A DNA stretch of 64,000 nt from NCBI GenBank assembly GCA_016281925.1, contig JAEEJP010000034.1, positions 33,665-97,664 on the forward strand, written 5' to 3'. This document shows, piece after piece, positions 1 through 64,000 of the stretch. How positions within the stretch are numbered: position 1 is the stretch's first letter; each line of letters starts with the position of its first letter. Under the pieces are notes generated by a model. It did not search any database. It had not been told where the DNA came from and saw only the letters and a program-made list of their open reading frames with translations. The translations under genes and the position numbers were made by a program. The stretch comes from Methanomassiliicoccaceae archaeon. GTDB taxonomy: Archaea > Thermoplasmatota > Thermoplasmata > Methanomassiliicoccales > Methanomethylophilaceae.

Positions 1-136
1 CCGTTATGCCGAAAGCCTGCGCTATATCCGGAAGGGCCGTGGTGACTATGGTCCCGTCGAGCCCGTCCACGAATGCCGCCAAGGCTATGACGGCATACAG
101 GAGCATTACCGCCCGCTTCCCAGGGTGTCCGATCAT
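1..136 (-). CDS. MFS transporter, DHA2/EmrB-QacA-like (5' part; runs off window)
   Basis: Manual translation from ATG at 136: MIGHPGKRAVMLLYAVIALAAFVDGLDGTIVTTALPDIAQAFGIT; the LDxTIVxxALPxI motif is typical of DHA2 TM1. Confidence 0.8.
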   Translation of the reverse strand, partial: MIGHPGKRAVMLLYAVIALAAFVDGLDGTIVTTALPDIAQAFGIT

Positions 137-200
137 CCGGCGGGCGATTGCCAGCGTAAATATAAAATAAAGTGCCCCGGCGGATGATGCCGGGACCGCA

Positions 201-851
201 TCAGCGGATGCGCCTGATCGCCTCGAAAGGCGTCACGTTTATGGCCTTCTCGGCCTCGGCTTCGGTCATCCCGGCCCCGAGGGCTACCGTCCTTGCCCTT
301 GCCTCGTCCATGAGGTCCTCGGGCGCATGGGCGTCGGAATCGATTATCATATCGGCCCCGGCTTCCCTGGCGACCTTCACCACATGGCCGTTGGTGAGAC
401 AGTGGCCTCTTCTGCCGCTGACTTCGATGAGCACGCCATTCTTTTTCGCCAGCTCCGCCTCTTCCGGGGTCAGGAACCCGGGATGCGCGAGGACGTCGAT
501 GTCCGGGTTCTCAACGGAAAGCCTGTTGGTTCCCGGCTAGACCGGCTCGACGGTCGTCTCCCCGTGGACCACCACCCATTGCGCCCCGAAGCTTCTGGCC
601 ATCTCCGCGACCTTGGCTATCCTGCACGGAGGCACATGGGTTATCTCCACACCCGGGATCGTCCTGATGTAATCCTCGCTGAGCTCCGCCGCTTTGACTA
701 CGTTCGTAACCACCCACTCGACGTTGGTCATGTCCACGTGGTCGGTGATGGCGATGGCGCCGTGCCCCAGCGTCATGGCGGTCCTGACCAGCTCCGCGGG
801 GATCAGCTCCCCGTCGCTGTAAATGCTGTGCGTGTGTAGGTCGGCTCTCAT
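201..851 (-). CDS. PHP-family phosphatase (putative histidinol-phosphatase) with in-frame TAG at 537-539 (putative Pyl)
   Basis: DLHTHS, ITDH, GVEITH, VHGET, LAHPG and DSDAH PHP motifs lie in one frame across the TAG (EPV*PGTN); ATGA overlap with hisIE. Confidence 0.85.
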
Positions 852-1450
852 TGGGCCCTCTCCGACAGCTTCGCATAGACCATGTCCATGGGAAGGCCGG
901 TCTTCTCTATGGCGACCATGGTGTGGTAGATGAGGTCTGCCAGCTCCCATGCCATCTCGTCTTCGTCCCTGTCCTTGATGGCCAGCGCGAATTCCCCGGC
1001 TTCCTCTATGATCTTCTTGCACATGCGGGTCTCGTCGTCGAACAGCTTGCACGTGTAGCTCTCGTCCGAGGGATTCTCGTGCCTGTCCCTGATCACGCGC
1101 CTCAGATCCGGCAGGATGGCCATGGTGGAATCCTTGTCGCCGTAGATGACGTCATTGAAACAGGACGGCGCGCCGGTGTGGCATGCTACCCCGGTCTGCT
1201 CGACCCTCACCAGCAGGGTGTCCGCGTCGCAGTCGGTCTGGATGGATTTTATCTTCTGCACGTGGCCGGATTCCTCGCCCTTCTTCCACATCTTCTGCCT
1301 GCTTCTGGACCAGAAGTGGGTGTATCCGGTGCTTTTCATCAGTTCCACGGCCTCTTCGTTGGCCCACGCGACCATGAGGACCTCGTTGGTTATCCAGTCC
1401 TGCACGACCACGGTTATCAGCCCTTTGTCGTCGTATTTGAGTTCGGTCAT
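848..1450 (-). CDS. hisIE: bifunctional phosphoribosyl-AMP cyclohydrolase / phosphoribosyl-ATP pyrophosphatase
   Basis: [47 protein letters not shown]; true start MTELKY at 1450 overlaps the hisF stop. Confidence 0.95.
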
Positions 1451-2199
1451 CTTACCGCGATCCCCCTGTCCCTCAGATATTCCTTGACTTCGGAGACGGT
1501 GCATTCGTTGTAATGGAAAATGGAGGCCGCCAGCGCCGCGGACACTCCCGTGCGCTCGAAAACCTCGGCTATGTGCTCCTTGGATCCGCATCCGCCGGAA
1601 GCGATGACGGGTATGTCCACCGCGTCGGTGACCGCGGCCGTCAGAGGGATGTCGTAGCCGGTCTTCACGCCGTCGGCATCCATCGAGGTGAGAAGGATCT
1701 CGCCCGCGCCAAGATCCTGGGCCTTCTGCGCCCACTCCACAGCGTCGATCCCGGCCGAGCGCGTGCCTCCGTGGGTGAAAACCTCCCAATGGTCGCCGAC
1801 CTTCTTCCCGTCTATGGCCACTATCACGCATTGCTTGCCGAAATCCTGGGCACATTCCACGATTATTTCCGGATTCTTCACGGCGGCCGAGTTCACCGAG
1901 ACTTTGTCTGCCCCGGCGTTGAGGGCTTCCCTCATATCGGCGGCGTTTTTGATCCCGCCTCCCACAGCCAGAGGTATCGTGAGGTTCTTCGCCGTCTCGG
2001 AGACGATGTCCAGCATGGTCTGCCTCGATTCCAGGGAGGCGGATATGTCGAGGAACGTTATCTCGTCCGCCCCTTGGGCCTCGTATTCCACCGCCATCTT
2101 GGGCGGGTCTCCGACGTCTCTCAGACCTTTGAAATTGATCCCTTTCACTACCCTGCCGCCTTTCATGTCGAGGCAGGGGATTATCCTTTTCGCCAGCAT
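1447..2199 (-). CDS. hisF: imidazole glycerol phosphate synthase cyclase subunit
   Basis: [49 protein letters not shown]. Confidence 0.97.
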
Positions 2200-2200
2200 A

Positions 2201-2755
2201 TCATTCGCCTCCGAATCTGACGCTGTCTTTGGTGCTGAGCTCCGTCTCCCTGATCCTGACGGCTTCCTTCAGCGCCTTGCCGGTCGCCTTGAACCCGGCC
2301 TCTATGATGTGGTGCTCGTCGAACCCGCGGAACACCATGATGTGCAGGGTGACCCCGGCGGTCATCGCGAAGCTCCTCATGAAATGGTGGTATTCGGGCG
2401 ACGGGCAGTCAATGTCCGCGTACGGCCTGTCAACCAGATCCAGGGAGGACATCACGAGGGCGTCGTCCATCGGAACGACCGCCGTGGCCATCCTCTCGAT
2501 CGGCCTTCCGTCCAGAGCGTCCCTGAATGCTTTCCCTATGGTTATAGCCGTATCCTCGATGATATGGTGGTCATTGTCGCCGTAAGCGCTGACCTTCAGA
2601 TCGAAGGAAGCGTATCTGGCGAGGGTTTCCACCATATGCTTCAGGAACATGATGCTGCTGTCGACCTCGAATTTCCCGGTCCCGTCTATTCCGAGCTCGA
2701 CGGAGATCTGCGTCTCCCTTGTCATGCGCTCGACTTTCGCTGTCCTTCCGGCCAT
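2201..2755 (-). CDS. hisB: imidazoleglycerol-phosphate dehydratase
   Basis: [35 protein letters not shown]. Confidence 0.95.
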
Positions 2756-2795
2756 GGTAACGCGCACGAGTAAGAGTCGGACGTATAAAGCATAT

Positions 2796-3212
2796 TCACC
2801 GGGAGCTCTCGATTGGTTCTAAAGGACGGACGATGGCCAGGTTCGAGCATCCCATGCACATCCCCAGGTCCCCGGTATACCCTTCCAGGATGTAGAGGGC
2901 CTTCAGAAGCCCGCTTTCCTTTATGAAACGGCATATGGAGCACAAGGCTTCGGTGACATCCTCGCCTGCCGCGACCTTGTCCGCTTCCCCGGCGATGAAA
3001 GCGTAGAAATCGTCCCTGTATTCGCTCCTGTCGATGAGCCCGTTGCCTTCCGCGAAGCCTTTCAGATACTGGGATACGGCCGCGCTGGTGACGCCGAACA
3101 TGGATGCCACCTGGACCTGCGTCATGCCGTGCCTTCTGACGAGCTCCTCGGCGAGGGCGCCCTTGGCCGTGGGAAGTATGCGGGTGACTACGATTTCGCA
3201 TGGGAGCTTCAT
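2796..3212 (-). CDS. archaeal HTH transcriptional regulator
   Basis: MKLPCEI..LP..TQVQVASMFGVTSAAVSQY HTH pattern; C-terminal CxxC. Confidence 0.8.
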   Translation of the reverse strand: MKLPCEIVVTRILPTAKGALAEELVRRHGMTQVQVASMFGVTSAAVSQYLKGFAEGNGLIDRSEYRDDFYAFIAGEADKVAAGEDVTEALCSICRFIKESGLLKALYILEGYTGDLGMCMGCSNLAIVRPLEPIESSR

Positions 3213-3263
3213 AGTTGCGCGGGAATCTGTGGCCGCATTGATATAGATTGCCTGGGGCAGGAT

Positions 3264-6200
3264 TCATCTCATGGAGACGGGCGACCATTTCAGGACCTTC
3301 ATGGGGATCGGCTTCTCCATCCTCCAGCGGATTGTCATCGGCCTGCTGCCGGAATGCGAGATGTAATGGGCTTTCCCCAGGAACACGTAAGCCATGCTTC
3401 CCCCGTAGGCTCCGGATTTCTTCTCCCTGGCGAACAGAATCACGCTGCTTCCCATGCTGTCATGGGCGATGTAGCGCCGCCCGGTGGACGAATCCTCGGA
3501 AGTCGTGCTCTGGCTCTGCCAGTTGAACTCGCTTTCGCCGACGGGATAGTCGTCATACATCGTCGTCGGGGAATACTCGCCTTCCTTCTTGTTCAGCGTG
3601 ACGAAAAGCAGGTCGCATCCGTTGTTTCTGTCGTAATAGACGCCTTCCCTGAGGGTGCCCGTGTCGCCGGCCTCGATTATCCCCAAAGCCGCCCGGATCT
3701 GGTCGACGCTGTACGAGCAATGCAGCCTGAGGGGATTCGCATGGCCTATGTCCACGGGCTCCTCCACGAACCTCACCCCGTCCCGGTTCATCCTGAGCAG
3801 ATCCCTGAGTTCCGGGAGATATCCCGGCCTGCCTCTGAGCCAGCCCAGGAACTCCCCCAGATTCCCGCTGCCTCCGGATCCGGCAGAGGTATGGAAGGTG
3901 AAGTACAGCATCGAGGCATGGCGGACATCCAGTTCCCCGCGCCCGTCATAGCCGTCCAGAATCCTGAGGATGGCGTCGATCCAGGATACGCTGTCGATGC
4001 TGGACATCCTCAGGAACGCCTTGGCAAACGTCTTCTCGTCCTCTGGATCGGGATTCCCTCCGCGGACCGAAACGGCCATACCATGGAGAGTGCGCTCGCC
4101 TCCTCTGTAGACCGCGTACGGATCGATTCCGGCGTATTCCGCGAACTCAGAGGGGGAGGGGTCCCTTCCGAATTCGTCTATGAACCCTCTCATGGACCTT
4201 TCCAGAAGCTTCTTTCCGGTGCTTCCGCCTCCGATGGCATCCAGTATGCGCTTCTTGGCGATCTCTTCCAGCCCGATGTAGCACCCGGTGGGAAGCCCGG
4301 TGAACCCGTTCTGGATCTGCGTTCTTACCGCCATCGCCGGGCATGAAGTGAGATAGGCTATCTGCCTCTGGTAGAAGTCGTATTTAGCGTCGAACTGGCC
4401 GACGAAATCCAGAACCGTCAGCTCCGTCTTGCCTTGGGAGGGGCAGAGCCTGAGCCCGCGCCCTAGCTGCTGGATGAACACGGTCATGCTCCCGGTCGGG
4501 CGCAGGAAGAGCTCTGTGTTCACCTCCGGTATGTCCACCCCTTCATTGTATATGTCCACGGAGAAGATGAAATTGATCTCCCCGCGGGAAAGCCTGCCTT
4601 TGGCCTCCCTCCTGACGTCCTCCGGGGAATCGCTGGTCAGCGCCGCAGACGGTATGCCGACGCCGCAGAACCTCTCCGCCATATAGTTCGCGTGGGCTTT
4701 GGAGACGCAGAAACCGAGGCCCTTCACCGAAGAAATGTCCGGGGCGTATCTCTTTATCGCGTCGCAGATCACCCCGATGCGGCCGTCGTCCCTGAGATAA
4801 ATCCTGGTGAGCTCTTCCTCGTCGAACTTCCCCCTCAAGAACCTTACTTTGGAGATGTCAGTGGGGTCGGTCACCGCGAAATAATGGAACGGAACAAGCA
4901 GACCCCTGTCGATGGCCTCGGGAAGGCGGATCTCCCCGGCGATCCTCCCGCCGAAAGAGACGGCGATATCCTTCCCGTCCATGCGCTCCGGGGTGGCGGT
5001 GAGGCCCAGCAGGATTTTCGGCTTCATCCCGAATATCCCGCGGTAGCTCTCGGCCCCGGCGTGATGGGTCTCGTCCACTATTATGAAATCATAGAATTCC
5101 GGATCCAGACTCTCGGCGTATCCCCGGGATCTCAGGGTCTGCACGGACATGAAGACATGATCGAGGGAAGGCGGCGAGATGCTTCCTGCGCATATGCCGC
5201 CGAAATTCTGGTCATGGAGGACCAGACGGAAGGTCTGGAGGCTTTTGCGGAGGATCTCCTCCCTGTGGGCGACGAACAGAAGCCGGTTCGTCCTGCCTCT
5301 GTTCTCCGGCCTCTCGGTGAAACGTCTGTAATCGAACGCCGCGATCACGGTCTTCCCGGTGCCGGTAGCCGCCACCACGAGATTGCGGAAGACATGGTGG
5401 ACCTCCCTCTCGGCCTCCAATTGGGCCAGGATCTCCTCCTGGTAGGGATACGGCCTGATGTCGAACATGGTCATGTCCACGGACCCGGGATCCGAAGCTC
5501 TGAAACGGGAAAGCGCCTCCCTCAGAGCATCTCCGTCCTTTTCCGGATCGTATGCCGCGAAATCCTGCGAGTTCCAGCATTCCTCGAAAGCCTTCCCTAC
5601 TGACGCCATTATATACGGGGCATCGGAGGAGGTGACTTTCATGTTCCATTCCGCCCCGTCCGTGACCGCCGCGCGGGAGAGATTGGAGGACCCGATTACA
5701 GCGGAATCCAGCCCCGTCTTCCTCCTGAAGACGTATGCTTTCGCGTGGAGGCGGGTGTTGTCGTTCTCATAGGAGACTCTGACAGAGCTGTTCGGAAGCC
5801 CGGAAAGCCAGTCTATCGCGCTGGCATCGGTTATCCCGAGATAGGTTGTGGTCAGCACCCGGAGCTTCCCGCCGCCGCGGGCGAATCTCTCCAGGGAATC
5901 CCGGATCGTGCGGATGCCGCTCCATTTGATGAAGGAAACGAGGAAATCTACCTCGTCGGAAGTCACGATCTCCTTGTTCAGTTCGTCCATCAGGCTGGGC
6001 TCGCCCCTTTTGTTCGTGAAAAGGGTGCTGAAAGACATCGGAGTCGGCGGGCGGATGCCGATGAGATCTCTGCGGGCGCCCGACCTGACCGCCAGAAGCT
6101 GCCTCCCGCCGCCGGATATCAGGCATCTGGCCAGTGATCCGTCCCCTGTCCTCTCTATGAGGCCCTCTATTATCCCGTTACAGATGCCGACTTCCTCGGA

Positions 6201-6416
6201 AATCGCTTCCGATATGCCCGTGCGGCTGCTTCCATGCCTGCCTGCGGCGGATTCCAGGGCGCGGCGGACGATCCCGGCGACGTACTGGGACAGGATCTCT
6301 GGGGAATCCTCCGGGGATATCCCCCTGATCTCGGCGTCTTCGACCCCCAGATCCGAAAGGGCCTCGTCTATGGACTCGCTGATGACATGCTCGTAGATTC
6401 CCTCTTCCAGCCTCAT
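3264..6416 (-). CDS. PLD nuclease-SF2 helicase-DUF3427 protein (SauUSI-like type IV restriction enzyme)
   Basis: PLD RLHAKAY..GSSNLS; Walker A ATGTGKT; DETHH; GLTATPERMD; NEGVDIP; QQLGRGLR; C-terminal YDDY..FNWQSQS DUF3427-like region. Confidence 0.85.
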   Translation of the reverse strand: MRLEEGIYEHVISESIDEALSDLGVEDAEIRGISPEDSPEILSQYVAGIVRRALESAAGRHGSSRTGISEAISEEVGICNGIIEGLIERTGDGSLARCLISGGGRQLLAVRSGARRDLIGIRPPTPMSFSTLFTNKRGEPSLMDELNKEIVTSDEVDFLVSFIKWSGIRTIRDSLERFARGGGKLRVLTTTYLGITDASAIDWLSGLPNSSVRVSYENDNTRLHAKAYVFRRKTGLDSAVIGSSNLSRAAVTDGAEWNMKVTSSDAPYIMASVGKAFEECWNSQDFAAYDPEKDGDALREALSRFRASDPGSVDMTMFDIRPYPYQEEILAQLEAEREVHHVFRNLVVAATGTGKTVIAAFDYRRFTERPENRGRTNRLLFVAHREEILRKSLQTFRLVLHDQNFGGICAGSISPPSLDHVFMSVQTLRSRGYAESLDPEFYDFIIVDETHHAGAESYRGIFGMKPKILLGLTATPERMDGKDIAVSFGGRIAGEIRLPEAIDRGLLVPFHYFAVTDPTDISKVRFLRGKFDEEELTRIYLRDDGRIGVICDAIKRYAPDISSVKGLGFCVSKAHANYMAERFCGVGIPSAALTSDSPEDVRREAKGRLSRGEINFIFSVDIYNEGVDIPEVNTELFLRPTGSMTVFIQQLGRGLRLCPSQGKTELTVLDFVGQFDAKYDFYQRQIAYLTSCPAMAVRTQIQNGFTGLPTGCYIGLEEIAKKRILDAIGGGSTGKKLLERSMRGFIDEFGRDPSPSEFAEYAGIDPYAVYRGGERTLHGMAVSVRGGNPDPEDEKTFAKAFLRMSSIDSVSWIDAILRILDGYDGRGELDVRHASMLYFTFHTSAGSGGSGNLGEFLGWLRGRPGYLPELRDLLRMNRDGVRFVEEPVDIGHANPLRLHCSYSVDQIRAALGIIEAGDTGTLREGVYYDRNNGCDLLFVTLNKKEGEYSPTTMYDDYPVGESEFNWQSQSTTSEDSSTGRRYIAHDSMGSSVILFAREKKSGAYGGSMAYVFLGKAHYISHSGSRPMTIRWRMEKPIPMKVLKWSPVSMR

Positions 6417-6483
6417 GGATGCGACCGATGCTGGAGATCAGTAGGATTATTAGCTGCTGTCGATCGCCTGACGGCTCCGGGAG

Positions 6484-6500
6484 GGAGAAAGATCAGAAAA
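6484..6500 (-). terminator. pyrimidine/T-rich putative terminator downstream of hisA CGA
   Basis: Minus strand reads TTTTCTGATCTTTCTCC about 16 nt after the CGA. Confidence 0.4.
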
Positions 6501-6515
6501 CTGCCGGACGGGACG

Positions 6516-7229
6516 TCGCGCCCGCCACGGCGTATCCCATTCCCACGGGCGGATGACTTCGGTGTACATGGCGAGGCCAACCCCCGCTCCCTCCGCCCCG
6601 CACTCGGACAGTATCTCCGCGTCCTCTCTGGAGGTCACTCCGCCGGACGCTATCACTTTGTGCGGGCATGAGCGGATGAAATCCCTTGCCTGGCGCTCGT
6701 CTATGCCTTTCCTCCGGCCTTCGACGTCGACATTGGTGTTGAGCACCGCGGCCAGAGGCATCCCCTTTATGCGGGCGAACATCTCGCCTACGGTGAGCTC
6801 CGCGGATTCCTGCCAGCCTTTGACTGCGATGCGCCCGCCTTTGGTGTCCATGGAAAGAACCATCCTGCCGGGGAATTCGTCGGCCAGATCCGCGAGCCAA
6901 TCGGGATCCCTGACGGCCTTGGTCCCCACTATCACGCGGTCGGCGCCCGCCGAGATCAGCTCTCTGACGGCTTCGGAAGACCTTATCCCTCCGCCGATCT
7001 CCACCGGAACCCCGAATTCTTTTATGATCCTCTTGAAGACCGGGAAATTGTTCTCCTTCCCGAATGCTCCGTCGAGATCGACCAGATGGAGGTATTCCGC
7101 GCCTTTGCCTATCCACATCCCCGCCACGGCGACGGGATCGGGCATGACGATCTGCTGGCTTCCGGGTACGCCTCCCACCAGCTGGACTACCTGGTGGTCC
7201 AGGACGTCGACGGCAGGTATCACCCTCAT
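6516..7229 (-). CDS. hisA: ProFAR isomerase (end placed at CGA 6516-6518; standard code extends to TAA at 6450)
   Basis: IPAVDV, HLVDLDGAF, EIGGGIRS, GADRVIVGT, IASGGV; 237 aa to the CGA is a normal HisA length. Confidence 0.93.
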
Positions 7230-7831
7230 ATGCGCTCCTCCGCGAAGGCTATGAAATTCCGGAGCAGCTTCTTACCTGTAACACTGCTCTTCTCCGGGTG
7301 GAACTGGGTGCCGTAGACGTTGCCTTTCCTGAAGAAGCATCCGAACTCCTTCCCGTCGTATTCCGTGGTCCCGACGCATATCCCGGGATCGTCCGGGCAT
7401 CCGCGGTAGGAGTGCACGAAATAGAACATGCGGTCGTCCACGCCTTCGAACAGGGGATCGTCGGTCCTGACCTCGTTCCATCCCATATGCGGCAGGATTC
7501 TGCCTTCCATCTTCCTGACGTATCCAGAATAGTATCCCAGGCCGGGCTCCGAGCCTTCCTCGCTGCCTCCGAAAAGGATCTGCATCCCGATGCAAATCCC
7601 GAGCGCCGGGACGCCGGACTCCAGCATCGACAGTATAGTCTCCCTGTGCGGGAGAAGGGCTTTCGCGGTCCTGTCGAACGCCCCCACGCCGGGGAACACG
7701 ATGCATTCCGCGCCCTCTATCTTCGATATGTCTCTGATGACTTCGACGTCAGCCCCGCATCTCTCCAGCGATTTCGTGATGGAATAGATGTTCCCCACGC
7801 CGTAGTCCGTGACGGTTATCTTCAGCGGCAT
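7226..7831 (-). CDS. hisH: IGP synthase glutamine amidotransferase subunit
   Basis: DYGVGN, PGVGAF, LGICIGMQ, PHMGWN, YFVHSY, QFHPEKS. Confidence 0.97.
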   Translation of the reverse strand: MPLKITVTDYGVGNIYSITKSLERCGADVEVIRDISKIEGAECIVFPGVGAFDRTAKALLPHRETILSMLESGVPALGICIGMQILFGGSEEGSEPGLGYYSGYVRKMEGRILPHMGWNEVRTDDPLFEGVDDRMFYFVHSYRGCPDDPGICVGTTEYDGKEFGCFFRKGNVYGTQFHPEKSSVTGKKLLRNFIAFAEERI

Positions 7832-8871
7832 CCCGAAATCACCTCTTCAGCTTTCTCCAGAAGAAGCCTGTTCTGCTCCGGGGTTCCGACCGTGGTCCTG
7901 ACGCAGTTCTCCGTCCTGCGCTTCGCGCCGAAATCGCGTATCAGGATGCCTCTGCTCTTCAGCCCTTCCACCAGGGCAGCATGGTCTATCGGCGACCTGG
8001 CCAGGATGAAATTGGAATCCGACGGGAAAGGCTCGAACCCGAGTTTCCTGAGCCCGGCGGCCAGCTTCGGCCTCTGCTCCCTGACCATCTCGACGCTCCT
8101 CCTGACGAAATCCTGGTCTTTCACCGCCGCGATCGCCGCGCCCTCGCTGATCATGTTCAGCGAATACGGGATCTTCACGCACATCATCATCTCGGCCAGC
8201 TTGGGGTTCGACGCCGCATATCCCACGCGGAGGGCGGCCATGGCATAGGCCTTGGAGAAAGTCCTGAGCACGACGAGGTTGTCGAATTCGTCCACCCTGC
8301 GGATCATCGATCCCTCGGAGTATTCGGCGTAGGCCTCGTCGACGACCACTATTCCCCTGAATCTGGAGAGGATCTCCTCGATGTCCCTCTGCCTGAAGCA
8401 ATTCCCGGTGGGGTTGTTGGGCGAGGGCATTATCGCGATCTTCGCGTCCTGCCTGCATATCGCGTCCACGTCGAGCTGGAAATCCTCGGTGAGATCGGTT
8501 TCTATCGCTCTTCCGCCGTTCAGGCCCACGAAATAATCGTAAAGAGTGTAGGACGGGACGGGCACGACGCTGTTGTCGCCCCAGTTCATGAAAGTCTTGA
8601 ATGTTACGTCCAGAAGCTCGTCCGATCCGTTCCCGGCTATGAAATTGTCAGCCTGGAGGCCGTAAAGCTCCCCGAGAGCGGCCCTGAGGCCGTCCGAATA
8701 TGTGTTGGGATAGGAATCCAGCTGCCACCTGCCTCCGGCCAGATACATTTCCGCCGCCGGATTCGGGCCGAGGACGTTCGTGTTGGTGTCCAGCCTGAGC
8801 TCTCCGCTGAGCTTAGGATTGTAATATCTCTGGAAGCCGCGGGCGGTCTCCCTCATCACGCTGCGGTCCAT
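7822..8871 (-). CDS. hisC: histidinol-phosphate aminotransferase
   Basis: GNGSDE, PNNPTG, VDEAYAE, RTFSKAY..LRVGY; his cluster context. Confidence 0.95.
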   Translation of the reverse strand: MDRSVMRETARGFQRYYNPKLSGELRLDTNTNVLGPNPAAEMYLAGGRWQLDSYPNTYSDGLRAALGELYGLQADNFIAGNGSDELLDVTFKTFMNWGDNSVVPVPSYTLYDYFVGLNGGRAIETDLTEDFQLDVDAICRQDAKIAIMPSPNNPTGNCFRQRDIEEILSRFRGIVVVDEAYAEYSEGSMIRRVDEFDNLVVLRTFSKAYAMAALRVGYAASNPKLAEMMMCVKIPYSLNMISEGAAIAAVKDQDFVRRSVEMVREQRPKLAAGLRKLGFEPFPSDSNFILARSPIDHAALVEGLKSRGILIRDFGAKRRTENCVRTTVGTPEQNRLLLEKAEEVISGCR

Positions 8872-8872
8872 C

Positions 8873-9736
8873 TCAATCGACCAGCCTTTCTATCGGCATG
8901 GTCAGGATGCCTTTTGCCCCGACCTTCTTGAGCTCGGAGATGACGCGGTATACCTGGTCCGAATCGATGACCGCATGGACCGCGACCGTGTCCCCGACTC
9001 CGGATATGGGCACGACAGTGGGCCCGCCGATCCCGGGGATTATGCGCTCCACTTCGGGGAGGGCCGATTTGGGGACGTCGGCCATTATGTATTTCCTGCC
9101 CTCCGCGGCGATGACGCTGGCTATGGAGCTGACGATGAGGCCTATCTCTTCCCTGTGATCCTTCAGAGCGGAATCGGACGAGACGATGGCGGCCTGCGAC
9201 TCGACGATGGTCCCCACCTCCACGAGCCTGTTCATCTTGAGGGTGGACCCGGTCGACACCAGATCCACTATGTAATCCGAGATTCCGAGATAGGGCATGA
9301 TCTCCGCGGCTCCGGACACGACGATGACGCTGACGTCCTTTCCGTGAGAGGCGAAGAACTTCTTTGTGATCTTGGGGAACGAAGTGGCGATGCGGCTCCC
9401 GTCTTTGATGTCCTCGACGCGTCTCACGGGAGATCCCTCCGGAACCGCGACAGAAAGGCGGCAGAAGCCGAACCCGAGATCCAGAAGATCGATCAGGTCA
9501 TGGCCCGATTCGGCGACCTGGTCCAGTCCGGTGATGCCTATGTCGATCGCTCCCTTGTCGATGAATTCAGGGATGTCCTGGGCGCGGACGAACATGACCT
9601 CTATGTCCTGGTTCTTGACCTTGGCATAAAGCCTCCTGCCTATGTCGTCCCCGAGAACGAGGCCCGCTTTCGTGAGAAGCTCGATGGTCCTTTCGTTCAG
9701 CCTACCTTTGTTTGGGACTCCGAATCTGAGCGTCAT
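8873..9736 (-). CDS. hisG: ATP phosphoribosyltransferase (long form)
   Basis: PNKGRL, RAQDIP, DIGITG, DLVSTGSTL, C-terminal regulatory domain. Confidence 0.97.
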   Translation of the reverse strand: MTLRFGVPNKGRLNERTIELLTKAGLVLGDDIGRRLYAKVKNQDIEVMFVRAQDIPEFIDKGAIDIGITGLDQVAESGHDLIDLLDLGFGFCRLSVAVPEGSPVRRVEDIKDGSRIATSFPKITKKFFASHGKDVSVIVVSGAAEIMPYLGISDYIVDLVSTGSTLKMNRLVEVGTIVESQAAIVSSDSALKDHREEIGLIVSSIASVIAAEGRKYIMADVPKSALPEVERIIPGIGGPTVVPISGVGDTVAVHAVIDSDQVYRVISELKKVGAKGILTMPIERLVD

Positions 9737-9824
9737 TTGAATCCTTCCGTCGGATGCTTCGTATATGCGCGGTATAGATAAGGATGACGGGAAAGGAATC
9801 TGGCGCCGGAGGGCGGCCCGGCCC

Positions 9825-10568
9825 TTACAGACCCTTGGGCCCGAACTTCCTGTCCAGCTTGCAGTTCACGTCGCCGGTCCTCTCGTATTCGCGGATGCGC
9901 TCGTAATCCTCGATGTAATCGATCTCGCCCCAGAACAGATCGGAGACGTCCACCACCCTCACGTCATCCCTGTCGAGATAGTTGTAGAGGATGTTCTCCC
10001 ACCAAAGCCTGTATTGCTCGTTCCAGACCAGCTCGTCCATCCTGGCCGCGAACTTAGGGACGAAAGCGGCCGGTATGACGGCCATGCCCACGTATTCGCA
10101 GTTCCTCTCGTCCGGCTTCAGCTCCTTCCCGTATTTCCGTATGCATCCGTCCTATACGCAGAAGAAGAAATCGCCGATCTCGCGCCTCGAGCGGTCGGCA
10201 GCCATCACCGGGCCTTCCGATTCCATGAGCCTGTCCAGGATCTTATCGTCCCAGTAGACATCGGCGTTCATCACGAGGGCATCCTCGCCGTCCGAAAGGA
10301 ATTCCCTGGCCATCCACAGCGAACCGAGGCTGTTGGTCTCGGAATAAAAGGGATTCTCATAGAATCTGACATCGCATCCGTCCAGGCATCCGCGGATGAA
10401 ATCGCCTTCATATCCGAGGACCACCGCCACTTTGATCCCTCTTGCGGCCAGCATCTCGACGGTGCGCCTTATGATGGGCTTCCCCCCGACCTCTATGGTG
10501 CTCTTGGGGCGCATGAAATGCCTCTGAATCCTAGTGCCTTTGCCTGCTGCCAGCAATATCGCTCTCAT
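9825..10568 (-). CDS. LicC-like phosphocholine cytidylyltransferase-family NTP transferase with in-frame TAG at 10152-10154
   Basis: AILLAAGKGTR..PK, NSLGSL, NADVY before the TAG; CEYVG and WGEIDYIEDY in the same frame after it (FFCV*DGCIRKYGKEL). Confidence 0.8.
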
Positions 10569-11851
10569 TTCTTACCGTCCCTTCGGCGATATCCCATCAG
10601 AAGGTCGGTGTCGAACCGCCCCATCAGCATGGAATTCCCGTCCTCGTCATATACGTCATACAACGAATATATTTGGTCGATTGTTTCCTTCAGCTCCTCG
10701 GGCGAATCAGCGACGGCGAAGAATCTGCAGGCTATCTGCCTCAGGGTCCCTTCGCCGGAGATCTCGTCGCCCTCGTCATAGCAGGGGCTGACTCTGATCA
10801 CCCTGTCCAAACGGCCTATGGGACCGAGGCCGGCTATCCTGCCTATCTTCCCCGGTCTGGCAAGGACGGACAGCTTGCATCCCCAGCGGCCGCCCAGCAT
10901 CGGATCCGCTCTGCCGGAGATGCGGGAGCAGGACATGCGGCCTTCCATGGCATACTCTATCATCATCCTCTTGGTATCTATGCCGCAGGCCTCCGAGAAG
11001 ATGTAATGCTCCTGCGCCCCGCTGAGGCGGTATCCGGATTCGTAGAATGCTATCTTCCCGCTCGCGTCCGCGAACCCCTGGAGAAACATCACGCCGTCTC
11101 TGACGCCGGCTCTGCGGAACATCCCCTTGACGGCCCCGTCCTCCGATTCCATATATTTCCTGGTATGCTTCGAAGGGAAGACGTATGAGGTCGGGAGCTG
11201 GGCGAAGGATTGCATCTCATGGTTCGTGTAGCGGTCGCATAAGCCTAGGAGAACCGGCTCGCCGTCCTGGAACGCATAATAGACGACGACTTCCTGCCCG
11301 GACATGTACCTCTCGATCAGGGCTCTTCCCGAGCGCGAAAAACTGAGGGCTTCCTCGACCGCCGGCCGCAGGCCGCCGCGATCGTAGCAGACGGTTATCC
11401 CTCTGGATCCGCTGCTGTCCGCGGGCTTGACGATGAGCGGGAATCCGTCCGCGGGAAAATCCTCAATGCTTTCCCGGCTGTATATGCCTCCGCCCACCGT
11501 CGGAACGCCGCATCCCTCGCATAAGCTTTTGAAGGACTGCTTGTCGGAGAAAAGGCGCAGAAGCTCCCCGCTGGCATAGCAAGGCATATCCAGATCCGTG
11601 CATACCTTGCGGTAGACCCCCATGAGCATCTCGACCGCGCCCAGCACCACGCCGTCGACGCCTTCCGAACTGGCGATCTCCTCTATCTGATCCGCGTCAG
11701 TGCCGTCCACGTCGTAAGATCTGCGCGCATATCTCTTGGCATAAGCCTTGGGATCCGCATCGACGACCACGGTCTCAAGCCCCATGGAATTGGCTGTTTC
11801 GACCAATCCCGCCGTGGCAGAATTCCCGCCTATGACAAGCAACCGCGCCAT
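10565..11851 (-). CDS. ATP-grasp ligase (CGA at 10583-10585 may be the real end)
   Basis: DKQSFK, PLIVKPADSSGSRGI, LIERYM.G.E, FYE.GYRLSG. Confidence 0.85.
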   Translation of the reverse strand: MARLLVIGGNSATAGLVETANSMGLETVVVDADPKAYAKRYARRSYDVDGTDADQIEEIASSEGVDGVVLGAVEMLMGVYRKVCTDLDMPCYASGELLRLFSDKQSFKSLCEGCGVPTVGGGIYSRESIEDFPADGFPLIVKPADSSGSRGITVCYDRGGLRPAVEEALSFSRSGRALIERYMSGQEVVVYYAFQDGEPVLLGLCDRYTNHEMQSFAQLPTSYVFPSKHTRKYMESEDGAVKGMFRRAGVRDGVMFLQGFADASGKIAFYESGYRLSGAQEHYIFSEACGIDTKRMMIEYAMEGRMSCSRISGRADPMLGGRWGCKLSVLARPGKIGRIAGLGPIGRLDRVIRVSPCYDEGDEISGEGTLRQIACRFFAVADSPEELKETIDQIYSLYDVYDEDGNSMLMGRFDTDLLMGYRRRDGKK

Positions 11852-12026
11852 AAGCATTAATCGGAAACAGAGGTCATTATGCTTTCGGGCTGATTGTTGG
11901 GGCAACCTGATGGACGTACCATCTTGCTTGTCCCTGCGAAGCCGGAGGACAACCCGCAATCTCAGAAATATACCAGAACTGCGATGCTTCGCGTACCGGG
12001 CTTTCCCGGAGCAGAGAGGGACGCGG

Positions 12027-13742
12027 ATGAACGCGAACGCTGGGATGGAAGACGGGGCCGTTCAGGCCGCCGGGACGCTGGATAATCTGCGCTGCAGCGC
12101 TATGGCAGGCTCCGCCGAAGCGGCGGTCAAGCTGTTCGATGCCCTCCGCGCATCCAAGAGCCCCGAAGACAGGGACGAAGCGTTCCGCATCATAGAGCCG
12201 TTCGCGGAATCGGGGGACATACAGTCGATCATACGCATGGCGAAAGCATACAACCAAGGGATCGGAACCGAAAGGAACGAAGCCGCGGCGGTATCATGGA
12301 TGAAATCCGCCGCGGACCGCGGATCTATGACTGCCGCCTGCATGCTCTACGACATCCTTTCGCTCTCGGACGACCCCGCATTCCGGGATCTGGCATGCGG
12401 ATACCTGATGGAATCCCGCGATACCGGCGCATTGTGCGCCCAGCTCCGCCTGATGTCCGCCCATCTGCACGGATACGGGACCGAAAAAGACCCGGAAAAA
12501 GCCGCGGAATACCTCGGCCGTGCGGAAGAGCTCCCGCCCAACTGGAAAAAGGAGCTCCCTCTGCTTGCGTTGGAGCTCATGCGCCGGGGGAACGGTGCAC
12601 TGGAAGCGGCAGAAAAAAGCCGCCTGGATCAGACTGACACCGAAACAGCGAGATATCTCGGGGAGCATTCGGCCGACCGCATGTTCCTGGCCCTTCTGGA
12701 GACCTGTCTCGGAGAGCCTTCGTCTTACGCCGGACTCATTGAAAACTCAGAGAATCCCGGGAAACTCATGGAAGAAGACTTCCAGGCGGTCCTGGATGCC
12801 ATGATGGAATACGGGGCTTCCGGCCTTCTGGACAGCAAAAATGCCTCGGAAACCCTCAACAGAGCCATGGACGCCGCCTTTGATGCTGGCCTGATATCCA
12901 AAGACGGCATAGGCAGCATATTCCGGTCGATGAGGATCGACGATCCCAGGGTCCATACCATCCAGAAAGGTCTCAAAGCCATGCTCAGAATGCTGGACAG
13001 GAAGTGCAAAGCGCTCGGCATCGACTACATGATCGCCTGCGGAACCCTTCTGGGATCCGCGCGCCACGGCGGATTCATTCCCTGGGACGACGACATCGAC
13101 CTCTACATGATGCGCGAAGACTACGACAGGCTCGCCGGAGCTCTCGAGAACGATCCGGAAATGAAAGCCAAAGAGTTCGTCTACATCAGCGCGATGGGGA
13201 ACGGCGTCAATTACACCCGCCAGATCCAGCTCAGGGACGTGAATCCCAGGGCGCTGCACCTCGACGTGATGGTCTTCGACAGCGTCAGATCCGCGGATGA
13301 CGACGGATGGGAGGAATACAGGGATTACATAGCCGGATGGCGCGCGAGAATCGACGCTCTGGCGAAAGACGACCGCGACAAAGGAGCCAATCCTGTCAGA
13401 GACCCCAGAATCATCGGCGCGTATGAAGAGGCCAAGAAGAATTTCTCGAAGGATCTGGGAGGGCCGGATGGGGATGCCGTAGCTCTGTCGTTCGACAACC
13501 CTGTTGCGCGCCCGAAAAGGAAGCTTTTCGACAGGTCAGACTTCTTCCCGGTGAAGGACCTGAAATTCGAGGATCTCACCCTCAGCGGCCCGAACAACGG
13601 CGGAAAGATCATGGAACACCTTTACGGCGACATTATGAGGTTCCCATCGGCTCTACTGAGCCGCAGGCATTCCGACTGGAACGAGTCCGACCAGGCGGAG
13701 ATCAAAAGATTCCTGAGAAATCTGGGGGAGCCCGACATCTGA
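12027..13742 (+). CDS. SEL1-like repeat + LicD-family phosphotransferase fusion
   Basis: N-terminal SEL1 (AYNQGIGTERNEAAAVSWMKSAA); GTLLGSARHGGFIPWDDDID LicD signature; start position uncertain. Confidence 0.85.
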   Translation: MNANAGMEDGAVQAAGTLDNLRCSAMAGSAEAAVKLFDALRASKSPEDRDEAFRIIEPFAESGDIQSIIRMAKAYNQGIGTERNEAAAVSWMKSAADRGSMTAACMLYDILSLSDDPAFRDLACGYLMESRDTGALCAQLRLMSAHLHGYGTEKDPEKAAEYLGRAEELPPNWKKELPLLALELMRRGNGALEAAEKSRLDQTDTETARYLGEHSADRMFLALLETCLGEPSSYAGLIENSENPGKLMEEDFQAVLDAMMEYGASGLLDSKNASETLNRAMDAAFDAGLISKDGIGSIFRSMRIDDPRVHTIQKGLKAMLRMLDRKCKALGIDYMIACGTLLGSARHGGFIPWDDDIDLYMMREDYDRLAGALENDPEMKAKEFVYISAMGNGVNYTRQIQLRDVNPRALHLDVMVFDSVRSADDDGWEEYRDYIAGWRARIDALAKDDRDKGANPVRDPRIIGAYEEAKKNFSKDLGGPDGDAVALSFDNPVARPKRKLFDRSDFFPVKDLKFEDLTLSGPNNGGKIMEHLYGDIMRFPSALLSRRHSDWNESDQAEIKRFLRNLGEPDI

Positions 13743-13827
13743 TTCGAGAGCCGGAGCTTCCGGCATACATCAAAAACGGCCGCTCGGGCCGATGGAAAAG
13801 GCGGGGAATGATCCCCGCCGTTTATGT

Positions 13828-14889
13828 TCAAAGGATTCCCTTGGCTTTCGCGAGCTCCGCGTTGAGCACGGATCCTCCGGCCCCGCCCCTGAGGGTGTTG
13901 TGGGACATCACGAAGGCTTTGTAGTACCCGTTGCTCTGCCTGAGCCTGCCGACGGTGGAAGCCATCCCTCTCGCGCGCGCAGGGGTTCCCGCCATGGCGT
14001 CGAACGCGGGCTGGGGCCTGTTCTCCTCGGGCCTGACGATGACCGGCTGGTCGGGAGCGGATGGAAGGCGGAGCTTCTGGGGCTCGCCGCGGAATTCCGA
14101 GAGCGCCTTGGACATCTCCTCGAGGGTGGGCTGCTTCTCGAGGTCCAGAACGAGAGACTCCAGATGCCCGTCCACGACCGGGACCCTGGCGCAGTTGGCC
14201 ATGACCTTGAACCCGGCGAAATTGAACTTCCCTCCGGAATAGGTGCCGAGCATCTTCGCCAGCTCCGATTCCATCTTCTCCTCCTCGTGGCTGATGAACG
14301 GCACGACGTTCCCGACCGCGTCCAGAGAAGGAACTCCGGGATATCCGGCGCCGGAAAGAGCCTGATAGGTGGATACGAACACCTGCTTGAGCCCGAAAGC
14401 CCTGTCCAGAGCGACCAGAGGAAGCGCGATCCCGGTCGAAGAGCAGTTGGCGTTTGTGACGATGTACCCCCCGTTCCCGTACGTGCTCTGGTCCTTGATG
14501 GACTCGAAGTGCTCCGGGTTGACCTCGGGTATGAGGATCGGGACATTCTTATCCATCCTGTGGGAGCCGGCGTTGGTGAATACGGCGACGCCCGACTGGG
14601 CGAGATCGGTCTCGGTAGGCCCGGCCAGATCCGACGGGATGCCGCTGAAGGCCACCCTGCAGTTCTTGGATATCTTACCGATGTCCATGACCTCGATGGT
14701 CCTGTCGAGAGTCTCGTCCAGATAAACGTGGTCCCTGACCTTGAGAACGTCGCGGAGCTTCTTGCCCTGCGACCTTTCGGACGCGTACAGCCCCTCGATC
14801 TCGAAATATGGGTGGTCCTCGAGCATCTGGATGAATCTCTGCCCGATCATCCCGGTAGCTCCGAGAACCGCTACGCTGATTTTGCTCAT
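13828..14889 (-). CDS. asd: aspartate-semialdehyde dehydrogenase (archaeal type)
   Basis: LGATGMIGQRF, IPEVN, NANCS, QALSGAG, RVPVVDGH, HNTLRGGAG. Confidence 0.97.
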   Translation of the reverse strand: MSKISVAVLGATGMIGQRFIQMLEDHPYFEIEGLYASERSQGKKLRDVLKVRDHVYLDETLDRTIEVMDIGKISKNCRVAFSGIPSDLAGPTETDLAQSGVAVFTNAGSHRMDKNVPILIPEVNPEHFESIKDQSTYGNGGYIVTNANCSSTGIALPLVALDRAFGLKQVFVSTYQALSGAGYPGVPSLDAVGNVVPFISHEEEKMESELAKMLGTYSGGKFNFAGFKVMANCARVPVVDGHLESLVLDLEKQPTLEEMSKALSEFRGEPQKLRLPSAPDQPVIVRPEENRPQPAFDAMAGTPARARGMASTVGRLRQSNGYYKAFVMSHNTLRGGAGGSVLNAELAKAKGIL

Positions 14890-15029
14890 GTTCGTTCCTC
14901 TGTAGTGGCCGGTGGTTATTCCTAAAATTTATAAATAATTGTGCATAGAAATAAAATAATAATATTCATAAATGAATATCCAAATCCATCCATGACAGCA
15001 AATAATAGGCAGAAACGGCATGCGCCCCC

Positions 15030-15797
15030 GTGTACCCCCGCCTGAGAAACCCATGCATCATCTGTGAAAAGCGTGAAGGGACTATCCGCTGCGAAGACGG
15101 CATGGTATGCGGGGAATGCATGCCTAAGGCATTCCTCCCGGATGCGGCGGGCATAAGCAGAAAAAAGATCGAGTATTACTGGAGGATACACAGAGGCAAG
15201 GGCCTGAGCGCGGGAATCCGGGATTCGAAGCCCAGATACTCCGGAATTCCCTGCCAAACCTTCGCCATCACCCCGGGATGCGGATTCGAGCTGATCGATG
15301 CCTTGGAGGATTCTATATCCCATGCTGATGAGATAGACATGGTGGTATCATTCATCAAAGAATCCGGCCTGAACCTGATGGCCGATTCTCTCCGCGAGAG
15401 GGCGGAAGAGGGCGCGAGAATCCGCGTCATAACCACGACATACATGGGCTCGACGGAAGCTGATGCCGTGATGGAATTGGCCGAGCTCCCCAACACGGAA
15501 GTCAGGATGGAGCTCGAAACCACGGCCGATGACCATATCCATGCGAAAAGCTTCATTTTCGCCGACAAGAACGGCGGAGGAGAGGCATATGTAGGGTCTG
15601 CGAACATATCGAAGAGCGCCCTGACCACAGCGGAGGAATGGGGGATCCGCATATCGGAGAAGGATCTGCCGGCTGTTTTCCGCGGTCTGCGCTCTGCATA
15701 TGATAAACTATGGGAATCGCATTCGCTGGAAACAGTTTCGAAAGGCGACCGCGCCAGAATCGAGAGGGCGCTGAGCAGAAGAGGGATGGGCAGATGA
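15030..15797 (+). CDS. stand-alone PLD-family nuclease with N-terminal Cys-rich (Zn-finger-like) segment
   Basis: CIIC..C....CGEC; VSFIKESG, RVITTTYMG, HIHAKSF, GSANIS; TGA overlaps the ATG of the next gene. Confidence 0.75.
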   Translation: MYPRLRNPCIICEKREGTIRCEDGMVCGECMPKAFLPDAAGISRKKIEYYWRIHRGKGLSAGIRDSKPRYSGIPCQTFAITPGCGFELIDALEDSISHADEIDMVVSFIKESGLNLMADSLRERAEEGARIRVITTTYMGSTEADAVMELAELPNTEVRMELETTADDHIHAKSFIFADKNGGGEAYVGSANISKSALTTAEEWGIRISEKDLPAVFRGLRSAYDKLWESHSLETVSKGDRARIERALSRRGMGR

Positions 15798-18700
15798 AAC
15801 TGAGACTCGAACTGGAGATAAGCAAGATAGGATACGTGCTCTACAGGAATGGGATGAATCCGGTCCTCGCAGCTTCCGCCGAAGCCGAGGAGGACGAGAA
15901 GAACATCACATTCACCCTCAGATCCGATCCCCCTTTCATCAGAAAGATCACTTTCAAGGCCGACGGGATAGCGGCCGGAACGGTCCTGGACCTAAGGGAA
16001 CACTTCAACGTCGCGCTGGATCCGGTCCGTCTGCTGGAAACCGCCGAGACCATGCCCTGCCGCGTCACGCTGGAGGCCGCGGGAGAAGACGGGACGGTCA
16101 AATCCGAATCCTGCGACACCGAGATTCTCCCGTTCGAATACTGGCCGGGCCCGGACAGCCCGGAGCTCATCGCATCGTTCGTGACGCCCAACGCATCCTG
16201 CCTGGCCAGAATCAGGGATTCGGCGTCCGAGACCCTCAGAAGCTGGGGGAAAGACCCCTCCCTCGAAGGCTACGGCGGCGACAGGAACAGAGTGGCCGAG
16301 ATGGCCGCCGCCATATATGACGCCATCCAGAAGCTCAGGATCAAATACATAGTGCCCCCGGCAGGCTTCGAAGCGGACGGGCAGAGGGTGCGTCTCGCGG
16401 ATACCGTCGTATCCGACAGAGAAGGGACGTGCATCGACGTGTCCGTGCTGTACTGCTCGGCTCTGGAGTCAATCGGCCTCAACACGTTCGTCTTCCTGGT
16501 GAAAGGGCATGCGTTCGCGGGATTCTGGCTTGTGGACGACCACATGGCCGATGTCATCTCCATCGACAGCTCGGCGATAACGCGCCTCATACGCAACCGC
16601 GACGCCCGCGCCGTGGAATGCACCTATCTATGCGACGGGCATGCCGCCCCCTTCGATTCGGCCTCCGAAGCCGCCCTCAAGCGCCTGGAAGACGCAGAAT
16701 CGTTCAGCTGCGCGGTCGACATAAGGAAATCCCGCCCGGCGATCAGGCCCCTCCCTACCCGCAGATATGAGAACGGCGTCTGGTCCGTGGAAAAAGACGA
16801 ATTCGACACCCGTTCTTCGGCTCCCAAAGAGGTCGGGGAGGTCTACGAAGCCGCGGAGGACAGGGCGCTGACCCGCGTGGACATCTGGAAACGCGATCTT
16901 CTGGACATCACCACCAGGAACCCGCTCGTAAGCATGAAGGTCGGGGCGAAAGCCGTCCCTCTGCTCGTGGGGAACACCTCGGAGTTCGGGGAAGCCTTCG
17001 CCAAAGGAGCGCAGTTCACGCTGATGCCCAAGCCCCAGGATTGGGACGGCGCCGGGATCTACTCCGAAAGGCCGTTCGAGACCGAGACCTACGTCGGGAA
17101 CTACGCCGGATCGTTCGGAGACGAGCTTTCCAGAGGCTGGATCAGAACCCCGCTGGGCGAAGCGGACACCGTATCCTCGCTGAAATCCATCTACCGCCTG
17201 TACAAGAAAGAGATGGAGGAGAGCGGCTGCAACTCCCTCTTCGTCGCCGTCGGGGTGCTCAGATGGTTCGAAAGCAAGGGGGACAGAATACCCCGCTATT
17301 CGCCGCTGATACTGATCCCGGCGGAGCTCTCCAAGAAACAGAAAGGATACGCCATAGAGCCGTACGACGAGGAAGCGGTGTTCAACGTCACCCTGGCGGA
17401 GAAGCTGCGCCAGGAATACGACATCAGCATACCCGGCATAGATCCGCTTCCCATGGACGACGGCGGCCTGAACGTCGACAGGATCACCCAGAGCGTCCGC
17501 AGATGCATCGAAGGCCTGGAAGGGTGGGAGGTCCTGGACGGCGCCGCGCTGGGCGTCTTCTCGTTCAGCCAGTACGCCATGTGGAAGGACCTCGAGAAGA
17601 ACATGGGGAGGCTGGCCGAGAACCCCGTCGTGGAAGCCATGGTCTCCGGCGGGATATACCATGCGGACCCCGATCTGGAAGCCGACGCGGACCCGTACGG
17701 CCTCTGCCTCACCGTCCCCGCCGACGCTTCCCAGATCAAAGCCGTGAGGGCCGCCAGCGAGGGGAAGACCTTCATCATGCACGGGCCTCCGGGGACCGGG
17801 AAATCCCAGACGATCACCAATATCATAACCGACGCGATCTACCGCGGCAAGACGGTCCTTTTCGTGGCCGAGAAAAGAGCGGCCCTGGACGTCGTCGAGA
17901 AGAGGCTGGACGGCATCGGCATAGGAAACCACTGCCTGGAGCTCCACTCCGACAAAACGGAGAAGTCGAAGGTCCTGGAGCAGCTCAGGAAGGCCATGGA
18001 CCCGTGCAAGGAATACGACGGTTCCAAGCTGGAGGAGACCGTAGCCAAGCTGAATGCGGTAAAAGAGAAGCTGGACGCCTACGTCTCCGACCTCCACAGA
18101 AAGCAGTCATGGGGATTCAGCGCGTACGAATGCATCTCGCTTTACGAGGCCCGCAACGTCGCCGGGGCCAAGGACCTCAGGATTTCCACCGACACCGCCC
18201 TGAGGATGAAGCCGGAGACCATCGGGAACCTGGAGGACGACATAATAAAAGCATGCCAGGCCTACTCCATCGCCTCCGGCATGTGCGACACCGAAGCCCT
18301 GGAATCCATCCACGCAGACGTCCCCGCCGCATCCCTCCAATATGACATCGAAGAGGCGATGGACGAGGCGCTGGCCGCAGCCGACGCGCTGGATGCCGCC
18401 GGGCCCAGGATCGCCGCGGCAGGAATCCTGGGCGATGCGGACCAGGCCGGGAAGGCCGTGTCGATGATCATGTCGGCCGACGCCCGGATGGCTTCCGACC
18501 CCAATCTGGCCCGCATCCCCGAGCTGGTCCCGAGGATCGTCTCGCTCTCCGACTCCATATTCGGGGCCTTCGCCGCCTGGGACCCGAAAGAGGTGCGCCA
18601 GGACGAAGCCGTCAGGATGATGAAGGATTCCGGCGAGCTGTCCGCCCTCGCATCGGAGGCATCGGACGCCGGATGGCTGCCTGCGAACAGCGCCATACGC

Positions 18701-21700
18701 TCGTCCGCGGAAAGCGTCAGAACCTTCTGCTCCAAGCTGATATCGATGAGGCCCGATCTGGACAGGATCGAATCGCAGTGGCGCCCGGAAGTCTACGATT
18801 TCAATTCCTCGTACGACATCAAAAAGGGATGGCACGAAGCGGACGGGAAGGTGCTGTTCAAAAGCGCGGCCAAAAAGAAGTTCATGTCCGACGTATCCAA
18901 AGTCCTGCGCCCGGGCGCGAGCTTCGATTCTCTGGGCATCACCTCAGACATGATCTCTGCGGCCGCCCAGGACTTCAGATCCCTGTCCTCCGTGCCCGGC
19001 AGGATCTCGTCCGCATCCGCAGGGATATTCTCGGAGAGATCCGCCCTCTCGGACATCCTGAACCGCGCAACGAAGACGATAGCCGAAGCGGAATCCGTTG
19101 GGATATCGGCCGGCAGGCTGCACGAGCTGAGGGCCGCGCTTGAAAGCTCAGGCGGAGGCGCCGAGGATTACCAGGCTGCCGTCTCAAGATGGGAGGCCGC
19201 CCGCGACAGGCTCATTTCCATCATGAAGACGGACGCGGACATCTCCCAGCCGGACAGATGCAGGGAATACTGCGGATCGATCCGCCCGTATCTCTCCGGA
19301 GTGTTCGATTGGGCCAACTGGAACTACTATGCTTCCAAGCTCGGGGAAGAGGGTCTGGGAGCTTCCTGCGATGCGATAAGATCGGGGATGGCCGCCGAGG
19401 ACGTGGTCAATTCCACCTACAAATCGCTGTACAGGACGATGATAAACCTCTGCCGCCAGGAATCGGAGTCGCTGCGCATGTTCAACGCCTCCACGTTCGA
19501 AGGGACCATCGAGAGGCTGAGGAAGCTGGACGCCGAATACGCCGAGATCAACAGGAGCCTCCTGAAGTACAGGCTGTACAAGAGCGTCCCCCGCAACATA
19601 GACGGGTCTGTGCCGGATTCCGAGGCGGGGAAAGTGTACAGGGCGGTCAGCGCGGGCCGCATGAAGAAATCCATAAGGACACTGCTGAGCGAGATACCCC
19701 ATATGCTCCCCCGCCTGTGCCCCTGCCTCCTGATGAGCCCCCAGTCGGTGGCCCAATACCTGACGATGGACTATCCGAAGTTCGATCTGGTGATATTCGA
19801 CGAGTCCTCGCAGATTACGACCAGCAAAGCCATAGGGGCGCTGGGGAGAGGCAAAGCGGCGGTCATCGCCGGCGACAGACAGCAGCTCCCGCCGACCAGA
19901 TTCTTCCAGAAGCAGATGGAGACCGAGGAAAGCGAGGAGGAGATCGAAGACATGGAGAGCTTCCTCGAGGACTGCCTCGCGCTGAACATGCCCCAGACCT
20001 ATCTGGAATGGCACTACCGCAGCAGGCACGAGAGCCTGATAACGTTCAGCAACAGGGTCTTCTACGACGGGAAGATGCTCACGTTCCCGTCCCCCAACGA
20101 CCAGGAGACCAAGGTCGGCATGCATTACGTCAGGGAAGGGAAATACCTGAAAGGGAGGCGCTGCAATCCCATCGAAGCCTCCGCGGTCATAGACGAGGTC
20201 TACAGGCGCGTCATGTCCAGAGGATACAAAGGAGAGAGCATAGGGATAATCGCGTTCAGCATCAGCCAGCAGAACTGCATCGAAGACGCCATGGACGAGA
20301 TGACGTCCAAACACCCCAGGTTCCAGCAGAGGCTCGGCAAGATGTCTGAGAGCATGTTCATCAAGAACCTGGAGACCGTCCAGGGGGATGAGAGGGACAT
20401 CATCCTCTTCTCGATAGGATACGGTCCGTCCAGGGACGGGACGGTGGTCCAGAATTTCGGGCCGATCAACCGTCCCGGCGGAGGGCGCAGGCTCAACGTC
20501 GCCGTCTCCCGCGCCAGATGCGAGATGGTCGTGTTCTCGTCCATGAGATACACCGATGTGAAGCTCACGCCGGCTTCCAGCAGCGGGGTCCGCAGCATGA
20601 GGGAATTCCTGAGGTTCGCCGAGAACGACGGCCGCTTCGGGGAGCAGGACCGCGCCAGGCCGGTCGAAGATATGTCCGCCATCATGAAGGACATATCCGA
20701 ATCGCTGGGCGAGATCGGGTACGAATCGCACTTCGGCATTGGCAGCTCCGGATTCAAGGTGGATCTGGCCGTAGTCGACCCCGAAAACCCCCAGGAATAC
20801 ATACTCGGGATCCTCGGAGACGGGGATTCGTACAGGAGATCGGAGAACACCAGGGACAGGGAATTCGCCAGATCCGACGTCCTCGTCAGGCTGGGATGGA
20901 ACATCATGCATGTGTGGTCGGTGGACTGGTTCTTCAACAAGAAGCTGACCCTCAAAAAGATCGAGAACAGAATCGAGGACATACTGGCCAAACGCGCGGA
21001 ATCCGCGGAGGAGGACGGCGGAGAGCTCATCCCGGACGACGCCCCCGCAGATGAGGAACCCAAAGAAGAGAGACCTGAGGGCGCAGTCCCCGGAACAGAG
21101 CCCGAAGAAGGTGAGCCCAAAGACGGAATCCCGGAGGAGACCTCCCAGGAAATCACGTACGATCCCGGAGAGGATATGGGTCAGGACATCCCGGAACCGG
21201 AAGAGGAGGAGCCCAGAAGAAGGACGTACATCCCGCTCAGCCTCCAATTCCCGGACGTCCCCCAGGATCTGGCGCTTTCCGACCGGCAGACGATAGAGGA
21301 GATTGCCGGAAAGATCATCGGGATGGAGTCTCCGGTGAATGAGGAGCAGCTTCTGGCCCTCTACAAGAAATGCGCCGGGATCAAACGCCTCACCGGGCAG
21401 AAAAAGCTGGCTCTCACCGATATCCTCCGCCGGACGTTCGGACCTGAGATCCGCGGGGAATTCGTGACGTATTGGGCGGAAGGGGCGGACAGGAGCATCC
21501 CGACCTACAGGGCTGCCGGATCGCCGGCGGATTCCAGGGACATAGACTGCATCCCCCTGACAGAGATGATGAACGCCTGCGCGGACGTGGTCGAGTCTTC
21601 GGTGTCCATATCGAAAACCTCCTGCGCGCTGGCCGCCGGTAAAGCCCTGGGATTCAAACGCCCCGGGGCCAGCGTCATCGCGATGATGGAGAAAGCCATC

Positions 21701-21787
21701 GACATGGCCCTGGAGGACGGCCTGATCATAGAGGAAGGCGGGAATCTGATGGCCGACGATTCGGGCGGCGTCATTCGGCGAGGCTGA
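15794..21787 (+). CDS. large DUF4011-SF1 helicase-Vsr-like nuclease-DUF3320 protein (Hhe-like) with N-terminal transglutaminase-like domain
   Basis: WKRDLLDITTRNPL (DUF4011); GPPGTGKSQTI; FDESSQ; GDRQQLPP; WHYRSRHESLI; VQGDERD; RRLNVAVSRA; FKVDLAV..GDGDSY..RDR..LGW; N-terminal GTCID..GHAFAG. Confidence 0.85.
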   Translation: MKLRLELEISKIGYVLYRNGMNPVLAASAEAEEDEKNITFTLRSDPPFIRKITFKADGIAAGTVLDLREHFNVALDPVRLLETAETMPCRVTLEAAGEDGTVKSESCDTEILPFEYWPGPDSPELIASFVTPNASCLARIRDSASETLRSWGKDPSLEGYGGDRNRVAEMAAAIYDAIQKLRIKYIVPPAGFEADGQRVRLADTVVSDREGTCIDVSVLYCSALESIGLNTFVFLVKGHAFAGFWLVDDHMADVISIDSSAITRLIRNRDARAVECTYLCDGHAAPFDSASEAALKRLEDAESFSCAVDIRKSRPAIRPLPTRRYENGVWSVEKDEFDTRSSAPKEVGEVYEAAEDRALTRVDIWKRDLLDITTRNPLVSMKVGAKAVPLLVGNTSEFGEAFAKGAQFTLMPKPQDWDGAGIYSERPFETETYVGNYAGSFGDELSRGWIRTPLGEADTVSSLKSIYRLYKKEMEESGCNSLFVAVGVLRWFESKGDRIPRYSPLILIPAELSKKQKGYAIEPYDEEAVFNVTLAEKLRQEYDISIPGIDPLPMDDGGLNVDRITQSVRRCIEGLEGWEVLDGAALGVFSFSQYAMWKDLEKNMGRLAENPVVEAMVSGGIYHADPDLEADADPYGLCLTVPADASQIKAVRAASEGKTFIMHGPPGTGKSQTITNIITDAIYRGKTVLFVAEKRAALDVVEKRLDGIGIGNHCLELHSDKTEKSKVLEQLRKAMDPCKEYDGSKLEETVAKLNAVKEKLDAYVSDLHRKQSWGFSAYECISLYEARNVAGAKDLRISTDTALRMKPETIGNLEDDIIKACQAYSIASGMCDTEALESIHADVPAASLQYDIEEAMDEALAAADALDAAGPRIAAAGILGDADQAGKAVSMIMSADARMASDPNLARIPELVPRIVSLSDSIFGAFAAWDPKEVRQDEAVRMMKDSGELSALASEASDAGWLPANSAIRSSAESVRTFCSKLISMRPDLDRIESQWRPEVYDFNSSYDIKKGWHEADGKVLFKSAAKKKFMSDVSKVLRPGASFDSLGITSDMISAAAQDFRSLSSVPGRISSASAGIFSERSALSDILNRATKTIAEAESVGISAGRLHELRAALESSGGGAEDYQAAVSRWEAARDRLISIMKTDADISQPDRCREYCGSIRPYLSGVFDWANWNYYASKLGEEGLGASCDAIRSGMAAEDVVNSTYKSLYRTMINLCRQESESLRMFNASTFEGTIERLRKLDAEYAEINRSLLKYRLYKSVPRNIDGSVPDSEAGKVYRAVSAGRMKKSIRTLLSEIPHMLPRLCPCLLMSPQSVAQYLTMDYPKFDLVIFDESSQITTSKAIGALGRGKAAVIAGDRQQLPPTRFFQKQMETEESEEEIEDMESFLEDCLALNMPQTYLEWHYRSRHESLITFSNRVFYDGKMLTFPSPNDQETKVGMHYVREGKYLKGRRCNPIEASAVIDEVYRRVMSRGYKGESIGIIAFSISQQNCIEDAMDEMTSKHPRFQQRLGKMSESMFIKNLETVQGDERDIILFSIGYGPSRDGTVVQNFGPINRPGGGRRLNVAVSRARCEMVVFSSMRYTDVKLTPASSSGVRSMREFLRFAENDGRFGEQDRARPVEDMSAIMKDISESLGEIGYESHFGIGSSGFKVDLAVVDPENPQEYILGILGDGDSYRRSENTRDREFARSDVLVRLGWNIMHVWSVDWFFNKKLTLKKIENRIEDILAKRAESAEEDGGELIPDDAPADEEPKEERPEGAVPGTEPEEGEPKDGIPEETSQEITYDPGEDMGQDIPEPEEEEPRRRTYIPLSLQFPDVPQDLALSDRQTIEEIAGKIIGMESPVNEEQLLALYKKCAGIKRLTGQKKLALTDILRRTFGPEIRGEFVTYWAEGADRSIPTYRAAGSPADSRDIDCIPLTEMMNACADVVESSVSISKTSCALAAGKALGFKRPGASVIAMMEKAIDMALEDGLIIEEGGNLMADDSGGVIRRG

Positions 21788-24395
21788 GAAGCCCGTCGAA
21801 TTCGGCCTTCCATGCGGCGGGATCGTCCAGGAAGGCCTTCTCCATCCACTGGATGGCCTTGTCCAGATCCTTCCCGACGCCTTTGCCGTCGCGGTACATG
21901 CGGGCGATTATCCCGCAGCACTTCGGATCCCCGGTCTTCGAGTAGTATTCGCTGCAGGTTTCCCAGGCTTCGGAACAGGCGCTTTCGGAATCGGTGCTGA
22001 GAAGGAACGCGCAGTATCCCGGCACGTCGGAGCCTCCGGTGGCTTCCCGGTATTTCCTGATCCACTCCAGAGCCTTGTCCTGATCTTTCCCGACGCCTTT
22101 GCCGTCGCGGTACATGCAGGCCAGTAGTTTGCAGCTGAAAGGCGACCCGTTCTTGGCGTAAAGGGACTCGCATCTTCTGAATGCCTCCTCATTGTCCTTG
22201 GGATCGTCTGATTCGGCCAGAATCTCGCAGTATTCTCTCATGTATTTGGACGGGGATTCCTTGAAGGCTTTGCCCATAAGCTCCGCGGCCTTCCTGATGT
22301 CCTTCCTCACGCCTTTGCCGTCGCGGTATGCGCGGGCGATGAGCGCGAGATACATGGTGGAATTGGTCTTATCGAAACGCTCTGAAGCCCCGGCGAAAGC
22401 CTCCTTCTGATGGAACGGATCGTCGGAGGATTGCAGCAGCCTGAAGTATTCGTATGAAAGCCTGGAAGGTCTGACCGCCACGGCTTTCCTCATCCATCTG
22501 ACGGCTTCGCCTATGTCCTTCCTGACACCTATGCCGTCGCGGTAGATCTCCGACATGAGCACCCAATAATCGGGGTCGCTGAGATCCTCGCAGCTGCGGT
22601 GGCAGGCGTCCGCCGCTTCGGCCTGGGCTGCAGGATTGCCGCTGTCCATAGCCAGCCTGAACCATCTAAGCTCGTAAGACCTGTCCATCCCGGCGGCCTT
22701 GGACATCCATCTGGACGCTTCCAGAAGATTCTTCTCTGTGCCTATGCCGTCGCGGAGCATCCCGGACATCATCGCGCACATCCCGGGCTTCCTGAGGCTG
22801 ACGGCATATCTCTCGCATAAACGGACGGCTTCGGCCTGCTTTTCAGGATCCTCCGACGAGAGCAGCATGGAACAGTATTCTTCGGCATAGCCGGACGGAT
22901 CCGCCGCGGCGGCCTTTCCCATCCAGGCCATGGCCTCGTCCATGTCTTTCTCGGTGCCCCTCCCTTCGGCGAAGGCTCTGGACATGCGCGCGCATGACGG
23001 GGGATCCCCGGCCTCGGCATCTGACCTGACGGCTTCCATAAGTTCCCCGTCCGATTCCCCGGATCTCCACAGCGCATCGAAAAGATTGCATCCGGACCCG
23101 AATCCGCCGGATATTTCTTTCCTGTACTGGTCGGCCATGAATCTGAGGCATTCCAGCTCCTTGCCGCGGTCTTTCTCGGTACCTCTGCCGGACGCATATG
23201 CATCAGCCAGCCTGGAAGCGGCGCGGACATCCTCGGACGCTAGGGGAATGATGGAAGCGACGGCCTCCGCATCCGATTCCGGGCTGTTCTCCGCCCACAG
23301 CTCATCGAATCTGCTGATGGCGGAAGCGGCCCTGACAGCGGAAGCGAACTGCCAATCGCCTTTGGCCGACATCGAATCGTATATCTGGGCGAATCTGGAA
23401 TCGTCTTTCTTCTCGGCCAGGAATCTGAGATAGCGGTCCCTGTGCCCCCTGTAGAGCGCTATGTCGAATGGCTCGCTGAAATAGTCGAGCTTGCCCAGGG
23501 AATCCAATGCCAGAAGACAGAACGAACACTCTTCGCAGCGGCCGCAATTGCCTTCCGGAGACCGGCACGCACGGAGATGCCTCCATGCCGGGGCAAAATC
23601 GGAGATGTCGGAGATCTTCCCGAACTCGGAGATGTGGGACCCTTCCGGGATCAGCTGCAGGCCCGGTGTGCTGAGGCAGGACAGCAGATTCGGCACGGAA
23701 TTATCCGCCGGGCACGGTATGAAATAGCATCTCCAGAGCTTCCTGAGGCAGAGGGCGATGAAAGCCTCCGCATAGGCGCGGGCATTCTCCCCGATCGGGA
23801 ACGCTTCGCATGAATCGGTGCGGATCCCTATGAACGGGAGCCCGATCTCCTCTGCGGTTCCGCGCGCCCCTTCCAGATTCTGGCTATTGGTAAGACTATA
23901 GTCTTTTCTCTTATAGTCCAGATTGCTGGCGCACAGATGCGTCAGCCTGAACCTTTCCATCCTGTAGCCCGAATACTTCATCGCCGCATGGAGCGAATCA
24001 ACGTCGCATTGCATCCCGGCCCCGACGGAATTCCCTCTTGGAAGCGGAGGAAGGACATCGGCCGCCAATGATATCCGGCCGTCCAGCACGGGAATGAACA
24101 GCTCGGCGAGATTGTGGTAAAAATCTTCGGAGACGGGGACATCTGACTGTATGTCGCATCCGTCATCGATAGCATGCCCGATCAGAAGGGCCACCAAAGC
24201 ATCGGCCCTCTCGGAAACCAAGAACGGCGCGTATCCGGCGGGAACCTCGAATAAAATCTCTTTATTCACTATAGTGCTGTTTTCATTTTCCACTATAGTC
24301 TTATCTATAGAGAACACCAGACGCGCGATATCCCCCTGGACTTCGCGGCGTATCCCCTTTATGCGGAAAGCATCCCGTCCTCCGGCCGTCCCCAT
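21771..24395 (-). CDS. degenerate PP-loop/QueC-like domain + SEL1 repeats
   Basis: QCDVDS (degenerate SxGxDS), C-x6-C-x2-C-x2-C, multiple YRDGKGVxKD SEL1 repeats. Confidence 0.75.
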   Translation of the reverse strand: MGTAGGRDAFRIKGIRREVQGDIARLVFSIDKTIVENENSTIVNKEILFEVPAGYAPFLVSERADALVALLIGHAIDDGCDIQSDVPVSEDFYHNLAELFIPVLDGRISLAADVLPPLPRGNSVGAGMQCDVDSLHAAMKYSGYRMERFRLTHLCASNLDYKRKDYSLTNSQNLEGARGTAEEIGLPFIGIRTDSCEAFPIGENARAYAEAFIALCLRKLWRCYFIPCPADNSVPNLLSCLSTPGLQLIPEGSHISEFGKISDISDFAPAWRHLRACRSPEGNCGRCEECSFCLLALDSLGKLDYFSEPFDIALYRGHRDRYLRFLAEKKDDSRFAQIYDSMSAKGDWQFASAVRAASAISRFDELWAENSPESDAEAVASIIPLASEDVRAASRLADAYASGRGTEKDRGKELECLRFMADQYRKEISGGFGSGCNLFDALWRSGESDGELMEAVRSDAEAGDPPSCARMSRAFAEGRGTEKDMDEAMAWMGKAAAADPSGYAEEYCSMLLSSEDPEKQAEAVRLCERYAVSLRKPGMCAMMSGMLRDGIGTEKNLLEASRWMSKAAGMDRSYELRWFRLAMDSGNPAAQAEAADACHRSCEDLSDPDYWVLMSEIYRDGIGVRKDIGEAVRWMRKAVAVRPSRLSYEYFRLLQSSDDPFHQKEAFAGASERFDKTNSTMYLALIARAYRDGKGVRKDIRKAAELMGKAFKESPSKYMREYCEILAESDDPKDNEEAFRRCESLYAKNGSPFSCKLLACMYRDGKGVGKDQDKALEWIRKYREATGGSDVPGYCAFLLSTDSESACSEAWETCSEYYSKTGDPKCCGIIARMYRDGKGVGKDLDKAIQWMEKAFLDDPAAWKAEFDGLLSLAE

Positions 24396-24404
24396 GGATC
24401 CACC

Positions 24405-26897
24405 TCAGCGCTTCTCCGATTTCCTCTTGAGCCTTATGGTCTCGAGGCCTTTCGCCCATCTGACCGGATCTTTCTCGTAGGCCTTAGCGGTCCACCTCTC
24501 GGCCATAGCCAGATTCAGCGGCACTCCGCGGCCGTAATGGTATGCGCGCCCCAGACGACCCATGGATCCGGGGCTCCCCTGGTTCGCGAACGGAAGGATG
24601 GAATCGATCATCTCCTTGTCCGTGGCCGGCGAAGGGTTCTGCCAGAATATCTCGAACAGCTCCATGGCCGCCAACACCATCCCTTCCGAAACGCCTTTCC
24701 TGTACCAGAAAACAGCTTGATCCGTGTCTTTCTCGCATCCCAGGCCGTCGCGGCACATGCGCGCCCTGTAGACGTAAGCATGCTTCACGCCCCTGTCCGA
24801 CAGCGCGATGCATCTCTTGAAGGCCTCTTCGTGGAACTTATCCTCCGAGGCCAGAAGCGTCTCGTAGAACTCAGGGAACCAGACCGGATCCCTTTCCTGG
24901 GCGCGCCTGAGCCATCTGCGGGCCAGATGGAGGTCCTGCTGAACCCCGCGGCCGTAATGGTATACTTTTCCGAGGCGGCCCATGGCGGACACCGAACCGC
25001 CTTCGGCCAGCGAACGGACCAGATCCCTCAGCTTGAGATCCTACATGCGGTCGTTGAACGTCCAGAGGACATCGAAATATTCGATGGGAGCCCATTCCAC
25101 CTTGCTCTCCACGGCCATGGCATACCATTTCGCGGATTCGCAGAGATCCCTCTTGACGCCTTTCCCGTCACGGTATATGCGACCGAGGAACCCGTAAGCA
25201 TATCTGGCGCTCCTGTCGCAGCGCTCGAGGCATACCTCCTTGGCTTCCTGGTAGTATTCCTCCTTGCCGGAGCTCAGCAGAAGGCCGCAGTATTCCTGGA
25301 GCCAAACCGGGTCCTTCCTGTACGCCCATCTGAACCATTCGATGGCGTCGTCCACATCCTTCGGGTATCCCCTGCCGTCCCTGCTCATGCGGCCTCTGCG
25401 CGCGATCGCGGACATGTCCTCCGCCTCCAGCAGAGGAGTTATGAGATCGATCATCTCCGGATAGTACTTCTCCTCGCCTGTCGCCCAGAGCATGTCGAAA
25501 AGCTTGATCCTGGACGTGTTGAATCCGTCTGCGATCTCCTGCCTGAGGGCGTCGATCGTTATCGCCCAGTATCTCTGGGCCTCCTCGCGGTTCTGCTCCA
25601 CGCCCACCCCGTAATTGTAGGCTCTGCCGATGCGCGACGCGGCATGCATGTCGCCTTCGTCTGCGTAGCCTTTGATCCTTTCGAAGCATTCGGCCACCCA
25701 TTCCTTGTTGCCGCTCTTCCAGGCGCTGTCGAACTCCTCCAGGGAATCGAAGATCTGGCCGGTGCGCAGGAACTCCTCGTCCCCGTTGGCCCTGAAATTC
25801 TCGAAAACCGGCTGGAAATAGTGGTCGTCCTTCCTCGAATAAAGGTACCACATGTATCTGTACTTGAAATTGTGATAGAGATCCAGATCGTAGATCCCCG
25901 AGAACGGCTCCAGCTTGCCGACGGAATCCAGAGCCATGATGTTCCTCATGCACTTGTCGCAGCGGGAACAGTTCTCGTAGGACGAGGTGCAGGACACTAG
26001 ATGCCTCTGCGCGATGGGATAATCGGCGAGAGCCACTGTCTTGTCGTACCTGGCCACGGTAGGGGCGTCGATGTATATCCTCATGGACGATGTGCTGAAG
26101 CAGTTCACCGTGAGCAGCTCGTATTTGGACGGCGGGAACATCAGATGCCCTCTGATGCTGAATTCCGTGATGCAGTCCACTCCGGATGAAGCATAGAAAT
26201 AGTATTTCCACAGCTTTTTGAGGCAGAATATGGCGAAAGACGAGGTGTACGAATGGGTCAGATAATGGTTCTGATGTAGAACCTCGTCGACATCCGAATC
26301 GGTCTCGATGAGCGGGAGGCCTATCTCCTCCGAGGCGGCGCGGGCGTTGGCGTACATCCCCTTGCGGACCTTGTCTATGCCTTCCATCCTGTAGATCCCG
26401 TTGAAAGCGCCCACGTTATTGATGCACAGGTGGGTCAGCCTGAACTCCGGATCGGGATAATCCCTCAGCCTCATGACGGTGAACAGGGAATCCACGCCGC
26501 ACGAAAGGCCGGTCCCGACCGCCTCGCCGCCCCCGACGCTGCTGGCCGTCTCGATGATGATGTCCGCAGGGTAGCCGTCGTTCTTGGTGAACGGAGGAAG
26601 AAACTGCTCCTTGAGATTGTAGTAGAGGTCGTTGGATATGGGGATGTCGGATCTGATGTTGTACCCGTTGCTGACCGCGTATCTGATCAGCAGGACAACG
26701 TAGGCATCGCACCTCTCCGTTAGGAGATAGTCGGAATACTCGGACGGGACGGAGAACCTGATCACCTTGGTCTCGACGGTCACGGCACCGTCTTCGCCCG
26801 TATCCGATATGTCTATCCTGCATTTCAGATCGGAGACGCCGCCGTTCTCCTCCTTCCAGATCTCCCTGATGGTTATGTCGCCCAGAACGGATTTCAT
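24405..26897 (-). CDS. PP-loop/QueC-like domain + SEL1 repeats, with in-frame TAG at 25041-25043
   Basis: GLSCGVDS, SCTSSYENCSRCDKC; SEL1 repeats continue in frame across the TAG (NDRM*DLKLRDLVRSLAEGGSVSAMGRLG). Confidence 0.78.
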
Positions 26898-27030
26898 TCT
26901 CGCTCCCCACGATGGCTTTCCATATATGCCCGACTAATAAATATTAATACTACCCGAACGCACGGAGGATATGATATTCCATGTCGAAAACCGGCAATCT
27001 CTCTTATAGAACGACCAAGATTCTCCCGCC

Positions 27031-28155
27031 ATGAAAGTATCCCAGAGAATATCGGCCGTGCCGATGTCTGGCATTAGGAAGATGTTCGATTTGGCCGGCC
27101 CGGATTCCATTAATCTCGGGCTTGGCGAACCCGACCTCAGCCCGCCTCAGGCGGCTATCGACGGGATGAACAGGGCGGCGTCCGCAGGCCTCAACAGATA
27201 CGGCCCCACCGCCGGGATCATGGAGCTGAGGGATGCGGTCGCGGAGAGATATTCCAGATACGGAAAAATCGGCGGCGGCAACGTCATGATAACGCCCAGC
27301 GGATCCTCGGCGCTCCTGGAGATATCCGAGACGTTCGTCGATCCGGGAGACGAGGTCCTCGTCCCCAGCCCGGGATTCGTCATATACGGGCCCCACGCCC
27401 AGCTCTGCGGCGGGAAAAGCGTGGAGTACAGGCTCACCGACGGGGATTTCCAGCCCGACATCGATGACATCCTGTCGAAGATCACCCCCAAGACGAAGAT
27501 GATAGTGGTCACCACGCCTTCCAACCCCACCGGAGGCGTCCTGACGGAGGGATCGAAGAAGGCACTCCTGGACATCGCCGAGGACAAAGGCATTATGATA
27601 CTGTCCGACGAGGTCTACGACTCGTTCATCTACGAGGGGAAGCACGTGTCCTTCCTGGACAGGCTGGACGTGGCCGTGGTCTCCGGCGGGTTCTCCAAGA
27701 TGATGGCCGTCACCGGATGGAGGATGGGATTCCTCGTGGCGGACGAGAGCGTGATGCCCGACCTGATAAAGATGCAGTACCACGTCTGCGCAAGCCCCAA
27801 CATGCCGGCGCAATACGGCATCCTGGACGCCTTGCCCGGGATAGAGCCGTATCTGGAGAACGCCAGGAAGGTCTACAAGGCCAGAAGGGACCTCATAACA
27901 GAAAGGATCAACGGCATCGACGGGATGAGCCTGGAGCCTCCGAAAGGCGCGTTCTACGCATTCCCCTCCTACGAGCAGAACATAGCGTCCGCCGACCTCG
28001 CCAACAAACTGGCACAGGCGGGGCTCATCTGCACCCCCGGATCGGCGTTCGGAAAATACGGGGAAAAGCATCTCAGATTCTCCTACGCGGCGTCAGAGGA
28101 CAAAATATCCAAGGGAATGGATATATTGGCTGAAGTGATGGCTGGGCTCAAGTGA
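27031..28155 (+). CDS. class I/II PLP-dependent aminotransferase (aspartate/aromatic)
   Basis: LGLGEPD, PSNPTG, SDEVYD, FSKMMAVTGWRMG, GAFYAFP. Confidence 0.92.
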   Translation: MKVSQRISAVPMSGIRKMFDLAGPDSINLGLGEPDLSPPQAAIDGMNRAASAGLNRYGPTAGIMELRDAVAERYSRYGKIGGGNVMITPSGSSALLEISETFVDPGDEVLVPSPGFVIYGPHAQLCGGKSVEYRLTDGDFQPDIDDILSKITPKTKMIVVTTPSNPTGGVLTEGSKKALLDIAEDKGIMILSDEVYDSFIYEGKHVSFLDRLDVAVVSGGFSKMMAVTGWRMGFLVADESVMPDLIKMQYHVCASPNMPAQYGILDALPGIEPYLENARKVYKARRDLITERINGIDGMSLEPPKGAFYAFPSYEQNIASADLANKLAQAGLICTPGSAFGKYGEKHLRFSYAASEDKISKGMDILAEVMAGLK

Positions 28156-28160
28156 AAGAC

Positions 28161-28685
28161 ATGGCGAACGAGAACATAGACCCCAACGCGGCGCTTTTCG
28201 GTGACGACGAACCAGATATGAGCCCCGAAGAGGCCCATGAAGAGATGGTCTACGGCAAGAATCCGCGCAGAGTCGAAGCCCTGACGGACCTCTTCGGAAA
28301 GGACCTGATCAGATCCGTCGACGAGAACCCGGAGCTCCCGGAGGAAGCCAAGCGCGAGATGATCTTCAAGCTGACCGCCAACAGCGTCCTCGACATGATA
28401 ATGGACAGCCTGGCGCCGGATACTGCGGAAGAGGTCGCTCAATGCATCGACGGGTTCACCGGAGTGGCCATCGTGAACAAGAAGTTCGGCGTGGACCTCT
28501 ACAGAGAGCTCAACGAAGCGCTCGGCAAAGTCGCGAAAGAGGACGGCGAAAGCGAAGAGGACTACGACAGGAAGCTGGACGCGGCCTCCGACAGCTGGTG
28601 GGACATACCTCAGCCGCTCCTCAACAAAAGGACGCCGTCCGACGCAATCCGCGAGCAGATGGCCAAATACGGATTGGAAGATTGA
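28161..28685 (+). CDS. acidic hypothetical protein
   Basis: Coding-like codon usage; sits in an operon between the aminotransferase and mvk; TGATG overlap with mvk. Confidence 0.75.
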   Translation: MANENIDPNAALFGDDEPDMSPEEAHEEMVYGKNPRRVEALTDLFGKDLIRSVDENPELPEEAKREMIFKLTANSVLDMIMDSLAPDTAEEVAQCIDGFTGVAIVNKKFGVDLYRELNEALGKVAKEDGESEEDYDRKLDAASDSWWDIPQPLLNKRTPSDAIREQMAKYGLED

Positions 28686-29662
28686 TGTCCAGGTGGCATA
28701 CCGCATCCGCCCCGGGGAAATTCGTGATCCTCGGGGAACATTCCGTTGTCTACGGCAAGCCCGCTCTGGTTCTAGCCGCGGACCGCAGAATCACTTGCAG
28801 CGTCAGGCGCAGCAGGCACAACACTCTCAACGGAGAGCCCATCGAATTCGGGAAGCAGCCGCATTTCCGCTATCTGACGAGGAATCTCCGTCATGCGGCC
28901 GATTTCGTCACCAGAAGCGATATCCCCGCCGGAGCCGGCCTGGGATCGTCCGCCGCCCTGTCTGCGGCTCTGGCGCTCGCTCTGAGCTCGATGGCAGGGG
29001 ACGACCCGGACGAAAGATATCTCGTCGACGAGGCGTACAACGCAGAACTGGCTGCCCAGGGCAGCGGAAGCCCCATGGACGCATCCGCATGCGTGCACGG
29101 CGGAGGTATAGGGGTGAACCTGCCGGGGAACGAGGACAGAAAGCTCTGGTGCATATCCCGCGGAGGCCGTTCCTGGTGCGTGACCGACATGGACGTCCCC
29201 GACATGACGTTCGTCGTCGGAAACACGGGGATAAAAGCGCCGACCGCGCCGCAGGTCGACAAGGTCAGACGCTTCACGAGAAGGAGCAATTTCGCGGCCG
29301 AGATGATCGAGGAGATAGGCAACGTCACCCTGTGCGGATACGAAGCCATCAGGAAGAACGACGTGGAGGCCCTCGGCAGGATGATGCTGACCGACCACAA
29401 GCTCCTTTCCATATTGGGCGTCTCGTGCAAGGAGCTCAACAAACTCGTCAACGCCGCCATGCCGCACTCCTACGGGGCCAAGCTCACCGGGTCCGGCGGA
29501 GGCGGGTGCATGATCGCCCTCACCGACGAGCCGGACAAAGTGGCCGCCGCCATAGAGTCGAGAGGCGGAACCGCATACATAATGAAGGCCGGGGAGCAGG
29601 GCGCGAGATTGGAGAGCGAAGAGCCGGTCAGCCCCCTGCTGGACCTCTCTTCATACGTCTGA
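28685..29662 (+). CDS. mvk: mevalonate kinase (GHMP kinase)
   Basis: APGKFVILGEHSVVYG, IPAGAGLGSSAA, GAKLTGSGGGG. Confidence 0.9.
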   Translation: MSRWHTASAPGKFVILGEHSVVYGKPALVLAADRRITCSVRRSRHNTLNGEPIEFGKQPHFRYLTRNLRHAADFVTRSDIPAGAGLGSSAALSAALALALSSMAGDDPDERYLVDEAYNAELAAQGSGSPMDASACVHGGGIGVNLPGNEDRKLWCISRGGRSWCVTDMDVPDMTFVVGNTGIKAPTAPQVDKVRRFTRRSNFAAEMIEEIGNVTLCGYEAIRKNDVEALGRMMLTDHKLLSILGVSCKELNKLVNAAMPHSYGAKLTGSGGGGCMIALTDEPDKVAAAIESRGGTAYIMKAGEQGARLESEEPVSPLLDLSSYV

Positions 29663-29713
29663 CAGCCGCCATGTCCGCATCGCGTATATATCCCGTCCAT
29701 ATCTGGCGACGGC

Positions 29714-30628
29714 ATGGATGCCTCGGGCATTGCAAGCGATCTGCGCGTTTGGACGGTAGGAGCGCTGGCTCTTGGCCTCCTGATAGGCAGGACAGACATC
29801 CCGTCTTCGGAGCTCATAATAGTCGTCCTGATGATCCAGATGACCCTGTCCCTGGACGGCCTGAGGTTCTCCGCCGAAGACATCAGAGACGGCGGCAGGG
29901 AATTCCTGCTGTCGATGCTTCTCTGCTACGGGGTAAACACCTCGGCGACCGTCGGCATCGGGCTGCTTTTCGCCGGGGACAACCCCGAGATCTGGCACGG
30001 ATGGGCCCTTCTGGCCTCGATGCCATGCGCCATATCGGTGGTCACGGCGGCCGTCCTTATGAAAGGGAACATCAGGGCTGCTGTGTCCGCGGTGGCTGCC
30101 ACGTATGCCGCCGGATTGGCGCTGACCCCCCTGATCTCCTTCGCTCTCCTCGGGGACGCGGTGAATCCTATGGAGATTCTGAAGTACATCGTGCTGTTCA
30201 TCGCGGTCCCGGTCATAGTGAGCATCCCTCTCAGGAAACTCAGGCTGCCGAGGAATCTGAAGATCCCGCTGATCGACATGATGATGGGGATCATGCTGTT
30301 CCTTTCGGTCAGCGCAAACCGCGATTACCTCGTGTCATACCCTGGATTGGCGCTGGCTGTCATAGCCGCGGTGGCCGGAAGGCTTCTGCTGCTGATAGCG
30401 GTCTCGAGATTCCTGATGAAGAAGCTGAGGGTCGATCCCGCTTCCAGGCCCGTGTTCCACGTGCTATGCGTTTGGAAGAACACAGGGCTTTCCGTGTCCA
30501 TGTGCATGGTGCTGCTGGCCGATACCCCGGAATCCGTCATCCCATGCTTCATATGCATGATACTGGAGTCGCTGTGGTTCTCCGTATACACGCGCGGAAG
30601 CGCATCTCCCGCGCCGCAGGGAGCATGA
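29714..30628 (+). CDS. multi-pass membrane transporter, bile acid:Na symporter-like
   Basis: About 9-10 hydrophobic segments; PCAISVV..GN and KNTGL motifs. Confidence 0.7.
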   Translation: MDASGIASDLRVWTVGALALGLLIGRTDIPSSELIIVVLMIQMTLSLDGLRFSAEDIRDGGREFLLSMLLCYGVNTSATVGIGLLFAGDNPEIWHGWALLASMPCAISVVTAAVLMKGNIRAAVSAVAATYAAGLALTPLISFALLGDAVNPMEILKYIVLFIAVPVIVSIPLRKLRLPRNLKIPLIDMMMGIMLFLSVSANRDYLVSYPGLALAVIAAVAGRLLLLIAVSRFLMKKLRVDPASRPVFHVLCVWKNTGLSVSMCMVLLADTPESVIPCFICMILESLWFSVYTRGSASPAPQGA

Positions 30629-30910
30629 TCGCTCGAAATAATGCTTCTGCCTTTCCTTGGAGATGTGGAGGATGACTTCGGCGATCTGCCTGGCCTCGTC
30701 CTCGGAGAGGCTGACTTCCTCGCAGAGCTCGTGGTATCTGCTGATGACTTCGCGCTCTTTCTCCTCGTTCCAATAGCCTTCCGAAGACCTTCTCTTCGCT
30801 TTGGCGAGCTCGTCCGCTATCTCCATGCGAGTCGCGATGAGATCGATTATCTCCTCGTCTATCGATTCGATCTGCATCCTCAGCTCGTCCGTCTCAGGCT
30901 CCTCGGGCAT
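30629..30910 (-). CDS. chorismate mutase (AroQ type); end placed at CGA 30629-30631 (standard code runs on to TAG at 30464)
   Basis: LRMQIESIDEEIIDLIATRMEIA..K..REREVI..ISKERQ AroQ pattern. Confidence 0.85.
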
Positions 30911-31104
30911 AAAACTCGGATTGCCGATTCCACTATGCATATTAACTGTTTTTCGTCCCAAAACCAGGATCGTTGGCAGTAAAACATCCTGACCCTGCAG
31001 CCAGATACTTCAGCTCCGGCTTGTTGATAGTCTCATCAAAAATACGGATTTATCAATAATAATGCACATAAATGATAAATAAAGAATAAAATCATGCTAC
31101 CTAT

Positions 31105-31617
31105 ATGGAAAAATTGGACAAATACTTCGGCGGATACCCGTCGCAGAACAAGGTCGCCCGCCTGCTTTTCTCGCACGGCATCAAGGTGATCGACGGAAAA
31201 GCCTTCTGCGGGGAGATTGTGCAGAGCGATTCCGCGATCGGCCGCGCGGCCAAAGTTGACAGAAGAGTCGTCCGCACCACGTTGGAACGCATATCCTCCA
31301 TACCCGAGCTGGATTCCATCTACTCAAAACTGGAATGCATGCTGTCCATGGAGGATCTGGCGCCAGAAATAGGGTGCTCCACGATCAAGATAATACCCAC
31401 CGACGCAAAGATGTCGGGGATCGTGTCCGGGATAACCGACATCCTTTACAGGCACGGCCTCTCGATAAGGCAGGCCGCCGTCGATGACAAAGGGGACAGG
31501 GAACAGTCGGTGCTCACTGTAGTGATAGATGGGACCGTCCCTCCCGAGCTCATCCCGGAGCTGAGAGCTTCCCGCGGCGTATCCAGCATCATACTGAAGG
31601 TGAAGGAAAAGGTTTGA
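31105..31617 (+). CDS. ACT-domain regulator of amino acid metabolism (archaeal)
   Basis: FGGYPSQ.KVA..IGRAAKVDRRVV; C-terminal ACT domain (GIVSGIT..LSIRQ). Confidence 0.8.
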   Translation: MEKLDKYFGGYPSQNKVARLLFSHGIKVIDGKAFCGEIVQSDSAIGRAAKVDRRVVRTTLERISSIPELDSIYSKLECMLSMEDLAPEIGCSTIKIIPTDAKMSGIVSGITDILYRHGLSIRQAAVDDKGDREQSVLTVVIDGTVPPELIPELRASRGVSSIILKVKEKV

Positions 31618-31626
31618 ATGCGGAGA

Positions 31627-31935
31627 TCAGACGTACCTGACCGCGGTGCCGTAGGCGATGACCTCTGCGGCGCCCTGCATGACGGACGAAGTGGCGTATC
31701 TCGCGCATACTACAGCGTCAGCGCCCAATTTCTGTGCCTCTTCGACCATCCTGTCCTCAGCCAGCTTGCGCGCATCGTTCATCATCTTGGTGTAATCGAC
31801 AAGCTCGCCTCCGACGATGGATTTTAGCCCCTGCCCGATGTCGCGGCCGATGTTCTTGGATTGGATGGTGCTGCCTTTGACGATTCCGAGCACTTCGTAA
31901 TCTCTGCCTATCTTCTCGACTGTGCATATCAGCAT
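31627..31935 (-). CDS. YbjQ/UPF0145 family protein
   Basis: LGIVKGS..GLKSIVGGEL..YT..AR..LGADAVV..AYGTAV. Confidence 0.9.
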   Translation of the reverse strand: MLICTVEKIGRDYEVLGIVKGSTIQSKNIGRDIGQGLKSIVGGELVDYTKMMNDARKLAEDRMVEEAQKLGADAVVCARYATSSVMQGAAEVIAYGTAVRYV

Positions 31936-31988
31936 GACGATCGGACCGCGAATGCCTGTGCCCGATATAATTATGCTCACCGAAGCCA

Positions 31989-31996
31989 TTTTAAAT
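31989..31996 (+). promoter_or_regulatory. TATA box upstream of the RNase P RNA
   Basis: TTTTAAAT about 20-25 nt upstream of the predicted 5' end. Confidence 0.55.
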
Positions 31997-32013
31997 GACC
32001 CGAAGATTCGCGG

Positions 32014-32319
32014 GATGTCAGGAGATGGAGGACGGCCGACGGTAGGCGCAAGCCAGCTGAGGAAGTTCCCTCCTCCCAGGGCAAGATGGACCGGCGCAAG
32101 CCGGTACGGCGAGAGCCGTGGCAAGGGCCCAGAAACGACACAGATCCGACGCATAGGATGATCCGCCAGGCGGTGACGTTCCCGGAGATTTGGTGAAACG
32201 GCGACTCCCCATCGGAGCAAGTTCATACAGCCGGGATGAACGGCCCGCGACCGGCGGGTAGAACGCGAAGTTGAATGCCGTCTGAAACAGAAGGGGGGCT
32301 ATTACCACCACCTGACACC
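32014..32319 (+). ncRNA. rnpB: archaeal RNase P RNA
   Basis: GAGGAAGTTCC, CAGAAAC, GGTGAAACGGC, GGAGCAAG and AACAGAAGGGGGGCT conserved regions; terminal helix TGTCAGG/CCTGACA followed by a T-run. Confidence 0.92.
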
Positions 32320-32324
32320 TTTTT

Positions 32325-33314
32325 TCATCCGAACATGAAGTCGCTGAATCTGGCGCTTTTTTTGCCGACAAGAGCGAGAAGATCTCCGTCGCGGCTGTCG
32401 ACGGCGGCTATCGACGTCTTCGCCAGGATCGCTACGATTTCCGGGGTCAGATCGATGCCCATCAGCGGCAGCGTGTATCTGTACCCTATGCTGTACCCTT
32501 TCTTCACCTTCGTGAGGCAGAACGCGCCCATCCTCATCGAGGAATTGATCGCATCGATGGATTCCAGCGCGGCGGCCTTCCTGTCGGCCGATACGACTAT
32601 AGCCGATTTGATCCTGATAGTCAGGCACCCGTCGCTGACGTAGACGCCGACGAACATCTGCATGTCGTCGCCCTGGAGGCCGAACATCACTATGTCCTTC
32701 TTCACGCTGTAATCCACGTCCAGAAGTTTCATGGCGTCTTTGACGGTCTCCAGCGCGGATACGTCGGGATCCTCCGCCAGAAGACTGAGATCGTCCCAGC
32801 TTCCGAATACGGAGTCCATGATGATGCCCATGACCGAAGAAAGCTCCTCGGCGCTGATGTCGAGCTTCTTCCAGGGGATGGCGTATACCTCGGCGACCAT
32901 GCTGCTCTCCGAATCTATGGGGATCATGACGTATCTTCCGAGAAGATCCCCTGCGTTGTTCATGTCGGAAATCGCTTTGCGGGCCTTGAATCCGCAGCGA
33001 TGAGGTATCCTCAGTTTTGCCGGGCCGCATATGAACGCCAGAGCATCCCCGTCGACGTACGCCTGGGCATGGACCACCTTCCCCTCGGATTCGGCGATGA
33101 AATTGATGCATCTGTCGCTCTCGTTGTAGCTGTATTGGTCGCAGCCCATAACCCCCAGAGCGTCTCTGACTTTCGACAGAACATCCGACCCATCATACGC
33201 CAGAGGCTTCGGATCGATGGCTCCCACCTCCAGACCGCCATTCCCGGTTGCAGCCATGAATATCGTATCATTTCCGACAGTTAAACATATTTTCCTACCA
33301 TGCGCATAGGACAT
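32325..33314 (-). CDS. hypothetical protein with two repeated YbjN-like domains
   Basis: Repeated units 'VRDALGVMG..AISDMN..GRY' and 'VKDAMKLLD..SIDAIN..GAF'. Confidence 0.55.
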   Translation of the reverse strand: MSYAHGRKICLTVGNDTIFMAATGNGGLEVGAIDPKPLAYDGSDVLSKVRDALGVMGCDQYSYNESDRCINFIAESEGKVVHAQAYVDGDALAFICGPAKLRIPHRCGFKARKAISDMNNAGDLLGRYVMIPIDSESSMVAEVYAIPWKKLDISAEELSSVMGIIMDSVFGSWDDLSLLAEDPDVSALETVKDAMKLLDVDYSVKKDIVMFGLQGDDMQMFVGVYVSDGCLTIRIKSAIVVSADRKAAALESIDAINSSMRMGAFCLTKVKKGYSIGYRYTLPLMGIDLTPEIVAILAKTSIAAVDSRDGDLLALVGKKSARFSDFMFG

Positions 33315-33357
33315 TGATAAGTACTATTTTCCCGATTACAATCCGGAAGCTGAATCT

Positions 33358-34578
33358 ATGATCCTCAACCGCTGTCCCAAATGTTCCCCTGAGACCGGAA
33401 TACGCATCAAACCGCCGGAAAAGACGCTGGAAGAAGTTATGCCGCTGCTGGAGAAAGCCGGCCTGGATGCCCCCGAGAACATCACATCCAAGGATAACGT
33501 CGGGATACCCGTGTATTCGGTGAGACGCGGCGAGACCGCCCTGGGAGTCCCGAAATTCTACAACGGGAAAGGGGCGACCCCGGCGCAGGCGGAAGCGTCG
33601 GCCGTCATGGAATCCATCGAAAGATACAGCGCGGAACAGCGCGATTCCGACGAGATCGTGTACGGCACCTACGAGCAGGCCAAAGAGGTCATGATGGCCA
33701 TCAACCCCGTGGATCTTATCCTCCCCCTGAGGGTCCTGGACCATCTTAAAGGCCAGCAGATCGCCTGGACCGAAGGATTCGAGATGTTCAGAGGATGCCC
33801 CATCTGGGTGCCTGCCTGCGCGGTTTATTATCCGTACAAACCGGACGGCGATTACCAGCTGTTCAGATGGCACACCAACGGGATAGCCAGCGGCAACACC
33901 ATGGAAGAGGCCATACTCCACGCGCTCTTCGAGGACATCGAAAGGGACGCATGGTCCATAGCCGAATACAGGGACACCTGCAGAGCGGATGTCACCGTCG
34001 AAGACGAGAGCTCGGTGCCCGGGCGGCTCCTGAAGAAGTTCGCGGAACAGGGGATAGAGATCCACCTGAAGGATCTTACCACAGATCTGGGGATAACCAC
34101 CATCGGCGCCGCCGCGGACGACGTGAAGACGAAAGACCCGGAGATGCTCACTATAGGGGTGGGCACCCACCTGGACCCGGAGATAGCCGCCGTCAGGGCG
34201 ATCACCGAAGTCGCCCAAAGCAGAGCTACGCACAAGCACGGGTCGAAGATCAACGCCCAGCTGCAGAAAGTGACCCGCGATATGGGCTACGAGAAGATCA
34301 AAAAGGTCAACAGGCTGTGGTATGCCGGCCTGCCCAGGAAGACTGCTTTGGAGGACATGGAGAACAAAGCCACGCCGTACGTCCTCGACGACATCGAAGT
34401 CGTCCTGGGAAGCCTTATGGACAACGGATTCGATACCGTGGCGGCGGTGGACCTCACCCGCCCGGAAATCGGGGTCCCGACGGTCAGGATGATAGTCCCA
34501 GGCCTTGAGGTCAGCACCATGGACCCCGAAAGGGAAGGAGGGAGACTCAGCGGTATGTGGCCCCCGCGCCGCGGATGA
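33358..34578 (+). CDS. ycaO: YcaO-family McrA glycine thioamidation protein (methanogenesis marker 1)
   Basis: YNGKG..ASAVMESIERYS, TNGIASGN..EAILHALFEDIERDA, RAITEVAQSR, VRMIVPGLE. Confidence 0.92.
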   Translation: MILNRCPKCSPETGIRIKPPEKTLEEVMPLLEKAGLDAPENITSKDNVGIPVYSVRRGETALGVPKFYNGKGATPAQAEASAVMESIERYSAEQRDSDEIVYGTYEQAKEVMMAINPVDLILPLRVLDHLKGQQIAWTEGFEMFRGCPIWVPACAVYYPYKPDGDYQLFRWHTNGIASGNTMEEAILHALFEDIERDAWSIAEYRDTCRADVTVEDESSVPGRLLKKFAEQGIEIHLKDLTTDLGITTIGAAADDVKTKDPEMLTIGVGTHLDPEIAAVRAITEVAQSRATHKHGSKINAQLQKVTRDMGYEKIKKVNRLWYAGLPRKTALEDMENKATPYVLDDIEVVLGSLMDNGFDTVAAVDLTRPEIGVPTVRMIVPGLEVSTMDPEREGGRLSGMWPPRRG

Positions 34579-35264
34579 TAGCCATGCTGGATGGGATAAA
34601 AGCAGTCGGATTCGATATGGACGGGACGTTCCTTAAGACGCACGTCGATTACTCCGAGCTCGGAGCGGTCGACCGCGGCATACTGGAATCCCGCGGGATA
34701 CCTTTCGACGAGGTATACACCCGCGAATTCATCAAAAGGCCGCGCTGGCCGATAAAAGACTGGCTGGAATCCCATGGCCGCGGAGACGAATTCGACGCCG
34801 TCTCCGGGGAGATAGACGCCGCAATGACCGCCGTGGAGAAGGAATACGTCTCGGAAGCGGTGCCATACCCGAAATCCAGGGAATGCCTGGCCGAACTGAG
34901 GGCAATGGGCCTGAAGACCGGGCTGCTGACGCGCGGAAGCCTGGAATACGCCGAAGCCGCCCTGGAAGTCACCGGCACCAGGGACGGGTTCGACGCCGTC
35001 ATGGGGAGGGACCACTCCTCCTACGACGAAGCCAAGCCATCCCCGGCTGCCATGAGGCAATTCGCATCGCTTCTGGGCGTCGATCCCTCCGAAATCCTCT
35101 ACGTCGGCGACAACATAACCGATTATATGTCGGCGCACGGGGCCGGAGCGCAGTTCGCCGGCGTCCTGACCGGAAGAGGGACGGAAGAGAAATGGAGGGA
35201 AACCGACCCCTCCATCTACATCCTGGAATATGCCGGGGACTGCGTCGGCCTGTTCAGAAGCTGA
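34575..35264 (+). CDS. HAD-superfamily hydrolase
   Basis: FDMDGT, KPSP, YVGDNITD. Confidence 0.9.
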   Translation: MIAMLDGIKAVGFDMDGTFLKTHVDYSELGAVDRGILESRGIPFDEVYTREFIKRPRWPIKDWLESHGRGDEFDAVSGEIDAAMTAVEKEYVSEAVPYPKSRECLAELRAMGLKTGLLTRGSLEYAEAALEVTGTRDGFDAVMGRDHSSYDEAKPSPAAMRQFASLLGVDPSEILYVGDNITDYMSAHGAGAQFAGVLTGRGTEEKWRETDPSIYILEYAGDCVGLFRS

Positions 35265-36633
35265 GGCCGCAATCGGCGAGAGTGTCTAGAGCGGAATCGT
35301 AGACCCCGAGGTATTCCTGGAGCGGAGTGGCGTCGTTGACATTGTAGCACTCCTGATAGGTCTTCCCCGGAGGCGCGAACGAGAAATTGAGCTCGTACTT
35401 GGAGACTATCTTGTCGAGGATTCTGTTGACTTCGGATATTTCCATGCCGCAGGTGGCCGCGGAAGCCTCCCCCAGCATCCTCGCTTCCAAGCCGGTGGCC
35501 TTGTCCAGCGCGACCCCCTTTGCCGAAGCGACTCCGGACAGGAGCTCCCTTCCAGATGCGGTATCGGCTATCGCCTGCGCGGCGACCTCGAGAAGGCACA
35601 TCTCGGTGCAGGGGCCGGCCATGGCATAGTACTGGTTGGCCAGCAGCAGGTCTGTGTTGTAATCCAGAGCCGCGGCGGCATGGGCTGCGACCTGCAGAGT
35701 CTCCCTAGTGGTCGTGGTTCCCCATCTGATATGGATGGGCCCGTCCAGATGTATGTCGGCATTGAAGGCCGCGAACGATGCCAGAGTGGTTGCGACATCG
35801 CAGATCGCCGTCTCTTCCACTCCGCCGGCATATCCGCCGAACATAGGCATCTGCTCGATCATGATTATGTCCCCGGCGGAATGCCACCCGGATATTATGT
35901 TCAGAGCGCCCATATCGATCTTGAGCTCGTTGAGCTGGGAGCACTCGTGGGGATCGTACATCCTCATGCCGTTTGATCCGAGCCCTGCGGCCAGACGTCC
36001 GTCCGGCGAGAGCGGGGTCTGCGGGCCCTATATCCCCATCCCGGGCCTCCCTGAATTGGCGACGGCCTCGCGGACGTATCTGACCTCGGCCATGGTGGCT
36101 TTGATCTCCCAGGGCGTGTTGGTAAGCACCTGATGGCCGTCCACGGTCTCCAGGACGCCGCTGACGATGCTGTCCACCATGGGCTCGTCCGCATAGGACT
36201 CTATTATCGATGTGAAGATCTCCTCGGACACCGGGGCGCCGGTGGGCCCGCCTTGGATGATGGGCCTTTTCTTGGAATTCCCGACGCGGGCCTTGCATTT
36301 GCACCTGTCCTTTCCGTGGCCGATATTGAGCTTGCGGGGAGCCATCTTGATCCCCTCGTAGAGCTCATCCTCGTCGATGTGCATGACGCGGCCCAGATCT
36401 ATGTTGTAGATGCCGGTCTCAAGCAGCATATCCACTCCGGCCAGGAAAAGATTGTCTGCCATGTCCTGGTCCTCAGGGACGATGTTTCCGCCGAAATCCA
36501 GGTCGTAGCGGTCCTTCATGAGGACTGCGGTGCTGTGGACTATATTGTAGTCCCAGTAAGGCTCCTGAACCTTGTCCCCTTGGGTGAAGCGGTCGTACGC
36601 CTCGAAAACGTCTACGTATCTGCGGGCTGCCAT
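35254..36633 (-). CDS. mtmB: monomethylamine:corrinoid methyltransferase (pyrrolysine at TAG 36028-36030)
   Basis: GGPTGAP, GRPGMGI*GPQTPLS matches the canonical Pyl site; QLNELKID, EQMPMFGGYAGG, DGPIHIRWG, SGVASAKG. Confidence 0.96.
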
Positions 36634-36804
36634 TCTACCTTGATAGTGGATGCAATGCCATATTTATAATATTGCTTTTTGAAGTGCCGTTTTGAACAAA
36701 ATTAGGCATCGTTTAGATTCTATTATATATCAGATCGGGAAAAATCGCGTCATTTTTAAGAAAAGATTAAATATAGTTCTTTTTGGGCGCTGTCATGCGG
36801 ATTT
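36634..36804 (-). promoter_or_regulatory. AT-rich mtmC-mtmB intergenic region with a TATA-like box at about 36661-36670
   Basis: Minus strand ATTATAAATA about 28 nt upstream of the mtmB ATG. Confidence 0.45.
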
Positions 36805-37476
36805 TTACGGGTTTCCGGTGCGGCGCATCATGAGCCTGTCCACCAGATCTACGATCTCCGAACCCGATGCCGAATAGCCGTCTCCGCCGATTTTGTCCAC
36901 CCATTCCTTGCTGCAGGGAGCCCCGCCGAATATCATCATCACGGAGGACTTCTCCTCTGCGGCCGTCTGGACCATGTTCTTCTGCATCTTCAGAGTGGTG
37001 GTCATCAGCGCAGAACCGCCGATTATGTCGGCAGAATTGTCTTTGGCGGCCTTCAGAAAATCGTCCGGAGACACGTCCGGGCCCAGATCTATGACGCGGT
37101 AGCCGGCGCCGCGCAGCATAGCGCAGCACACGTTCTTGCCGATCTCGTGGATGTCGCCTTCCACGGAGCCCATGACGATCGTCCCGCGGTATGCCTTGTC
37201 GCCGTTCCCGATTATAGGCTCGAGCTTCTTCATGGCTTCTTCGACGGTCTTCGAAGCGGCGACCACCTGGGGCAGATAAATCTTGGCGCTGTCGAACTGC
37301 TTGCCGATGGATTCCATGCCTTTGCCGAGCCCCTGGGACATTATCACATCGAAAGGGATGCCCGCATCCAGCGCCTGATCGACGCTCCTTTCCATAAGAC
37401 CGAAATCGCTTGTCTCCACGGACTTGCACAGATTCTTCAGGATGCGCTTTTCCTGGGATGCCGGCGTGACAACCAC
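36805..37476 (-). CDS. mtmC: methylamine-specific corrinoid protein
   Basis: B12-binding EGDIHEIGKN..DLG.DV..GGSALMTTT..GGAP; adjacent to mtmB. Confidence 0.88.
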   Translation of the reverse strand: MVVTPASQEKRILKNLCKSVETSDFGLMERSVDQALDAGIPFDVIMSQGLGKGMESIGKQFDSAKIYLPQVVAASKTVEEAMKKLEPIIGNGDKAYRGTIVMGSVEGDIHEIGKNVCCAMLRGAGYRVIDLGPDVSPDDFLKAAKDNSADIIGGSALMTTTLKMQKNMVQTAAEEKSSVMMIFGGAPCSKEWVDKIGGDGYSASGSEIVDLVDRLMMRRTGNP

Positions 37477-37599
37477 CGCAGCAGAATCTCGGTCGTATTA
37501 TTTAAAACAGAACATGAGGATAGTTTAAGATAAAAATCCGGCAAATCTTGCCGATATAATGGAAGGAAGGGACGGATGGCCCCGCCCCTGTTTTTGAGG

Positions 37600-37875
37600 T
37601 CAGAGAATTAATCTGAGAACCTTGGACTCTCCCTCGAAAGTGTTGCCGGCGAGGTTCGCCGCACTGGGGGAAAGCTTGGTGCTCCCGTCGTAGAACGACA
37701 GGCCGTAGAATGCGTTGGTCCCGATCTTGCCGATCAAAGAGGCGAACTCTATGTACTCCAGGCCGGTGCAGTACGCGAAGGAGCTGGTGCCTATCGACGT
37801 CACACCTTCGTATATGATCACCGACTGCAGCCCGGAGCACCTGTAGAAGGCGCGCATGCCGGCGTCCGCTCCCAT
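37600..37875 (-). pseudogene. BspA-type leucine-rich-repeat adhesin C-terminal fragment
   Basis: AFYRCSGLQSV..GVTSIG..FAYCTGL repeats; tail NLAGNTFEG..KVL resembles the end of the gene at 62328. Confidence 0.6.
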
Positions 37876-38122
37876 CCGGAGAGCGTTATGCCGTCGGGCG
37901 GCGGGAATTGTAGCTCATAGGTGGAAATTATGGCCGGCAGGATAGATAAATGCTGGCATATCGAACTGAATGGGGGCTCCGCCGGCGTCCGGCAGGAATG
38001 AAAAGGGCATGAGCCGCATTTCGCCCGGCGTGTGCGGAGGAAAAAGGAAAGGACAAAAAAAGCCGGCCCGCCCCCTCCGACCGCTCGGAAGGGGCTGGGA
38101 GCCGAAAGTTTTCGGGCGGGGA

Positions 38123-40876
38123 TCACTGGGATCCGTCGCCGAGGGTGTGGACCCTGTCCAGCACCTTGACTTCCTCGAGGTCCTCGTATCTGAACCTCTT
38201 GGCGTTGCCGGAGAATGCCTTGTCGGCGGGCAGGAGCTTCTTCATGGTCTGCATCAGAGTGCTTCCCATGCCCATAAGGTTCTTGGTCATGTTGATGCCG
38301 AACCTTGTGGAGCCGCAGACCACGTGCCCGGGGTTGACCACATCGTGGGGATCCAGGACGGTCTTGAGCTCCCTCATCTTGGCGACGGTGGCGGCGCTGT
38401 GTATGTTGTCCAGGTTCCAGGCGAAGAACACGCCGAATCCGGTGCTCCTTCCGCCGTATTCCGCCGCGACGTCGCCGAGGTAGAAGTTGTACCCGAAGGA
38501 CAGCATGCCGGTGATCATCTCGTCGTCCTTGAAGTAGTAAGGCATGAACAGGGTGGTGGACCTGTCGACCATGACACCGATGATCCCTCCGGCCTCCATC
38601 TTCATCTCCTTGAAGCCTTCGTAGCACCTGTCGGTGAATACGCCCCAATCATGGGTCGGGACGATGACTTCGGCGGGGATCTCCCCGACTCCGATGTGCC
38701 TCGCCCTGAATTCGTAGCACCTCTCCTCCCACTCGTGCTCCGCGATCTCGTAGGAGATCTTCCTTCCGCCGTATTTCTCGGCGACGGCGTCGAACCAGGC
38801 CTCTTCCATGCCGTTGTGCTTCTCGTCGCCCTGGAGGGTCACGAGCCACAGGTTGGTGACGTCGGGTGCGTGCCATCCGGCCTTCCTCTGGCCTTCGAAG
38901 TGCAGGTAATCGGACCAGGCTATGTGCAGGGGCCTGACCGAAGCGTCGTTGACGGTCTCCTGCATAGGCTCGTTGATCGCTTTGAGGGTATCGAACTCGT
39001 AAGCCAGGGGCCTGATCTTGCCCATGGGGTAGATCCTGAAGGTGACGGTGGCCATTATGCCGAGGGTTCCCTCCGCTCCGGAGAAGAACTGGTTCAGGTT
39101 GTACATCTGCCTGTAGGACCCGACATTATCGAACCCGGTGGTGACGATGGAACCGTCGTCGACGATGTACACGGAGTTCAGTACGTTCTCTCTGGCGGAT
39201 CCGTATTTGTAGGATCCGACTCCCATACCGTTGGTGGAGATCCATGCCCCGAGGGTGGCCGCGGGGAAGCTCGACGGATAGGAGCCGATGATGTACCCTT
39301 TCTTCATGCATGCTTCGAGCAGGTTCTTCCAGGTGCTTCCCGCCTGGACCTTGACATAAAGCTCCTCCTCGTTGATCTCCAGGACCTTGTTCATCTTGGA
39401 GGACATGTCGATGAGTATCCCCGCGGAGGTGGGCATGCATCCGCCGAGACCCCAGCTGGCGTTCCCCCTGGGTATGACGGCTATCCCGTTCTCGTAGGCG
39501 ATCCTGACGACGCCGGCGATCTGCTCGGGGGTCTCGGGCCTGACGATTATGTCGGGGAGGTTCTTGAATGCCAGGCCGGCCTCCTTGGGGAGGGGAGCCA
39601 TGTCGTGGCTGTACAGGATCCTGTCCATGTCGGTGGTGCTCACGTTCTTCTCGCCGACGATGGCTTTGATCTTCTCGATTATGGCCGGGGTCACCTCGCG
39701 GCTGAGCTTGACGTCTTCGACGGAAGCGCCGAGCATGCCTTCCTCGATCCTCTTGGAAAATGCGTTGGTGGCTTCGTCGCGGTATTTGCTGAAGCATCTG
39801 GAGGAAGACCTCCCTCCCAGCTCCTCGGCTTTGTCGGCGATTCTGTCGATGTCCTCTGCCGAGGGGGTGCCTGCGATCTTGGCTGCCACAGTGCTGCGGT
39901 CGGGGACCGTACCGGCAATCTTCCCGAAGGAAACGGCGCAGTCGAGGAAAGCGGCCAGGTTCTTGAGCGGGACGTAGAATGTGGTGAAATCGGGGTTGAC
40001 GCAGTCGCATCCGACGGATTTGGCCCAGCTGGGCTCTCCGATCTTGCTGGCTCCGAGCTCCTCCATCATCGCGTCGGTGGCTTCGATGTCCGCATTGACG
40101 AAATCCTCGTTGCCCTGGTAAGCGATCTTGGTGCATTTCTCGGCGGCGTTGAACGAGATGTTCAGGGGCTTCAGGGAAGGCTCGTGGACCAGCTTCATGT
40201 ACGCCGCCTGCATGACAGCGAAGTCGGGGAAGCTGTAGGCGGCCACCTTGATGACGCCGAGAGGCGAGACTTTGAGGGTGACCGCGGTGATGAGGCCGAC
40301 CCTTCCGTAGGAGGCCACCATCGTCTGGGTCAGGTTGTACCCGGACATGTAGTATCCGATGTTGTCGTATCCGGTCTCGAAAGAATCGCCGTTGCAGTCT
40401 ACGGCATATACATTGTAGATGCAGTCCTTGATGGTGCCGTATTTGTAGGATCCCAGGACGGCGTCCTCGGAATACACGAAATCTTCGACGGTGGCTCCGG
40501 CTTTTCCGGGGTATGCGCCCAAGGTGAAGCCTTTCTCGTTGACGGCGGCCTCCAGATCGGCGATCTTGCATCCGACCTGGACCTTGACCGTCATCGCGAC
40601 TTCGTCGAAGCACAGGATCTCGGACATGCCGGACATATCGACGTAGACCTGGCCCTTCTGGGAGCCTTTCTTTCTGGCGAGAGACGTCGCTCCCGCGCCG
40701 GCGGCGAGGATTCTGGGGATGGCCCTGGCGATCTCGGATTCGTCGGCGGGCTTGAAGACGGCGATGCCGTCGGTCACCGTGGTTTTTCCGATGAGGGCGG
40801 CCAGCTGGCTCATGATTTCGGGCGTGACTTTGGAATTGTCTGCTCCTATGGACTTCATGTGGGTCTCGACCTCCAT
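38123..40876 (-). CDS. tandem-duplicated FAD-binding oxidoreductase (GlcD/VAO family)
   Basis: Two modules each with GSYKYG..TG..YNL.Q; PRGNAS, GAEGTLG and DPHDVVNPG in the second module. Confidence 0.85.
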   Translation of the reverse strand: MEVETHMKSIGADNSKVTPEIMSQLAALIGKTTVTDGIAVFKPADESEIARAIPRILAAGAGATSLARKKGSQKGQVYVDMSGMSEILCFDEVAMTVKVQVGCKIADLEAAVNEKGFTLGAYPGKAGATVEDFVYSEDAVLGSYKYGTIKDCIYNVYAVDCNGDSFETGYDNIGYYMSGYNLTQTMVASYGRVGLITAVTLKVSPLGVIKVAAYSFPDFAVMQAAYMKLVHEPSLKPLNISFNAAEKCTKIAYQGNEDFVNADIEATDAMMEELGASKIGEPSWAKSVGCDCVNPDFTTFYVPLKNLAAFLDCAVSFGKIAGTVPDRSTVAAKIAGTPSAEDIDRIADKAEELGGRSSSRCFSKYRDEATNAFSKRIEEGMLGASVEDVKLSREVTPAIIEKIKAIVGEKNVSTTDMDRILYSHDMAPLPKEAGLAFKNLPDIIVRPETPEQIAGVVRIAYENGIAVIPRGNASWGLGGCMPTSAGILIDMSSKMNKVLEINEEELYVKVQAGSTWKNLLEACMKKGYIIGSYPSSFPAATLGAWISTNGMGVGSYKYGSARENVLNSVYIVDDGSIVTTGFDNVGSYRQMYNLNQFFSGAEGTLGIMATVTFRIYPMGKIRPLAYEFDTLKAINEPMQETVNDASVRPLHIAWSDYLHFEGQRKAGWHAPDVTNLWLVTLQGDEKHNGMEEAWFDAVAEKYGGRKISYEIAEHEWEERCYEFRARHIGVGEIPAEVIVPTHDWGVFTDRCYEGFKEMKMEAGGIIGVMVDRSTTLFMPYYFKDDEMITGMLSFGYNFYLGDVAAEYGGRSTGFGVFFAWNLDNIHSAATVAKMRELKTVLDPHDVVNPGHVVCGSTRFGINMTKNLMGMGSTLMQTMKKLLPADKAFSGNAKRFRYEDLEEVKVLDRVHTLGDGSQ

Positions 40877-41013
40877 TCAGCTTGAATGGATAATAATAAA
40901 GGCGGGTACAACGTGGTTGATTAAAAAGTTTGGCCAGAACCGGAAGCCCCGGCCGGAACCCCGCCGGGAGAAAACCGGGCGCCGGGATCGTCTGGGATGC
41001 CGGCGCCGGAAGA

Positions 41014-41943
41014 TCAGTTTCTGCGCGCGTCCTCGTACGCGACCTGCGAAAGGGTCTTGATGCGGATGATCACGCTACTGTCGTCTATCCTGGACGGGAA
41101 TATGTCCGCGACCTCGCCGAGCTTCCTGCCGAAGACCTCGACGTTCTCGAGATATTCCCTGTGCTCCCTGTATGGGATCTTGACCCTGAGCCCGTCCAGA
41201 TGGAGGACCATCGGCGACGGCCTGAGGCACATGTCTATGGGTTCGTAGCCTTCGAGGATCTGCTTGACCTCGGCCGGGTGGACGAACAGGGGGTCCTCCT
41301 CCAGGCTCCTCTTCCTGTCGCGGAGCACCCTCTCCAGGGTGTCGGCGATCTCCTCGAGCTTGGCCCTCTCGGGGGGAGTCCTCATCCTTGAAGCCTTCCT
41401 GCCGACGCCGGAGACTATGGCCTCGCATTTGTCGTCGATGCCTTCCGGCTTCGGCCCGGATACCAGCACCGTCGGGATGCGGATGTCCTCTATGAGCTCC
41501 GATTTCTTCTCCACGCAGCTCTTGAAGTTCCCCATCACGAACACCGCCGCGTCGTACTCGTCGATGATCGCCTTCTCCTCGGCGGATATCTGGGATGTGG
41601 CTTTCCCTCTGCCTCTGGCCAGACCCATGACCACGGTGACCGAGCCGTATCTCCTGAGCTCCTCGGCTATGTCGCATATCGGATGAGGCATGTGGTGCCT
41701 GCCCAGGGTGGGGCCGATCACGGCTATCTCTGTGCCTGCCAGCGGGACGCTCTTCACCACGCCGCCGATGTCCGAGCACAGCTTGGAGATGGCTTCCCTG
41801 TCCTCGCCCGGAACCGACATGGTGACCATGAGCATCTGCGAGCTTCTGTTCTTCTGGAGGACGACGCCTCCCACGTCTTCGATCATCTCGAAGAGCTCCT
41901 CGGAGCGGTACACTCCGCCGTCGTACATCATGACCTCAAACAT
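41014..41943 (-). CDS. mmp7: methanogenesis marker protein 7
   Basis: YDGGVY..EDVGG, PTLGRHHMPHPICDIAE, GLARG.G; cluster context. Confidence 0.9.
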   Translation of the reverse strand: MFEVMMYDGGVYRSEELFEMIEDVGGVVLQKNRSSQMLMVTMSVPGEDREAISKLCSDIGGVVKSVPLAGTEIAVIGPTLGRHHMPHPICDIAEELRRYGSVTVVMGLARGRGKATSQISAEEKAIIDEYDAAVFVMGNFKSCVEKKSELIEDIRIPTVLVSGPKPEGIDDKCEAIVSGVGRKASRMRTPPERAKLEEIADTLERVLRDRKRSLEEDPLFVHPAEVKQILEGYEPIDMCLRPSPMVLHLDGLRVKIPYREHREYLENVEVFGRKLGEVADIFPSRIDDSSVIIRIKTLSQVAYEDARRN

Positions 41944-42502
41944 CTGCCGCGCCTCCCATGCTGGCGTGGATCTTCCTGCCTTCCCCCATCATGTCCGGGA
42001 GCAGGATCTCCTCTGTGGCGACCACGGTGATTATGTTGCCGTCCATCAGCACCCTGCGGTTCTTTATGCCCTCGGGCATCGACCTCCACAGGGCGCCCAG
42101 GATCTCGCGCTTGGTCTCCTCGCCGGAGGAAACCACCATGGCGGCTATGTCCTCCTCCTTCGCGCCTGAGACGTCGAGATCGAAGCGGGTCTGCTGGAAG
42201 ACCGACCTCCTGCCGTACTTCCCCCATAAGGCGGAAAGGATCGCGGGGGCATAGCGCTCCTGGGATATGGTCAGGTGGATGCTCTCCCCCTCGGCCCTGA
42301 CGTTGCACACGTCGGGGATGGTCTTGAGCGTGGGCTCCGACTTCAGAGCGATCGAGAATATGAAGAGAGGGACGTCCGGCCTGAGCACCAGCTTGGCCCT
42401 GTCGATGAGGACGGCCTTGTTGAGATCGCTCATGATCTCGTCGAACAGGCGCTGGTACGCCTCGTCCCCGAACCTGTCGTCCCCTATTACCTCGGTTTCC
42501 AT
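41936..42502 (-). CDS. mmp17: methanogenesis marker protein 17
   Basis: PLFIFS, E.YAP.L..LW.KYG..Q..RF, PEG; cluster context. Confidence 0.85.
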   Translation of the reverse strand: METEVIGDDRFGDEAYQRLFDEIMSDLNKAVLIDRAKLVLRPDVPLFIFSIALKSEPTLKTIPDVCNVRAEGESIHLTISQERYAPAILSALWGKYGRRSVFQQTRFDLDVSGAKEEDIAAMVVSSGEETKREILGALWRSMPEGIKNRRVLMDGNIITVVATEEILLPDMMGEGRKIHASMGGAADV

Positions 42503-42511
42503 GCGGATCCC

Positions 42512-43735
42512 TCACAGGAGTCCGGAGCTCAGCAGAGCGCCGCCGACCGCGCCGATGTACTGGGAATCGGGGGGCACGATGGGAGCCTCTCCGAGTATCT
42601 CCCCGACGGCGGTGACCAGACCGGAGATCAGGGACGTGCCGCCGACCTGGATGATCGGATGCCTGACGTCGATCTCCTGCAGCTGCTGCTCGTAGACCTG
42701 CTCCGCCACCGAGTGGCAGGCGGCCGCGGCCACGTCCTCGAATCTCTTGCCCTCTCCGAGGGTGGTGACCAGATCCTGGATCCCGAACACGGAGCAGTAG
42801 GAGTTCATCTTGGCGTTCCTCCAGTTCCCTTTGTCGGCGAGTGCCCCCAGCTGGGTGACCTCAATCTTGAGCCTCTTGGACGTCATCTCGAGGAACCTTC
42901 CGGAAGCTCCGGCGCAGATCCCTCCCATGGTGAAGTTGTCCGGGACGCCGTCCCTGACTGTGATCGCTTTGTTGTCCATCCCTCCGATGTCCAGGATGGT
43001 GGCTTCGCCTCTCTGCCTGTCGGCGAGCCAGACCGCGCCCTTGGAGTTGACCGTGAGCTCCTCCTGCACGAGCTTGGCGCCGAAATGGTCGCCGAGGGTG
43101 AAGCGCCCGTATCCGGTTGTGCCGATCGCCTCGACCTGGGACATCTCGATGCCGGCCATCTTCAGCGCGTTGCCGAGAACGGCTTCGGCCGATGCCACGA
43201 CATCCCCGGAAGGCGTCCAGTCCTTCCCGATGATCTTGTTGTTCTCCATGACCACGGCTTTGGTGGTGGACGACCCGGAATCCAGCCCGACGGTGATGCC
43301 GGTCTGCCTCTCCCTGGAGAGGAGCTCCTTCCTGGTGACTATGGTGACCAGAGCTTCCATTCTGGTCAGCAGCTGGGAAGCCTTGAGCCTCTCGGTGAAC
43401 GAATACGTCACGACCGGGAGCCTGGTGTTCTCCTGGATGAACCTACTGAGCTCGTTCCTGACAAATGCCGCATCGGAGCACCTGAAGCAGGTGGTGATGA
43501 ACACGGCGTCGGCGTCGTATTTCCCGTCGGCCAGCCTTACCGCCCTGGCGATCATCAGCTTCAGCTGCGGCGACCTGGGGACGAACCCGAACCTCTTCAC
43601 GGCCTCGTCTATGTCGGAGGCGGACACGTCGGGATACACTATCTTGGCGCCCACCGATCTGGCCGCCTTCTCTATCTCGTACTGGACGCTGCTGTACTCG
43701 GTCCCGCACGAGAGCTGCGCGATCTTGATGGTCAC
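42512..43735 (-). CDS. mmp15: methanogenesis marker protein 15 (CoA-dehydratase activase-like ATPase)
   Basis: [44 protein letters not shown]; GTG start. Confidence 0.92.
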
Positions 43736-44166
43736 TGCAATCCCTCCAGGAATTCCTTGGTCTGGGCGACGAAATTGACCGCCTGCTCGTCGTTCTCCGG
43801 GTAGGTGACCCTGAGCGCCGGGATCCCGCGCCTTTTTATCAGATATTTCACCATGAGATTGGACCTCTCGCATCCCACGCATCCGAAGCTGTATGGGCAG
43901 TCGTCCATGATGATGGCGGCGTCCGCCTCATCGATGAGGGGGCCCCAGAGAGCGAGCCTTCCCCTGACCCCGGACGGGACCTCCACTCCGGCGTATTTCA
44001 GCCCTTTGACGACGTCGTCGAGGGTGACGTTCATCGGCGGCATGTCCACCTCTATGTTGTCGACCCTCTCCTGGATGGCGGCCATGGTGCTGAGCGGTTC
44101 GTGCCCGAACCTTTCGACCAGATCGAAAAGCACCAGGCTGTTGGGCGGATCTATGAAGACCTTCAT
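43732..44166 (-). CDS. mmp5: methanogenesis marker protein 5
   Basis: [38 protein letters not shown]. Confidence 0.92.
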
Positions 44167-44585
44167 CGGCGTACCTCGCAAATTCTCTTGAAATCGTTTA
44201 CTGGAATGCGTTTCTTTTCCTCCGGAGGGACGTATCTGGCGCCTTTGGCGACCTCGTCCAGGCCGTGCTGGACCCTGGCCAGCAGCTCCCACTCCATCTC
44301 CAGCTGGGCATATCCCGGCCTGGTCCCGTGCATGGCGCGGCATCTCCTGGGGTCGCTGCTGGGGTACGCCCTGATCTTCGTGAACACCTCGTTGGGATAT
44401 CCTTCCCTGACCCTGTCGCGTATCGAAAGAACCAGCTCCCTGGGCCCTTCGACGAGGCACCCGTAGCATGTCTCCTTCACCAGAGCCTCCGCCCCGTACG
44501 CATGGACCATGCGCGCGAGCTGGTCCGGCGTGAGCGTGGATCTGGGCGATATCATGAACAGTCTTGTCTCCCTGGTTTCGCTCAT
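44163..44585 (-). CDS. mmp6: methanogenesis marker protein 6
   Basis: VKETCYG..EGP, F.K.R.YP..D.RRCRA..G.RPG..QLE.E; ends CGA-TGA. Confidence 0.9.
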   Translation of the reverse strand: MSETRETRLFMISPRSTLTPDQLARMVHAYGAEALVKETCYGCLVEGPRELVLSIRDRVREGYPNEVFTKIRAYPSSDPRRCRAMHGTRPGYAQLEMEWELLARVQHGLDEVAKGARYVPPEEKKRIPVNDFKRICEVRR

Positions 44586-46099
44586 AAATCCGCCTCCGTC
44601 ACATACACCGTGGCATCCTCCTCCAGGCCGTCCATCAGCCTGTCGAGGTCGTCCACGAACTTCCCTATGATGTTGGTCCCGTAGGGCTCCTCGCCGGTGG
44701 GGCCGTATTCCTTGCTGTCCTTCAGCCTTATGCCGATGAGGCCGTGGTGAGGCCTGGCCTGGTTGGTAAGGCCGATGTCCCCGCGCTTGGACTTCTTGAA
44801 GGGGTCCTGGGGGTACAGATTCTTGCCTCTCATCTCGTCGCCGTAGAAAGTCACCATGGGAAGCCCTTCGAAGGTGAACTGGACCTTCAGAGTCCCCACC
44901 GGCTTGTGGCTGAGGCCGGTTATCTTCCTGAAATACATGTTGCTGGCCGGATCTGAATCCGTCAGCTTGATCCTGAACACCCTGTCCCTCGGGACTCCGA
45001 AAGTCTCCACCTCCCCGTCCTTCAGGGCCTGCATGGTGCGCTCCGGGCTCTGCTCCGCGATGATCGCGCCGTCCGAAACGTCCCCGGTCCTGATCTGCTT
45101 GATCCCGGCGGCCTCCAGGAACTTGGCCCCCTCCGCCTGGGTCATCCCTACGGACAATGCGCGCGGAGGATCGGTGGTAACGGCGAACACGTCGCCCGCT
45201 TTGGCGCGGGAAAGGATCGCCGCCCCCTGGGTTATGTTCCCGGCCGACGTATGGCCGGGCGAGAGCTGCCTCTTCTCCTTGTAGAAGAACAAACGCCCGG
45301 TCCCGATGCCGCTGTTCCTGACCGCGACCGCCCCGGCGTCCCTTATTGCGATGTTCTCCGCCGGGATCTGGACGTCCAGATCGTCGGAGCATGATACGAA
45401 GCTGCCGGTGGCGTCCGTCGCCCTGATGAATCCCTGGCTGGAAAGCACGAGCACATGCTCGGACGCTTCGGGAGACGCCGGATCCAGCTTCACGGAAACG
45501 GAGGTCTCCACCCTGTACCCGTCGTCCAGCCTGAATGACAGGTCGTCCGTTACCACAACGTTCTCGGTGCTGGTCTCGGACATCAGCGGGCGGACGCCGA
45601 TTATGCGGTCCCCTTCCCTGATCTTGTCCAGTATGTGCCTGCCGACGGTTATCCTGCCGATCAGGCCGTGTCCGGCGCCGTATGAGCCGCTGTGGTTGTC
45701 CCTGGCCACCATGATGTAGGTGGTGTGGTTGTCGAACCCTCCCAGCGCGAAGAAGCAGTCGTACACCCTGTAATGGAACGTCTCCCTGCTCACTTCCAGA
45801 TCGGTGGGGAACGATCCGAAGGCGGCGATGTCGTGGGTGACCCACCTGGCGTTGGCTCCGGCTATGGACTGGGCCACTTTGGACCTCCACATCTCGGCCA
45901 GAGGCGAATCGTTCAGGCGCATGACCATGGTCCCGGCTTCGGTCTCGATCTCGAAGTCGCTGGTCTCGGTGACCACCTTCTCCTCGGACAGATGGACGGA
46001 AATCAGGGAGCCTTTGACGTAGGTCTCCCCGGCGATCGCGGTCTTGAGCGTGGAGCCGGCTTTGAGCTTCTTCTCCTTGCCGTTGACGGTGACTATCAT
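44582..46099 (-). CDS. mmp3: methanogenesis marker protein 3 (cyclophilin-like)
   Basis: [36 protein letters not shown]. Confidence 0.9.
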
Positions 46100-46722
46100 T
46101 CCATACCGCGCTCCGGAAGCATGGACTGCACTTTCGACACGATCTCGTCCAGCTTGTCCTGGTCGCAGGTCACTCCCCTGACGACGCCGGTGACGATGTT
46201 CACGATCTCGCCTTTGGTCTGTATCTTATCGTCCGGAGGCATTACGCGCGACGTCTTGACGCCGATCGCCGCGAAATCCTCGAAGTCTATGGGGCACTGG
46301 GCTACGATGATCGCAGGTATGTTCACGTTCCTGAGAATGAGCCTGGCCTTGTAGATGATGTGTGCCCTGACGTTCCCCAGGTGGATCAGCGCCACCTTGT
46401 ATTGCTGGATCCTCTCCACCTCGATCGGGTCGAGGCCGAAGCAGGATCCCGTAGTCATGTCCGGCGCGTCGGCCGGGACTCCCGAGCCGGCGTTCACCAC
46501 CAGGACGCTGGTGTCTATCCCCTCTTCGCGGAGCGCATAGGTAATCTCGCAGACTGGCTTGGTGATGTGCCTCCTTCCGGGGCCCATCGCTATCGCCACC
46601 ACGTCCCTCCCGGACTCGGAGATGGTCGCCCTCTGAGCGAGACCTCCTCCGACGCCGAGGCCCATCGATTCCCTGCACTCGACGAAGCTGAGATGCCTTC
46701 CCATCTTCTGCTTCAATTTCAT
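46096..46722 (-). CDS. mcrC: methyl-coenzyme M reductase operon protein C
   Basis: [45 protein letters not shown]. Confidence 0.93.
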
Positions 46723-48326
46723 TCACCTTCGGGCACTGGCTCCATGTTGAACTCCTCGAGGATGTCCTCGGGGTTCCCGATGGATACGACCGTTCCGTTC
46801 TTCATGAAGGCGGCGCGGTCGCAGCAGTTCATAACGAAATCCATGTCGTGGCTGACGACTATGAACGTCTCTCCCAGGGTCTCCCTCGCCCTCACCACTG
46901 ATTTCGCCACTATCGTCTTGGTGATCGGATCCATGGTCCCGGTGGGCTCGTCCAGTATGATTATGCGGGGCTCTTTGATCAGGACCTGGGCGAACGCGAT
47001 CCTCTGGCACTCCCCTACGGAAAGGGAATCCGGATAGGAATAGAGGGTCTTCTCGACGGTCTCCTTGGGGAAGCCGACGCTGGTCAGGACCTGGATGGCC
47101 TTGACCTTGGCGAGATCCGCGGGCATCTTCATGCCGATGCATGTGGTGAGGTTCTGGAGGACTGTGTCGAAGGGATACAGCGTGTATTCCTGGTGGAGGA
47201 CGCCGATATACGGGGTCGCCCTCCCTTTTCCGGCGAACCCGCTCTCCGACATGTCGACCCAGTCGTCCCCGATTTTGATCTTGACGGTGCCCGAAGTTGC
47301 AGGTGTCATCCCGGCGATCATGCGCGAGGTGGTGGTCTTCCCCGCGCCGGAATAGCCTATCAGGGCGAAGACCTCCCTCTCTTTGATGTCGAACGACACT
47401 CCGTCGACGGCTTTGACGACCCCCCTGACCACCGAGAAATAGTGCTTTTTGGCGTTGTCGAGGACGATTATGGGCTCGCCCAGCTTCCCGACCGCCTGCT
47501 TCTCGAAATGGTAGTCCTTCATGAAGAGATCGGTGACTTCCTTGGGGTTCCCCTGCTTGACGACGTCGCCGGCCTCCAGGAGGATGGCCTCGTCCGCCAT
47601 CCTGGTGATCGCCTCCGGCCAATGGGACGCGAACACCATGCAGATGTTCATCTTGCGCACGTAATCGATGAGCCCCTGGTGGACGGTCTCCGCCGTGGTG
47701 GGATCCAGAGTCCCGGTGGGCTCGTCGGCCAGGAAGAACAGCGGCTCTTTGGCGAGCTGCCTTGCCATGACCACGCGCTGCTTCTCTCCTCCCGACAGAT
47801 CCCTGGCGATGTGGGTGGTCCTGTGGGTCATGTTGACCATCTCGATCATCTCGATCGCGCGCCTGACGCGTCTCTCGCCCTCGTAATCCGGGGTGACGGC
47901 CTCCATGACGTTCTCGATGACCGTCTTGTCGCCGAACAGGGCGAAAGTCCTCTGAAGCATGATGGCGATATGGGATTTCACAGCCGATCTGAGGGGGTCG
48001 TCCTCTTTGAGCGCCCAATAGTCCACCGCCAGCTTCTCGGTGTCACCTCCGCATTTCACGCAGGGGATCCCCTTCAGCGGGAGATCCAGGTCGCCGCATT
48101 TCTTGCAGCGGTTGACATGATAAATCACGCGCCCGGTGTCCGGGGCGTACTCGTCGCTGCCTCTGAGCATGTGGATCAGAACGCTCTTTCCGGCCGCGCT
48201 CTTCCCGACCAGACCGAGGATCTTCCCCGTGGAAAGCTTGGCGCTGACATTCTTCAAGACGCATCTTCCGTCGAAGGATTTGGAGACGTTCTCGATTTCC
48301 AGAAGGTCGACAGATTCTTGAGCCAT
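46719..48326 (-). CDS. atwA: methyl-coenzyme M reductase system component A2 (ABC-type ATPase)
   Basis: Two ABC cassettes (GKSAAGKS; GYSGAGKTT), Zn motif [23 protein letters not shown]. Confidence 0.95.
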
Positions 48327-48445
48327 ACGCTCCGTACAATCTTCTGCCAATAAATAATATCTGAAAATTGCCGTCGGTCCGGCCGGGCAATAGCTGCCTC
48401 CGGCCATAACCGGAACCTAAATATCCGCCCACTTGTCCAGACAGT

Positions 48446-48460
48446 CAAAACTATTTAAAT
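48446..48460 (+). promoter_or_regulatory. BRE/TATA for the divergent DUF2111 regulator operon
   Basis: CAAAACTATTTAAAT ending about 20 nt before ATG 48481. Confidence 0.5.
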
Positions 48461-48480
48461 TGGATGAAAGATGCATCCAT

Positions 48481-49443
48481 ATGACCCATGGATCGGCCAA
48501 ATCAGGCGGACCCCTGCCGAAATACAGCGACTACCACATCTGGAAGGCCATCGAGACCCTCGACGGCAGGAACACCATCGGCAGGAAGAAGCTGGCGGAG
48601 CTCCTTGGAATCGGGGAAGGAAGCACCAGATCGATAATATCCATCATGCAGGAGCAGGGCCTGGTCACGATCGGCAAAAGCGGAATCCTTCTCACCGCCA
48701 AGGGCATGGAATTCAGGAAGAAGACCCATATGGAGATCGCCCCGGACATAGACGTAGACGGCCTCACCATAGGGGAAGCCAACGTTGCCGTCCGCATCCC
48801 GAAGATGGCCAGGAGCGTGAAGTACGGGTGCGAGGAGAGGGATGCGGCCATAAAATCCGGCGCATCCGGAGCTACCACGCTGATTTACACGGGCGGGAAG
48901 CTGTCGTTCCCTGGCTCCGACCATCCGGTGGACGCGAAAGCGGAAGAGAGCATAAGATCCTGCTTCCAGCTCAAGAGCGACGACGTCATAATAATAGGGA
49001 CGGGGCCGACACTCGAAGCGGCGGAGATCGGCGCGGTGAACGCCGGACTGGCCATTCTGGGAGGGATGAGATTCGGACGCGAGCTGGAGGACATCCTTTC
49101 GTCCCGCAGCTCCGGCAGCGAGCTCATCTCCCTTGCGTTCGCCATCCACGACCTGGTCGGAGGGCTCCCGGTCTGCGCGAAGAGCAGGGACAACCTCGGG
49201 ATAAGGATAGAGAACGGAAAGGTCATAGACAACGCGTATACCGGCCAGGTCCTCGAGGAGGTCATCAGCGCCGGTACCACGATACGCAAGATCGCCGTTT
49301 CCGGGCCTTACAAAGGCATCAGGGTCATTGTAACCCCGATAGAGCTGGACAACCGCATCATCGCGGCGATCGGCGTGGTCGACATAAGGTCGATGGCAGG
49401 CGCCAACAACCTCATCAGGCTCAGGAGCGACGACAATGAGCGA
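48481..49443 (+). CDS. wHTH + DUF2111-like domain regulator; end placed at CGA 49441-49443 (standard code runs on to TAG at 49855)
   Basis: IGRKKLAELLGIGEGSTR HTH; RDAAIKSGA.GATT; C-terminal YTG.VLEEVI..GPYKG..VIV.PI..IAAIGVVD. Confidence 0.8.
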
Positions 49444-49780
49444 GACCTGCAGGGTGGTGGTCGACGCCGGGGTGTGCAGGAAACGCACTCTGATAACGGC
49501 GGAAGAGGACATGGGTATGGTCCATGTGGATATAAAGAGCGAATGCCCCAACGTGCTGAGGCTTTCCTGGGGCCTGAAGCCGATCAGCGCGTTCTCCGAA
49601 GTGGAAGCGAAAATCTCGGAATCGGAGATATACAGGCTGGCGGAGGAGACGATACCCCACGCCGCGTGCCCGGTCATGTCCGGCATCATAAAAGCGATAG
49701 AAGTCGCGGGGAATCTGGGTCTGAAACGCGACTGCAGCATCCATTTCCTGGAAGAGGGCGAAACTTCCGACGTCAGATGA
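49436..49780 (+). CDS. small Cys-containing hypothetical protein
   Basis: DAGVC..SECPNV..HAACPV..KAIEV; coding-like codon usage. Confidence 0.8.
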   Translation: MSETCRVVVDAGVCRKRTLITAEEDMGMVHVDIKSECPNVLRLSWGLKPISAFSEVEAKISESEIYRLAEETIPHAACPVMSGIIKAIEVAGNLGLKRDCSIHFLEEGETSDVR

Positions 49781-49866
49781 CGGTCAGAACCATCGCATCC
49801 GCCAGAATACGTTCCAATCCGTCCGATTGCATACATTTTTTTACGACTAAAGCATAGAGAGCAATT

Positions 49867-50424
49867 ATGACAGCGGATCCGGACGCACCGGGCGACAAAC
49901 AGCTCGAAATCATACGCGGGCTGAGAGGGGTCATCCATGCCTTCTACCTCGACAAGGAGATACTGTCCGAGCTCGAGAAGGAGGAGGCGAAAGTCCGTGC
50001 GATGGGAAACATCGAAGTGGACAACCAGGGGTTCAAGCAGGCTTTGGGACGCGACAGCGTCATCTGCATCGTAAAGGATCCCAGGTTCAGGCCGCCGCCG
50101 GAGCCCACCGTGATCCTCGTATCCGGAGAAGGCAACATCATCGGCGAGGAGGTATTCCCGTTCACGGCGAGCAAATACACGTCCAGAGACGACGTGGTAT
50201 GGCTTTCCGACGGATTCGTGCTGTTCCCGACGGTCCAGGCCAGCGGAGGGGAGCAGTTCGTCATGCCCCCCGTATCGTTCCCGGAGCTGAACGAGAGCAA
50301 CGGATGCAAGAACGTCATATCCTGCAGCCCGGCGCCCACCAGCGATCTCATGATCAAGAAGCACTACGGCCTGGTGGACAATCCGAAGCTGGCTTCCGTT
50401 CTAGTGGCCTTCGACAGGATGTGA
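49867..50424 (+). CDS. hypothetical protein
   Basis: Coding-like ORF with FRPPPEPTV and SCSPAP; no family recognised. Confidence 0.7.
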   Translation: MTADPDAPGDKQLEIIRGLRGVIHAFYLDKEILSELEKEEAKVRAMGNIEVDNQGFKQALGRDSVICIVKDPRFRPPPEPTVILVSGEGNIIGEEVFPFTASKYTSRDDVVWLSDGFVLFPTVQASGGEQFVMPPVSFPELNESNGCKNVISCSPAPTSDLMIKKHYGLVDNPKLASVLVAFDRM

Positions 50425-50487
50425 TCCGGGACCGGATCCCGGATCTCTTTTGAATACCCTTTAATACGGACATCCAGTTCTCTGCGC

Positions 50488-52617
50488 ATGGCCTCCAACG
50501 TCGTCAGGGAACTCATCGGCAACAGAAAGCTCTGCATAAGCTGCCGCGCATGCGAGAACGTATGCGGGGAAAGCGCAATCTCTCTGGCTACCGACAACGT
50601 CGGGTTTCTGAGGTCTTCGGTCGACGAAAGCAGATGCACCGAATGCGGGAGATGCGCGGAAGTCTGCCCTGTTCTTTCACCGCTCCCGGAAAGCAAGAGG
50701 AGGCGCGATTACTATGCCTTCAGAGCCAGCGCGGAAGTGGCCAGCACCAGCTCCTCCGGAGGGGCATTCCCGATCCTGGCCGATTGGATGCTGGCCCGCG
50801 GGGGATGCGTCTGCGGGGTCATCCTCGAGGACGGGGTGAACGCCGTGTACGCTCTGACCGACGACAGGGACACCGTGCTGAAGATGCGCGGCCCGAAATA
50901 CGCCCCCAGCGACATGGGCCATATCTACGGGGAAATAAAGAAAAAACTGGATGAAGGCAGAGAGGTCCTCTTCGTCGGGATGCCCTGCCACGTCCATGCC
51001 CTGCTCAACATCGTAGGGGACCACCCCCATCTTTTCACCGCGGACATAGTATGCACCGGCCAGCCGTCCCCGATGATCTATCAGAAATACATCGAGGAGC
51101 TGTCCGCCGAGAAGCCCATCACCAACCTGGACTTCAACCCCAGAGGCCAGCCGAAGGGCTCCGTCGCGATAATGTATGCCGACGGATCGTTCAGGATGTC
51201 AGTCTACGATCCCTTCGTGAGGGCATGCAATGCGAGCCTGATCATCAACCAGGGATGCGCCGCATGCAGGTTCATAGACGACAGGCCCGGCGACATAACC
51301 CTGGGAGACCTCGCGGGAAGCGACAAAGTGGCCGGCAGCGCCGCCGGGACGATCAGCCTGGTCATGGTGAACAGCCAGAAAGGCGCGGCCATGGCCTTCG
51401 ACATGAACGACGCGGCCGATTTCGCCGAAAGGATACCCAAACCGAACCTGGAGGAGAACCCCGGGCTGAAACATGAACGCAGGCTGCATCTGGCCTGGAT
51501 AAGGATGGTCCACTTCATCCAGCGCGGGCATCCGGTCGCGAAATCCATCAGCTACTGCCTCAGATGGAAATTCGACGTGGGAATCACCGGATTCTGGCGC
51601 GTCCGCAATTTCGGCGGGGAGCTCACCTATTACGCTCTTTACCACACCATGATAGACATGGGTCTGGAGCCCCTCATGATCGAATCCAGAAGGGCCTCCA
51701 AAAGGAACGCTCCCCCGAGCCCTCCCCTTCTGGCGACGAAATATCCGTTCTACAACATAGCGAAATGGTACGCCAAAAAGGAGGATCAGGAGGAGCTCAA
51801 CGACAGGATAGACAATTTCATAGTCGGGTCGGACCAGGTCTGGAACAGGAAGTTCATCACCCAGGACATCCTGGAATGCTATACCCTGGATTTCGTCCAC
51901 GACGACAAGAACAAGATCGCCATCGCTTCGTCTTTCGGGACGGACAGATTCGAGGGGACGGAAGAGGAGAAGGAATCCTTCGCCGCGCTGCTCAGAAGGA
52001 TCGACCATCTTTCCGTGCGCGAGAACTCCGCCGCGGAGCTCTGCAGGGAGCTGGGGGCGGAGGCGGACATACTCATCGATCCCGTCATGATCTGCGATGT
52101 GAAGCATTTCGAAGCCCTTTCGGAAGCTTCCAACGCGCGCTATCCGCTCCAGTTCGCCTTCAACTACATGATGCACCCGGTCAACTTCGAAGGCATGGAG
52201 AAGATCTACGATGAGCTCGGATACGGCCCGGTGACCGCCGGGAACGCGTCCTCGAACTTCAACGAGAGGATAGATTATCCCAGGACATCCGTCGGAACCG
52301 TCGAGAACTGGATGAAAGGTCTCAGAAGCTCGTCGTTCGTGGTAACGGATTCGTTCCACGGGACGGTGTTCTCCGTCCTTTTCAGGAAACCGTTCGTAAC
52401 TCTGATCGGAGAATGGGACGAGGGATCGGGAGTCGGCAGGATTACGACCCTGCTGAAAACCCTGGGCCTCGAAGAGCGCATCTGCAGGACGCCGCAGGAA
52501 GCGGTGGAATCCGGGGTTCTGTTCGCGCCCATAGATTACGACGAAGTCCACAGGAAACTGGATAAGGAACGCGAGATCGCCATGGCCTGGGTGAAGAACG
52601 CCCTGAACCTGGCATGA
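50488..52617 (+). CDS. 4Fe-4S/FrhB-like + polysaccharide pyruvyltransferase fusion (copy 1)
   Basis: Two CxxCxxCxxxC motifs, SSSGG, VGMPCH, DIVC, DITLGD; NFGG.L, GSDQVWN, SVRE, DPV, TDSFHG. Confidence 0.88.
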   Translation: MASNVVRELIGNRKLCISCRACENVCGESAISLATDNVGFLRSSVDESRCTECGRCAEVCPVLSPLPESKRRRDYYAFRASAEVASTSSSGGAFPILADWMLARGGCVCGVILEDGVNAVYALTDDRDTVLKMRGPKYAPSDMGHIYGEIKKKLDEGREVLFVGMPCHVHALLNIVGDHPHLFTADIVCTGQPSPMIYQKYIEELSAEKPITNLDFNPRGQPKGSVAIMYADGSFRMSVYDPFVRACNASLIINQGCAACRFIDDRPGDITLGDLAGSDKVAGSAAGTISLVMVNSQKGAAMAFDMNDAADFAERIPKPNLEENPGLKHERRLHLAWIRMVHFIQRGHPVAKSISYCLRWKFDVGITGFWRVRNFGGELTYYALYHTMIDMGLEPLMIESRRASKRNAPPSPPLLATKYPFYNIAKWYAKKEDQEELNDRIDNFIVGSDQVWNRKFITQDILECYTLDFVHDDKNKIAIASSFGTDRFEGTEEEKESFAALLRRIDHLSVRENSAAELCRELGAEADILIDPVMICDVKHFEALSEASNARYPLQFAFNYMMHPVNFEGMEKIYDELGYGPVTAGNASSNFNERIDYPRTSVGTVENWMKGLRSSSFVVTDSFHGTVFSVLFRKPFVTLIGEWDEGSGVGRITTLLKTLGLEERICRTPQEAVESGVLFAPIDYDEVHRKLDKEREIAMAWVKNALNLA

Positions 52618-52660
52618 CAGGTCAGGCCCGACGCGGATAAAAGCATCGGGCCCGGCCCGG

Positions 52661-54817
52661 TCATTCGATGTTAAGGGCCATCTTGACCCACTTGATGTCC
52701 TTTTCCTTCAGTTTGCCGAGAGCCTTGTGGATCGGTTCGTAATCGATCTCCTTCTCCATGACATCCGAAGCGAGGGCGTCATCTACGGTCCTGAACAGGC
52801 GGTCCTCCAGGCCGAAGTTCCTGAGCAGGGTCTCCAGCCTGGTCAGCCCCCCTGTTTTGTCGAGGTTCCCGTGCAGAACGACGAAAGGCTTCCTGAACAG
52901 TATCGAAAACACGGTCGCATGGAAGGAATCCGTCAGAACGAAGGACGAATTTCTGATGCACTTGACCCAATCGCTGACCGAATGCATGTTGATGGTCAGC
53001 AGATCGTAATTCTTGGTATCCAATATGTAATTCAGGACGGTGACCGGCCCGTATCCCAGTCTGCTGTAGAACTTCTCCATGCCCACGAAGATCTCCGGAT
53101 GCATCACATAATTGAATACGTATTTCTCCGGGAACGCGTGGTCGTTGGTGCTTATGAGCTCGTCGAAGTGCTTCGGATCGCAGAGCATGACCGGATCCAG
53201 GATCACGTACGATTCCTTCCCGAAGCTCTCGATGATCTCCTGGGCCTGGCTCTCGCGCACGGATATATGGTTGAATCTCCTTATGAGCTTCGCGAAGCGC
53301 GCGGTCTCCTCCTCGTTGCCCTCGAACCTGTCCGTCCCGAAGGATGCCGCTATGGCGACTTTGTTCCTCCAGTCGGCCACGAAATCCAGGGCGTAGCATT
53401 CCAGCGATGGCTGGGAGACGAAACGGCGGTTCCAGACCTGGTCCGATCCGACCACGAAATTGGTGACGCGGAGGTTGAGCTCGTTCTGCTCCTCTATGTT
53501 GGGATACCATCTGGCCTTGGCATAGAACGGATACGCCCCTTTCAGCAGCTTGGGGTCCGGCGGCGCCCCCTTGAAATCATGGCGGGCCTCGATGAATATC
53601 GGCTCCTGGCCCAGATCCAGCATCAGATTGTACAGGGCGTAATATGTCAGCTCCCCGCCGAAATTGTGGACGCGCCAGAATCCGGTGATCCCTACGTCGT
53701 ATTTCCAGCCGAGGCAGTAATCCAGCGCTTTCTGTATGTGCACCCCGCGGTCCAGCATGTCGAATATCCTGGAGCGGCCGAGATGCGGCTTCGTCTTGGA
53801 GGAAGAGGTCTTGTTGAATCTCTTCAGGAACGACAGCGGCACGGAGCTTACGTATTCGGCCGAAGCCTGGACGCTTTCGAAGATCTCTTTCCCGCGGTCG
53901 TTGTTGACGATCACGCTGCTGATCCCGTTCTTGAGATCGGTATCGGAAATGATTTTGTCCGCGTTCCAGAGGTCTCCGACGGTCAGATCCCCCTGTCTCG
54001 GCAGCCCGAACTGGCATTGGGCGCAGGATTTGTTTTTGATGAGCCCTTTCACGAAAGCCCTCATATAAAGGTCGCTGTGGATCACTTCGGAGCTTCCGTC
54101 CTTGAAAACCACTTTGAGGGAGCCGTATGGGACGCCGGCGCTGCGGAATCTGACGTCTGCCACCTCCTTTCCGTATGTCTCTTCCAGGCTGGCTATGTAT
54201 TTCTTGAACACTTTCTTGGATGCGAACCCGCCGCAGAGGAGATCGACGGTGATCAGATTCTCGCTGTCTTTGAACATGTTTTTGACTGCGGCGACCTGGC
54301 ATGAGCATCCGACGAAAAGGACGCGGGAGCCTTCTGAAAGCTTCTCCTTTATCCTGGAGTATATGCCGTTCATGTCGCTGAACACATATTTAGACCCGTG
54401 GAACGGAGCGACGCCCTCTTTGCTCTCCACCATGTCGTAAACGGCGTTGAATTCGTCGTCGTAAACCACGCCGCATATATATCCGGGGCTGTCGCGGAAG
54501 ACCGCATCGCTTATCAGAGACAGCGCACCTCCGGATGAGCTCTTCTCCAGAATGCCGGACGGCGCTTTGACCGCATAGCAGTCCGGATCAGGGTTGTTAT
54601 CAAAAACTGGATTGATCTGGGGGCATACACGCTCGCACGCCCCGCAATCGATGCATACGGACTTGTCTACGACCGCGACCGGGAAGCCTTCTTTGGTCTC
54701 CTCCATCGTTATGCAATTCTTGACGCAGATGCTTTGGCATGCTGCGCATCCAGCGCATTCCTTACTGAGCTCTGACAAGGCATCGATACAAGTCAATTCT
54801 ATACCCAGACCTACCAT
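52661..54817 (-). CDS. 4Fe-4S/FrhB-like + polysaccharide pyruvyltransferase fusion (copy 2)
   Basis: Same motif set: SSSGG, GSKY, GCSCQ, DLTVGDLW, GSDQVWN, SVRE, TDSFHA. Confidence 0.88.
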   Translation of the reverse strand: MVGLGIELTCIDALSELSKECAGCAACQSICVKNCITMEETKEGFPVAVVDKSVCIDCGACERVCPQINPVFDNNPDPDCYAVKAPSGILEKSSSGGALSLISDAVFRDSPGYICGVVYDDEFNAVYDMVESKEGVAPFHGSKYVFSDMNGIYSRIKEKLSEGSRVLFVGCSCQVAAVKNMFKDSENLITVDLLCGGFASKKVFKKYIASLEETYGKEVADVRFRSAGVPYGSLKVVFKDGSSEVIHSDLYMRAFVKGLIKNKSCAQCQFGLPRQGDLTVGDLWNADKIISDTDLKNGISSVIVNNDRGKEIFESVQASAEYVSSVPLSFLKRFNKTSSSKTKPHLGRSRIFDMLDRGVHIQKALDYCLGWKYDVGITGFWRVHNFGGELTYYALYNLMLDLGQEPIFIEARHDFKGAPPDPKLLKGAYPFYAKARWYPNIEEQNELNLRVTNFVVGSDQVWNRRFVSQPSLECYALDFVADWRNKVAIAASFGTDRFEGNEEETARFAKLIRRFNHISVRESQAQEIIESFGKESYVILDPVMLCDPKHFDELISTNDHAFPEKYVFNYVMHPEIFVGMEKFYSRLGYGPVTVLNYILDTKNYDLLTINMHSVSDWVKCIRNSSFVLTDSFHATVFSILFRKPFVVLHGNLDKTGGLTRLETLLRNFGLEDRLFRTVDDALASDVMEKEIDYEPIHKALGKLKEKDIKWVKMALNIE

Positions 54818-54886
54818 GCCGAATCTACTATTTTATATGCGCCATCCCGGAATACGGAGCGCCAGACCGTCCGCATGGACCGGGGC

Positions 54887-57016
54887 TCAGGACAGCTGGA
54901 GGGAGCTGAGTATCCATTCTATGGATTCGTCGCGTCCGAGCGCTATCCTCTCGTGGACTGCGTCGTAATCTATGCTTTCATTCAGGACGCCGGAATCCAG
55001 AAGCCCGCGGATATCCCCGAACATGCGGTTCTCCAGGCCTGCGATCATGAGCAGCGAAGACGTCCTCCCTTCGCGCTCGGGCTCCGCCCTCGTCACGACG
55101 GCGAAAGGCTTCCTGAACAGGATGGCGAATGCGGCGGCATAATACGAATCTGTGACGACGAACGACGAATTGTCTATGCATTTCAGCCAGTTCTCGATCG
55201 AATATATGTTGGTGATAGGGAACTGGGTCTTCAGATTGAAGTTCGTCTCCGCGCTGCCGACGCATATCTGCCCCAGGCCCAAGGCATCTGCGACGGCTTC
55301 GAACCCTTCCAGATCCTTCGGGTGGAGGGCATATATGAGCACATATCCCTTGGGGAAGGAAGCCTTGGAATCCGCCATGAGATCGCTGTAGTGCCTGGGG
55401 TCGCAGAGGAAGACCGGATCCATTATTATCTTGGCTTCGACGCCCATGGATTCGCATATGCTGCGCGAGGAAACATCGCAGACGGAGACTTTGTCCAGCC
55501 TGCCAAGGATCTTCCCGAGCCTGGCCCTGTCCTCGTCCGTGCCCTCGAAATTGGCGGAGCCGAAGCTGGAGGCTATGGAGATCTTGTTCCTCCAGGACGG
55601 GATGAAATCCAGGGAATAGCATTCCACGACGTTCTGGCCGATTATCCTTCTGTCCCATATGGGGCCGGGGCCGGAGATGGCATTGTAGACTCTGGCGCCT
55701 ATCTCGGTCTGCTCCCTGATTGTGGAGTACCATTTGGCCCTCGAATTGGCGGTATAACGGTTGCTGAACAGCGCCGGCTCGCTGGGATGGCCGGTGATAT
55801 CGTTCCTGGATTCTATCAGCAGAGGCTCCATGTCCCTGTCCCTGAAGAACATGAACAGAGCATAATACGAAAGCTCGCCGCCGTAGTCGTTGATCCTCCA
55901 GAAGCCGGTGATCCCCATGTCGAACCTGCCGGCGAGGCAGTAATCCACCGATTTCGCCACGGGATAGCCGCGGTCGACCATGTCGAAGAGCCTCTGCCTG
56001 GATTCGTGGACGGAAAGCCTGGGGCCCATCCTGTTGAAGCGCCTCAGGAAATCCAGCGGGATCTCCCTCAGATACGCCGCCCTCCCGGATATGGCCTCGA
56101 ACATCTCCCGCCCTTTGGGCGTGCTCACCAGAACGGCGCTGATCCCTTCCGAGATGTCGGTGTCGCGGATGTATCTCTCCGCATTCCAGAGATCGCCGAT
56201 GGTCATGTCGCCGGGCCTGGGGGAGGCCGCGAACTTGCAGTCCCCGCATGCCTGGTTCTTCATCAGATGCTTGTTGTAGCCGGCGAAATACTTGTCTCCG
56301 AAGGACAGCCTGCTGGTTCCGTCGGCGTAATCTATGGCGAGCATCCCGTACGGATATCCCTTTTTCCTGAACGAGAGGCCGGATACGGGCTTCTCGGAGG
56401 ATATTTCCGCCACATACTTCTGGAATACTCCCTTCGACGGCTGGCCTCCGCATATGAGATCGACGCAGTAAAGGTGATCGCTGTCTCCGATGCGGTTCCT
56501 GACCGCCTTCACCTGGCACGGAAGCCCTACGAAAAGCACGTCGCGGCCCTCCTTTAGCTTCTCGGAGATCCCGGAGTATATGCCGCGCATCTCGCTGAAA
56601 ACGTACTTAGAGCCGCGCATCCTGGCGATCTCGTCCCTGTCGTCGGTCAGTTCGTATACGGCATTGAAATCCCCGTCGAAGACGACGCCGCATACTAATC
56701 CGCCTTTTTCCAGGATGAAATCCGCCAGAAGGGAGAACGCGCCTCCGGATGAGCTCAGGGAAAGCTCCGGCTGGGGAGCCTTCAGAGCGTACGCCGGCGG
56801 CGAATCGCTGGATTCGGATTCGAAATTCAGCTGCGGGCAGACCATCACGCAGGACTCGCATCCGTTGCACATGGAATCGTCCACGTGCGCCCTGCAGAAG
56901 CCTTCCGCATCCAAGCTCATGATGATGGCGCTGTGATTGCATGCGCTCTCGCAAGCATAGCATCCGACGCAGAATTTCTTCGCTTTGGGGAGTTCTGTCC
57001 CTACGTTGATGACCAT
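54887..57016 (-). CDS. 4Fe-4S/FrhB-like + polysaccharide pyruvyltransferase fusion (copy 3; transferase motifs degenerate)
   Basis: Fe-S/FrhB motifs intact; GPGPIW, SVCD and TDSYY replace GSDQVW, SVRE and TDSFH. Confidence 0.85.
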   Translation of the reverse strand: MVINVGTELPKAKKFCVGCYACESACNHSAIIMSLDAEGFCRAHVDDSMCNGCESCVMVCPQLNFESESSDSPPAYALKAPQPELSLSSSGGAFSLLADFILEKGGLVCGVVFDGDFNAVYELTDDRDEIARMRGSKYVFSEMRGIYSGISEKLKEGRDVLFVGLPCQVKAVRNRIGDSDHLYCVDLICGGQPSKGVFQKYVAEISSEKPVSGLSFRKKGYPYGMLAIDYADGTSRLSFGDKYFAGYNKHLMKNQACGDCKFAASPRPGDMTIGDLWNAERYIRDTDISEGISAVLVSTPKGREMFEAISGRAAYLREIPLDFLRRFNRMGPRLSVHESRQRLFDMVDRGYPVAKSVDYCLAGRFDMGITGFWRINDYGGELSYYALFMFFRDRDMEPLLIESRNDITGHPSEPALFSNRYTANSRAKWYSTIREQTEIGARVYNAISGPGPIWDRRIIGQNVVECYSLDFIPSWRNKISIASSFGSANFEGTDEDRARLGKILGRLDKVSVCDVSSRSICESMGVEAKIIMDPVFLCDPRHYSDLMADSKASFPKGYVLIYALHPKDLEGFEAVADALGLGQICVGSAETNFNLKTQFPITNIYSIENWLKCIDNSSFVVTDSYYAAAFAILFRKPFAVVTRAEPEREGRTSSLLMIAGLENRMFGDIRGLLDSGVLNESIDYDAVHERIALGRDESIEWILSSLQLS

Positions 57017-57160
57017 GCGGAGGCGTAGTGGTTTTCGGTATAAATTAGCACTTTCCCTGCCGGACGCTGTCCCTGTATTTAGGCGGCCCCAGACCGACAA
57101 AGGCTGGGCGGCTGCCGGCAGCCACAGAATAAGTTTATTATTCAATGACTATCAGGCACC

Positions 57161-59317
57161 ATGGAACATGTGGTCGATGCGCTAGAAGAATTAGAGAAAA
57201 GCTGTCTGGGGTGCTACGCATGCAAGAATGTCTGTCTCAGCGCTGCCATCTCCATCGATCTGAACGACGAAGGGTTCCTCAAATCATCGATCGACCCGGA
57301 ATTATGCTCTGAATGCGGCATGTGCATCGACGTGTGCCCCATCATCAACCACAGCACCGGCATCAACATGCATCGTCCCAGATCATATGCTTTCATGGCC
57401 AACGACAAAGTCCTCGCCATGAGCTCTTCCGGAGGCGTCGTATCGATTCTTGCCGGCTGGGCCCTCTACAACGACGGATACGTGTGCGGAGCCCTGTACG
57501 ACGACGACATGAACGTGGTGTACAAGCTGACGAACGACAGGAACACCATCAGACGCATGTACGGCTCGAAATACGCTCTGAGCGAGATGAGAGGGATATA
57601 CAAAGACGTCAAGGCCTGCCTGAGCCAGGGGCACATCGTCCTTTTCGTCGGGCTTCCGTGCCATGCCGCCGCCCTCAGGAATTACATCGGCGAAAACGAT
57701 AAGCTGTTCACAGTAGACCTGATATGTTCCGGGATGCCGTCCAAGAGCATCTACAAAAAATACATCAAAGAGGAAGCCGAAGGGAAGAAGATAAAGAATC
57801 TGACTTTCCGCAGCAAAAAAGTCCCTTACGGAACCCTGATTTTCGATTTCGCGGACGGGACCAGCAAGACCAACTACAAAGACCCGTACTTCGCCGGCTT
57901 CAACGCCAGCCTTTACAAGGACGACTGCTGCGCCAACTGCGACTTCGCGGCCGCCCCCAGGCATGCGGATCTGACCATCGGCGATCTGTGGGATTCGGAA
58001 AGGCTGTTCTACGACTTCGATCCCAGCAAAGGGGTCAGCGCGGTCCTGGTCAACAACGCGGCCGGAAGAAGGCTGATGAACGTCCTCATAGAGAATTCGG
58101 CGTTCCTCAGGGAGATCCCGTTCGATTTCGTGAGGCGCTTCAACAGGCTCCATCCCGAGCGCAAGCACCATCTGGGCAGGAAAAGGATGTACTACATGCT
58201 TGAGCGCGGGTATTCGGTCAGAAAATCCATCAAATACTGCCTGGAATGGAAATACGACGTGGGCATAACCGGGCTGTGGAGAGTCCCGAACTACGGCGGG
58301 GACCTGACTTATTACGCTCTGTTCAACATAATCAAGGACCTCGGGCTGGAGCCCGCGATGATAGAGGCCCGCAGCAACAACAAATTCGTCGTCCCCGGGA
58401 GCCCGAAGCGCCTGGTGAACGCCTATCCGATCTACAGCATCATACCTTGGGCGCATGACAAGCGCCAGCAGACCGAGGTGAACCTCAGGATATACACCCT
58501 CATGGTCGGATCCGACCAGGTCTGGAACCCCGATCTGTTCGTGGGGCATCCCGAGACCGTATATTCCTATGCGCTGGATTTCGCCACTCCCTGGCGCAAC
58601 ACGGTCGCATACGCGTCCTCGTTCGGGAAATCGGTTTACCAGCCCGAAACCGAGATCGAGAAGGAGCAGGTGAAGGCCCTCCGCAACATCAAGCACGTCT
58701 CCGTCCGCGAGAAATCGGGGGTGGACATATGCGAGAGCCTGGGCATAGAGGCGAAGCATGTCCTCGACCCGGTCATGCTGTGCGGGATGCAGCATTATCA
58801 GACCCTGCTCGACAAAGCTACCATGGAATTCCCGGAGCGCTATGGGCTCTGCTTCATCAGGCACATAGGGGACCACATCGAACCCCTCAGACTGGCCGAT
58901 TTCATAGGCCTTGATTTCGTGAACATAGTCGGTCCCGACATCAATCTGGATGAGGTCAGGACCCCGTACCCGATGACCCATGCGGTCACGGTCGAGAACT
59001 GGGTCAAATCCATATTCTACGCCGAGCACGTGCTCACCGACTCGTTCCATGCCGTGGCGCTCTGCATCGTCTTCGGGAAGCAGTTCACGATAACCTACGG
59101 GAACATGAGCGAAGAGACCGGCCTGGACCGCTTCAGATCGCTGCTGGGACTGTTCGACCTGGAGCACAGGATGTACAAGACCACCTGGGACGCCGTCACT
59201 TCCAAGGATTTCGGGAAGCCGATAGATTACGCCCAGGTCCGCGCCAAATTGGAGAGCCTGAGGGAGGAATCCCTGAACTGGCTCAAAGAAGCCCTGGAAA
59301 TAGAGAAGGATTATTGA
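57161..59317 (+). CDS. 4Fe-4S/FrhB-like + polysaccharide pyruvyltransferase fusion (copy 4)
   Basis: Same motif set as copies 1 and 2. Confidence 0.88.
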   Translation: MEHVVDALEELEKSCLGCYACKNVCLSAAISIDLNDEGFLKSSIDPELCSECGMCIDVCPIINHSTGINMHRPRSYAFMANDKVLAMSSSGGVVSILAGWALYNDGYVCGALYDDDMNVVYKLTNDRNTIRRMYGSKYALSEMRGIYKDVKACLSQGHIVLFVGLPCHAAALRNYIGENDKLFTVDLICSGMPSKSIYKKYIKEEAEGKKIKNLTFRSKKVPYGTLIFDFADGTSKTNYKDPYFAGFNASLYKDDCCANCDFAAAPRHADLTIGDLWDSERLFYDFDPSKGVSAVLVNNAAGRRLMNVLIENSAFLREIPFDFVRRFNRLHPERKHHLGRKRMYYMLERGYSVRKSIKYCLEWKYDVGITGLWRVPNYGGDLTYYALFNIIKDLGLEPAMIEARSNNKFVVPGSPKRLVNAYPIYSIIPWAHDKRQQTEVNLRIYTLMVGSDQVWNPDLFVGHPETVYSYALDFATPWRNTVAYASSFGKSVYQPETEIEKEQVKALRNIKHVSVREKSGVDICESLGIEAKHVLDPVMLCGMQHYQTLLDKATMEFPERYGLCFIRHIGDHIEPLRLADFIGLDFVNIVGPDINLDEVRTPYPMTHAVTVENWVKSIFYAEHVLTDSFHAVALCIVFGKQFTITYGNMSEETGLDRFRSLLGLFDLEHRMYKTTWDAVTSKDFGKPIDYAQVRAKLESLREESLNWLKEALEIEKDY

Positions 59318-59331
59318 GGGGGACAGCCCCC

Positions 59332-61467
59332 TCAGCGCTCTATGGCATTCTCGAGCCAGGCCATGCATTCGGCCTTCAGAGGCTCGAGCTTCTTGTATAC
59401 GGCGTCGTAATCGATCTCGCGCTTGTGGATGCCCGCCTGCACGGCCTCCTCCGTGGTCCTGAACAGACGGTCGCTCAGGCCCAGGCATGCCAGCAGGGAG
59501 GACATGCGTCCGTTGCCGGAAGTCTCGTCCATGCGGCCGTACACCGAAACGAACTGCTTCCTGAACAGTATGGCCAGGACGGTGGCGTGGAACGAATCCG
59601 TCAGTATGAACTCAGCCCCGCTTATCGATTTGATCCAGTTCTCCACGGAATGGACGTTGATCAGAGGATACGAAACGGACTTACTGTAATCCAGTTCCGG
59701 CCCGCCGACGTTCAGGGCGCTCATCCCCAGCGCGGAGGACATCATCATCGGATCCATGTGCACGTTGATGTGGCGGATGAAAGCCAGCATATACCTGCGC
59801 GGGAACTGCATGTCGGCTTTCTCGATCAGCTCCTCGTAATGCTTCATGTCGCAGAGCATGACCGGATCCAGGACCTGCCTGGCTTCTATGCCGAATTTCT
59901 CGCATATGTCCACGCCCGATTTCTCGCGGACGGAGACGTGCTTTATGCGCCTGATGAGGTCTATCAGCTCTTTCTTCAGGGGAGTGTCGGCTTCGTACGT
60001 GGTGGCCCCGAAGGACGAGGCGTATGCCACCGAATTCCTCCACGGCGGCACGAAATCCAGGGCGTATGCCTTCACTCCGCCCGGAGACAGAAGCTTAGGG
60101 TTCCAGACCTGGTCCGACCCGACCATGACGTTCCTCACGCGGAGATTGATCTCGGCCTGCCTCTCCCTGTTGGGATACCACGGCGCGATGCTGAACAGAG
60201 GATACTTGGTGTCCATGTGCAACGGGCTCGGGGGCGATCCCGGAGGGGCGGCAGGATTGCATGCCTCCACGAAAACCGGCTCCAGGCCCATGTCCAGGAT
60301 CACGTTGTACAGCGCATAATAGGTGAGATCCCCGCCGTAGTTGGGGGCGCGCCAGAACCCGGTTATCGCCACGTCATATTTCGAATTGATGGAGTAATCC
60401 AGGGCCTTCCCGATGCTGTAGCCCCTGTCGAGGAGGTAGTGGAACCTCTCGCTTGCCGGTCCCGCCGGGCGCTTCACATTGAATCTGTTGAAGCGCTGGG
60501 CGAAGGACATCGGGATCTCCCTGAGGAAGGAAGCGCTCTCCGAAAGGACGCCGAACATCTCCCTCCCTCTCTCGCTGTTGACCACGACGCAGCTTATTCC
60601 GGTCTTCGCGTCGAGGTCATAGATGATTTTGTCGTAATTCCAGAGGTCGCCGATGGTCACGTCCCCCTGCCTCGGGATGGACGCGAACTCGCACTCGGCG
60701 CAGGAACCGCTCTTGAACATATGCCTCAGGAACCCGGCGAAATACATGTCGCGGAAATTGGTCTTCCTGGTGCCGTCCTCGTATTCTATCACGAGAGTCC
60801 CGTATGGTAGCTCGCTGTCGCGGAATATGAGATTCTTGATCTTCTTGCCGCATGAGATTTCGTCCAGATACTTCCGGTACATCCCCTTGGCGGGAAGCCC
60901 GGCGCAGAGGAGGTCGACGGTGTACAGGTTTTCTTTGTCTTTGATGCGGTTCTTGACCGCGGCGACCTGGCAGGGACAGCCCACGAACAGAACCTCCTTC
61001 CCGGATCCCAGAGCTTCTTCGATCTCCCCGTATATCCCGCCCATCTCGCTGAAAACATACTTGGACTTCTGCATGTCCCTGACGACGCCGATGTCCTGGG
61101 TCATTCTGTATACGGCATTGAGATCGCCGTCGAATACCACGCCGCAGACGTATCCCCCGCGGGAGATCATCCATTGGGCCAGAGGGAAGAACGCGCCTCC
61201 CGAGGAGCTTCTGAGAACCTCGCTTTCTTCGGCCCTGAAAGCGTAGAAGCTGGGCTGGGGATCGTTGGAATGGTCCGGATTGAGGACAGGACATACCTTG
61301 GAGCAAAGGCCGCAATCCACGCAGCTGAGGATGTCGACCGAGGACCTGCATATGCCTTCGTCGTCCAATACCATATTGATGGCGTCTTTGGGGCAGACGC
61401 TGGCGCACGCGGCGCAGCCGCAGCAATCCTTTCCCTTGCTGCGGAGATCGATGACCACATCGGACAT
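59332..61467 (-). CDS. 4Fe-4S/FrhB-like + polysaccharide pyruvyltransferase fusion (copy 5)
   Basis: Same motif set as copies 1 and 2. Confidence 0.88.
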   Translation of the reverse strand: MSDVVIDLRSKGKDCCGCAACASVCPKDAINMVLDDEGICRSSVDILSCVDCGLCSKVCPVLNPDHSNDPQPSFYAFRAEESEVLRSSSGGAFFPLAQWMISRGGYVCGVVFDGDLNAVYRMTQDIGVVRDMQKSKYVFSEMGGIYGEIEEALGSGKEVLFVGCPCQVAAVKNRIKDKENLYTVDLLCAGLPAKGMYRKYLDEISCGKKIKNLIFRDSELPYGTLVIEYEDGTRKTNFRDMYFAGFLRHMFKSGSCAECEFASIPRQGDVTIGDLWNYDKIIYDLDAKTGISCVVVNSERGREMFGVLSESASFLREIPMSFAQRFNRFNVKRPAGPASERFHYLLDRGYSIGKALDYSINSKYDVAITGFWRAPNYGGDLTYYALYNVILDMGLEPVFVEACNPAAPPGSPPSPLHMDTKYPLFSIAPWYPNRERQAEINLRVRNVMVGSDQVWNPKLLSPGGVKAYALDFVPPWRNSVAYASSFGATTYEADTPLKKELIDLIRRIKHVSVREKSGVDICEKFGIEARQVLDPVMLCDMKHYEELIEKADMQFPRRYMLAFIRHINVHMDPMMMSSALGMSALNVGGPELDYSKSVSYPLINVHSVENWIKSISGAEFILTDSFHATVLAILFRKQFVSVYGRMDETSGNGRMSSLLACLGLSDRLFRTTEEAVQAGIHKREIDYDAVYKKLEPLKAECMAWLENAIER

Positions 61468-61690
61468 GGATGATAATTAAACGGATTATTAATAACACTA
61501 ATCCCTGGGAAAGACAGCCAGACATGCTGAACGGAGCTCGGTCCCAACCGGCCGGCGCTGCAAGATCGGATGGATGCGGGTTCCGGAAAGAGGCTATTTT
61601 GGATGTAATGATAATCATTCATACATTCATCAGAAAATATTATACACTATAATCACGTCTGTTATCCATCCAAAATACCAAGGTGCAACA

Positions 61691-61771
61691 ATGAACAGAA
61701 GAATGCTGATAGCCATCCCAGCCGCAGCGATCGTCGCGATTCTTGCGTTTATGTTCATCTTCAGGCCATAA
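61691..61771 (+). other. 26-aa signal-peptide-like ORF (small membrane peptide or truncated gene)
   Basis: AGGTG RBS-like site, then MNRRMLIAIPAAAIVAILAFMFIFRP; AT-rich upstream region. Confidence 0.35.
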
Positions 61772-62289
61772 GCAATTCTGGCCCGGCATTGATGAGACAT
61801 ATGAACAGAGAACTACCGACGCCTATATGATCGGCAGGACCGGCGGCGGCAAAATAACGCCGGACCAGCGCTACTGCTGGGGCCGGCCCGGCATCCCTCA
61901 TGCAATATTGTTTGGATGCTGCAGAATTACAGAACAATCAGACAAGCATCCGCCGCTGCGGGATGTGCTGAACCAGAAACCTGAACCGCTTCCGCAGGCA
62001 CCGACGCTTATCACATTTCCGATGCGACGAGCTCACATTCGAAGCATCGGCTTGCGGTCGCAGAAACCGTTCATTCCGGCGGCGGAATGCCGTGCCCCCG
62101 TTTCTCTGACGACGCATTTCTGCCGCCCGCCTACACAGAAACGTCGGGAGACCGCTGAGCTAACGGGAACCTATAGACGCGGATGCGCCATGGATGCCGG
62201 ATAGAGAACAGAATTCAGAGCACAGAACCTCAGCAAACGGTCGCGTAAAAAGAGAACGGCAATACAGCTCTGAGCCATATTACCGTCTG

Positions 62290-62318
62290 AAAAAGGTTTT
62301 GCCGGGGGTTGCCCGGCA
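62290..62318 (-). terminator. hairpin + T-run terminator of the adhesin gene
   Basis: TGCCGGG..CCCGGCA stem followed on the minus strand by AAACCTTTTT. Confidence 0.6.
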
Positions 62319-62327
62319 GTTTCGGGC

Positions 62328-64000
62328 TCAGGCCTCCATAGTCAGGACCTTGTCCTGTCCGGAGAAGGTGTTGCCCTTGAGGTTATCTAGGCTGATCTTG
62401 TTGCCGTCCGCGTCCTGGAACTTGTATCCGTAGAACGCCTTGGAATCCACTTCTGCGAGGGAATCGCCGAAGGAGATGTCCTGCAGGCTGGTTCCGGTGA
62501 ACGCGCCGTATCCGATGGACTCAACGGAGGCCAGGTCGGCGTAGGTCAGGGCCTTGCAGTCGAAGAAGGCGTGCTTCCCTATTTCGACAACGTTCTCCAG
62601 GCTGATTCCGGAAAGGGAGACGCATCCGCTGAACGCGCTCGTGCCCAGGACGGTGGTGTCGCCGAGCTCTACGGATTCAAGGGACTTGCATCCGAAGAAG
62701 GCATAGGATCCTATGGAAGTCACGCCGGTGAGGGTGACGGACTCCAGCGTCTTGCAGCCGTAGAAGGCCTTGGAGGCGATCTCGGAGACGGTCCATTCGA
62801 ATCCGAGATAGCTCACGGACTCGGGGATTATAAGATCGGCCACGGCATCGGCGGCGAATCCGGCTGCCTCGACGGTCTTGGATTCCCCGTTGGCAGTTAT
62901 CACATACCTCATGCCGTTGTCGATGATGGTGCCGTCGACGGGCGGGACGTAGACCTTAAGCGCGGAACTGTTCTTTCCGGTGAACTTGTGGCCGGCCATC
63001 GCGTCGGCGAGAGACATCTCTCTCTTGTCTTCCCCAATGAAGGTGCATCCGTCGAATGCGCCATCGCCGACGGACACGAAGGTCGCGCTGAACACGACGT
63101 AGTTGAGGGCGGAGCATCCGGCGAAGGCATGGTCGCCTATGGTGACTGTGCAGCCGGAGAACTTGAGGCATTCGAGAGTGCTTCCGCGGAAGGCGTCATC
63201 TCCGATCGAAGTGACGCTCCCGGGAATCATCGCATAGCGGAAGTAGGTGCCGCTGGGATCGTCGTTCTTGAGAGCGGCTCCGACGTTCTTGAACGCTCCG
63301 GGAGCTATCTCGGTCACGTCGGGTATCACCATCTTCTGCTTGGCGGCCGGGAACCTGATCAGGACGCTCTTGTCCTTGTCGAAGAGGGCCCCATCATAGG
63401 AGGAGTATGCTCCGTTGTCCGCGGAGACCTCGATGGTTCCGAGGTACGGGCTGTCGAAGGCTCCGAGTCCGATGTCGGAGACGGTGCTTCCGATCTCCGC
63501 GGATGTGACGGTGGCGCAATCGGCGAAGGCTCCCTCGGCTATGGACACGGGGACGAACGCAATGCCGTCTCCGTACACGACATCAGGAACTCCGATGAAG
63601 GTAGGCTCTCCGTCGTATCCGACGGCGGAGACGGTGCTGCGGTCCTCCTGTATGACGTACCATACATTCTCGTAGACGAAGGAGAGCAGGGTCTTGGAGA
63701 ACTCCGCGGTGATCGTAGTCTCGCCGGTAATGGTCCTGGATTCCATGCTCCATCCCTCGAAGGAGTAAGAATACTCTGCGGTGGATTCGGCGACGGTGGC
63801 CACGGATTCGGAATCTCCGATCTTCAGGACGTTTTCTCTGGGGACGACGACTGTTCCGTAAGGCACGGTAACGATGCCGAGGGAGACTGTTCCGGCTTCC
63901 TCATCGGAAGGCACGATCGTGACATCGTACTCCCTGAGCTCCCTGGTGATCTCGCAGCTGATGTCCATCGGGCCGGTGACCTCGGTGGCCCTGCCGAGCT
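62328..64000 (-). CDS. adhesin-like surface protein with BspA LRR and Listeria/Bacteroides-type repeats (3' part; 5' end outside window)
   Basis: Many IGxxAFxGCxxL repeats; YSYSFEGWS..ITGETTITAEF repeat; frame is open to the window edge. Confidence 0.88.
   Translation of the reverse strand, partial: LGRATEVTGPMDISCEITRELREYDVTIVPSDEEAGTVSLGIVTVPYGTVVVPRENVLKIGDSESVATVAESTAEYSYSFEGWSMESRTITGETTITAEFSKTLLSFVYENVWYVIQEDRSTVSAVGYDGEPTFIGVPDVVYGDGIAFVPVSIAEGAFADCATVTSAEIGSTVSDIGLGAFDSPYLGTIEVSADNGAYSSYDGALFDKDKSVLIRFPAAKQKMVIPDVTEIAPGAFKNVGAALKNDDPSGTYFRYAMIPGSVTSIGDDAFRGSTLECLKFSGCTVTIGDHAFAGCSALNYVVFSATFVSVGDGAFDGCTFIGEDKREMSLADAMAGHKFTGKNSSALKVYVPPVDGTIIDNGMRYVITANGESKTVEAAGFAADAVADLIIPESVSYLGFEWTVSEIASKAFYGCKTLESVTLTGVTSIGSYAFFGCKSLESVELGDTTVLGTSAFSGCVSLSGISLENVVEIGKHAFFDCKALTYADLASVESIGYGAFTGTSLQDISFGDSLAEVDSKAFYGYKFQDADGNKISLDNLKGNTFSGQDKVLTMEA

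Follow-up and report, generated by a model that had tools for sequence, protein, structure and literature searches.

Does the arginine codon CGA end translation in this methanogen, and if so, does it do so as a true stop codon? The question arose from an earlier note on the 64,000-nucleotide stretch of DNA analyzed here (the window), which proposed that CGA is a stop and that TAG encodes pyrrolysine. Our analysis indicates that this gut methanogen and the rest of its genus very probably use CGA as an additional, leaky stop signal. The proposal that CGA terminates translation passed tests of coding ends, orthologous stops, gene overlaps, sequence context, and distribution across the genus, but a clean code in which CGA simply means stop does not fit a genome that keeps the cognate tRNA, conserved internal CGAs, and canonical motifs in its release factor, aRF1. 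We know of no free-living organism for which use of a sense codon as an extra stop has been established, and we found no published report of CGA as a stop in these archaea in the literature.

CGA codons at gene ends in the window

Six CGAs had been cited as lying at or beside expected C termini (6516, 10583, 21779, 30629, 44166, and 49441). All are present and in frame with real genes, but only those of hisA, the chorismate mutase gene, and the DUF2111 regulator are informative; in these three, reading CGA as arginine gives tails that run past the domain ends, and the earlier note had called such tails implausible in three genes. The other three sites are ambiguous and prove nothing alone, because a TGA comes 0 to 5 codons later. 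The CGA at 10583..10585 (minus strand) is 5 codons 5' of the TGA of an ATP-grasp gene, for which no ortholog was found among the five relatives searched; that at 21779..21781 (plus strand) is one codon 5' of the TGA of a 2025-aa open reading frame (ORF); and that at 44166..44168 (minus strand) is directly 5' of the TGA of the DUF2102 gene, where CGATGA overlaps the ATG of the DUF2112 gene.

The hisA coding sequence up to CGA occupies 6519..7229 (minus strand), and its candidate terminator at residue 238 (6516..6518) lies past the Pfam His_biosynth domain, whose last residue is 226 of 259. Relatives have TGA (G001, G008, and G015), TAA (G087), or CGA (G004) as the aligned codon; the sequences 3' of it are unalignable, and the run-on tail (6450..6515, minus strand; 21 codons plus TAA) is not conserved. 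The CM_2 domain of the chorismate mutase gene extends to residue 106 of 165, and the candidate terminator is residue 111 (30629..30631, minus strand). At this position, the G001 ortholog also has CGA, whereas that of G004 has TGA, and the 54-codon run-on tail (30464..30628, minus strand) is antisense to a convergent gene ending at 30628. The strongest single site is that of the DUF4443/DUF2111 regulator, whose coding sequence up to CGA (48433..49440, plus strand) carries the Pfam domains CggR_N, DUF4443, and DUF2111, the last ending at residue 318. Its CGA, residue 337 (49441..49443, plus strand), aligns in orthologs from 11 congeners with nine TGA codons, one TAA, and one CGA (G003), and with TAA in G087, a member of another genus. 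If this CGA were read through, the frame would cross the DUF6951 gene (49436..49780, plus strand; Pfam DUF6951, E = 5e-31), which is in a different frame, for 138 codons.

The earlier note had found no internal CGA in the window genes that it read, and we likewise found none at a confirmed internal coding position in any confident ORF; the remaining in-frame CGAs of the window fall within 5' stop-to-stop extensions, upstream of domains and probable starts. The chance that these CGAs are assembly or base-calling artefacts with T as the true base is practically negligible. Site 30629 is covered by one independent metagenome contig of 197 nt, identical over window positions 30437 to 30633, stop-position CGAs occur in G001, G003, G004, G008, and G015, and the CGA of the aRF1 gene is found in >40 distinct sequences. 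Moreover, dozens of independent assemblies, made by different projects with different assemblers and including two single-contig genomes, show the same features.

Distribution of CGA across the genome and the genus

A genome-wide positional count, which the earlier note had proposed as a check, gave enrichment at gene ends and near-absence inside genes throughout the 1.96-Mb genome. The count covered 1372 confident ORFs delimited by a home-made codon-usage classifier rather than by curated annotation. CGA occurs inside coding cores at 0.21 per 1000 codons, compared with 28 per 1000 in the other frames; because it is rare in the coding frame only, the avoidance is frame-specific, i.e., translational. 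It stands at the point where the coding signal ends in 194 to 285 genes (14 to 21%) of the 1372 and is the first candidate terminator in 285 of them. Within the last 20 codons, it is the top outlier of the 61 sense codons, with 7.65-fold enrichment against 2.5-fold for the next codon. Other one-step neighbors of TGA and TAA (AGA, GGA, TCA, TTA, and CAA) do not pile up at stop positions.

The position of CGA relative to the coding signal was also distinctive. The first CGA past the gene midpoint fell between 3 codons before and 10 codons after the coding-signal end in 204 of 297 cases, compared with 56 of 404 for CGT (Fisher p = 1.5e-51). Relative to the end of the best coding-score segment, CGA had a median offset of +2 codons (interquartile range, -1 to +7) and standard stops one of +3 (1 to 6), with control rare codons lying ~50 codons inside. 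Codon periodicity disappears 3' of CGA. Read-through tails would have a median length of about 15 to 20 codons, exceeding 100 codons in about a tenth of cases, and read-through would create 40 overlaps of >60 nt among 194 genes, compared with 9 among 1372 otherwise (p = 9e-30). In-frame codons with coding signal on both sides (25-codon flanks) numbered 14 for CGA, 512 for CGT, and 746 for CGG. With 40-codon flanks, 7 CGAs were left: three at gene junctions or with noncoding sequence upstream, one at a conserved glycine, and three at conserved special sites. The glycine site, which is within a radical-SAM gene, reflects either a nonsense mutation or reading through of the CGA.

Comparison with orthologs, likewise proposed beforehand, showed that relatives mostly terminate where CGA sits. 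In 59 of 70 comparisons, the relative had a terminator within 2 codons of the same position (TGA in 40, TAA in 5, and CGA in 14), a rate equal to that of TGA-ended genes in the same test (305 of 343). The reverse swap was seen as well, as relatives carry CGA at 18 positions where this genome stops with TGA; the two codons interchange freely between species. CGA marks the coding end of 11% of ORFs in G001, 5.3% in G004, 4.8% in G015, and 3.3% in G008, with in-core frequencies of ≤0.3 per 1000 in all four. In the sampled genome G087, which belongs to a different genus of Methanomethylophilaceae (Methanomethylophilus, probably), CGA is avoided (0.08 per 1000) and seldom ends a gene; in the Methanoplasma-like G032 (probably Methanoplasma), it is a normal sense codon (1.32 per 1000). 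These frequencies point to a genus-wide trait whose strength varies between species. The genus concerned (Methanomethylophilaceae) takes in 'Ca. Methanoprimaticola sp. MG2'.

At the level of sequence comparison, this shows that CGA is out of ordinary sense use, that it closes genes and is treated by evolution as interchangeable with TGA, and that the stretch from CGA to the next standard stop is noncoding. We consider it quite improbable that CGA is plain arginine with translated tails, brought about by tolerated TGA-to-CGA stop losses and extreme codon bias. Such an account would agree with the functional-looking tRNA-Arg(UCG), with the nearer backup stops after CGA, and with CGA being read as arginine within aRF1 and, probably, at the junctions of two domain pairs (see below). 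However, it gives no reason why CGA alone, and not AGA, GGA, TCA, TTA, or CAA, accumulates at stops, or why CGA left sense positions while its tRNA stayed. It also demands 40 out-of-frame overlaps of >60 nt and nonconserved tails, with the lengths given above, on a fifth of the proteome, and leaves the preference for T after CGA without a reason.

That preference is strong. The +4 base is T at 53.6% of terminator CGAs, compared with 26% of CGA trinucleotides overall and 27.9% of the CGAs that come later in the tails (p = 4e-16), and two congeners have the same bias. More fully, the terminator context is C before and T, then G or C, after. A backup standard stop follows at a median of 15 codons after CGA, compared with 27 after TGA (p = 1e-6), and CGA terminators are rarer in the top codon-bias decile (9.5% versus 21% overall). 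CGA thus looks like a weak, context-dependent stop, although partial read-through would give both the close backup stops and the under-use in strong-bias genes as well.

The short context could also serve as a motif for C-to-U editing of mRNA, in which case CGA would become UGA, from which one transition separates it, and the real stop would be standard. We regard this as very improbable. CGA is frequent in both remaining frames (28 per 1000), so motif-driven editing would cause missense changes; no archaeal machinery for about 200 to 285 specific sites is known; and the CGAs of aRF1 and GmhA-GmhB have to remain readable.

The cognate tRNA, the aRF1 gene, and a possible mechanism

The earlier note had suggested that tRNA-Arg(UCG) was lost, but it is present in this genome and in all 4 other congeners sampled, so loss or disabling of the cognate tRNA, as expected of sense-to-stop reassignment, was not found. 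The tRNA looks functional because the changes in its acceptor stem are compensatory. The sole oddity is a genus-specific mismatch at anticodon-stem pair 31-39 (C:A or A:A). CGA keeps a residual reading as arginine, because one CGA encodes a conserved arginine in aRF1 and two further conserved in-frame CGAs join enzyme domains (GmhA-GmhB and MrcB_N-MPG). The GmhA-CGA-GmhB junction is kept in 8 of 9 close congeners, and no start codon lies 5' of the HAD motif.

An internal CGA at a conserved arginine elsewhere in the genome had been named beforehand as evidence that would speak against termination, and the one in the aRF1 gene is of this kind. Of the 42 distinct aRF1 genes of the genus, 41 have CGA as codon 81 (NIKS+20), and among the 19 conserved arginine columns of aRF1 this is the only one with CGA. 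The leucine codon right after it varies (CTC, CTA, CTG, and CTT). The +4 base is C in 51 of 51 genus genes carrying the CGA, whereas terminator CGAs favor T; by analogy with prfB and eukaryotic data, C at +4 may be a weak termination context here. Elsewhere in the order, other families encode this arginine by CGT, CGC, AGG, CGG, or AGA, and other genera of the family have a single aRF1 CGA at NIKS-33 or NIKS-47.

This arrangement suggests self-regulation resembling that of bacterial prfB, which encodes RF2. There, an in-frame UGA followed by C lies early in the gene, and a +1 frameshift, promoted by a Shine-Dalgarno-like stimulator, lets synthesis run to completion. The two cases share a factor-read codon early in the factor's own gene, C at +4, and strict conservation across species. 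They differ in that the aRF1 frame is continuous across CGA, with no stimulator-driven programmed +1 frameshift; completion would need read-through by tRNA-Arg(UCG), and the regulation is our proposal.

Comparison of the aRF1 recognition motifs with those of relatives, another check raised earlier, did not turn up the relaxed factor that had been envisaged. NIKS, YxCxxxF, and the GTS region are canonical, without genus-specific change. The R-to-M change at NIKS+7 is family-wide and common also to the CGA-using Methanoplasma lineage, and the Y-R-C form of YxCxxxF is found order-wide, CGA-using lineages included. As a sequence, aRF1 itself explains nothing of the trait.

The reading we favor, and consider likely from these comparative data, is that CGA is a context-dependent leaky stop read by aRF1 against a weak tRNA-Arg(UCG), with feedback on aRF1. 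The single aRF1 would be the most likely reader, accepting C instead of U before GA as yeast eRF1 does, and would outcompete a tRNA that is kept, with its 31-39 mismatch, but is a poor competitor. Termination would be leaky and context dependent, with T at +4 favorable, and the tRNA would read through the few conserved CGAs in non-T contexts (aRF1 codon 81 and the GmhA-GmhB and MrcB_N-MPG junctions). In aRF1, the CGA would provide negative feedback: a surplus of the factor would cut its own production short, the role that UGA has in prfB.

Alternatively, CGA could be effectively unassigned, a "hungry" codon at which ribosomes stall on a scarce or weak tRNA; instead of aRF1 reading the codon, a rescue route (peptidyl-tRNA drop-off or aPelota/ABCE1-type splitting) would then release the peptide. 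This predicts the same frame-specific avoidance, CGAs at gene ends, and close backup stops, and it is in keeping with the 31-39 mismatch and the unchanged recognition motifs of aRF1. We nevertheless think it unlikely. Efficient release of a finished, untagged protein is not normal for rescue pathways, yet 14 to 21% of genes need CGA; the strong +4 T preference fits recognition by a release factor, which senses that base; and a strictly conserved CGA in the aRF1 gene is sensible only if the aRF1 level counts at CGA.

A stronger form of aRF1-mediated termination, toward which we lean only slightly, holds that the whole genus has CGA as a genuine fourth stop codon, recognized directly by aRF1, that the capacity is older and family-level, that tRNA-Arg(UCG) has been deliberately weakened, and that aRF1 regulates itself through its conserved CGA. 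If true, these archaea would have the first cellular, nonorganellar genomes with a sense-to-stop reassignment, and with TAG as pyrrolysine, their code would be altered in two opposite directions.

Relation to known code variants and to TAG

Sense codons have become stops in organelles, namely, AGA/AGG in vertebrate mitochondria, UCA in Scenedesmus mitochondria, and UUA in Thraustochytrium mitochondria. As here, the sense codon is gone from coding positions and present at gene ends. However, those are tiny genomes with few genes, whereas this is a free-living archaeal genus with hundreds of genes concerned and the cognate tRNA kept. Termination at human mitochondrial AGA/AGG has been ascribed to a -1 shift onto UAG; at CGA, no frameshift can reach a standard stop, because neither NCG nor GAN is one.

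The closest biochemical parallel involves the same codon and the same release-factor family (eRF1/aRF1). In yeast, eRF1/eRF3 compete with a poorly decoding tRNA-Arg for CGA and terminate there, a lone CGA placed at the end of a gene is read as stop to a detectable extent, and this termination is boosted when R, F, or Y replaces the x of YxCxxxF (Wada & Ito 2018, PMC7379694). The aRF1 of our genome has R at this x (Y-R-C). In yeast, this is a minor side reaction in reporters, enhanced by mutants, whereas here, 3 to 21% of gene ends seem to rely on CGA and evolution swaps it with TGA. Context-dependent codons of dual meaning are found in ciliates and trypanosomatids, e.g., Condylostoma (PMC4967479). 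These, too, act as stops at gene ends and as amino acids at internal sites (few, in our case), by context and factor/tRNA competition, but there stops gained sense, whereas here a sense codon gained stop function and its internal use is nearly nil.

Among archaea, CGA as a stop was speculated upon for two hydrothermal-vent metagenome-assembled genomes (MAGs) in which CGG has been reassigned to Trp and tRNA-UCG is missing; termination there is raised only as a possibility (Melnykov 2026, bioRxiv 10.64898/2026.04.02.715157). They share with our genome the absence of CGA from recognizable domains; they are unrelated archaea, however, and here there is positional, ortholog, and release-factor-gene evidence with the tRNA kept.

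Reading of TAG as pyrrolysine in this family has already been published as "code 34," in which all TAG codons are pyrrolysine in Methanomethylophilus and other archaea; the preprint contains 0 occurrences of CGA (bioRxiv 10.1101/2024.09.30.615893). Code 34 concerns the same family of organisms but is a stop-to-sense change, whereas the CGA change is sense-to-stop. Coding continues past TAG in our genome as well, and the data are consistent with its assignment to pyrrolysine in the earlier note: a tRNA-Pyl(CUA) is present on contig C94, third-position GC periodicity continues 3' of in-frame TAG, and in 5 of 6 comparisons, the ortholog extends far beyond the position of the TAG.

CGA at the ends of coding regions

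The genome carrying the window (G000; 1.96 Mb in 122 contigs, 57.8% GC, about 86% complete), in which the window is C56:33665-97664, belongs to the family Methanomethylophilaceae (Methanomassiliicoccales); 'Ca. Methanoprimaticola sp. MG2' and numerous MAGs from rumen and gut are members of the same genus. An earlier note had observed in the window that the Arg codon CGA is missing inside genes and lies at their ends, and our analysis confirms this observation and extends it to the whole genome and the genus. In the best reading of the sequence data, CGA would terminate translation in a leaky way that depends on sequence context, and it would be interchangeable with TGA. If so, a free-living organism would have turned a sense codon into a stop. 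Our literature search turned up no account of CGA serving as a terminator in Methanomassiliicoccales. A 2026 preprint (Melnykov, bioRxiv 10.64898/2026.04.02.715157) speculates, without evidence, on a CGA stop in two unrelated vent archaea lacking tRNA-UCG, and Codetta-type methods are unable to infer stops.

All stop-to-stop ORFs with a length of 450 nt or more were grouped with a multinomial mixture model of codon usage, and the class that had the longest ORFs, with a GC3 of 0.74, served as the gene set (n = 1372 ORFs). In a genome-wide positional count, CGA was piled up at coding ends and nearly absent internally, so that what was seen in the window holds for the whole genome. The frequency of in-frame CGA was 26 per 1000 in the final codon and 1.1 per 1000 at 81 to 150 codons upstream of the stop. 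The former value is inflated by a strong general excess of NNA codons directly before TGA (AGA, 52 per 1000; CGA, 26 per 1000), which probably arises from ATGA start/stop overlaps and has nothing to do with termination. Among the 61 sense codons, CGA ranked first in 3' enrichment (7.65-fold; next codon, 2.5-fold). Coding signal on both flanks (25 codons each) was found for 14 CGA codons versus 512 CGT and 746 CGG codons, and 152 CGAs had coding sequence before and noncoding sequence after.

When the first CGA past the midpoint of the best coding-score segment and before any standard stop was counted as a terminator, CGA was the first terminator met in 285 genes (21%), TGA in 949, TAA in 90, and TAG in 48. 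The median distance to the end of the coding segment was +2 codons for CGA and +3 for standard stops, whereas control rare codons lay about 50 codons inside. A stricter count placed CGA between -3 and +10 codons from the coding end in 194 to 204 genes (CGA versus CGT at the coding end, Fisher P = 1.5e-51). Third-position GC periodicity ends at CGA, and reading through it would create an overlap with the coding core of a neighbor of >60 nt in 40 of 194 genes (baseline, 9 of 1372) and of >150 nt in 25. General avoidance of the CGA trinucleotide, through restriction or mutational bias, is ruled out by its abundance in the other five frames. A frameshift that would bring a standard stop into frame, like that in human mitochondria, is likewise ruled out, as NCG and GAN are never stops.

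Several features point to a weak stop that depends on its context. The base following the codon (+4) is T at 53.6% of terminator CGAs, whereas T follows 26% of CGA trinucleotides overall and 27.9% of the further CGAs in the tails between a terminator CGA and the next standard stop (P = 4e-16), and the same bias is seen in the congeners G001 and G004. The next standard stop lies a median of 15 codons past CGA versus 27 past TGA (P = 1e-6) and falls within 10 codons in 45% versus 25% of cases. The share of CGA terminators rises from 9.5% in the top decile of codon bias to 25% in the bottom one, with 21% across all genes. We infer from these features an incomplete efficiency of termination. If CGA does terminate, gene calling under code 11 or code 34 would misplace the C termini of up to a fifth of proteins, and standard gene calling would also fuse adjacent genes, in methanogens common in the human and ruminant gut.

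The six CGAs first cited in the window are all in frame with their genes (6/6), but they differ in value as evidence. Three support termination. In hisA (6516-6518, minus strand), CGA is residue 238 and the Pfam domain ends at residue 226; in the chorismate mutase gene (30629-30631, minus strand), it is residue 111 and the CM_2 domain ends at residue 106; and in the DUF2111 regulator (49441-49443, plus strand), it is residue 337 and the last Pfam domain ends at residue 318. Past its CGA, the frame of the regulator continues for 138 codons through a genuine DUF6951 gene, which is read in a different frame. A search for other data sets that carry the sequence gave three gut-metagenome contig sets, all from a single study, with low shares and mostly from relatives, and no RNA data set; one identical 197-nt contig among them reaches the CGA at 30629. 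The other three sites have a TGA only 0 to 5 codons on and decide nothing. These lie in an ATP-grasp gene (10583-10585, minus strand), which had no ortholog in five relatives, in a 2025-aa ORF (21779-21781, plus strand), whose single match ends before the C terminus, and in the DUF2102 gene (44166-44168, minus strand); all three are ambiguous. The DUF2102 gene overlaps the DUF2112 gene in the sequence CGATGA (44163-44168, minus strand), an ATGA start/stop overlap. All further in-frame CGAs in confident ORFs of the window precede the domains and fall in 5' stop-to-stop extensions, in agreement with the observation that internal CGA is missing there.

Terminators in orthologs and the spread among relatives

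Comparison with relatives showed that CGA positions line up with terminators. At the codon aligned to the CGA of the DUF2111 regulator, nine congeners have TGA, one has TAA, and G003 has CGA. For hisA, the codon is TGA in G001, G008, and G015, TAA in G087 (another genus of the family), and CGA in G004; for chorismate mutase, G001 has CGA and G004 has TGA. In neither of the latter two genes do relatives align downstream of the terminator codon.

Across five relatives, with 200 to 340 kb sampled from each and positions within 2 codons counted as the same, the CGA ending a gene in G000 aligned with a terminator of the relative in 59 of 70 comparisons (TGA, 40; TAA, 5; CGA, 14). The figure for TGA-ended genes was 305 of 343, a difference that is not statistically significant. 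The reverse exchange also occurs, with 18 TGA stops of G000 being CGA in a relative. TGA and CGA therefore swap like synonymous stop codons.

Heavy terminator use of CGA peaks in G000 among the genomes compared. Within the genus, CGA stands at the coding end in 15 to 21% of ORFs in G000 (in-core CGA, 0.21 per 1000 codons), 11% in G001 (0.32), 5.3% in G004 (0.07), 4.8% in G015 (0.09), and 3.3% in G008 (0.12); the last two are single-contig genomes. Outside it, G087 (1,666,795 bp), probably Methanomethylophilus, has CGA at the coding end in 1 of 148 ORFs and 0.08 in-core CGA per 1000 codons. In G032, probably Methanoplasma, the corresponding values are 1 of 152 and 1.32 per 1000, the latter being internal and representing normal sense use. 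The codon-mixture classifier performed poorly on the low-GC genomes G044, G037, G024, and G036 (13 to 46 ORFs each), and CGA figures are weak there. G087 avoids CGA yet rarely ends genes with it; thus, avoidance predates heavy terminator use. If our reading is correct, stages would be visible within one family, from avoidance only (G087) through 3 to 5% of gene ends (G008, G015, and G004) and 11% (G001) to 15 to 21% (G000), and their presence side by side would make the route of codon reassignment directly testable.

tRNA-Arg(UCG), aRF1, and the reading of TAG

Most likely, the archaeal release factor aRF1 would read CGA as a stop in competition with a weakened but retained tRNA-Arg(UCG). Such competition between release factor and tRNA would put an ambiguous intermediate on view. 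Loss of this tRNA, suggested earlier as part of the mechanism, did not occur: it is retained in every congener examined, with compensatory acceptor-stem changes. ARAGORN found 45 tRNAs in G000, among them all five tRNA-Arg species, with tRNA-Arg(UCG) at C39:13195-13268 (plus strand; L125:1501-1574). Pair 31-39, at the base of its anticodon stem, is mismatched in the genus (A:A in G000, C:A in four congeners) and formed in the other family genera inspected, and the mismatch may weaken CGA decoding.

Altered recognition motifs in aRF1 were also not found. Comparison with relatives revealed no genus-specific substitution in or beside NIKS, YxCxxxF, or the GTS region, and all five genus-fixed differences lie away from these motifs. 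At NIKS+7 (alignment L015-L124), all Methanomethylophilaceae have Met or Leu and other Methanomassiliicoccales families have Arg or Gln; in most Methanomethylophilaceae, Ala also replaces Ser before SNIKS. Because the R-to-M change at NIKS+7 occurs throughout the family, including a lineage with normal CGA use, it does not explain the trait; it might be linked to the TAG-to-Pyl change. In yeast, eRF1/eRF3 terminates detectably at CGA in competition with tRNA, and R, F, or Y at x of YxCxxxF strengthens this activity (PMC7379694). The aRF1s of Methanomassiliicoccales have R at x, which makes a latent capacity to read CGA plausible by analogy. The factor and tRNA could then represent a natural eRF1-family pair reading C at stop position 1, of relevance to groups doing genetic code engineering with Methanomethylophilus PylRS/tRNA-Pyl.

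The data are also consistent with the proposed reading of TAG as Pyl. TAG acts as a sense codon, matching the code 34 published for Methanomethylophilaceae (bioRxiv 10.1101/2024.09.30.615893), and tRNA-Pyl(CUA) is present in G000 on contig C94. Same-frame coding ORFs abut at the TAG at window 36028-36030 (minus strand; 35254-36027 with 36028-36663), in a size and layout that would fit mtmB, and at 25041-25043 (minus strand; 24405-25040 with 25041-26933). A further sense TAG lies at 49855-49857 (plus strand). Genome-wide, third-position GC periodicity persists past TAG, and orthologs extend far beyond its position in 5 of 6 comparisons.

In-frame exceptions

In G000, seven CGAs are flanked by 40 codons of coding signal on each side. 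Two of them stand between same-frame neighbors, one between CbiX/CfbA and a Mur-ligase-like gene and one between two methyltransferases, and a third lacks real coding upstream. A few of the others may be conserved sites of read-through, and the CGA in the gene for aRF1 itself (C62:11485-12723, minus strand; L013:1001-2242) is probably autoregulatory; this gene encodes 413 aa with canonical NIKS and YRCDSQF motifs. The expectation that CGA is never found at a conserved internal Arg fails here, as 41 of the 42 distinct aRF1 genes in the genus encode the Arg at NIKS+20 by CGA, which is used in no other of the 19 conserved Arg columns. The following Leu codon drifts among CTC, CTA, CTG, and CTT, giving C at +4 in every case. 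Other genera of the family mostly have a single CGA at NIKS-33 or NIKS-47, and other families use assorted Arg codons at NIKS+20. The CGA-C of aRF1 is comparable to the UGA-C that stands in frame in bacterial prfB. A prfB-like feedback device is therefore possible, and it would be a candidate archaeal counterpart of prfB autoregulation.

GmhA (SIS domain) and GmhB (HAD phosphatase) form one frame joined by CGA (C17:6079-7293, minus strand; L235). The junction is CGA in 8 of 9 close congeners and AGA in one, and no start codon precedes the HAD catalytic motif. GmhA and GmhB are encoded by two overlapping genes in G007 and G005. This arrangement looks like programmed partial termination yielding GmhA and a GmhA-GmhB fusion. 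Similarly, an MrcB_N-like domain is joined in frame to a methylpurine-DNA glycosylase (MPG) through CGA with A at +4 (C111:10902-12251, minus strand; L239), a layout also present in G001, with no canonical start codon between CGA and the glycosylase N terminus. The CGAs in aRF1, at the GmhA-GmhB junction, and at the MrcB_N-MPG junction all lack T at +4 (0/3), and judging from their sequence, programmed read-through or attenuation may take place at them.

The last exception lies in a radical-SAM HMPTM-like gene (C24:25503-27500, minus strand; L238), with CGA where Gly (GGN) is conserved in 22 of 23 relatives. Use as a sense Arg codon is ruled out by this GGA-to-CGA change at a conserved Gly, which may represent a truncating mutation or pseudogene in G000 or a read-through Gly-to-Arg variant.

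What the first reader, a model, noticed from the sequence alone, without database searches (positions are those of the whole stretch)
49436..49869. CGA site 1: DUF2111 regulator ends in an ATGAGCGA overlap with the next gene
The DUF2111-like domain ends at ..RLRSDDNE, and the next codon is CGA (49441-49443). It overlaps the downstream ATG in the 8-nt ATGnnnGA geometry also used by mmp17/mmp7 (ATGTTTGA). Read as Arg, the frame runs about 138 codons across the whole next gene to a TAG at 49855. If that TAG is Pyl, the frame fuses into the ORF at 49867, which is an unlikely product.
Basis: partly seen in the sequence, partly recalled or inferred. Interest (0 to 1): 0.8.

Follow-up and report, generated by a model that had tools for sequence, protein, structure and literature searches.

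The report
Arginine codon CGA ends this gene
In this gut methanogen the arginine codon CGA behaves as a stop codon, ending this regulator gene exactly where related species have TGA. This is one clean case of a genome-wide code change that no paper I could find has established for a free-living cell.

Summary
The wHTH/DUF4443/DUF2111 gene (48433-49440) is followed in frame by CGA (49441-49443). That CGA lies inside an 8-nt ATGAGCGA overlap with the DUF6951 gene. No standard stop follows until TAG at 49855.

The CGA is the functional terminator:
- About 45 related MAGs have TGA or TAA there, many with the same ATGAGTGA or ATGACTGA overlap. Only two close relatives share CGA.
- The 138-codon run-on frame is not conserved (5 synonymous against 56 non-synonymous codon differences; DUF6951 frame 34 against 26). 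It holds 7 CGAs and no Pfam domain.

Genome-wide:
- CGA is the rarest codon inside genes (0.26 per 1000; background 23).
- It ends about 395 of 1700 predicted genes.
- In-frame sequence after it looks as non-coding as after TGA or TAA. After TAG it stays coding, so TAG is probably pyrrolysine.

The release-factor gene aRF1 keeps one conserved in-frame CGA, at shifting Arg positions across the family. In this genus tRNA-Arg(UCG) always carries a 31-39 mismatch.

This scan reached the same CGA = stop reading earlier on other genomes of the family. I found no paper that establishes it. The mechanism (aRF1 reads CGA, the tRNA is weakened, aRF1 regulates itself) is inferred. No RNA or protein data were available.

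The parts
48433..49440 (+). CDS of a putative transcription regulator (336 aa): N-terminal winged-helix (CggR_N-like), DUF4443 and DUF2111. It is divergently placed from the atwA-mcrC-mmp3-mmp6-mmp5-mmp15-mmp17-mmp7 cluster.
   Evidence: Pfam. Neighbours named by NCBIfam. Orthologs found in 41/41 relatives. The start codon (TTG 48433) is not verified.
49441..49443 (+). CGA codon acting as the terminator of the regulator gene.
   Evidence: Orthologs have TGA or TAA at the identical codon. Genome-wide, CGA behaves like TGA and TAA. A contig from an independent run also has C at 49441.
49436..49443 (+). 8-nt stop/start overlap ATGAGCGA (start of DUF6951 and end of the regulator).
   Evidence: The same geometry with TGA is seen in relatives. 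ATG at offset -5 occurs in 2.2% of CGA stops and 1.7% of TGA stops.
49423..49427 (+). AGGAG, a Shine-Dalgarno-like motif 8 nt upstream of the DUF6951 ATG, inside the end of the regulator CDS.
   Evidence: Read from the sequence. Conserved in relatives as ...AGGAG(T/C)GA.... Its function is inferred.
49436..49780 (+). DUF6951 gene (114 aa, Cys-rich), ending in TGA.
   Evidence: Pfam PF22263, E = 5e-31. This is the conserved frame in the overlap region (34 synonymous / 26 non-synonymous codon differences).
49444..49857 (+). Run-on of the regulator frame (138 codons to TAG). It is not a coding frame.
   Evidence: No Pfam hit. 5 synonymous / 56 non-synonymous codon differences against relatives. 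Six further in-frame CGAs, the first 7 codons downstream at 49462.
49867..50424 (+). 185-aa ORF of no known family, in the same frame as the regulator gene.
   Evidence: Orthologs are present in relatives with their own stops.
44166..44168 (-). CGA ending mmp6 (DUF2102), in a CGATG overlap with the mmp5 start. It is directly followed by TGA.
   Evidence: Orthologs have TGA or TAA, or CGA in other MAGs.
6516..6518 (-). CGA ending hisA (237 aa).
   Evidence: His_biosynth profile positions 1-227 of 228 lie in residues 2-226. Gene call.
30629..30631 (-). CGA ending a chorismate mutase gene (103 aa).
   Evidence: CM_2 profile positions 1-80 of 80 lie in residues 20-99. Gene call.
10583..10585 (-). 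CGA at the end of an ATP-grasp gene. This is a weaker case, with a standard stop a few codons on.
21779..21781 (+). CGA at the end of a 1995-aa gene. This is a weaker case, with a standard stop shortly after.

Best explanation
CGA at 49441-49443 is the translation stop of the DUF4443/DUF2111 regulator gene. In this Methanomethylophilaceae genome, CGA has been removed from sense positions and reassigned to termination. The working stop set is TGA, TAA and CGA, while TAG is mostly read through, presumably as pyrrolysine.

The site arose by a T-to-C change in an ancestral ATGAGTGA stop/start overlap. That change was effectively a stop-to-stop (synonymous) substitution. The regulator therefore ends at ...RSDDNE (336 aa), and ribosomes can reinitiate at the overlapping DUF6951 ATG, which has its own AGGAG motif.

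Inferred mechanism:
- The single aRF1 recognises CGA as a near-cognate of UGA.
- It wins because the cognate tRNA-Arg(UCG) is handicapped. In this genus that tRNA always has a 31-39 mismatch, which leaves a 4-bp anticodon stem.
- The tRNA is kept because aRF1's own mRNA carries one in-frame CGA at an essential Arg. aRF1 synthesis would then fall when aRF1 is abundant, in analogy to the in-frame UGA of bacterial RF2.

What is shown: codon statistics, ortholog stops, and the conservation patterns of the tRNA and of aRF1.
For: Site level:
- About 45 related MAGs end the ortholog with TGA or TAA at the identical codon. Only G003/RGIG8197 and RGIG6908 share CGA.
- The run-on frame shows 5 synonymous against 56 non-synonymous codon differences. 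The overlapping DUF6951 frame shows 34 against 26.
- The run-on has no Pfam domain and 7 CGAs in 139 codons. The three neighbouring CDS have 0 in 635 in-frame codons.

Genome level (G000):
- In-frame CGA is the rarest codon inside genes, at 0.26 per 1000 against a background of 23.
- Its positions in standard-code ORFs are U-shaped by decile: 259, 67, 27, 14, 6, 8, 9, 46, 81, 264.
- After the first CGA in the second half of an ORF, the codon score flips from +0.26 to -0.29 in 90% of 123 cases. Control codons stay near +0.15.
- With CGA as a stop, gene calls rise from 1345 genes over 1.49 Mb to 1700 genes over 1.67 Mb. Stops are then TGA 1135, CGA 395, TAA 104 and TAG 66.
- The in-frame score of the 40 codons after each stop is TGA -0.36, TAA -0.33, CGA -0.33 and TAG +0.18.
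- 21% of CGA stops sit in a CGATG stop/start overlap. 63% have no standard stop within 12 codons.
- Domain models of hisA and chorismate mutase (Pfam) and of mmp6 (NCBIfam) end just before their CGA.

Relatives:
- Orthologous stops flip between TGA and CGA across about 25 MAGs, with 0 in-frame CGA per roughly 3000 aligned codons.
- Against the closest genome, G139, 2 of 19 gene ends differ CGA/TGA at the same codon.

aRF1:
- It has one in-frame CGA at conserved Arg81 in 25 of 26 genus genomes, while the flanking codons drift synonymously.
- Twenty further genomes from 5 other genera all carry a CGA at Arg codon 14, 28, 53, 81 or 126.

tRNA:
- tRNA-Arg(UCG) has a 31-39 mismatch (A.A, C.A or U.C) in 19 of 19 genus copies.
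- The position is paired in all 18 copies found in 7 other genera of the family and in 2 copies from other families of the order.
- It is the only one of 44 tRNAs scored in G000 with that mismatch.

Precedent: yeast eRF1 can release at CGA in competition with tRNA-Arg (PMC7379694).
Against: - A tRNA-Arg(UCG) gene is still present in G000, so CGA can in principle still be read as Arg. It must be read so in aRF1.
- No aRF1 residue in the NIKS, YxCxxxF or GT-loop motifs differs from relatives. No aRF1 column separates CGA-avoiding from CGA-using genera.
- This site has no back-up standard stop for 138 codons, and its +4 base is G rather than the favoured T. Some leak cannot be excluded.
- CGA stops are under-used in the best-adapted genes (9% against 29%), which suggests a weaker stop.
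- There is no RNA, ribosome-profiling or peptide evidence.
- Gene calls come from my own crude codon-score finder, although the ortholog and Pfam checks do not depend on it.
Confidence: 0.88

Rival explanations
1. CGA is an unassigned or 'hungry' codon. Ribosomes stall there because tRNA-Arg(UCG) is scarce or defective, and they are resolved by a rescue pathway (aPelota/ABCE1-type) or by drop-off rather than by aRF1 recognition. The gene still effectively ends at CGA.
For: The tRNA-Arg(UCG) anticodon stem is mismatched throughout the genus. No tRNA-Arg(UCG) was found in some genus genomes. No diagnostic aRF1 change was found. CGA stops are avoided in well-adapted genes.
Against: About 23% of genes end this way, a heavy load for a rescue pathway. 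The CGATG stop/start coupling at 21% mirrors genuine stop codons. The conserved in-frame CGA in aRF1 itself points to the release factor as the sensor. Pelota-type factors have no peptidyl-tRNA hydrolysis motif (established knowledge).
Confidence: 0.07
2. CGA is ordinary arginine here. The regulator then carries a real 138-aa C-terminal extension, or with TAG read as Pyl it forms a chimera of more than 660 aa reaching into the next ORF.
For: The standard code and the tRNA-Arg(UCG) gene would allow it. Two other MAGs also have CGA at this position.
Against: Orthologs stop exactly here. The extension frame is unconstrained (5 synonymous / 56 non-synonymous), overlaps the whole DUF6951 gene out of frame, has no domain, has 7 CGAs and looks non-coding. 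Genome-wide, this reading would imply stop loss in about 395 genes.
Confidence: 0.03
3. C-to-U RNA editing turns CGA into UGA in the mRNA, so the genetic code itself is standard.
For: Nothing direct. It would explain CGA standing at TGA positions. No RNA reads were available to exclude it.
Against: It would need site-specific editing at about 395 sites that share no motif beyond a +4 T preference, while sparing the essential CGA in aRF1. It does not explain why CGA is purged from sense positions. As far as I know, no mRNA C-to-U editing system is known in archaea.
Confidence: 0.02
4. A sequencing or assembly artefact: the true base at 49441 is T.
For: The genome is a fragmented MAG of 122 contigs, 86% complete.
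Against: The same CGA is present in two independently assembled MAGs from other hosts and in a contig from an unrelated run. The pattern is frame-specific and genome-wide and recurs in dozens of assemblies.
Confidence: 0.005

Closest known systems
Sense-to-stop reassignments in organelles (vertebrate mitochondrial AGA/AGG, NCBI table 2; UCA in Scenedesmus, table 22; UUA in Thraustochytrium, table 23; green-algal cases in PMC6821328)
   Same: A sense codon, again an arginine codon in the vertebrate case, disappears from coding positions and marks gene ends.
   Different: Those are tiny organellar genomes with a handful of genes. This is a free-living archaeal genome with about 395 CGA-ended genes. 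The cognate tRNA gene is retained. No stops are enriched in the -1 or +1 frame after CGA, which rules out the frameshift-to-UAG route proposed for human mitochondria (established knowledge).
Suspected CGA = stop in two hydrothermal-vent archaeal MAGs with CGG = Trp (Melnykov, bioRxiv 10.64898/2026.04.02.715157)
   Same: CGA is absent from recognisable domains in an archaeon, and the author raises the possibility that it is a stop.
   Different: That is a different lineage. There tRNA-Arg(UCG) was not found and CGG is also reassigned, and the stop meaning was left untested. Here CGG stays in use and tRNA-Arg(UCG) is retained but altered. The stop role is supported by ortholog stops.
eRF1/eRF3 misdecoding of CGA as a stop in yeast (Wada and Ito 2018, PMC7379694)
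   Same: A class-I release factor of the eRF1/aRF1 type can release at CGA in competition with tRNA-Arg. That gives a plausible molecular route without changing the factor.
   Different: In yeast this is low-level misreading at an inefficient codon, not a fixed property of the code.
Autoregulation of bacterial RF2 (prfB) by an in-frame UGA
   Same: A release-factor gene carries, in frame, a codon that the factor itself terminates at, and the feature is conserved across many species.
   Different: RF2 escapes by +1 frameshifting. Here the escape would be plain decoding of CGA as Arg by a tRNA. The position of the CGA moves among Arg codons 14, 28, 53, 81 and 126 in different genera. The regulation is untested.
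Archaeal 'genetic code 34', with all TAG read as pyrrolysine (Kivenson et al., bioRxiv 10.1101/2024.09.30.615893)
   Same: It concerns the same family (Methanomethylophilus, Methanogranum and Methanoplasma are listed). In G000, TAG is followed by in-frame coding sequence in 77% of cases, and tRNA-Pyl is present.
   Different: That work concerns a stop-to-sense change. The text search found no occurrence of 'CGA' in that paper.
tRNAs with 4-bp anticodon stems that change decoding (PMC13092985)
   Same: tRNA-Arg(UCG) of this genus has a mismatched 31-39 pair, which leaves 4 bp in the anticodon stem.
   Different: The known cases increase near-cognate reading, for example tRNA-Trp reading UGA. 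Here I infer reduced or altered reading of the cognate codon, and the direction of the effect is unknown.

Membership tests
Genetic-code variant: sense codon reassigned to stop | The codon is absent, or nearly so, from conserved sense positions. | tested here: met
   0.26 per 1000 inside genes, the lowest of all codons. 0 CGA per roughly 3000 aligned codons in most related loci. Only 23 of 781 in-frame CGAs have coding sequence on both sides, and of the 15 ORFs holding those that I inspected, all but aRF1 are gene boundaries or gene ends.
Genetic-code variant: sense codon reassigned to stop | The codon stands where orthologs have canonical stop codons. | tested here: met
   The DUF2111 gene and 15 neighbouring genes across 57 loci. 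The aRF1 neighbourhood against G139. Domain models end just before the CGA.
Genetic-code variant: sense codon reassigned to stop | Sequence downstream of the codon is non-coding in that frame. | tested here: met
   After-stop score of -0.33 for CGA, against -0.36 for TGA, -0.33 for TAA and +0.18 for TAG. Local count of 5 synonymous / 56 non-synonymous codon differences.
Genetic-code variant: sense codon reassigned to stop | The cognate tRNA is lost or disabled. | tested here: inconclusive
   tRNA-Arg(UCG) is present in G000 and in 18 other genus genomes, always with a 31-39 mismatch. It was not found by DNA or pattern search in G008, G015 and G019. G005 and G007 gave no clear candidate, apart from one unverified pattern hit in G007. 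The functional effect is unknown.
Genetic-code variant: sense codon reassigned to stop | The release factor recognises the codon, and protein ends are verified. | not testable with these tools
   No RNA or protein data. aRF1 recognition motifs are unchanged.
RF2-like autogenous control of a release factor | A conserved in-frame terminator codon inside the release-factor gene. | tested here: met
   CGA at Arg81 in 25 of 26 genus genomes, with the one exception carrying CGA at Arg28. 20 of 20 further genomes from 5 genera carry a CGA at Arg 14, 28, 53, 81 or 126. CGA is otherwise about 0.08 per 1000 in g17 genes.
RF2-like autogenous control of a release factor | Expression responds to the level of the factor. 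| not testable with these tools
   This needs reporter or in vitro translation assays.
Pyl-decoding archaea with TAG as a general sense codon ('code 34') | tRNA-Pyl is present and TAG is followed by in-frame coding sequence. | tested here: met
   tRNA-Pyl(CUA) found. 77% of TAG 'ends' are followed by coding-like sequence, and 74% stay open for at least 40 codons. The pylS and pylBCD genes were not searched.
DUF4443/DUF2111 archaeal regulator family | Pfam domains PF14544 and PF09884 above the gathering score, plus an N-terminal wHTH. | tested here: met
   DUF4443 at 100 bits, DUF2111 at 109 bits and CggR_N at 38 bits.

The most novel reading that the evidence does not exclude
A large clade of host-associated methanogens (Methanomethylophilaceae) uses a doubly altered nuclear code. 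TAG is pyrrolysine and the arginine codon CGA is a true fourth-type stop read by an unmodified aRF1. CGA was first purged family-wide. In this genus it then became a freely used stop, after tRNA-Arg(UCG) was crippled by a 31-39 mismatch. The tRNA survives only to read the single in-frame CGA through which aRF1 measures and limits its own abundance.
Probability: 0.5. Interest if true: 0.95.

Novelty: new variant of a known kind. Interest (0 to 1): 0.86.

Why it matters
**First cellular case.** If confirmed, this would be the first sense-to-stop reassignment in a cellular, non-organellar genome. It occurs in a family common in human and livestock guts.

**A trajectory in view.** The stages appear side by side:
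- Methanomethylophilus-type genomes avoid the codon but rarely end genes with it.
- This genus ends about 23% of genes with it.
- Close relatives differ TGA/CGA at the same site.

**Testable hypotheses.** It gives concrete ideas about how a release factor can capture a sense codon. The three elements are tRNA weakening, unchanged aRF1 motifs, and an in-frame sensor codon in aRF1.

**Annotation.** Under table 11, roughly a quarter of this genome's proteins get false C-terminal tails, and downstream genes are masked. My calls rise from 1345 to 1700 genes when CGA is a stop. The regulator here would be called as 474 aa instead of 336. Public protein sets for these MAGs are probably affected in the same way.

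**Genetic-code engineering.** The family supplies the widely used Methanomethylophilus PylRS/tRNA-Pyl pair.

Tried and rejected
**RNA and read evidence**
- The look-up of sequencing runs listed no RNA holder and only small-share DNA runs.
- Laid contigs cover the site once (run X2, depth 2, C at 49441).
- RNA editing and expression therefore could not be tested.

**Loss of the tRNA as the explanation.** Rejected for G000, where tRNA-Arg(UCG) is present.

**Change in aRF1 recognition motifs**
- NIKS, YxCxxxF and the GT loop are unchanged.
- Four genus-specific substitutions (A20D, S145C, F253V, A273I) lie outside them.
- No column separates CGA-avoiding from CGA-using genera.

**Frameshift-to-stop, as proposed for mitochondrial AGA/AGG.** Stops are not enriched in the +1 or -1 frame after CGA.

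**CGA as merely a C-terminal Arg before a standard stop.** Only 7.5% of CGA stops are directly followed by a standard stop.

**Real internal CGAs other than aRF1.** The candidates were same-frame adjacent genes or gene ends. Two junctions remain unresolved: the NifH-like/NifD-like pair on C29, and the THUMP/PP-loop junction of a ThiI-like protein on C29.

**Programmed fusion of the regulator with DUF6951.** The two are separate genes, 50-150 nt apart, in more distant relatives. I did not search protein databases for fused forms.

**Literature.** Searches found no paper establishing CGA = stop in this family.

**Not run.** No structure prediction or complex prediction was run, because neither bears on the question.
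Full report
**1. The observation**

- The sequence reads ...CTC AGG AGC GAC GAC AAT GAG CGA GAC CTG..., with CGA at 49441-49443.
- The upstream ORF starts at 48433. Its first 336 codons carry a CggR_N-like winged helix, DUF4443 and DUF2111, with the last Pfam match ending at residue 318.
- ATG at 49436 opens a 114-aa DUF6951 gene ending at TGA 49778-49780. The two genes therefore share the 8 nt ATGAGCGA.
- AGGAG at 49423-49427 lies 8 nt before that ATG.
- Read as Arg, the frame runs 139 codons (counting the CGA) to TAG at 49855-49857. The ATG of the next ORF (49867-50424) is in the same frame.

**2. What orthologs show**

- The gene is present in 41 of 41 related genomes and in 58 loci of the species collection. 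The record titles place it in Candidatus Methanomethylophilaceae, in gut and rumen MAGs that include UBA71.
- At the codon aligned with the CGA, genus relatives have TGA, and a few have TAA. Many read ...GACAATGAG TGA or ...AATGAC TGA, which is the same overlap with the DUF6951 start.
- Only G003/RGIG8197 (water buffalo rumen) and RGIG6908 (sheep rumen) share CGA.
- In the region beyond the CGA, codon differences between G000 and those relatives are 34-38 synonymous against 26-27 non-synonymous in the DUF6951 frame. In the run-on frame they are 4-5 synonymous against 56-63 non-synonymous.
- The run-on has no Pfam match. It contains 7 CGAs in 139 codons, the second only 7 codons downstream. The three real CDS at 48433-50424 contain none in 635 codons, yet they hold 55 CGAs out of frame.
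- A contig from an unrelated sequencing run also has C at 49441.

**3. The site is one case of a genome-wide rule**

I used a self-trained codon-score gene finder on the 1.96-Mb assembly (GC 57.8%).

- In-frame CGA is 1.58 per 1000 codons overall and 0.26 per 1000 in the middle of genes. That is the lowest of all codons, against 23 per 1000 in the background.
- Its positions in standard-code ORFs are sharply U-shaped: 259 in the first decile, 6-9 in the middle deciles and 264 in the last.
- After the first CGA in the second half of an ORF, the mean codon score drops from +0.26 to -0.29. It is negative in 90% of 123 cases. After control rare codons (CGT, CGG, CTA, TTA, TGT, AGT, CAA, CCA) it stays at +0.07 to +0.18.
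- Treating CGA as a stop raises the non-overlapping gene set from 1345 genes over 1.49 Mb to 1700 genes over 1.67 Mb. Stops are then TGA 1135, CGA 395 (23%), TAA 104 and TAG 66.
- The cleanest control is the in-frame score of the 40 codons after each kind of stop: TGA -0.36, TAA -0.33, CGA -0.33 and TAG +0.18. After TAG, 77% of cases look coding and 74% stay open for at least 40 codons.

CGA therefore behaves like the two canonical stops, and TAG behaves like a sense codon. The TAG result fits the tRNA-Pyl(CUA) gene and the proposed archaeal 'code 34' in this family (10.1101/2024.09.30.615893).

- 21% of CGA stops lie in a CGATG stop/start overlap, against 5.8% TGATG for TGA. TGA instead shows A at -1 in 36% of cases, against 10% for CGA, which is consistent with frequent ATGA overlaps that CGA cannot form.
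- Only 7.5% of CGA stops are directly followed by a standard stop, and 63% have none within 12 codons.
- Domain models of hisA, chorismate mutase and mmp6 end just before their CGA.
- With CGA = *, the local ORF map tiles cleanly: 48433-49443, 49436-49780, 49867-50424 and 50488-52617.

**4. Interchange with TGA among relatives**

- Across 16 genes around the regulator in 57 loci, orthologous stops switch sporadically between TGA and CGA in about 25 MAGs.
- Most of those loci have 0 in-frame CGA in roughly 3000 aligned codons. A subgroup of more distant genera uses CGA as sense at 8-11 per roughly 3000.
- Against the closest genome, G139 (about 93% aa identity), 2 of 19 gene ends differ CGA/TGA at the identical codon.

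**5. The two exceptions that point to a mechanism**

(a) *aRF1.*
- Only 23 of 781 in-frame CGAs have coding-like sequence on both sides. The 15 ORFs holding them that I read are adjacent same-frame genes or gene ends.
- The one clear internal case is aRF1 itself (G000:C62:11485-12723, minus strand). Its CGA is at codon 81, the Arg of ...AARLKT... I recall this Arg as conserved up to human eRF1, from memory.
- That codon is CGA in 25 of 26 genus genomes while the neighbouring codons drift synonymously. The exception has its CGA at Arg28.
- In 20 further genomes from five other genera, every aRF1 has a CGA. It sits at Arg28 in g17 (8/8), g11 (5/5) and g15 (4/5), at codon 14 in g22 (4/4), and at 28, 53 or 81 in g13.
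- In a g17 genome (G092) I analysed 400 kb. Its size of 1,666,795 bp fits Ca. Methanomethylophilus alvus, from memory. There CGA is 0.08 per 1000 inside genes. Only 10 of 361 genes 'end' in CGA, and most have a standard stop 0-9 codons later.
- The codon is therefore purged family-wide, kept in aRF1, and used heavily as a stop in this genus.

(b) *tRNA-Arg(UCG).*
- The gene is retained in G000 (C39:13195-13268).
- In 19 of 19 genus copies the 31-39 pair next to the anticodon loop is mismatched (A.A, C.A or U.C), while the other four stem pairs covary.
- The position is paired in all 18 copies from seven other genera of the family and in 2 copies from other families of the order.
- It is the only one of 44 tRNAs scored in G000 with such a mismatch.
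- In G008, G015 and G019 no tRNA-Arg(UCG) was found by DNA or pattern search. G005 and G007 gave no clear candidate, apart from one unverified pattern hit in G007. These genomes nevertheless keep the aRF1 CGA, which is unexplained.

**6. Mechanism (inferred)**

- aRF1, whose recognition motifs are unchanged, releases at CGA as a near-cognate of UGA.
- This activity has been shown at low level for yeast eRF1, in competition with tRNA-Arg (PMC7379694).
- Family-wide purging of CGA fits an ambiguous-intermediate stage.
- In this genus a weakened tRNA-Arg(UCG) would make termination dominant. T-to-C changes at TGA stops then became nearly neutral.
- The fall in CGA share from 29% to 9% with rising codon adaptation (TGA rises from 59% to 85%) suggests that CGA is still the weaker stop.
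- The in-frame CGA in aRF1 would make aRF1 synthesis depend inversely on aRF1 activity. This is analogous to the in-frame UGA of RF2, but it works through readthrough rather than a frameshift.

None of these steps has been tested biochemically.

**7. Rivals**

- *Ordinary Arg with a real extension:* contradicted by sections 2 and 3.
- *Stalling and rescue without aRF1:* not excluded, but it fits poorly with 23% of genes, with CGATG coupling and with the aRF1 sensor codon.
- *C-to-U mRNA editing:* untestable here because no RNA runs were listed. It does not explain the purge of sense CGA or the spared aRF1 codon.
- *Frameshift to an out-of-frame stop:* rejected.
- *Assembly artefact:* rejected by the independent assemblies.

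**8. Known or new**

- Literature searches found no paper establishing CGA as a stop in this family or in any cellular genome.
- The nearest statement is a conjecture for two vent-archaeal MAGs with CGG = Trp (10.64898/2026.04.02.715157).
- Sense-to-stop changes are known from organelles.
- Earlier reports of this scan reached the same CGA = stop and aRF1-CGA reading on other genomes of the family and on a virus. I had reached my reading before consulting them and re-tested it here.
  - ortholog proof at this site;
  - the genus-specific 31-39 mismatch of tRNA-Arg(UCG);
  - the moving position of the aRF1 CGA across genera;
  - near-absence of CGA, with little stop use, in a Methanomethylophilus-type genome;
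  - the dependence of CGA-stop use on codon adaptation.

**Verdict.** The site is a clean instance of a probable new genetic-code variant, with stops TGA, TAA and CGA, and TAG read as Pyl.

Noticed in passing
G000:C62:11485-12723 (-), outside the window; L032: The single aRF1 gene has one in-frame CGA at conserved Arg81. The codon is conserved in 25 of 26 genus genomes. In other genera of the family the CGA sits at Arg 14, 28, 53, 81 or 126.
   Followed up: yes
G000:C39:13195-13268 (+), outside the window; L140: tRNA-Arg(UCG) has an A.A mismatch at 31-39. A mismatch at that pair is present in 19 of 19 genus copies and absent in 20 of 20 copies from other genera and families. It is the only such tRNA among 44 scored in G000.
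   Followed up: yes
G008, G015, G019, G007, G005 (genus relatives): No clear tRNA-Arg(UCG) was found by DNA or pattern search, apart from one unverified pattern hit in G007. Two of these are complete single-contig genomes. All five keep an in-frame CGA in aRF1 (codon 81 in four; G005 has it at codon 28). What reads that codon is unexplained. The tRNA-Arg(CCG) of G000 has an internal U.U mismatch in its anticodon stem and might be a candidate reader.
   Followed up: partly
whole genome G000; in the window, gene calls ending at TAG at 10152, 25041 and 36028 (minus strand): TAG behaves as a sense codon. 77% of TAG 'ends' are followed by in-frame coding-like sequence, and tRNA-Pyl(CUA) is present. 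This fits the proposed archaeal code 34.
   Followed up: partly
G000:C29:46301-48647 (+) and G000:C29:31315-32827 (-): Two junctions have a CGA between domains that are often parts of one pathway or protein: a NifH-like/NifD-like pair, and the THUMP/PP-loop junction of a ThiI-like protein. They may be ordinary gene boundaries or readthrough sites. In the NifH-like case no obvious ATG follows the CGA.
   Followed up: no
G092:C1:1-400000 (L200-L219): A Methanomethylophilus-type complete genome has almost no CGA inside genes (0.08 per 1000). Only about 3% of its genes end in CGA, mostly with a standard stop 0-9 codons later. This looks like an earlier or different stage of the same code change.
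   Followed up: partly
whole genome G000: CGA stops prefer T at +4 (54%, against 24% for TGA), as CGATC (25%) and CGATG (21%). The CGA inside aRF1 is always followed by C. This may be a context effect on termination efficiency.
   Followed up: partly
window 41014-48407 (-): A complete methanogenesis-marker cluster (atwA, mcrC, mmp3, mmp6, mmp5, mmp15, mmp17, mmp7) lies divergent from the regulator gene. That makes it the regulator's likely target.
   Followed up: partly
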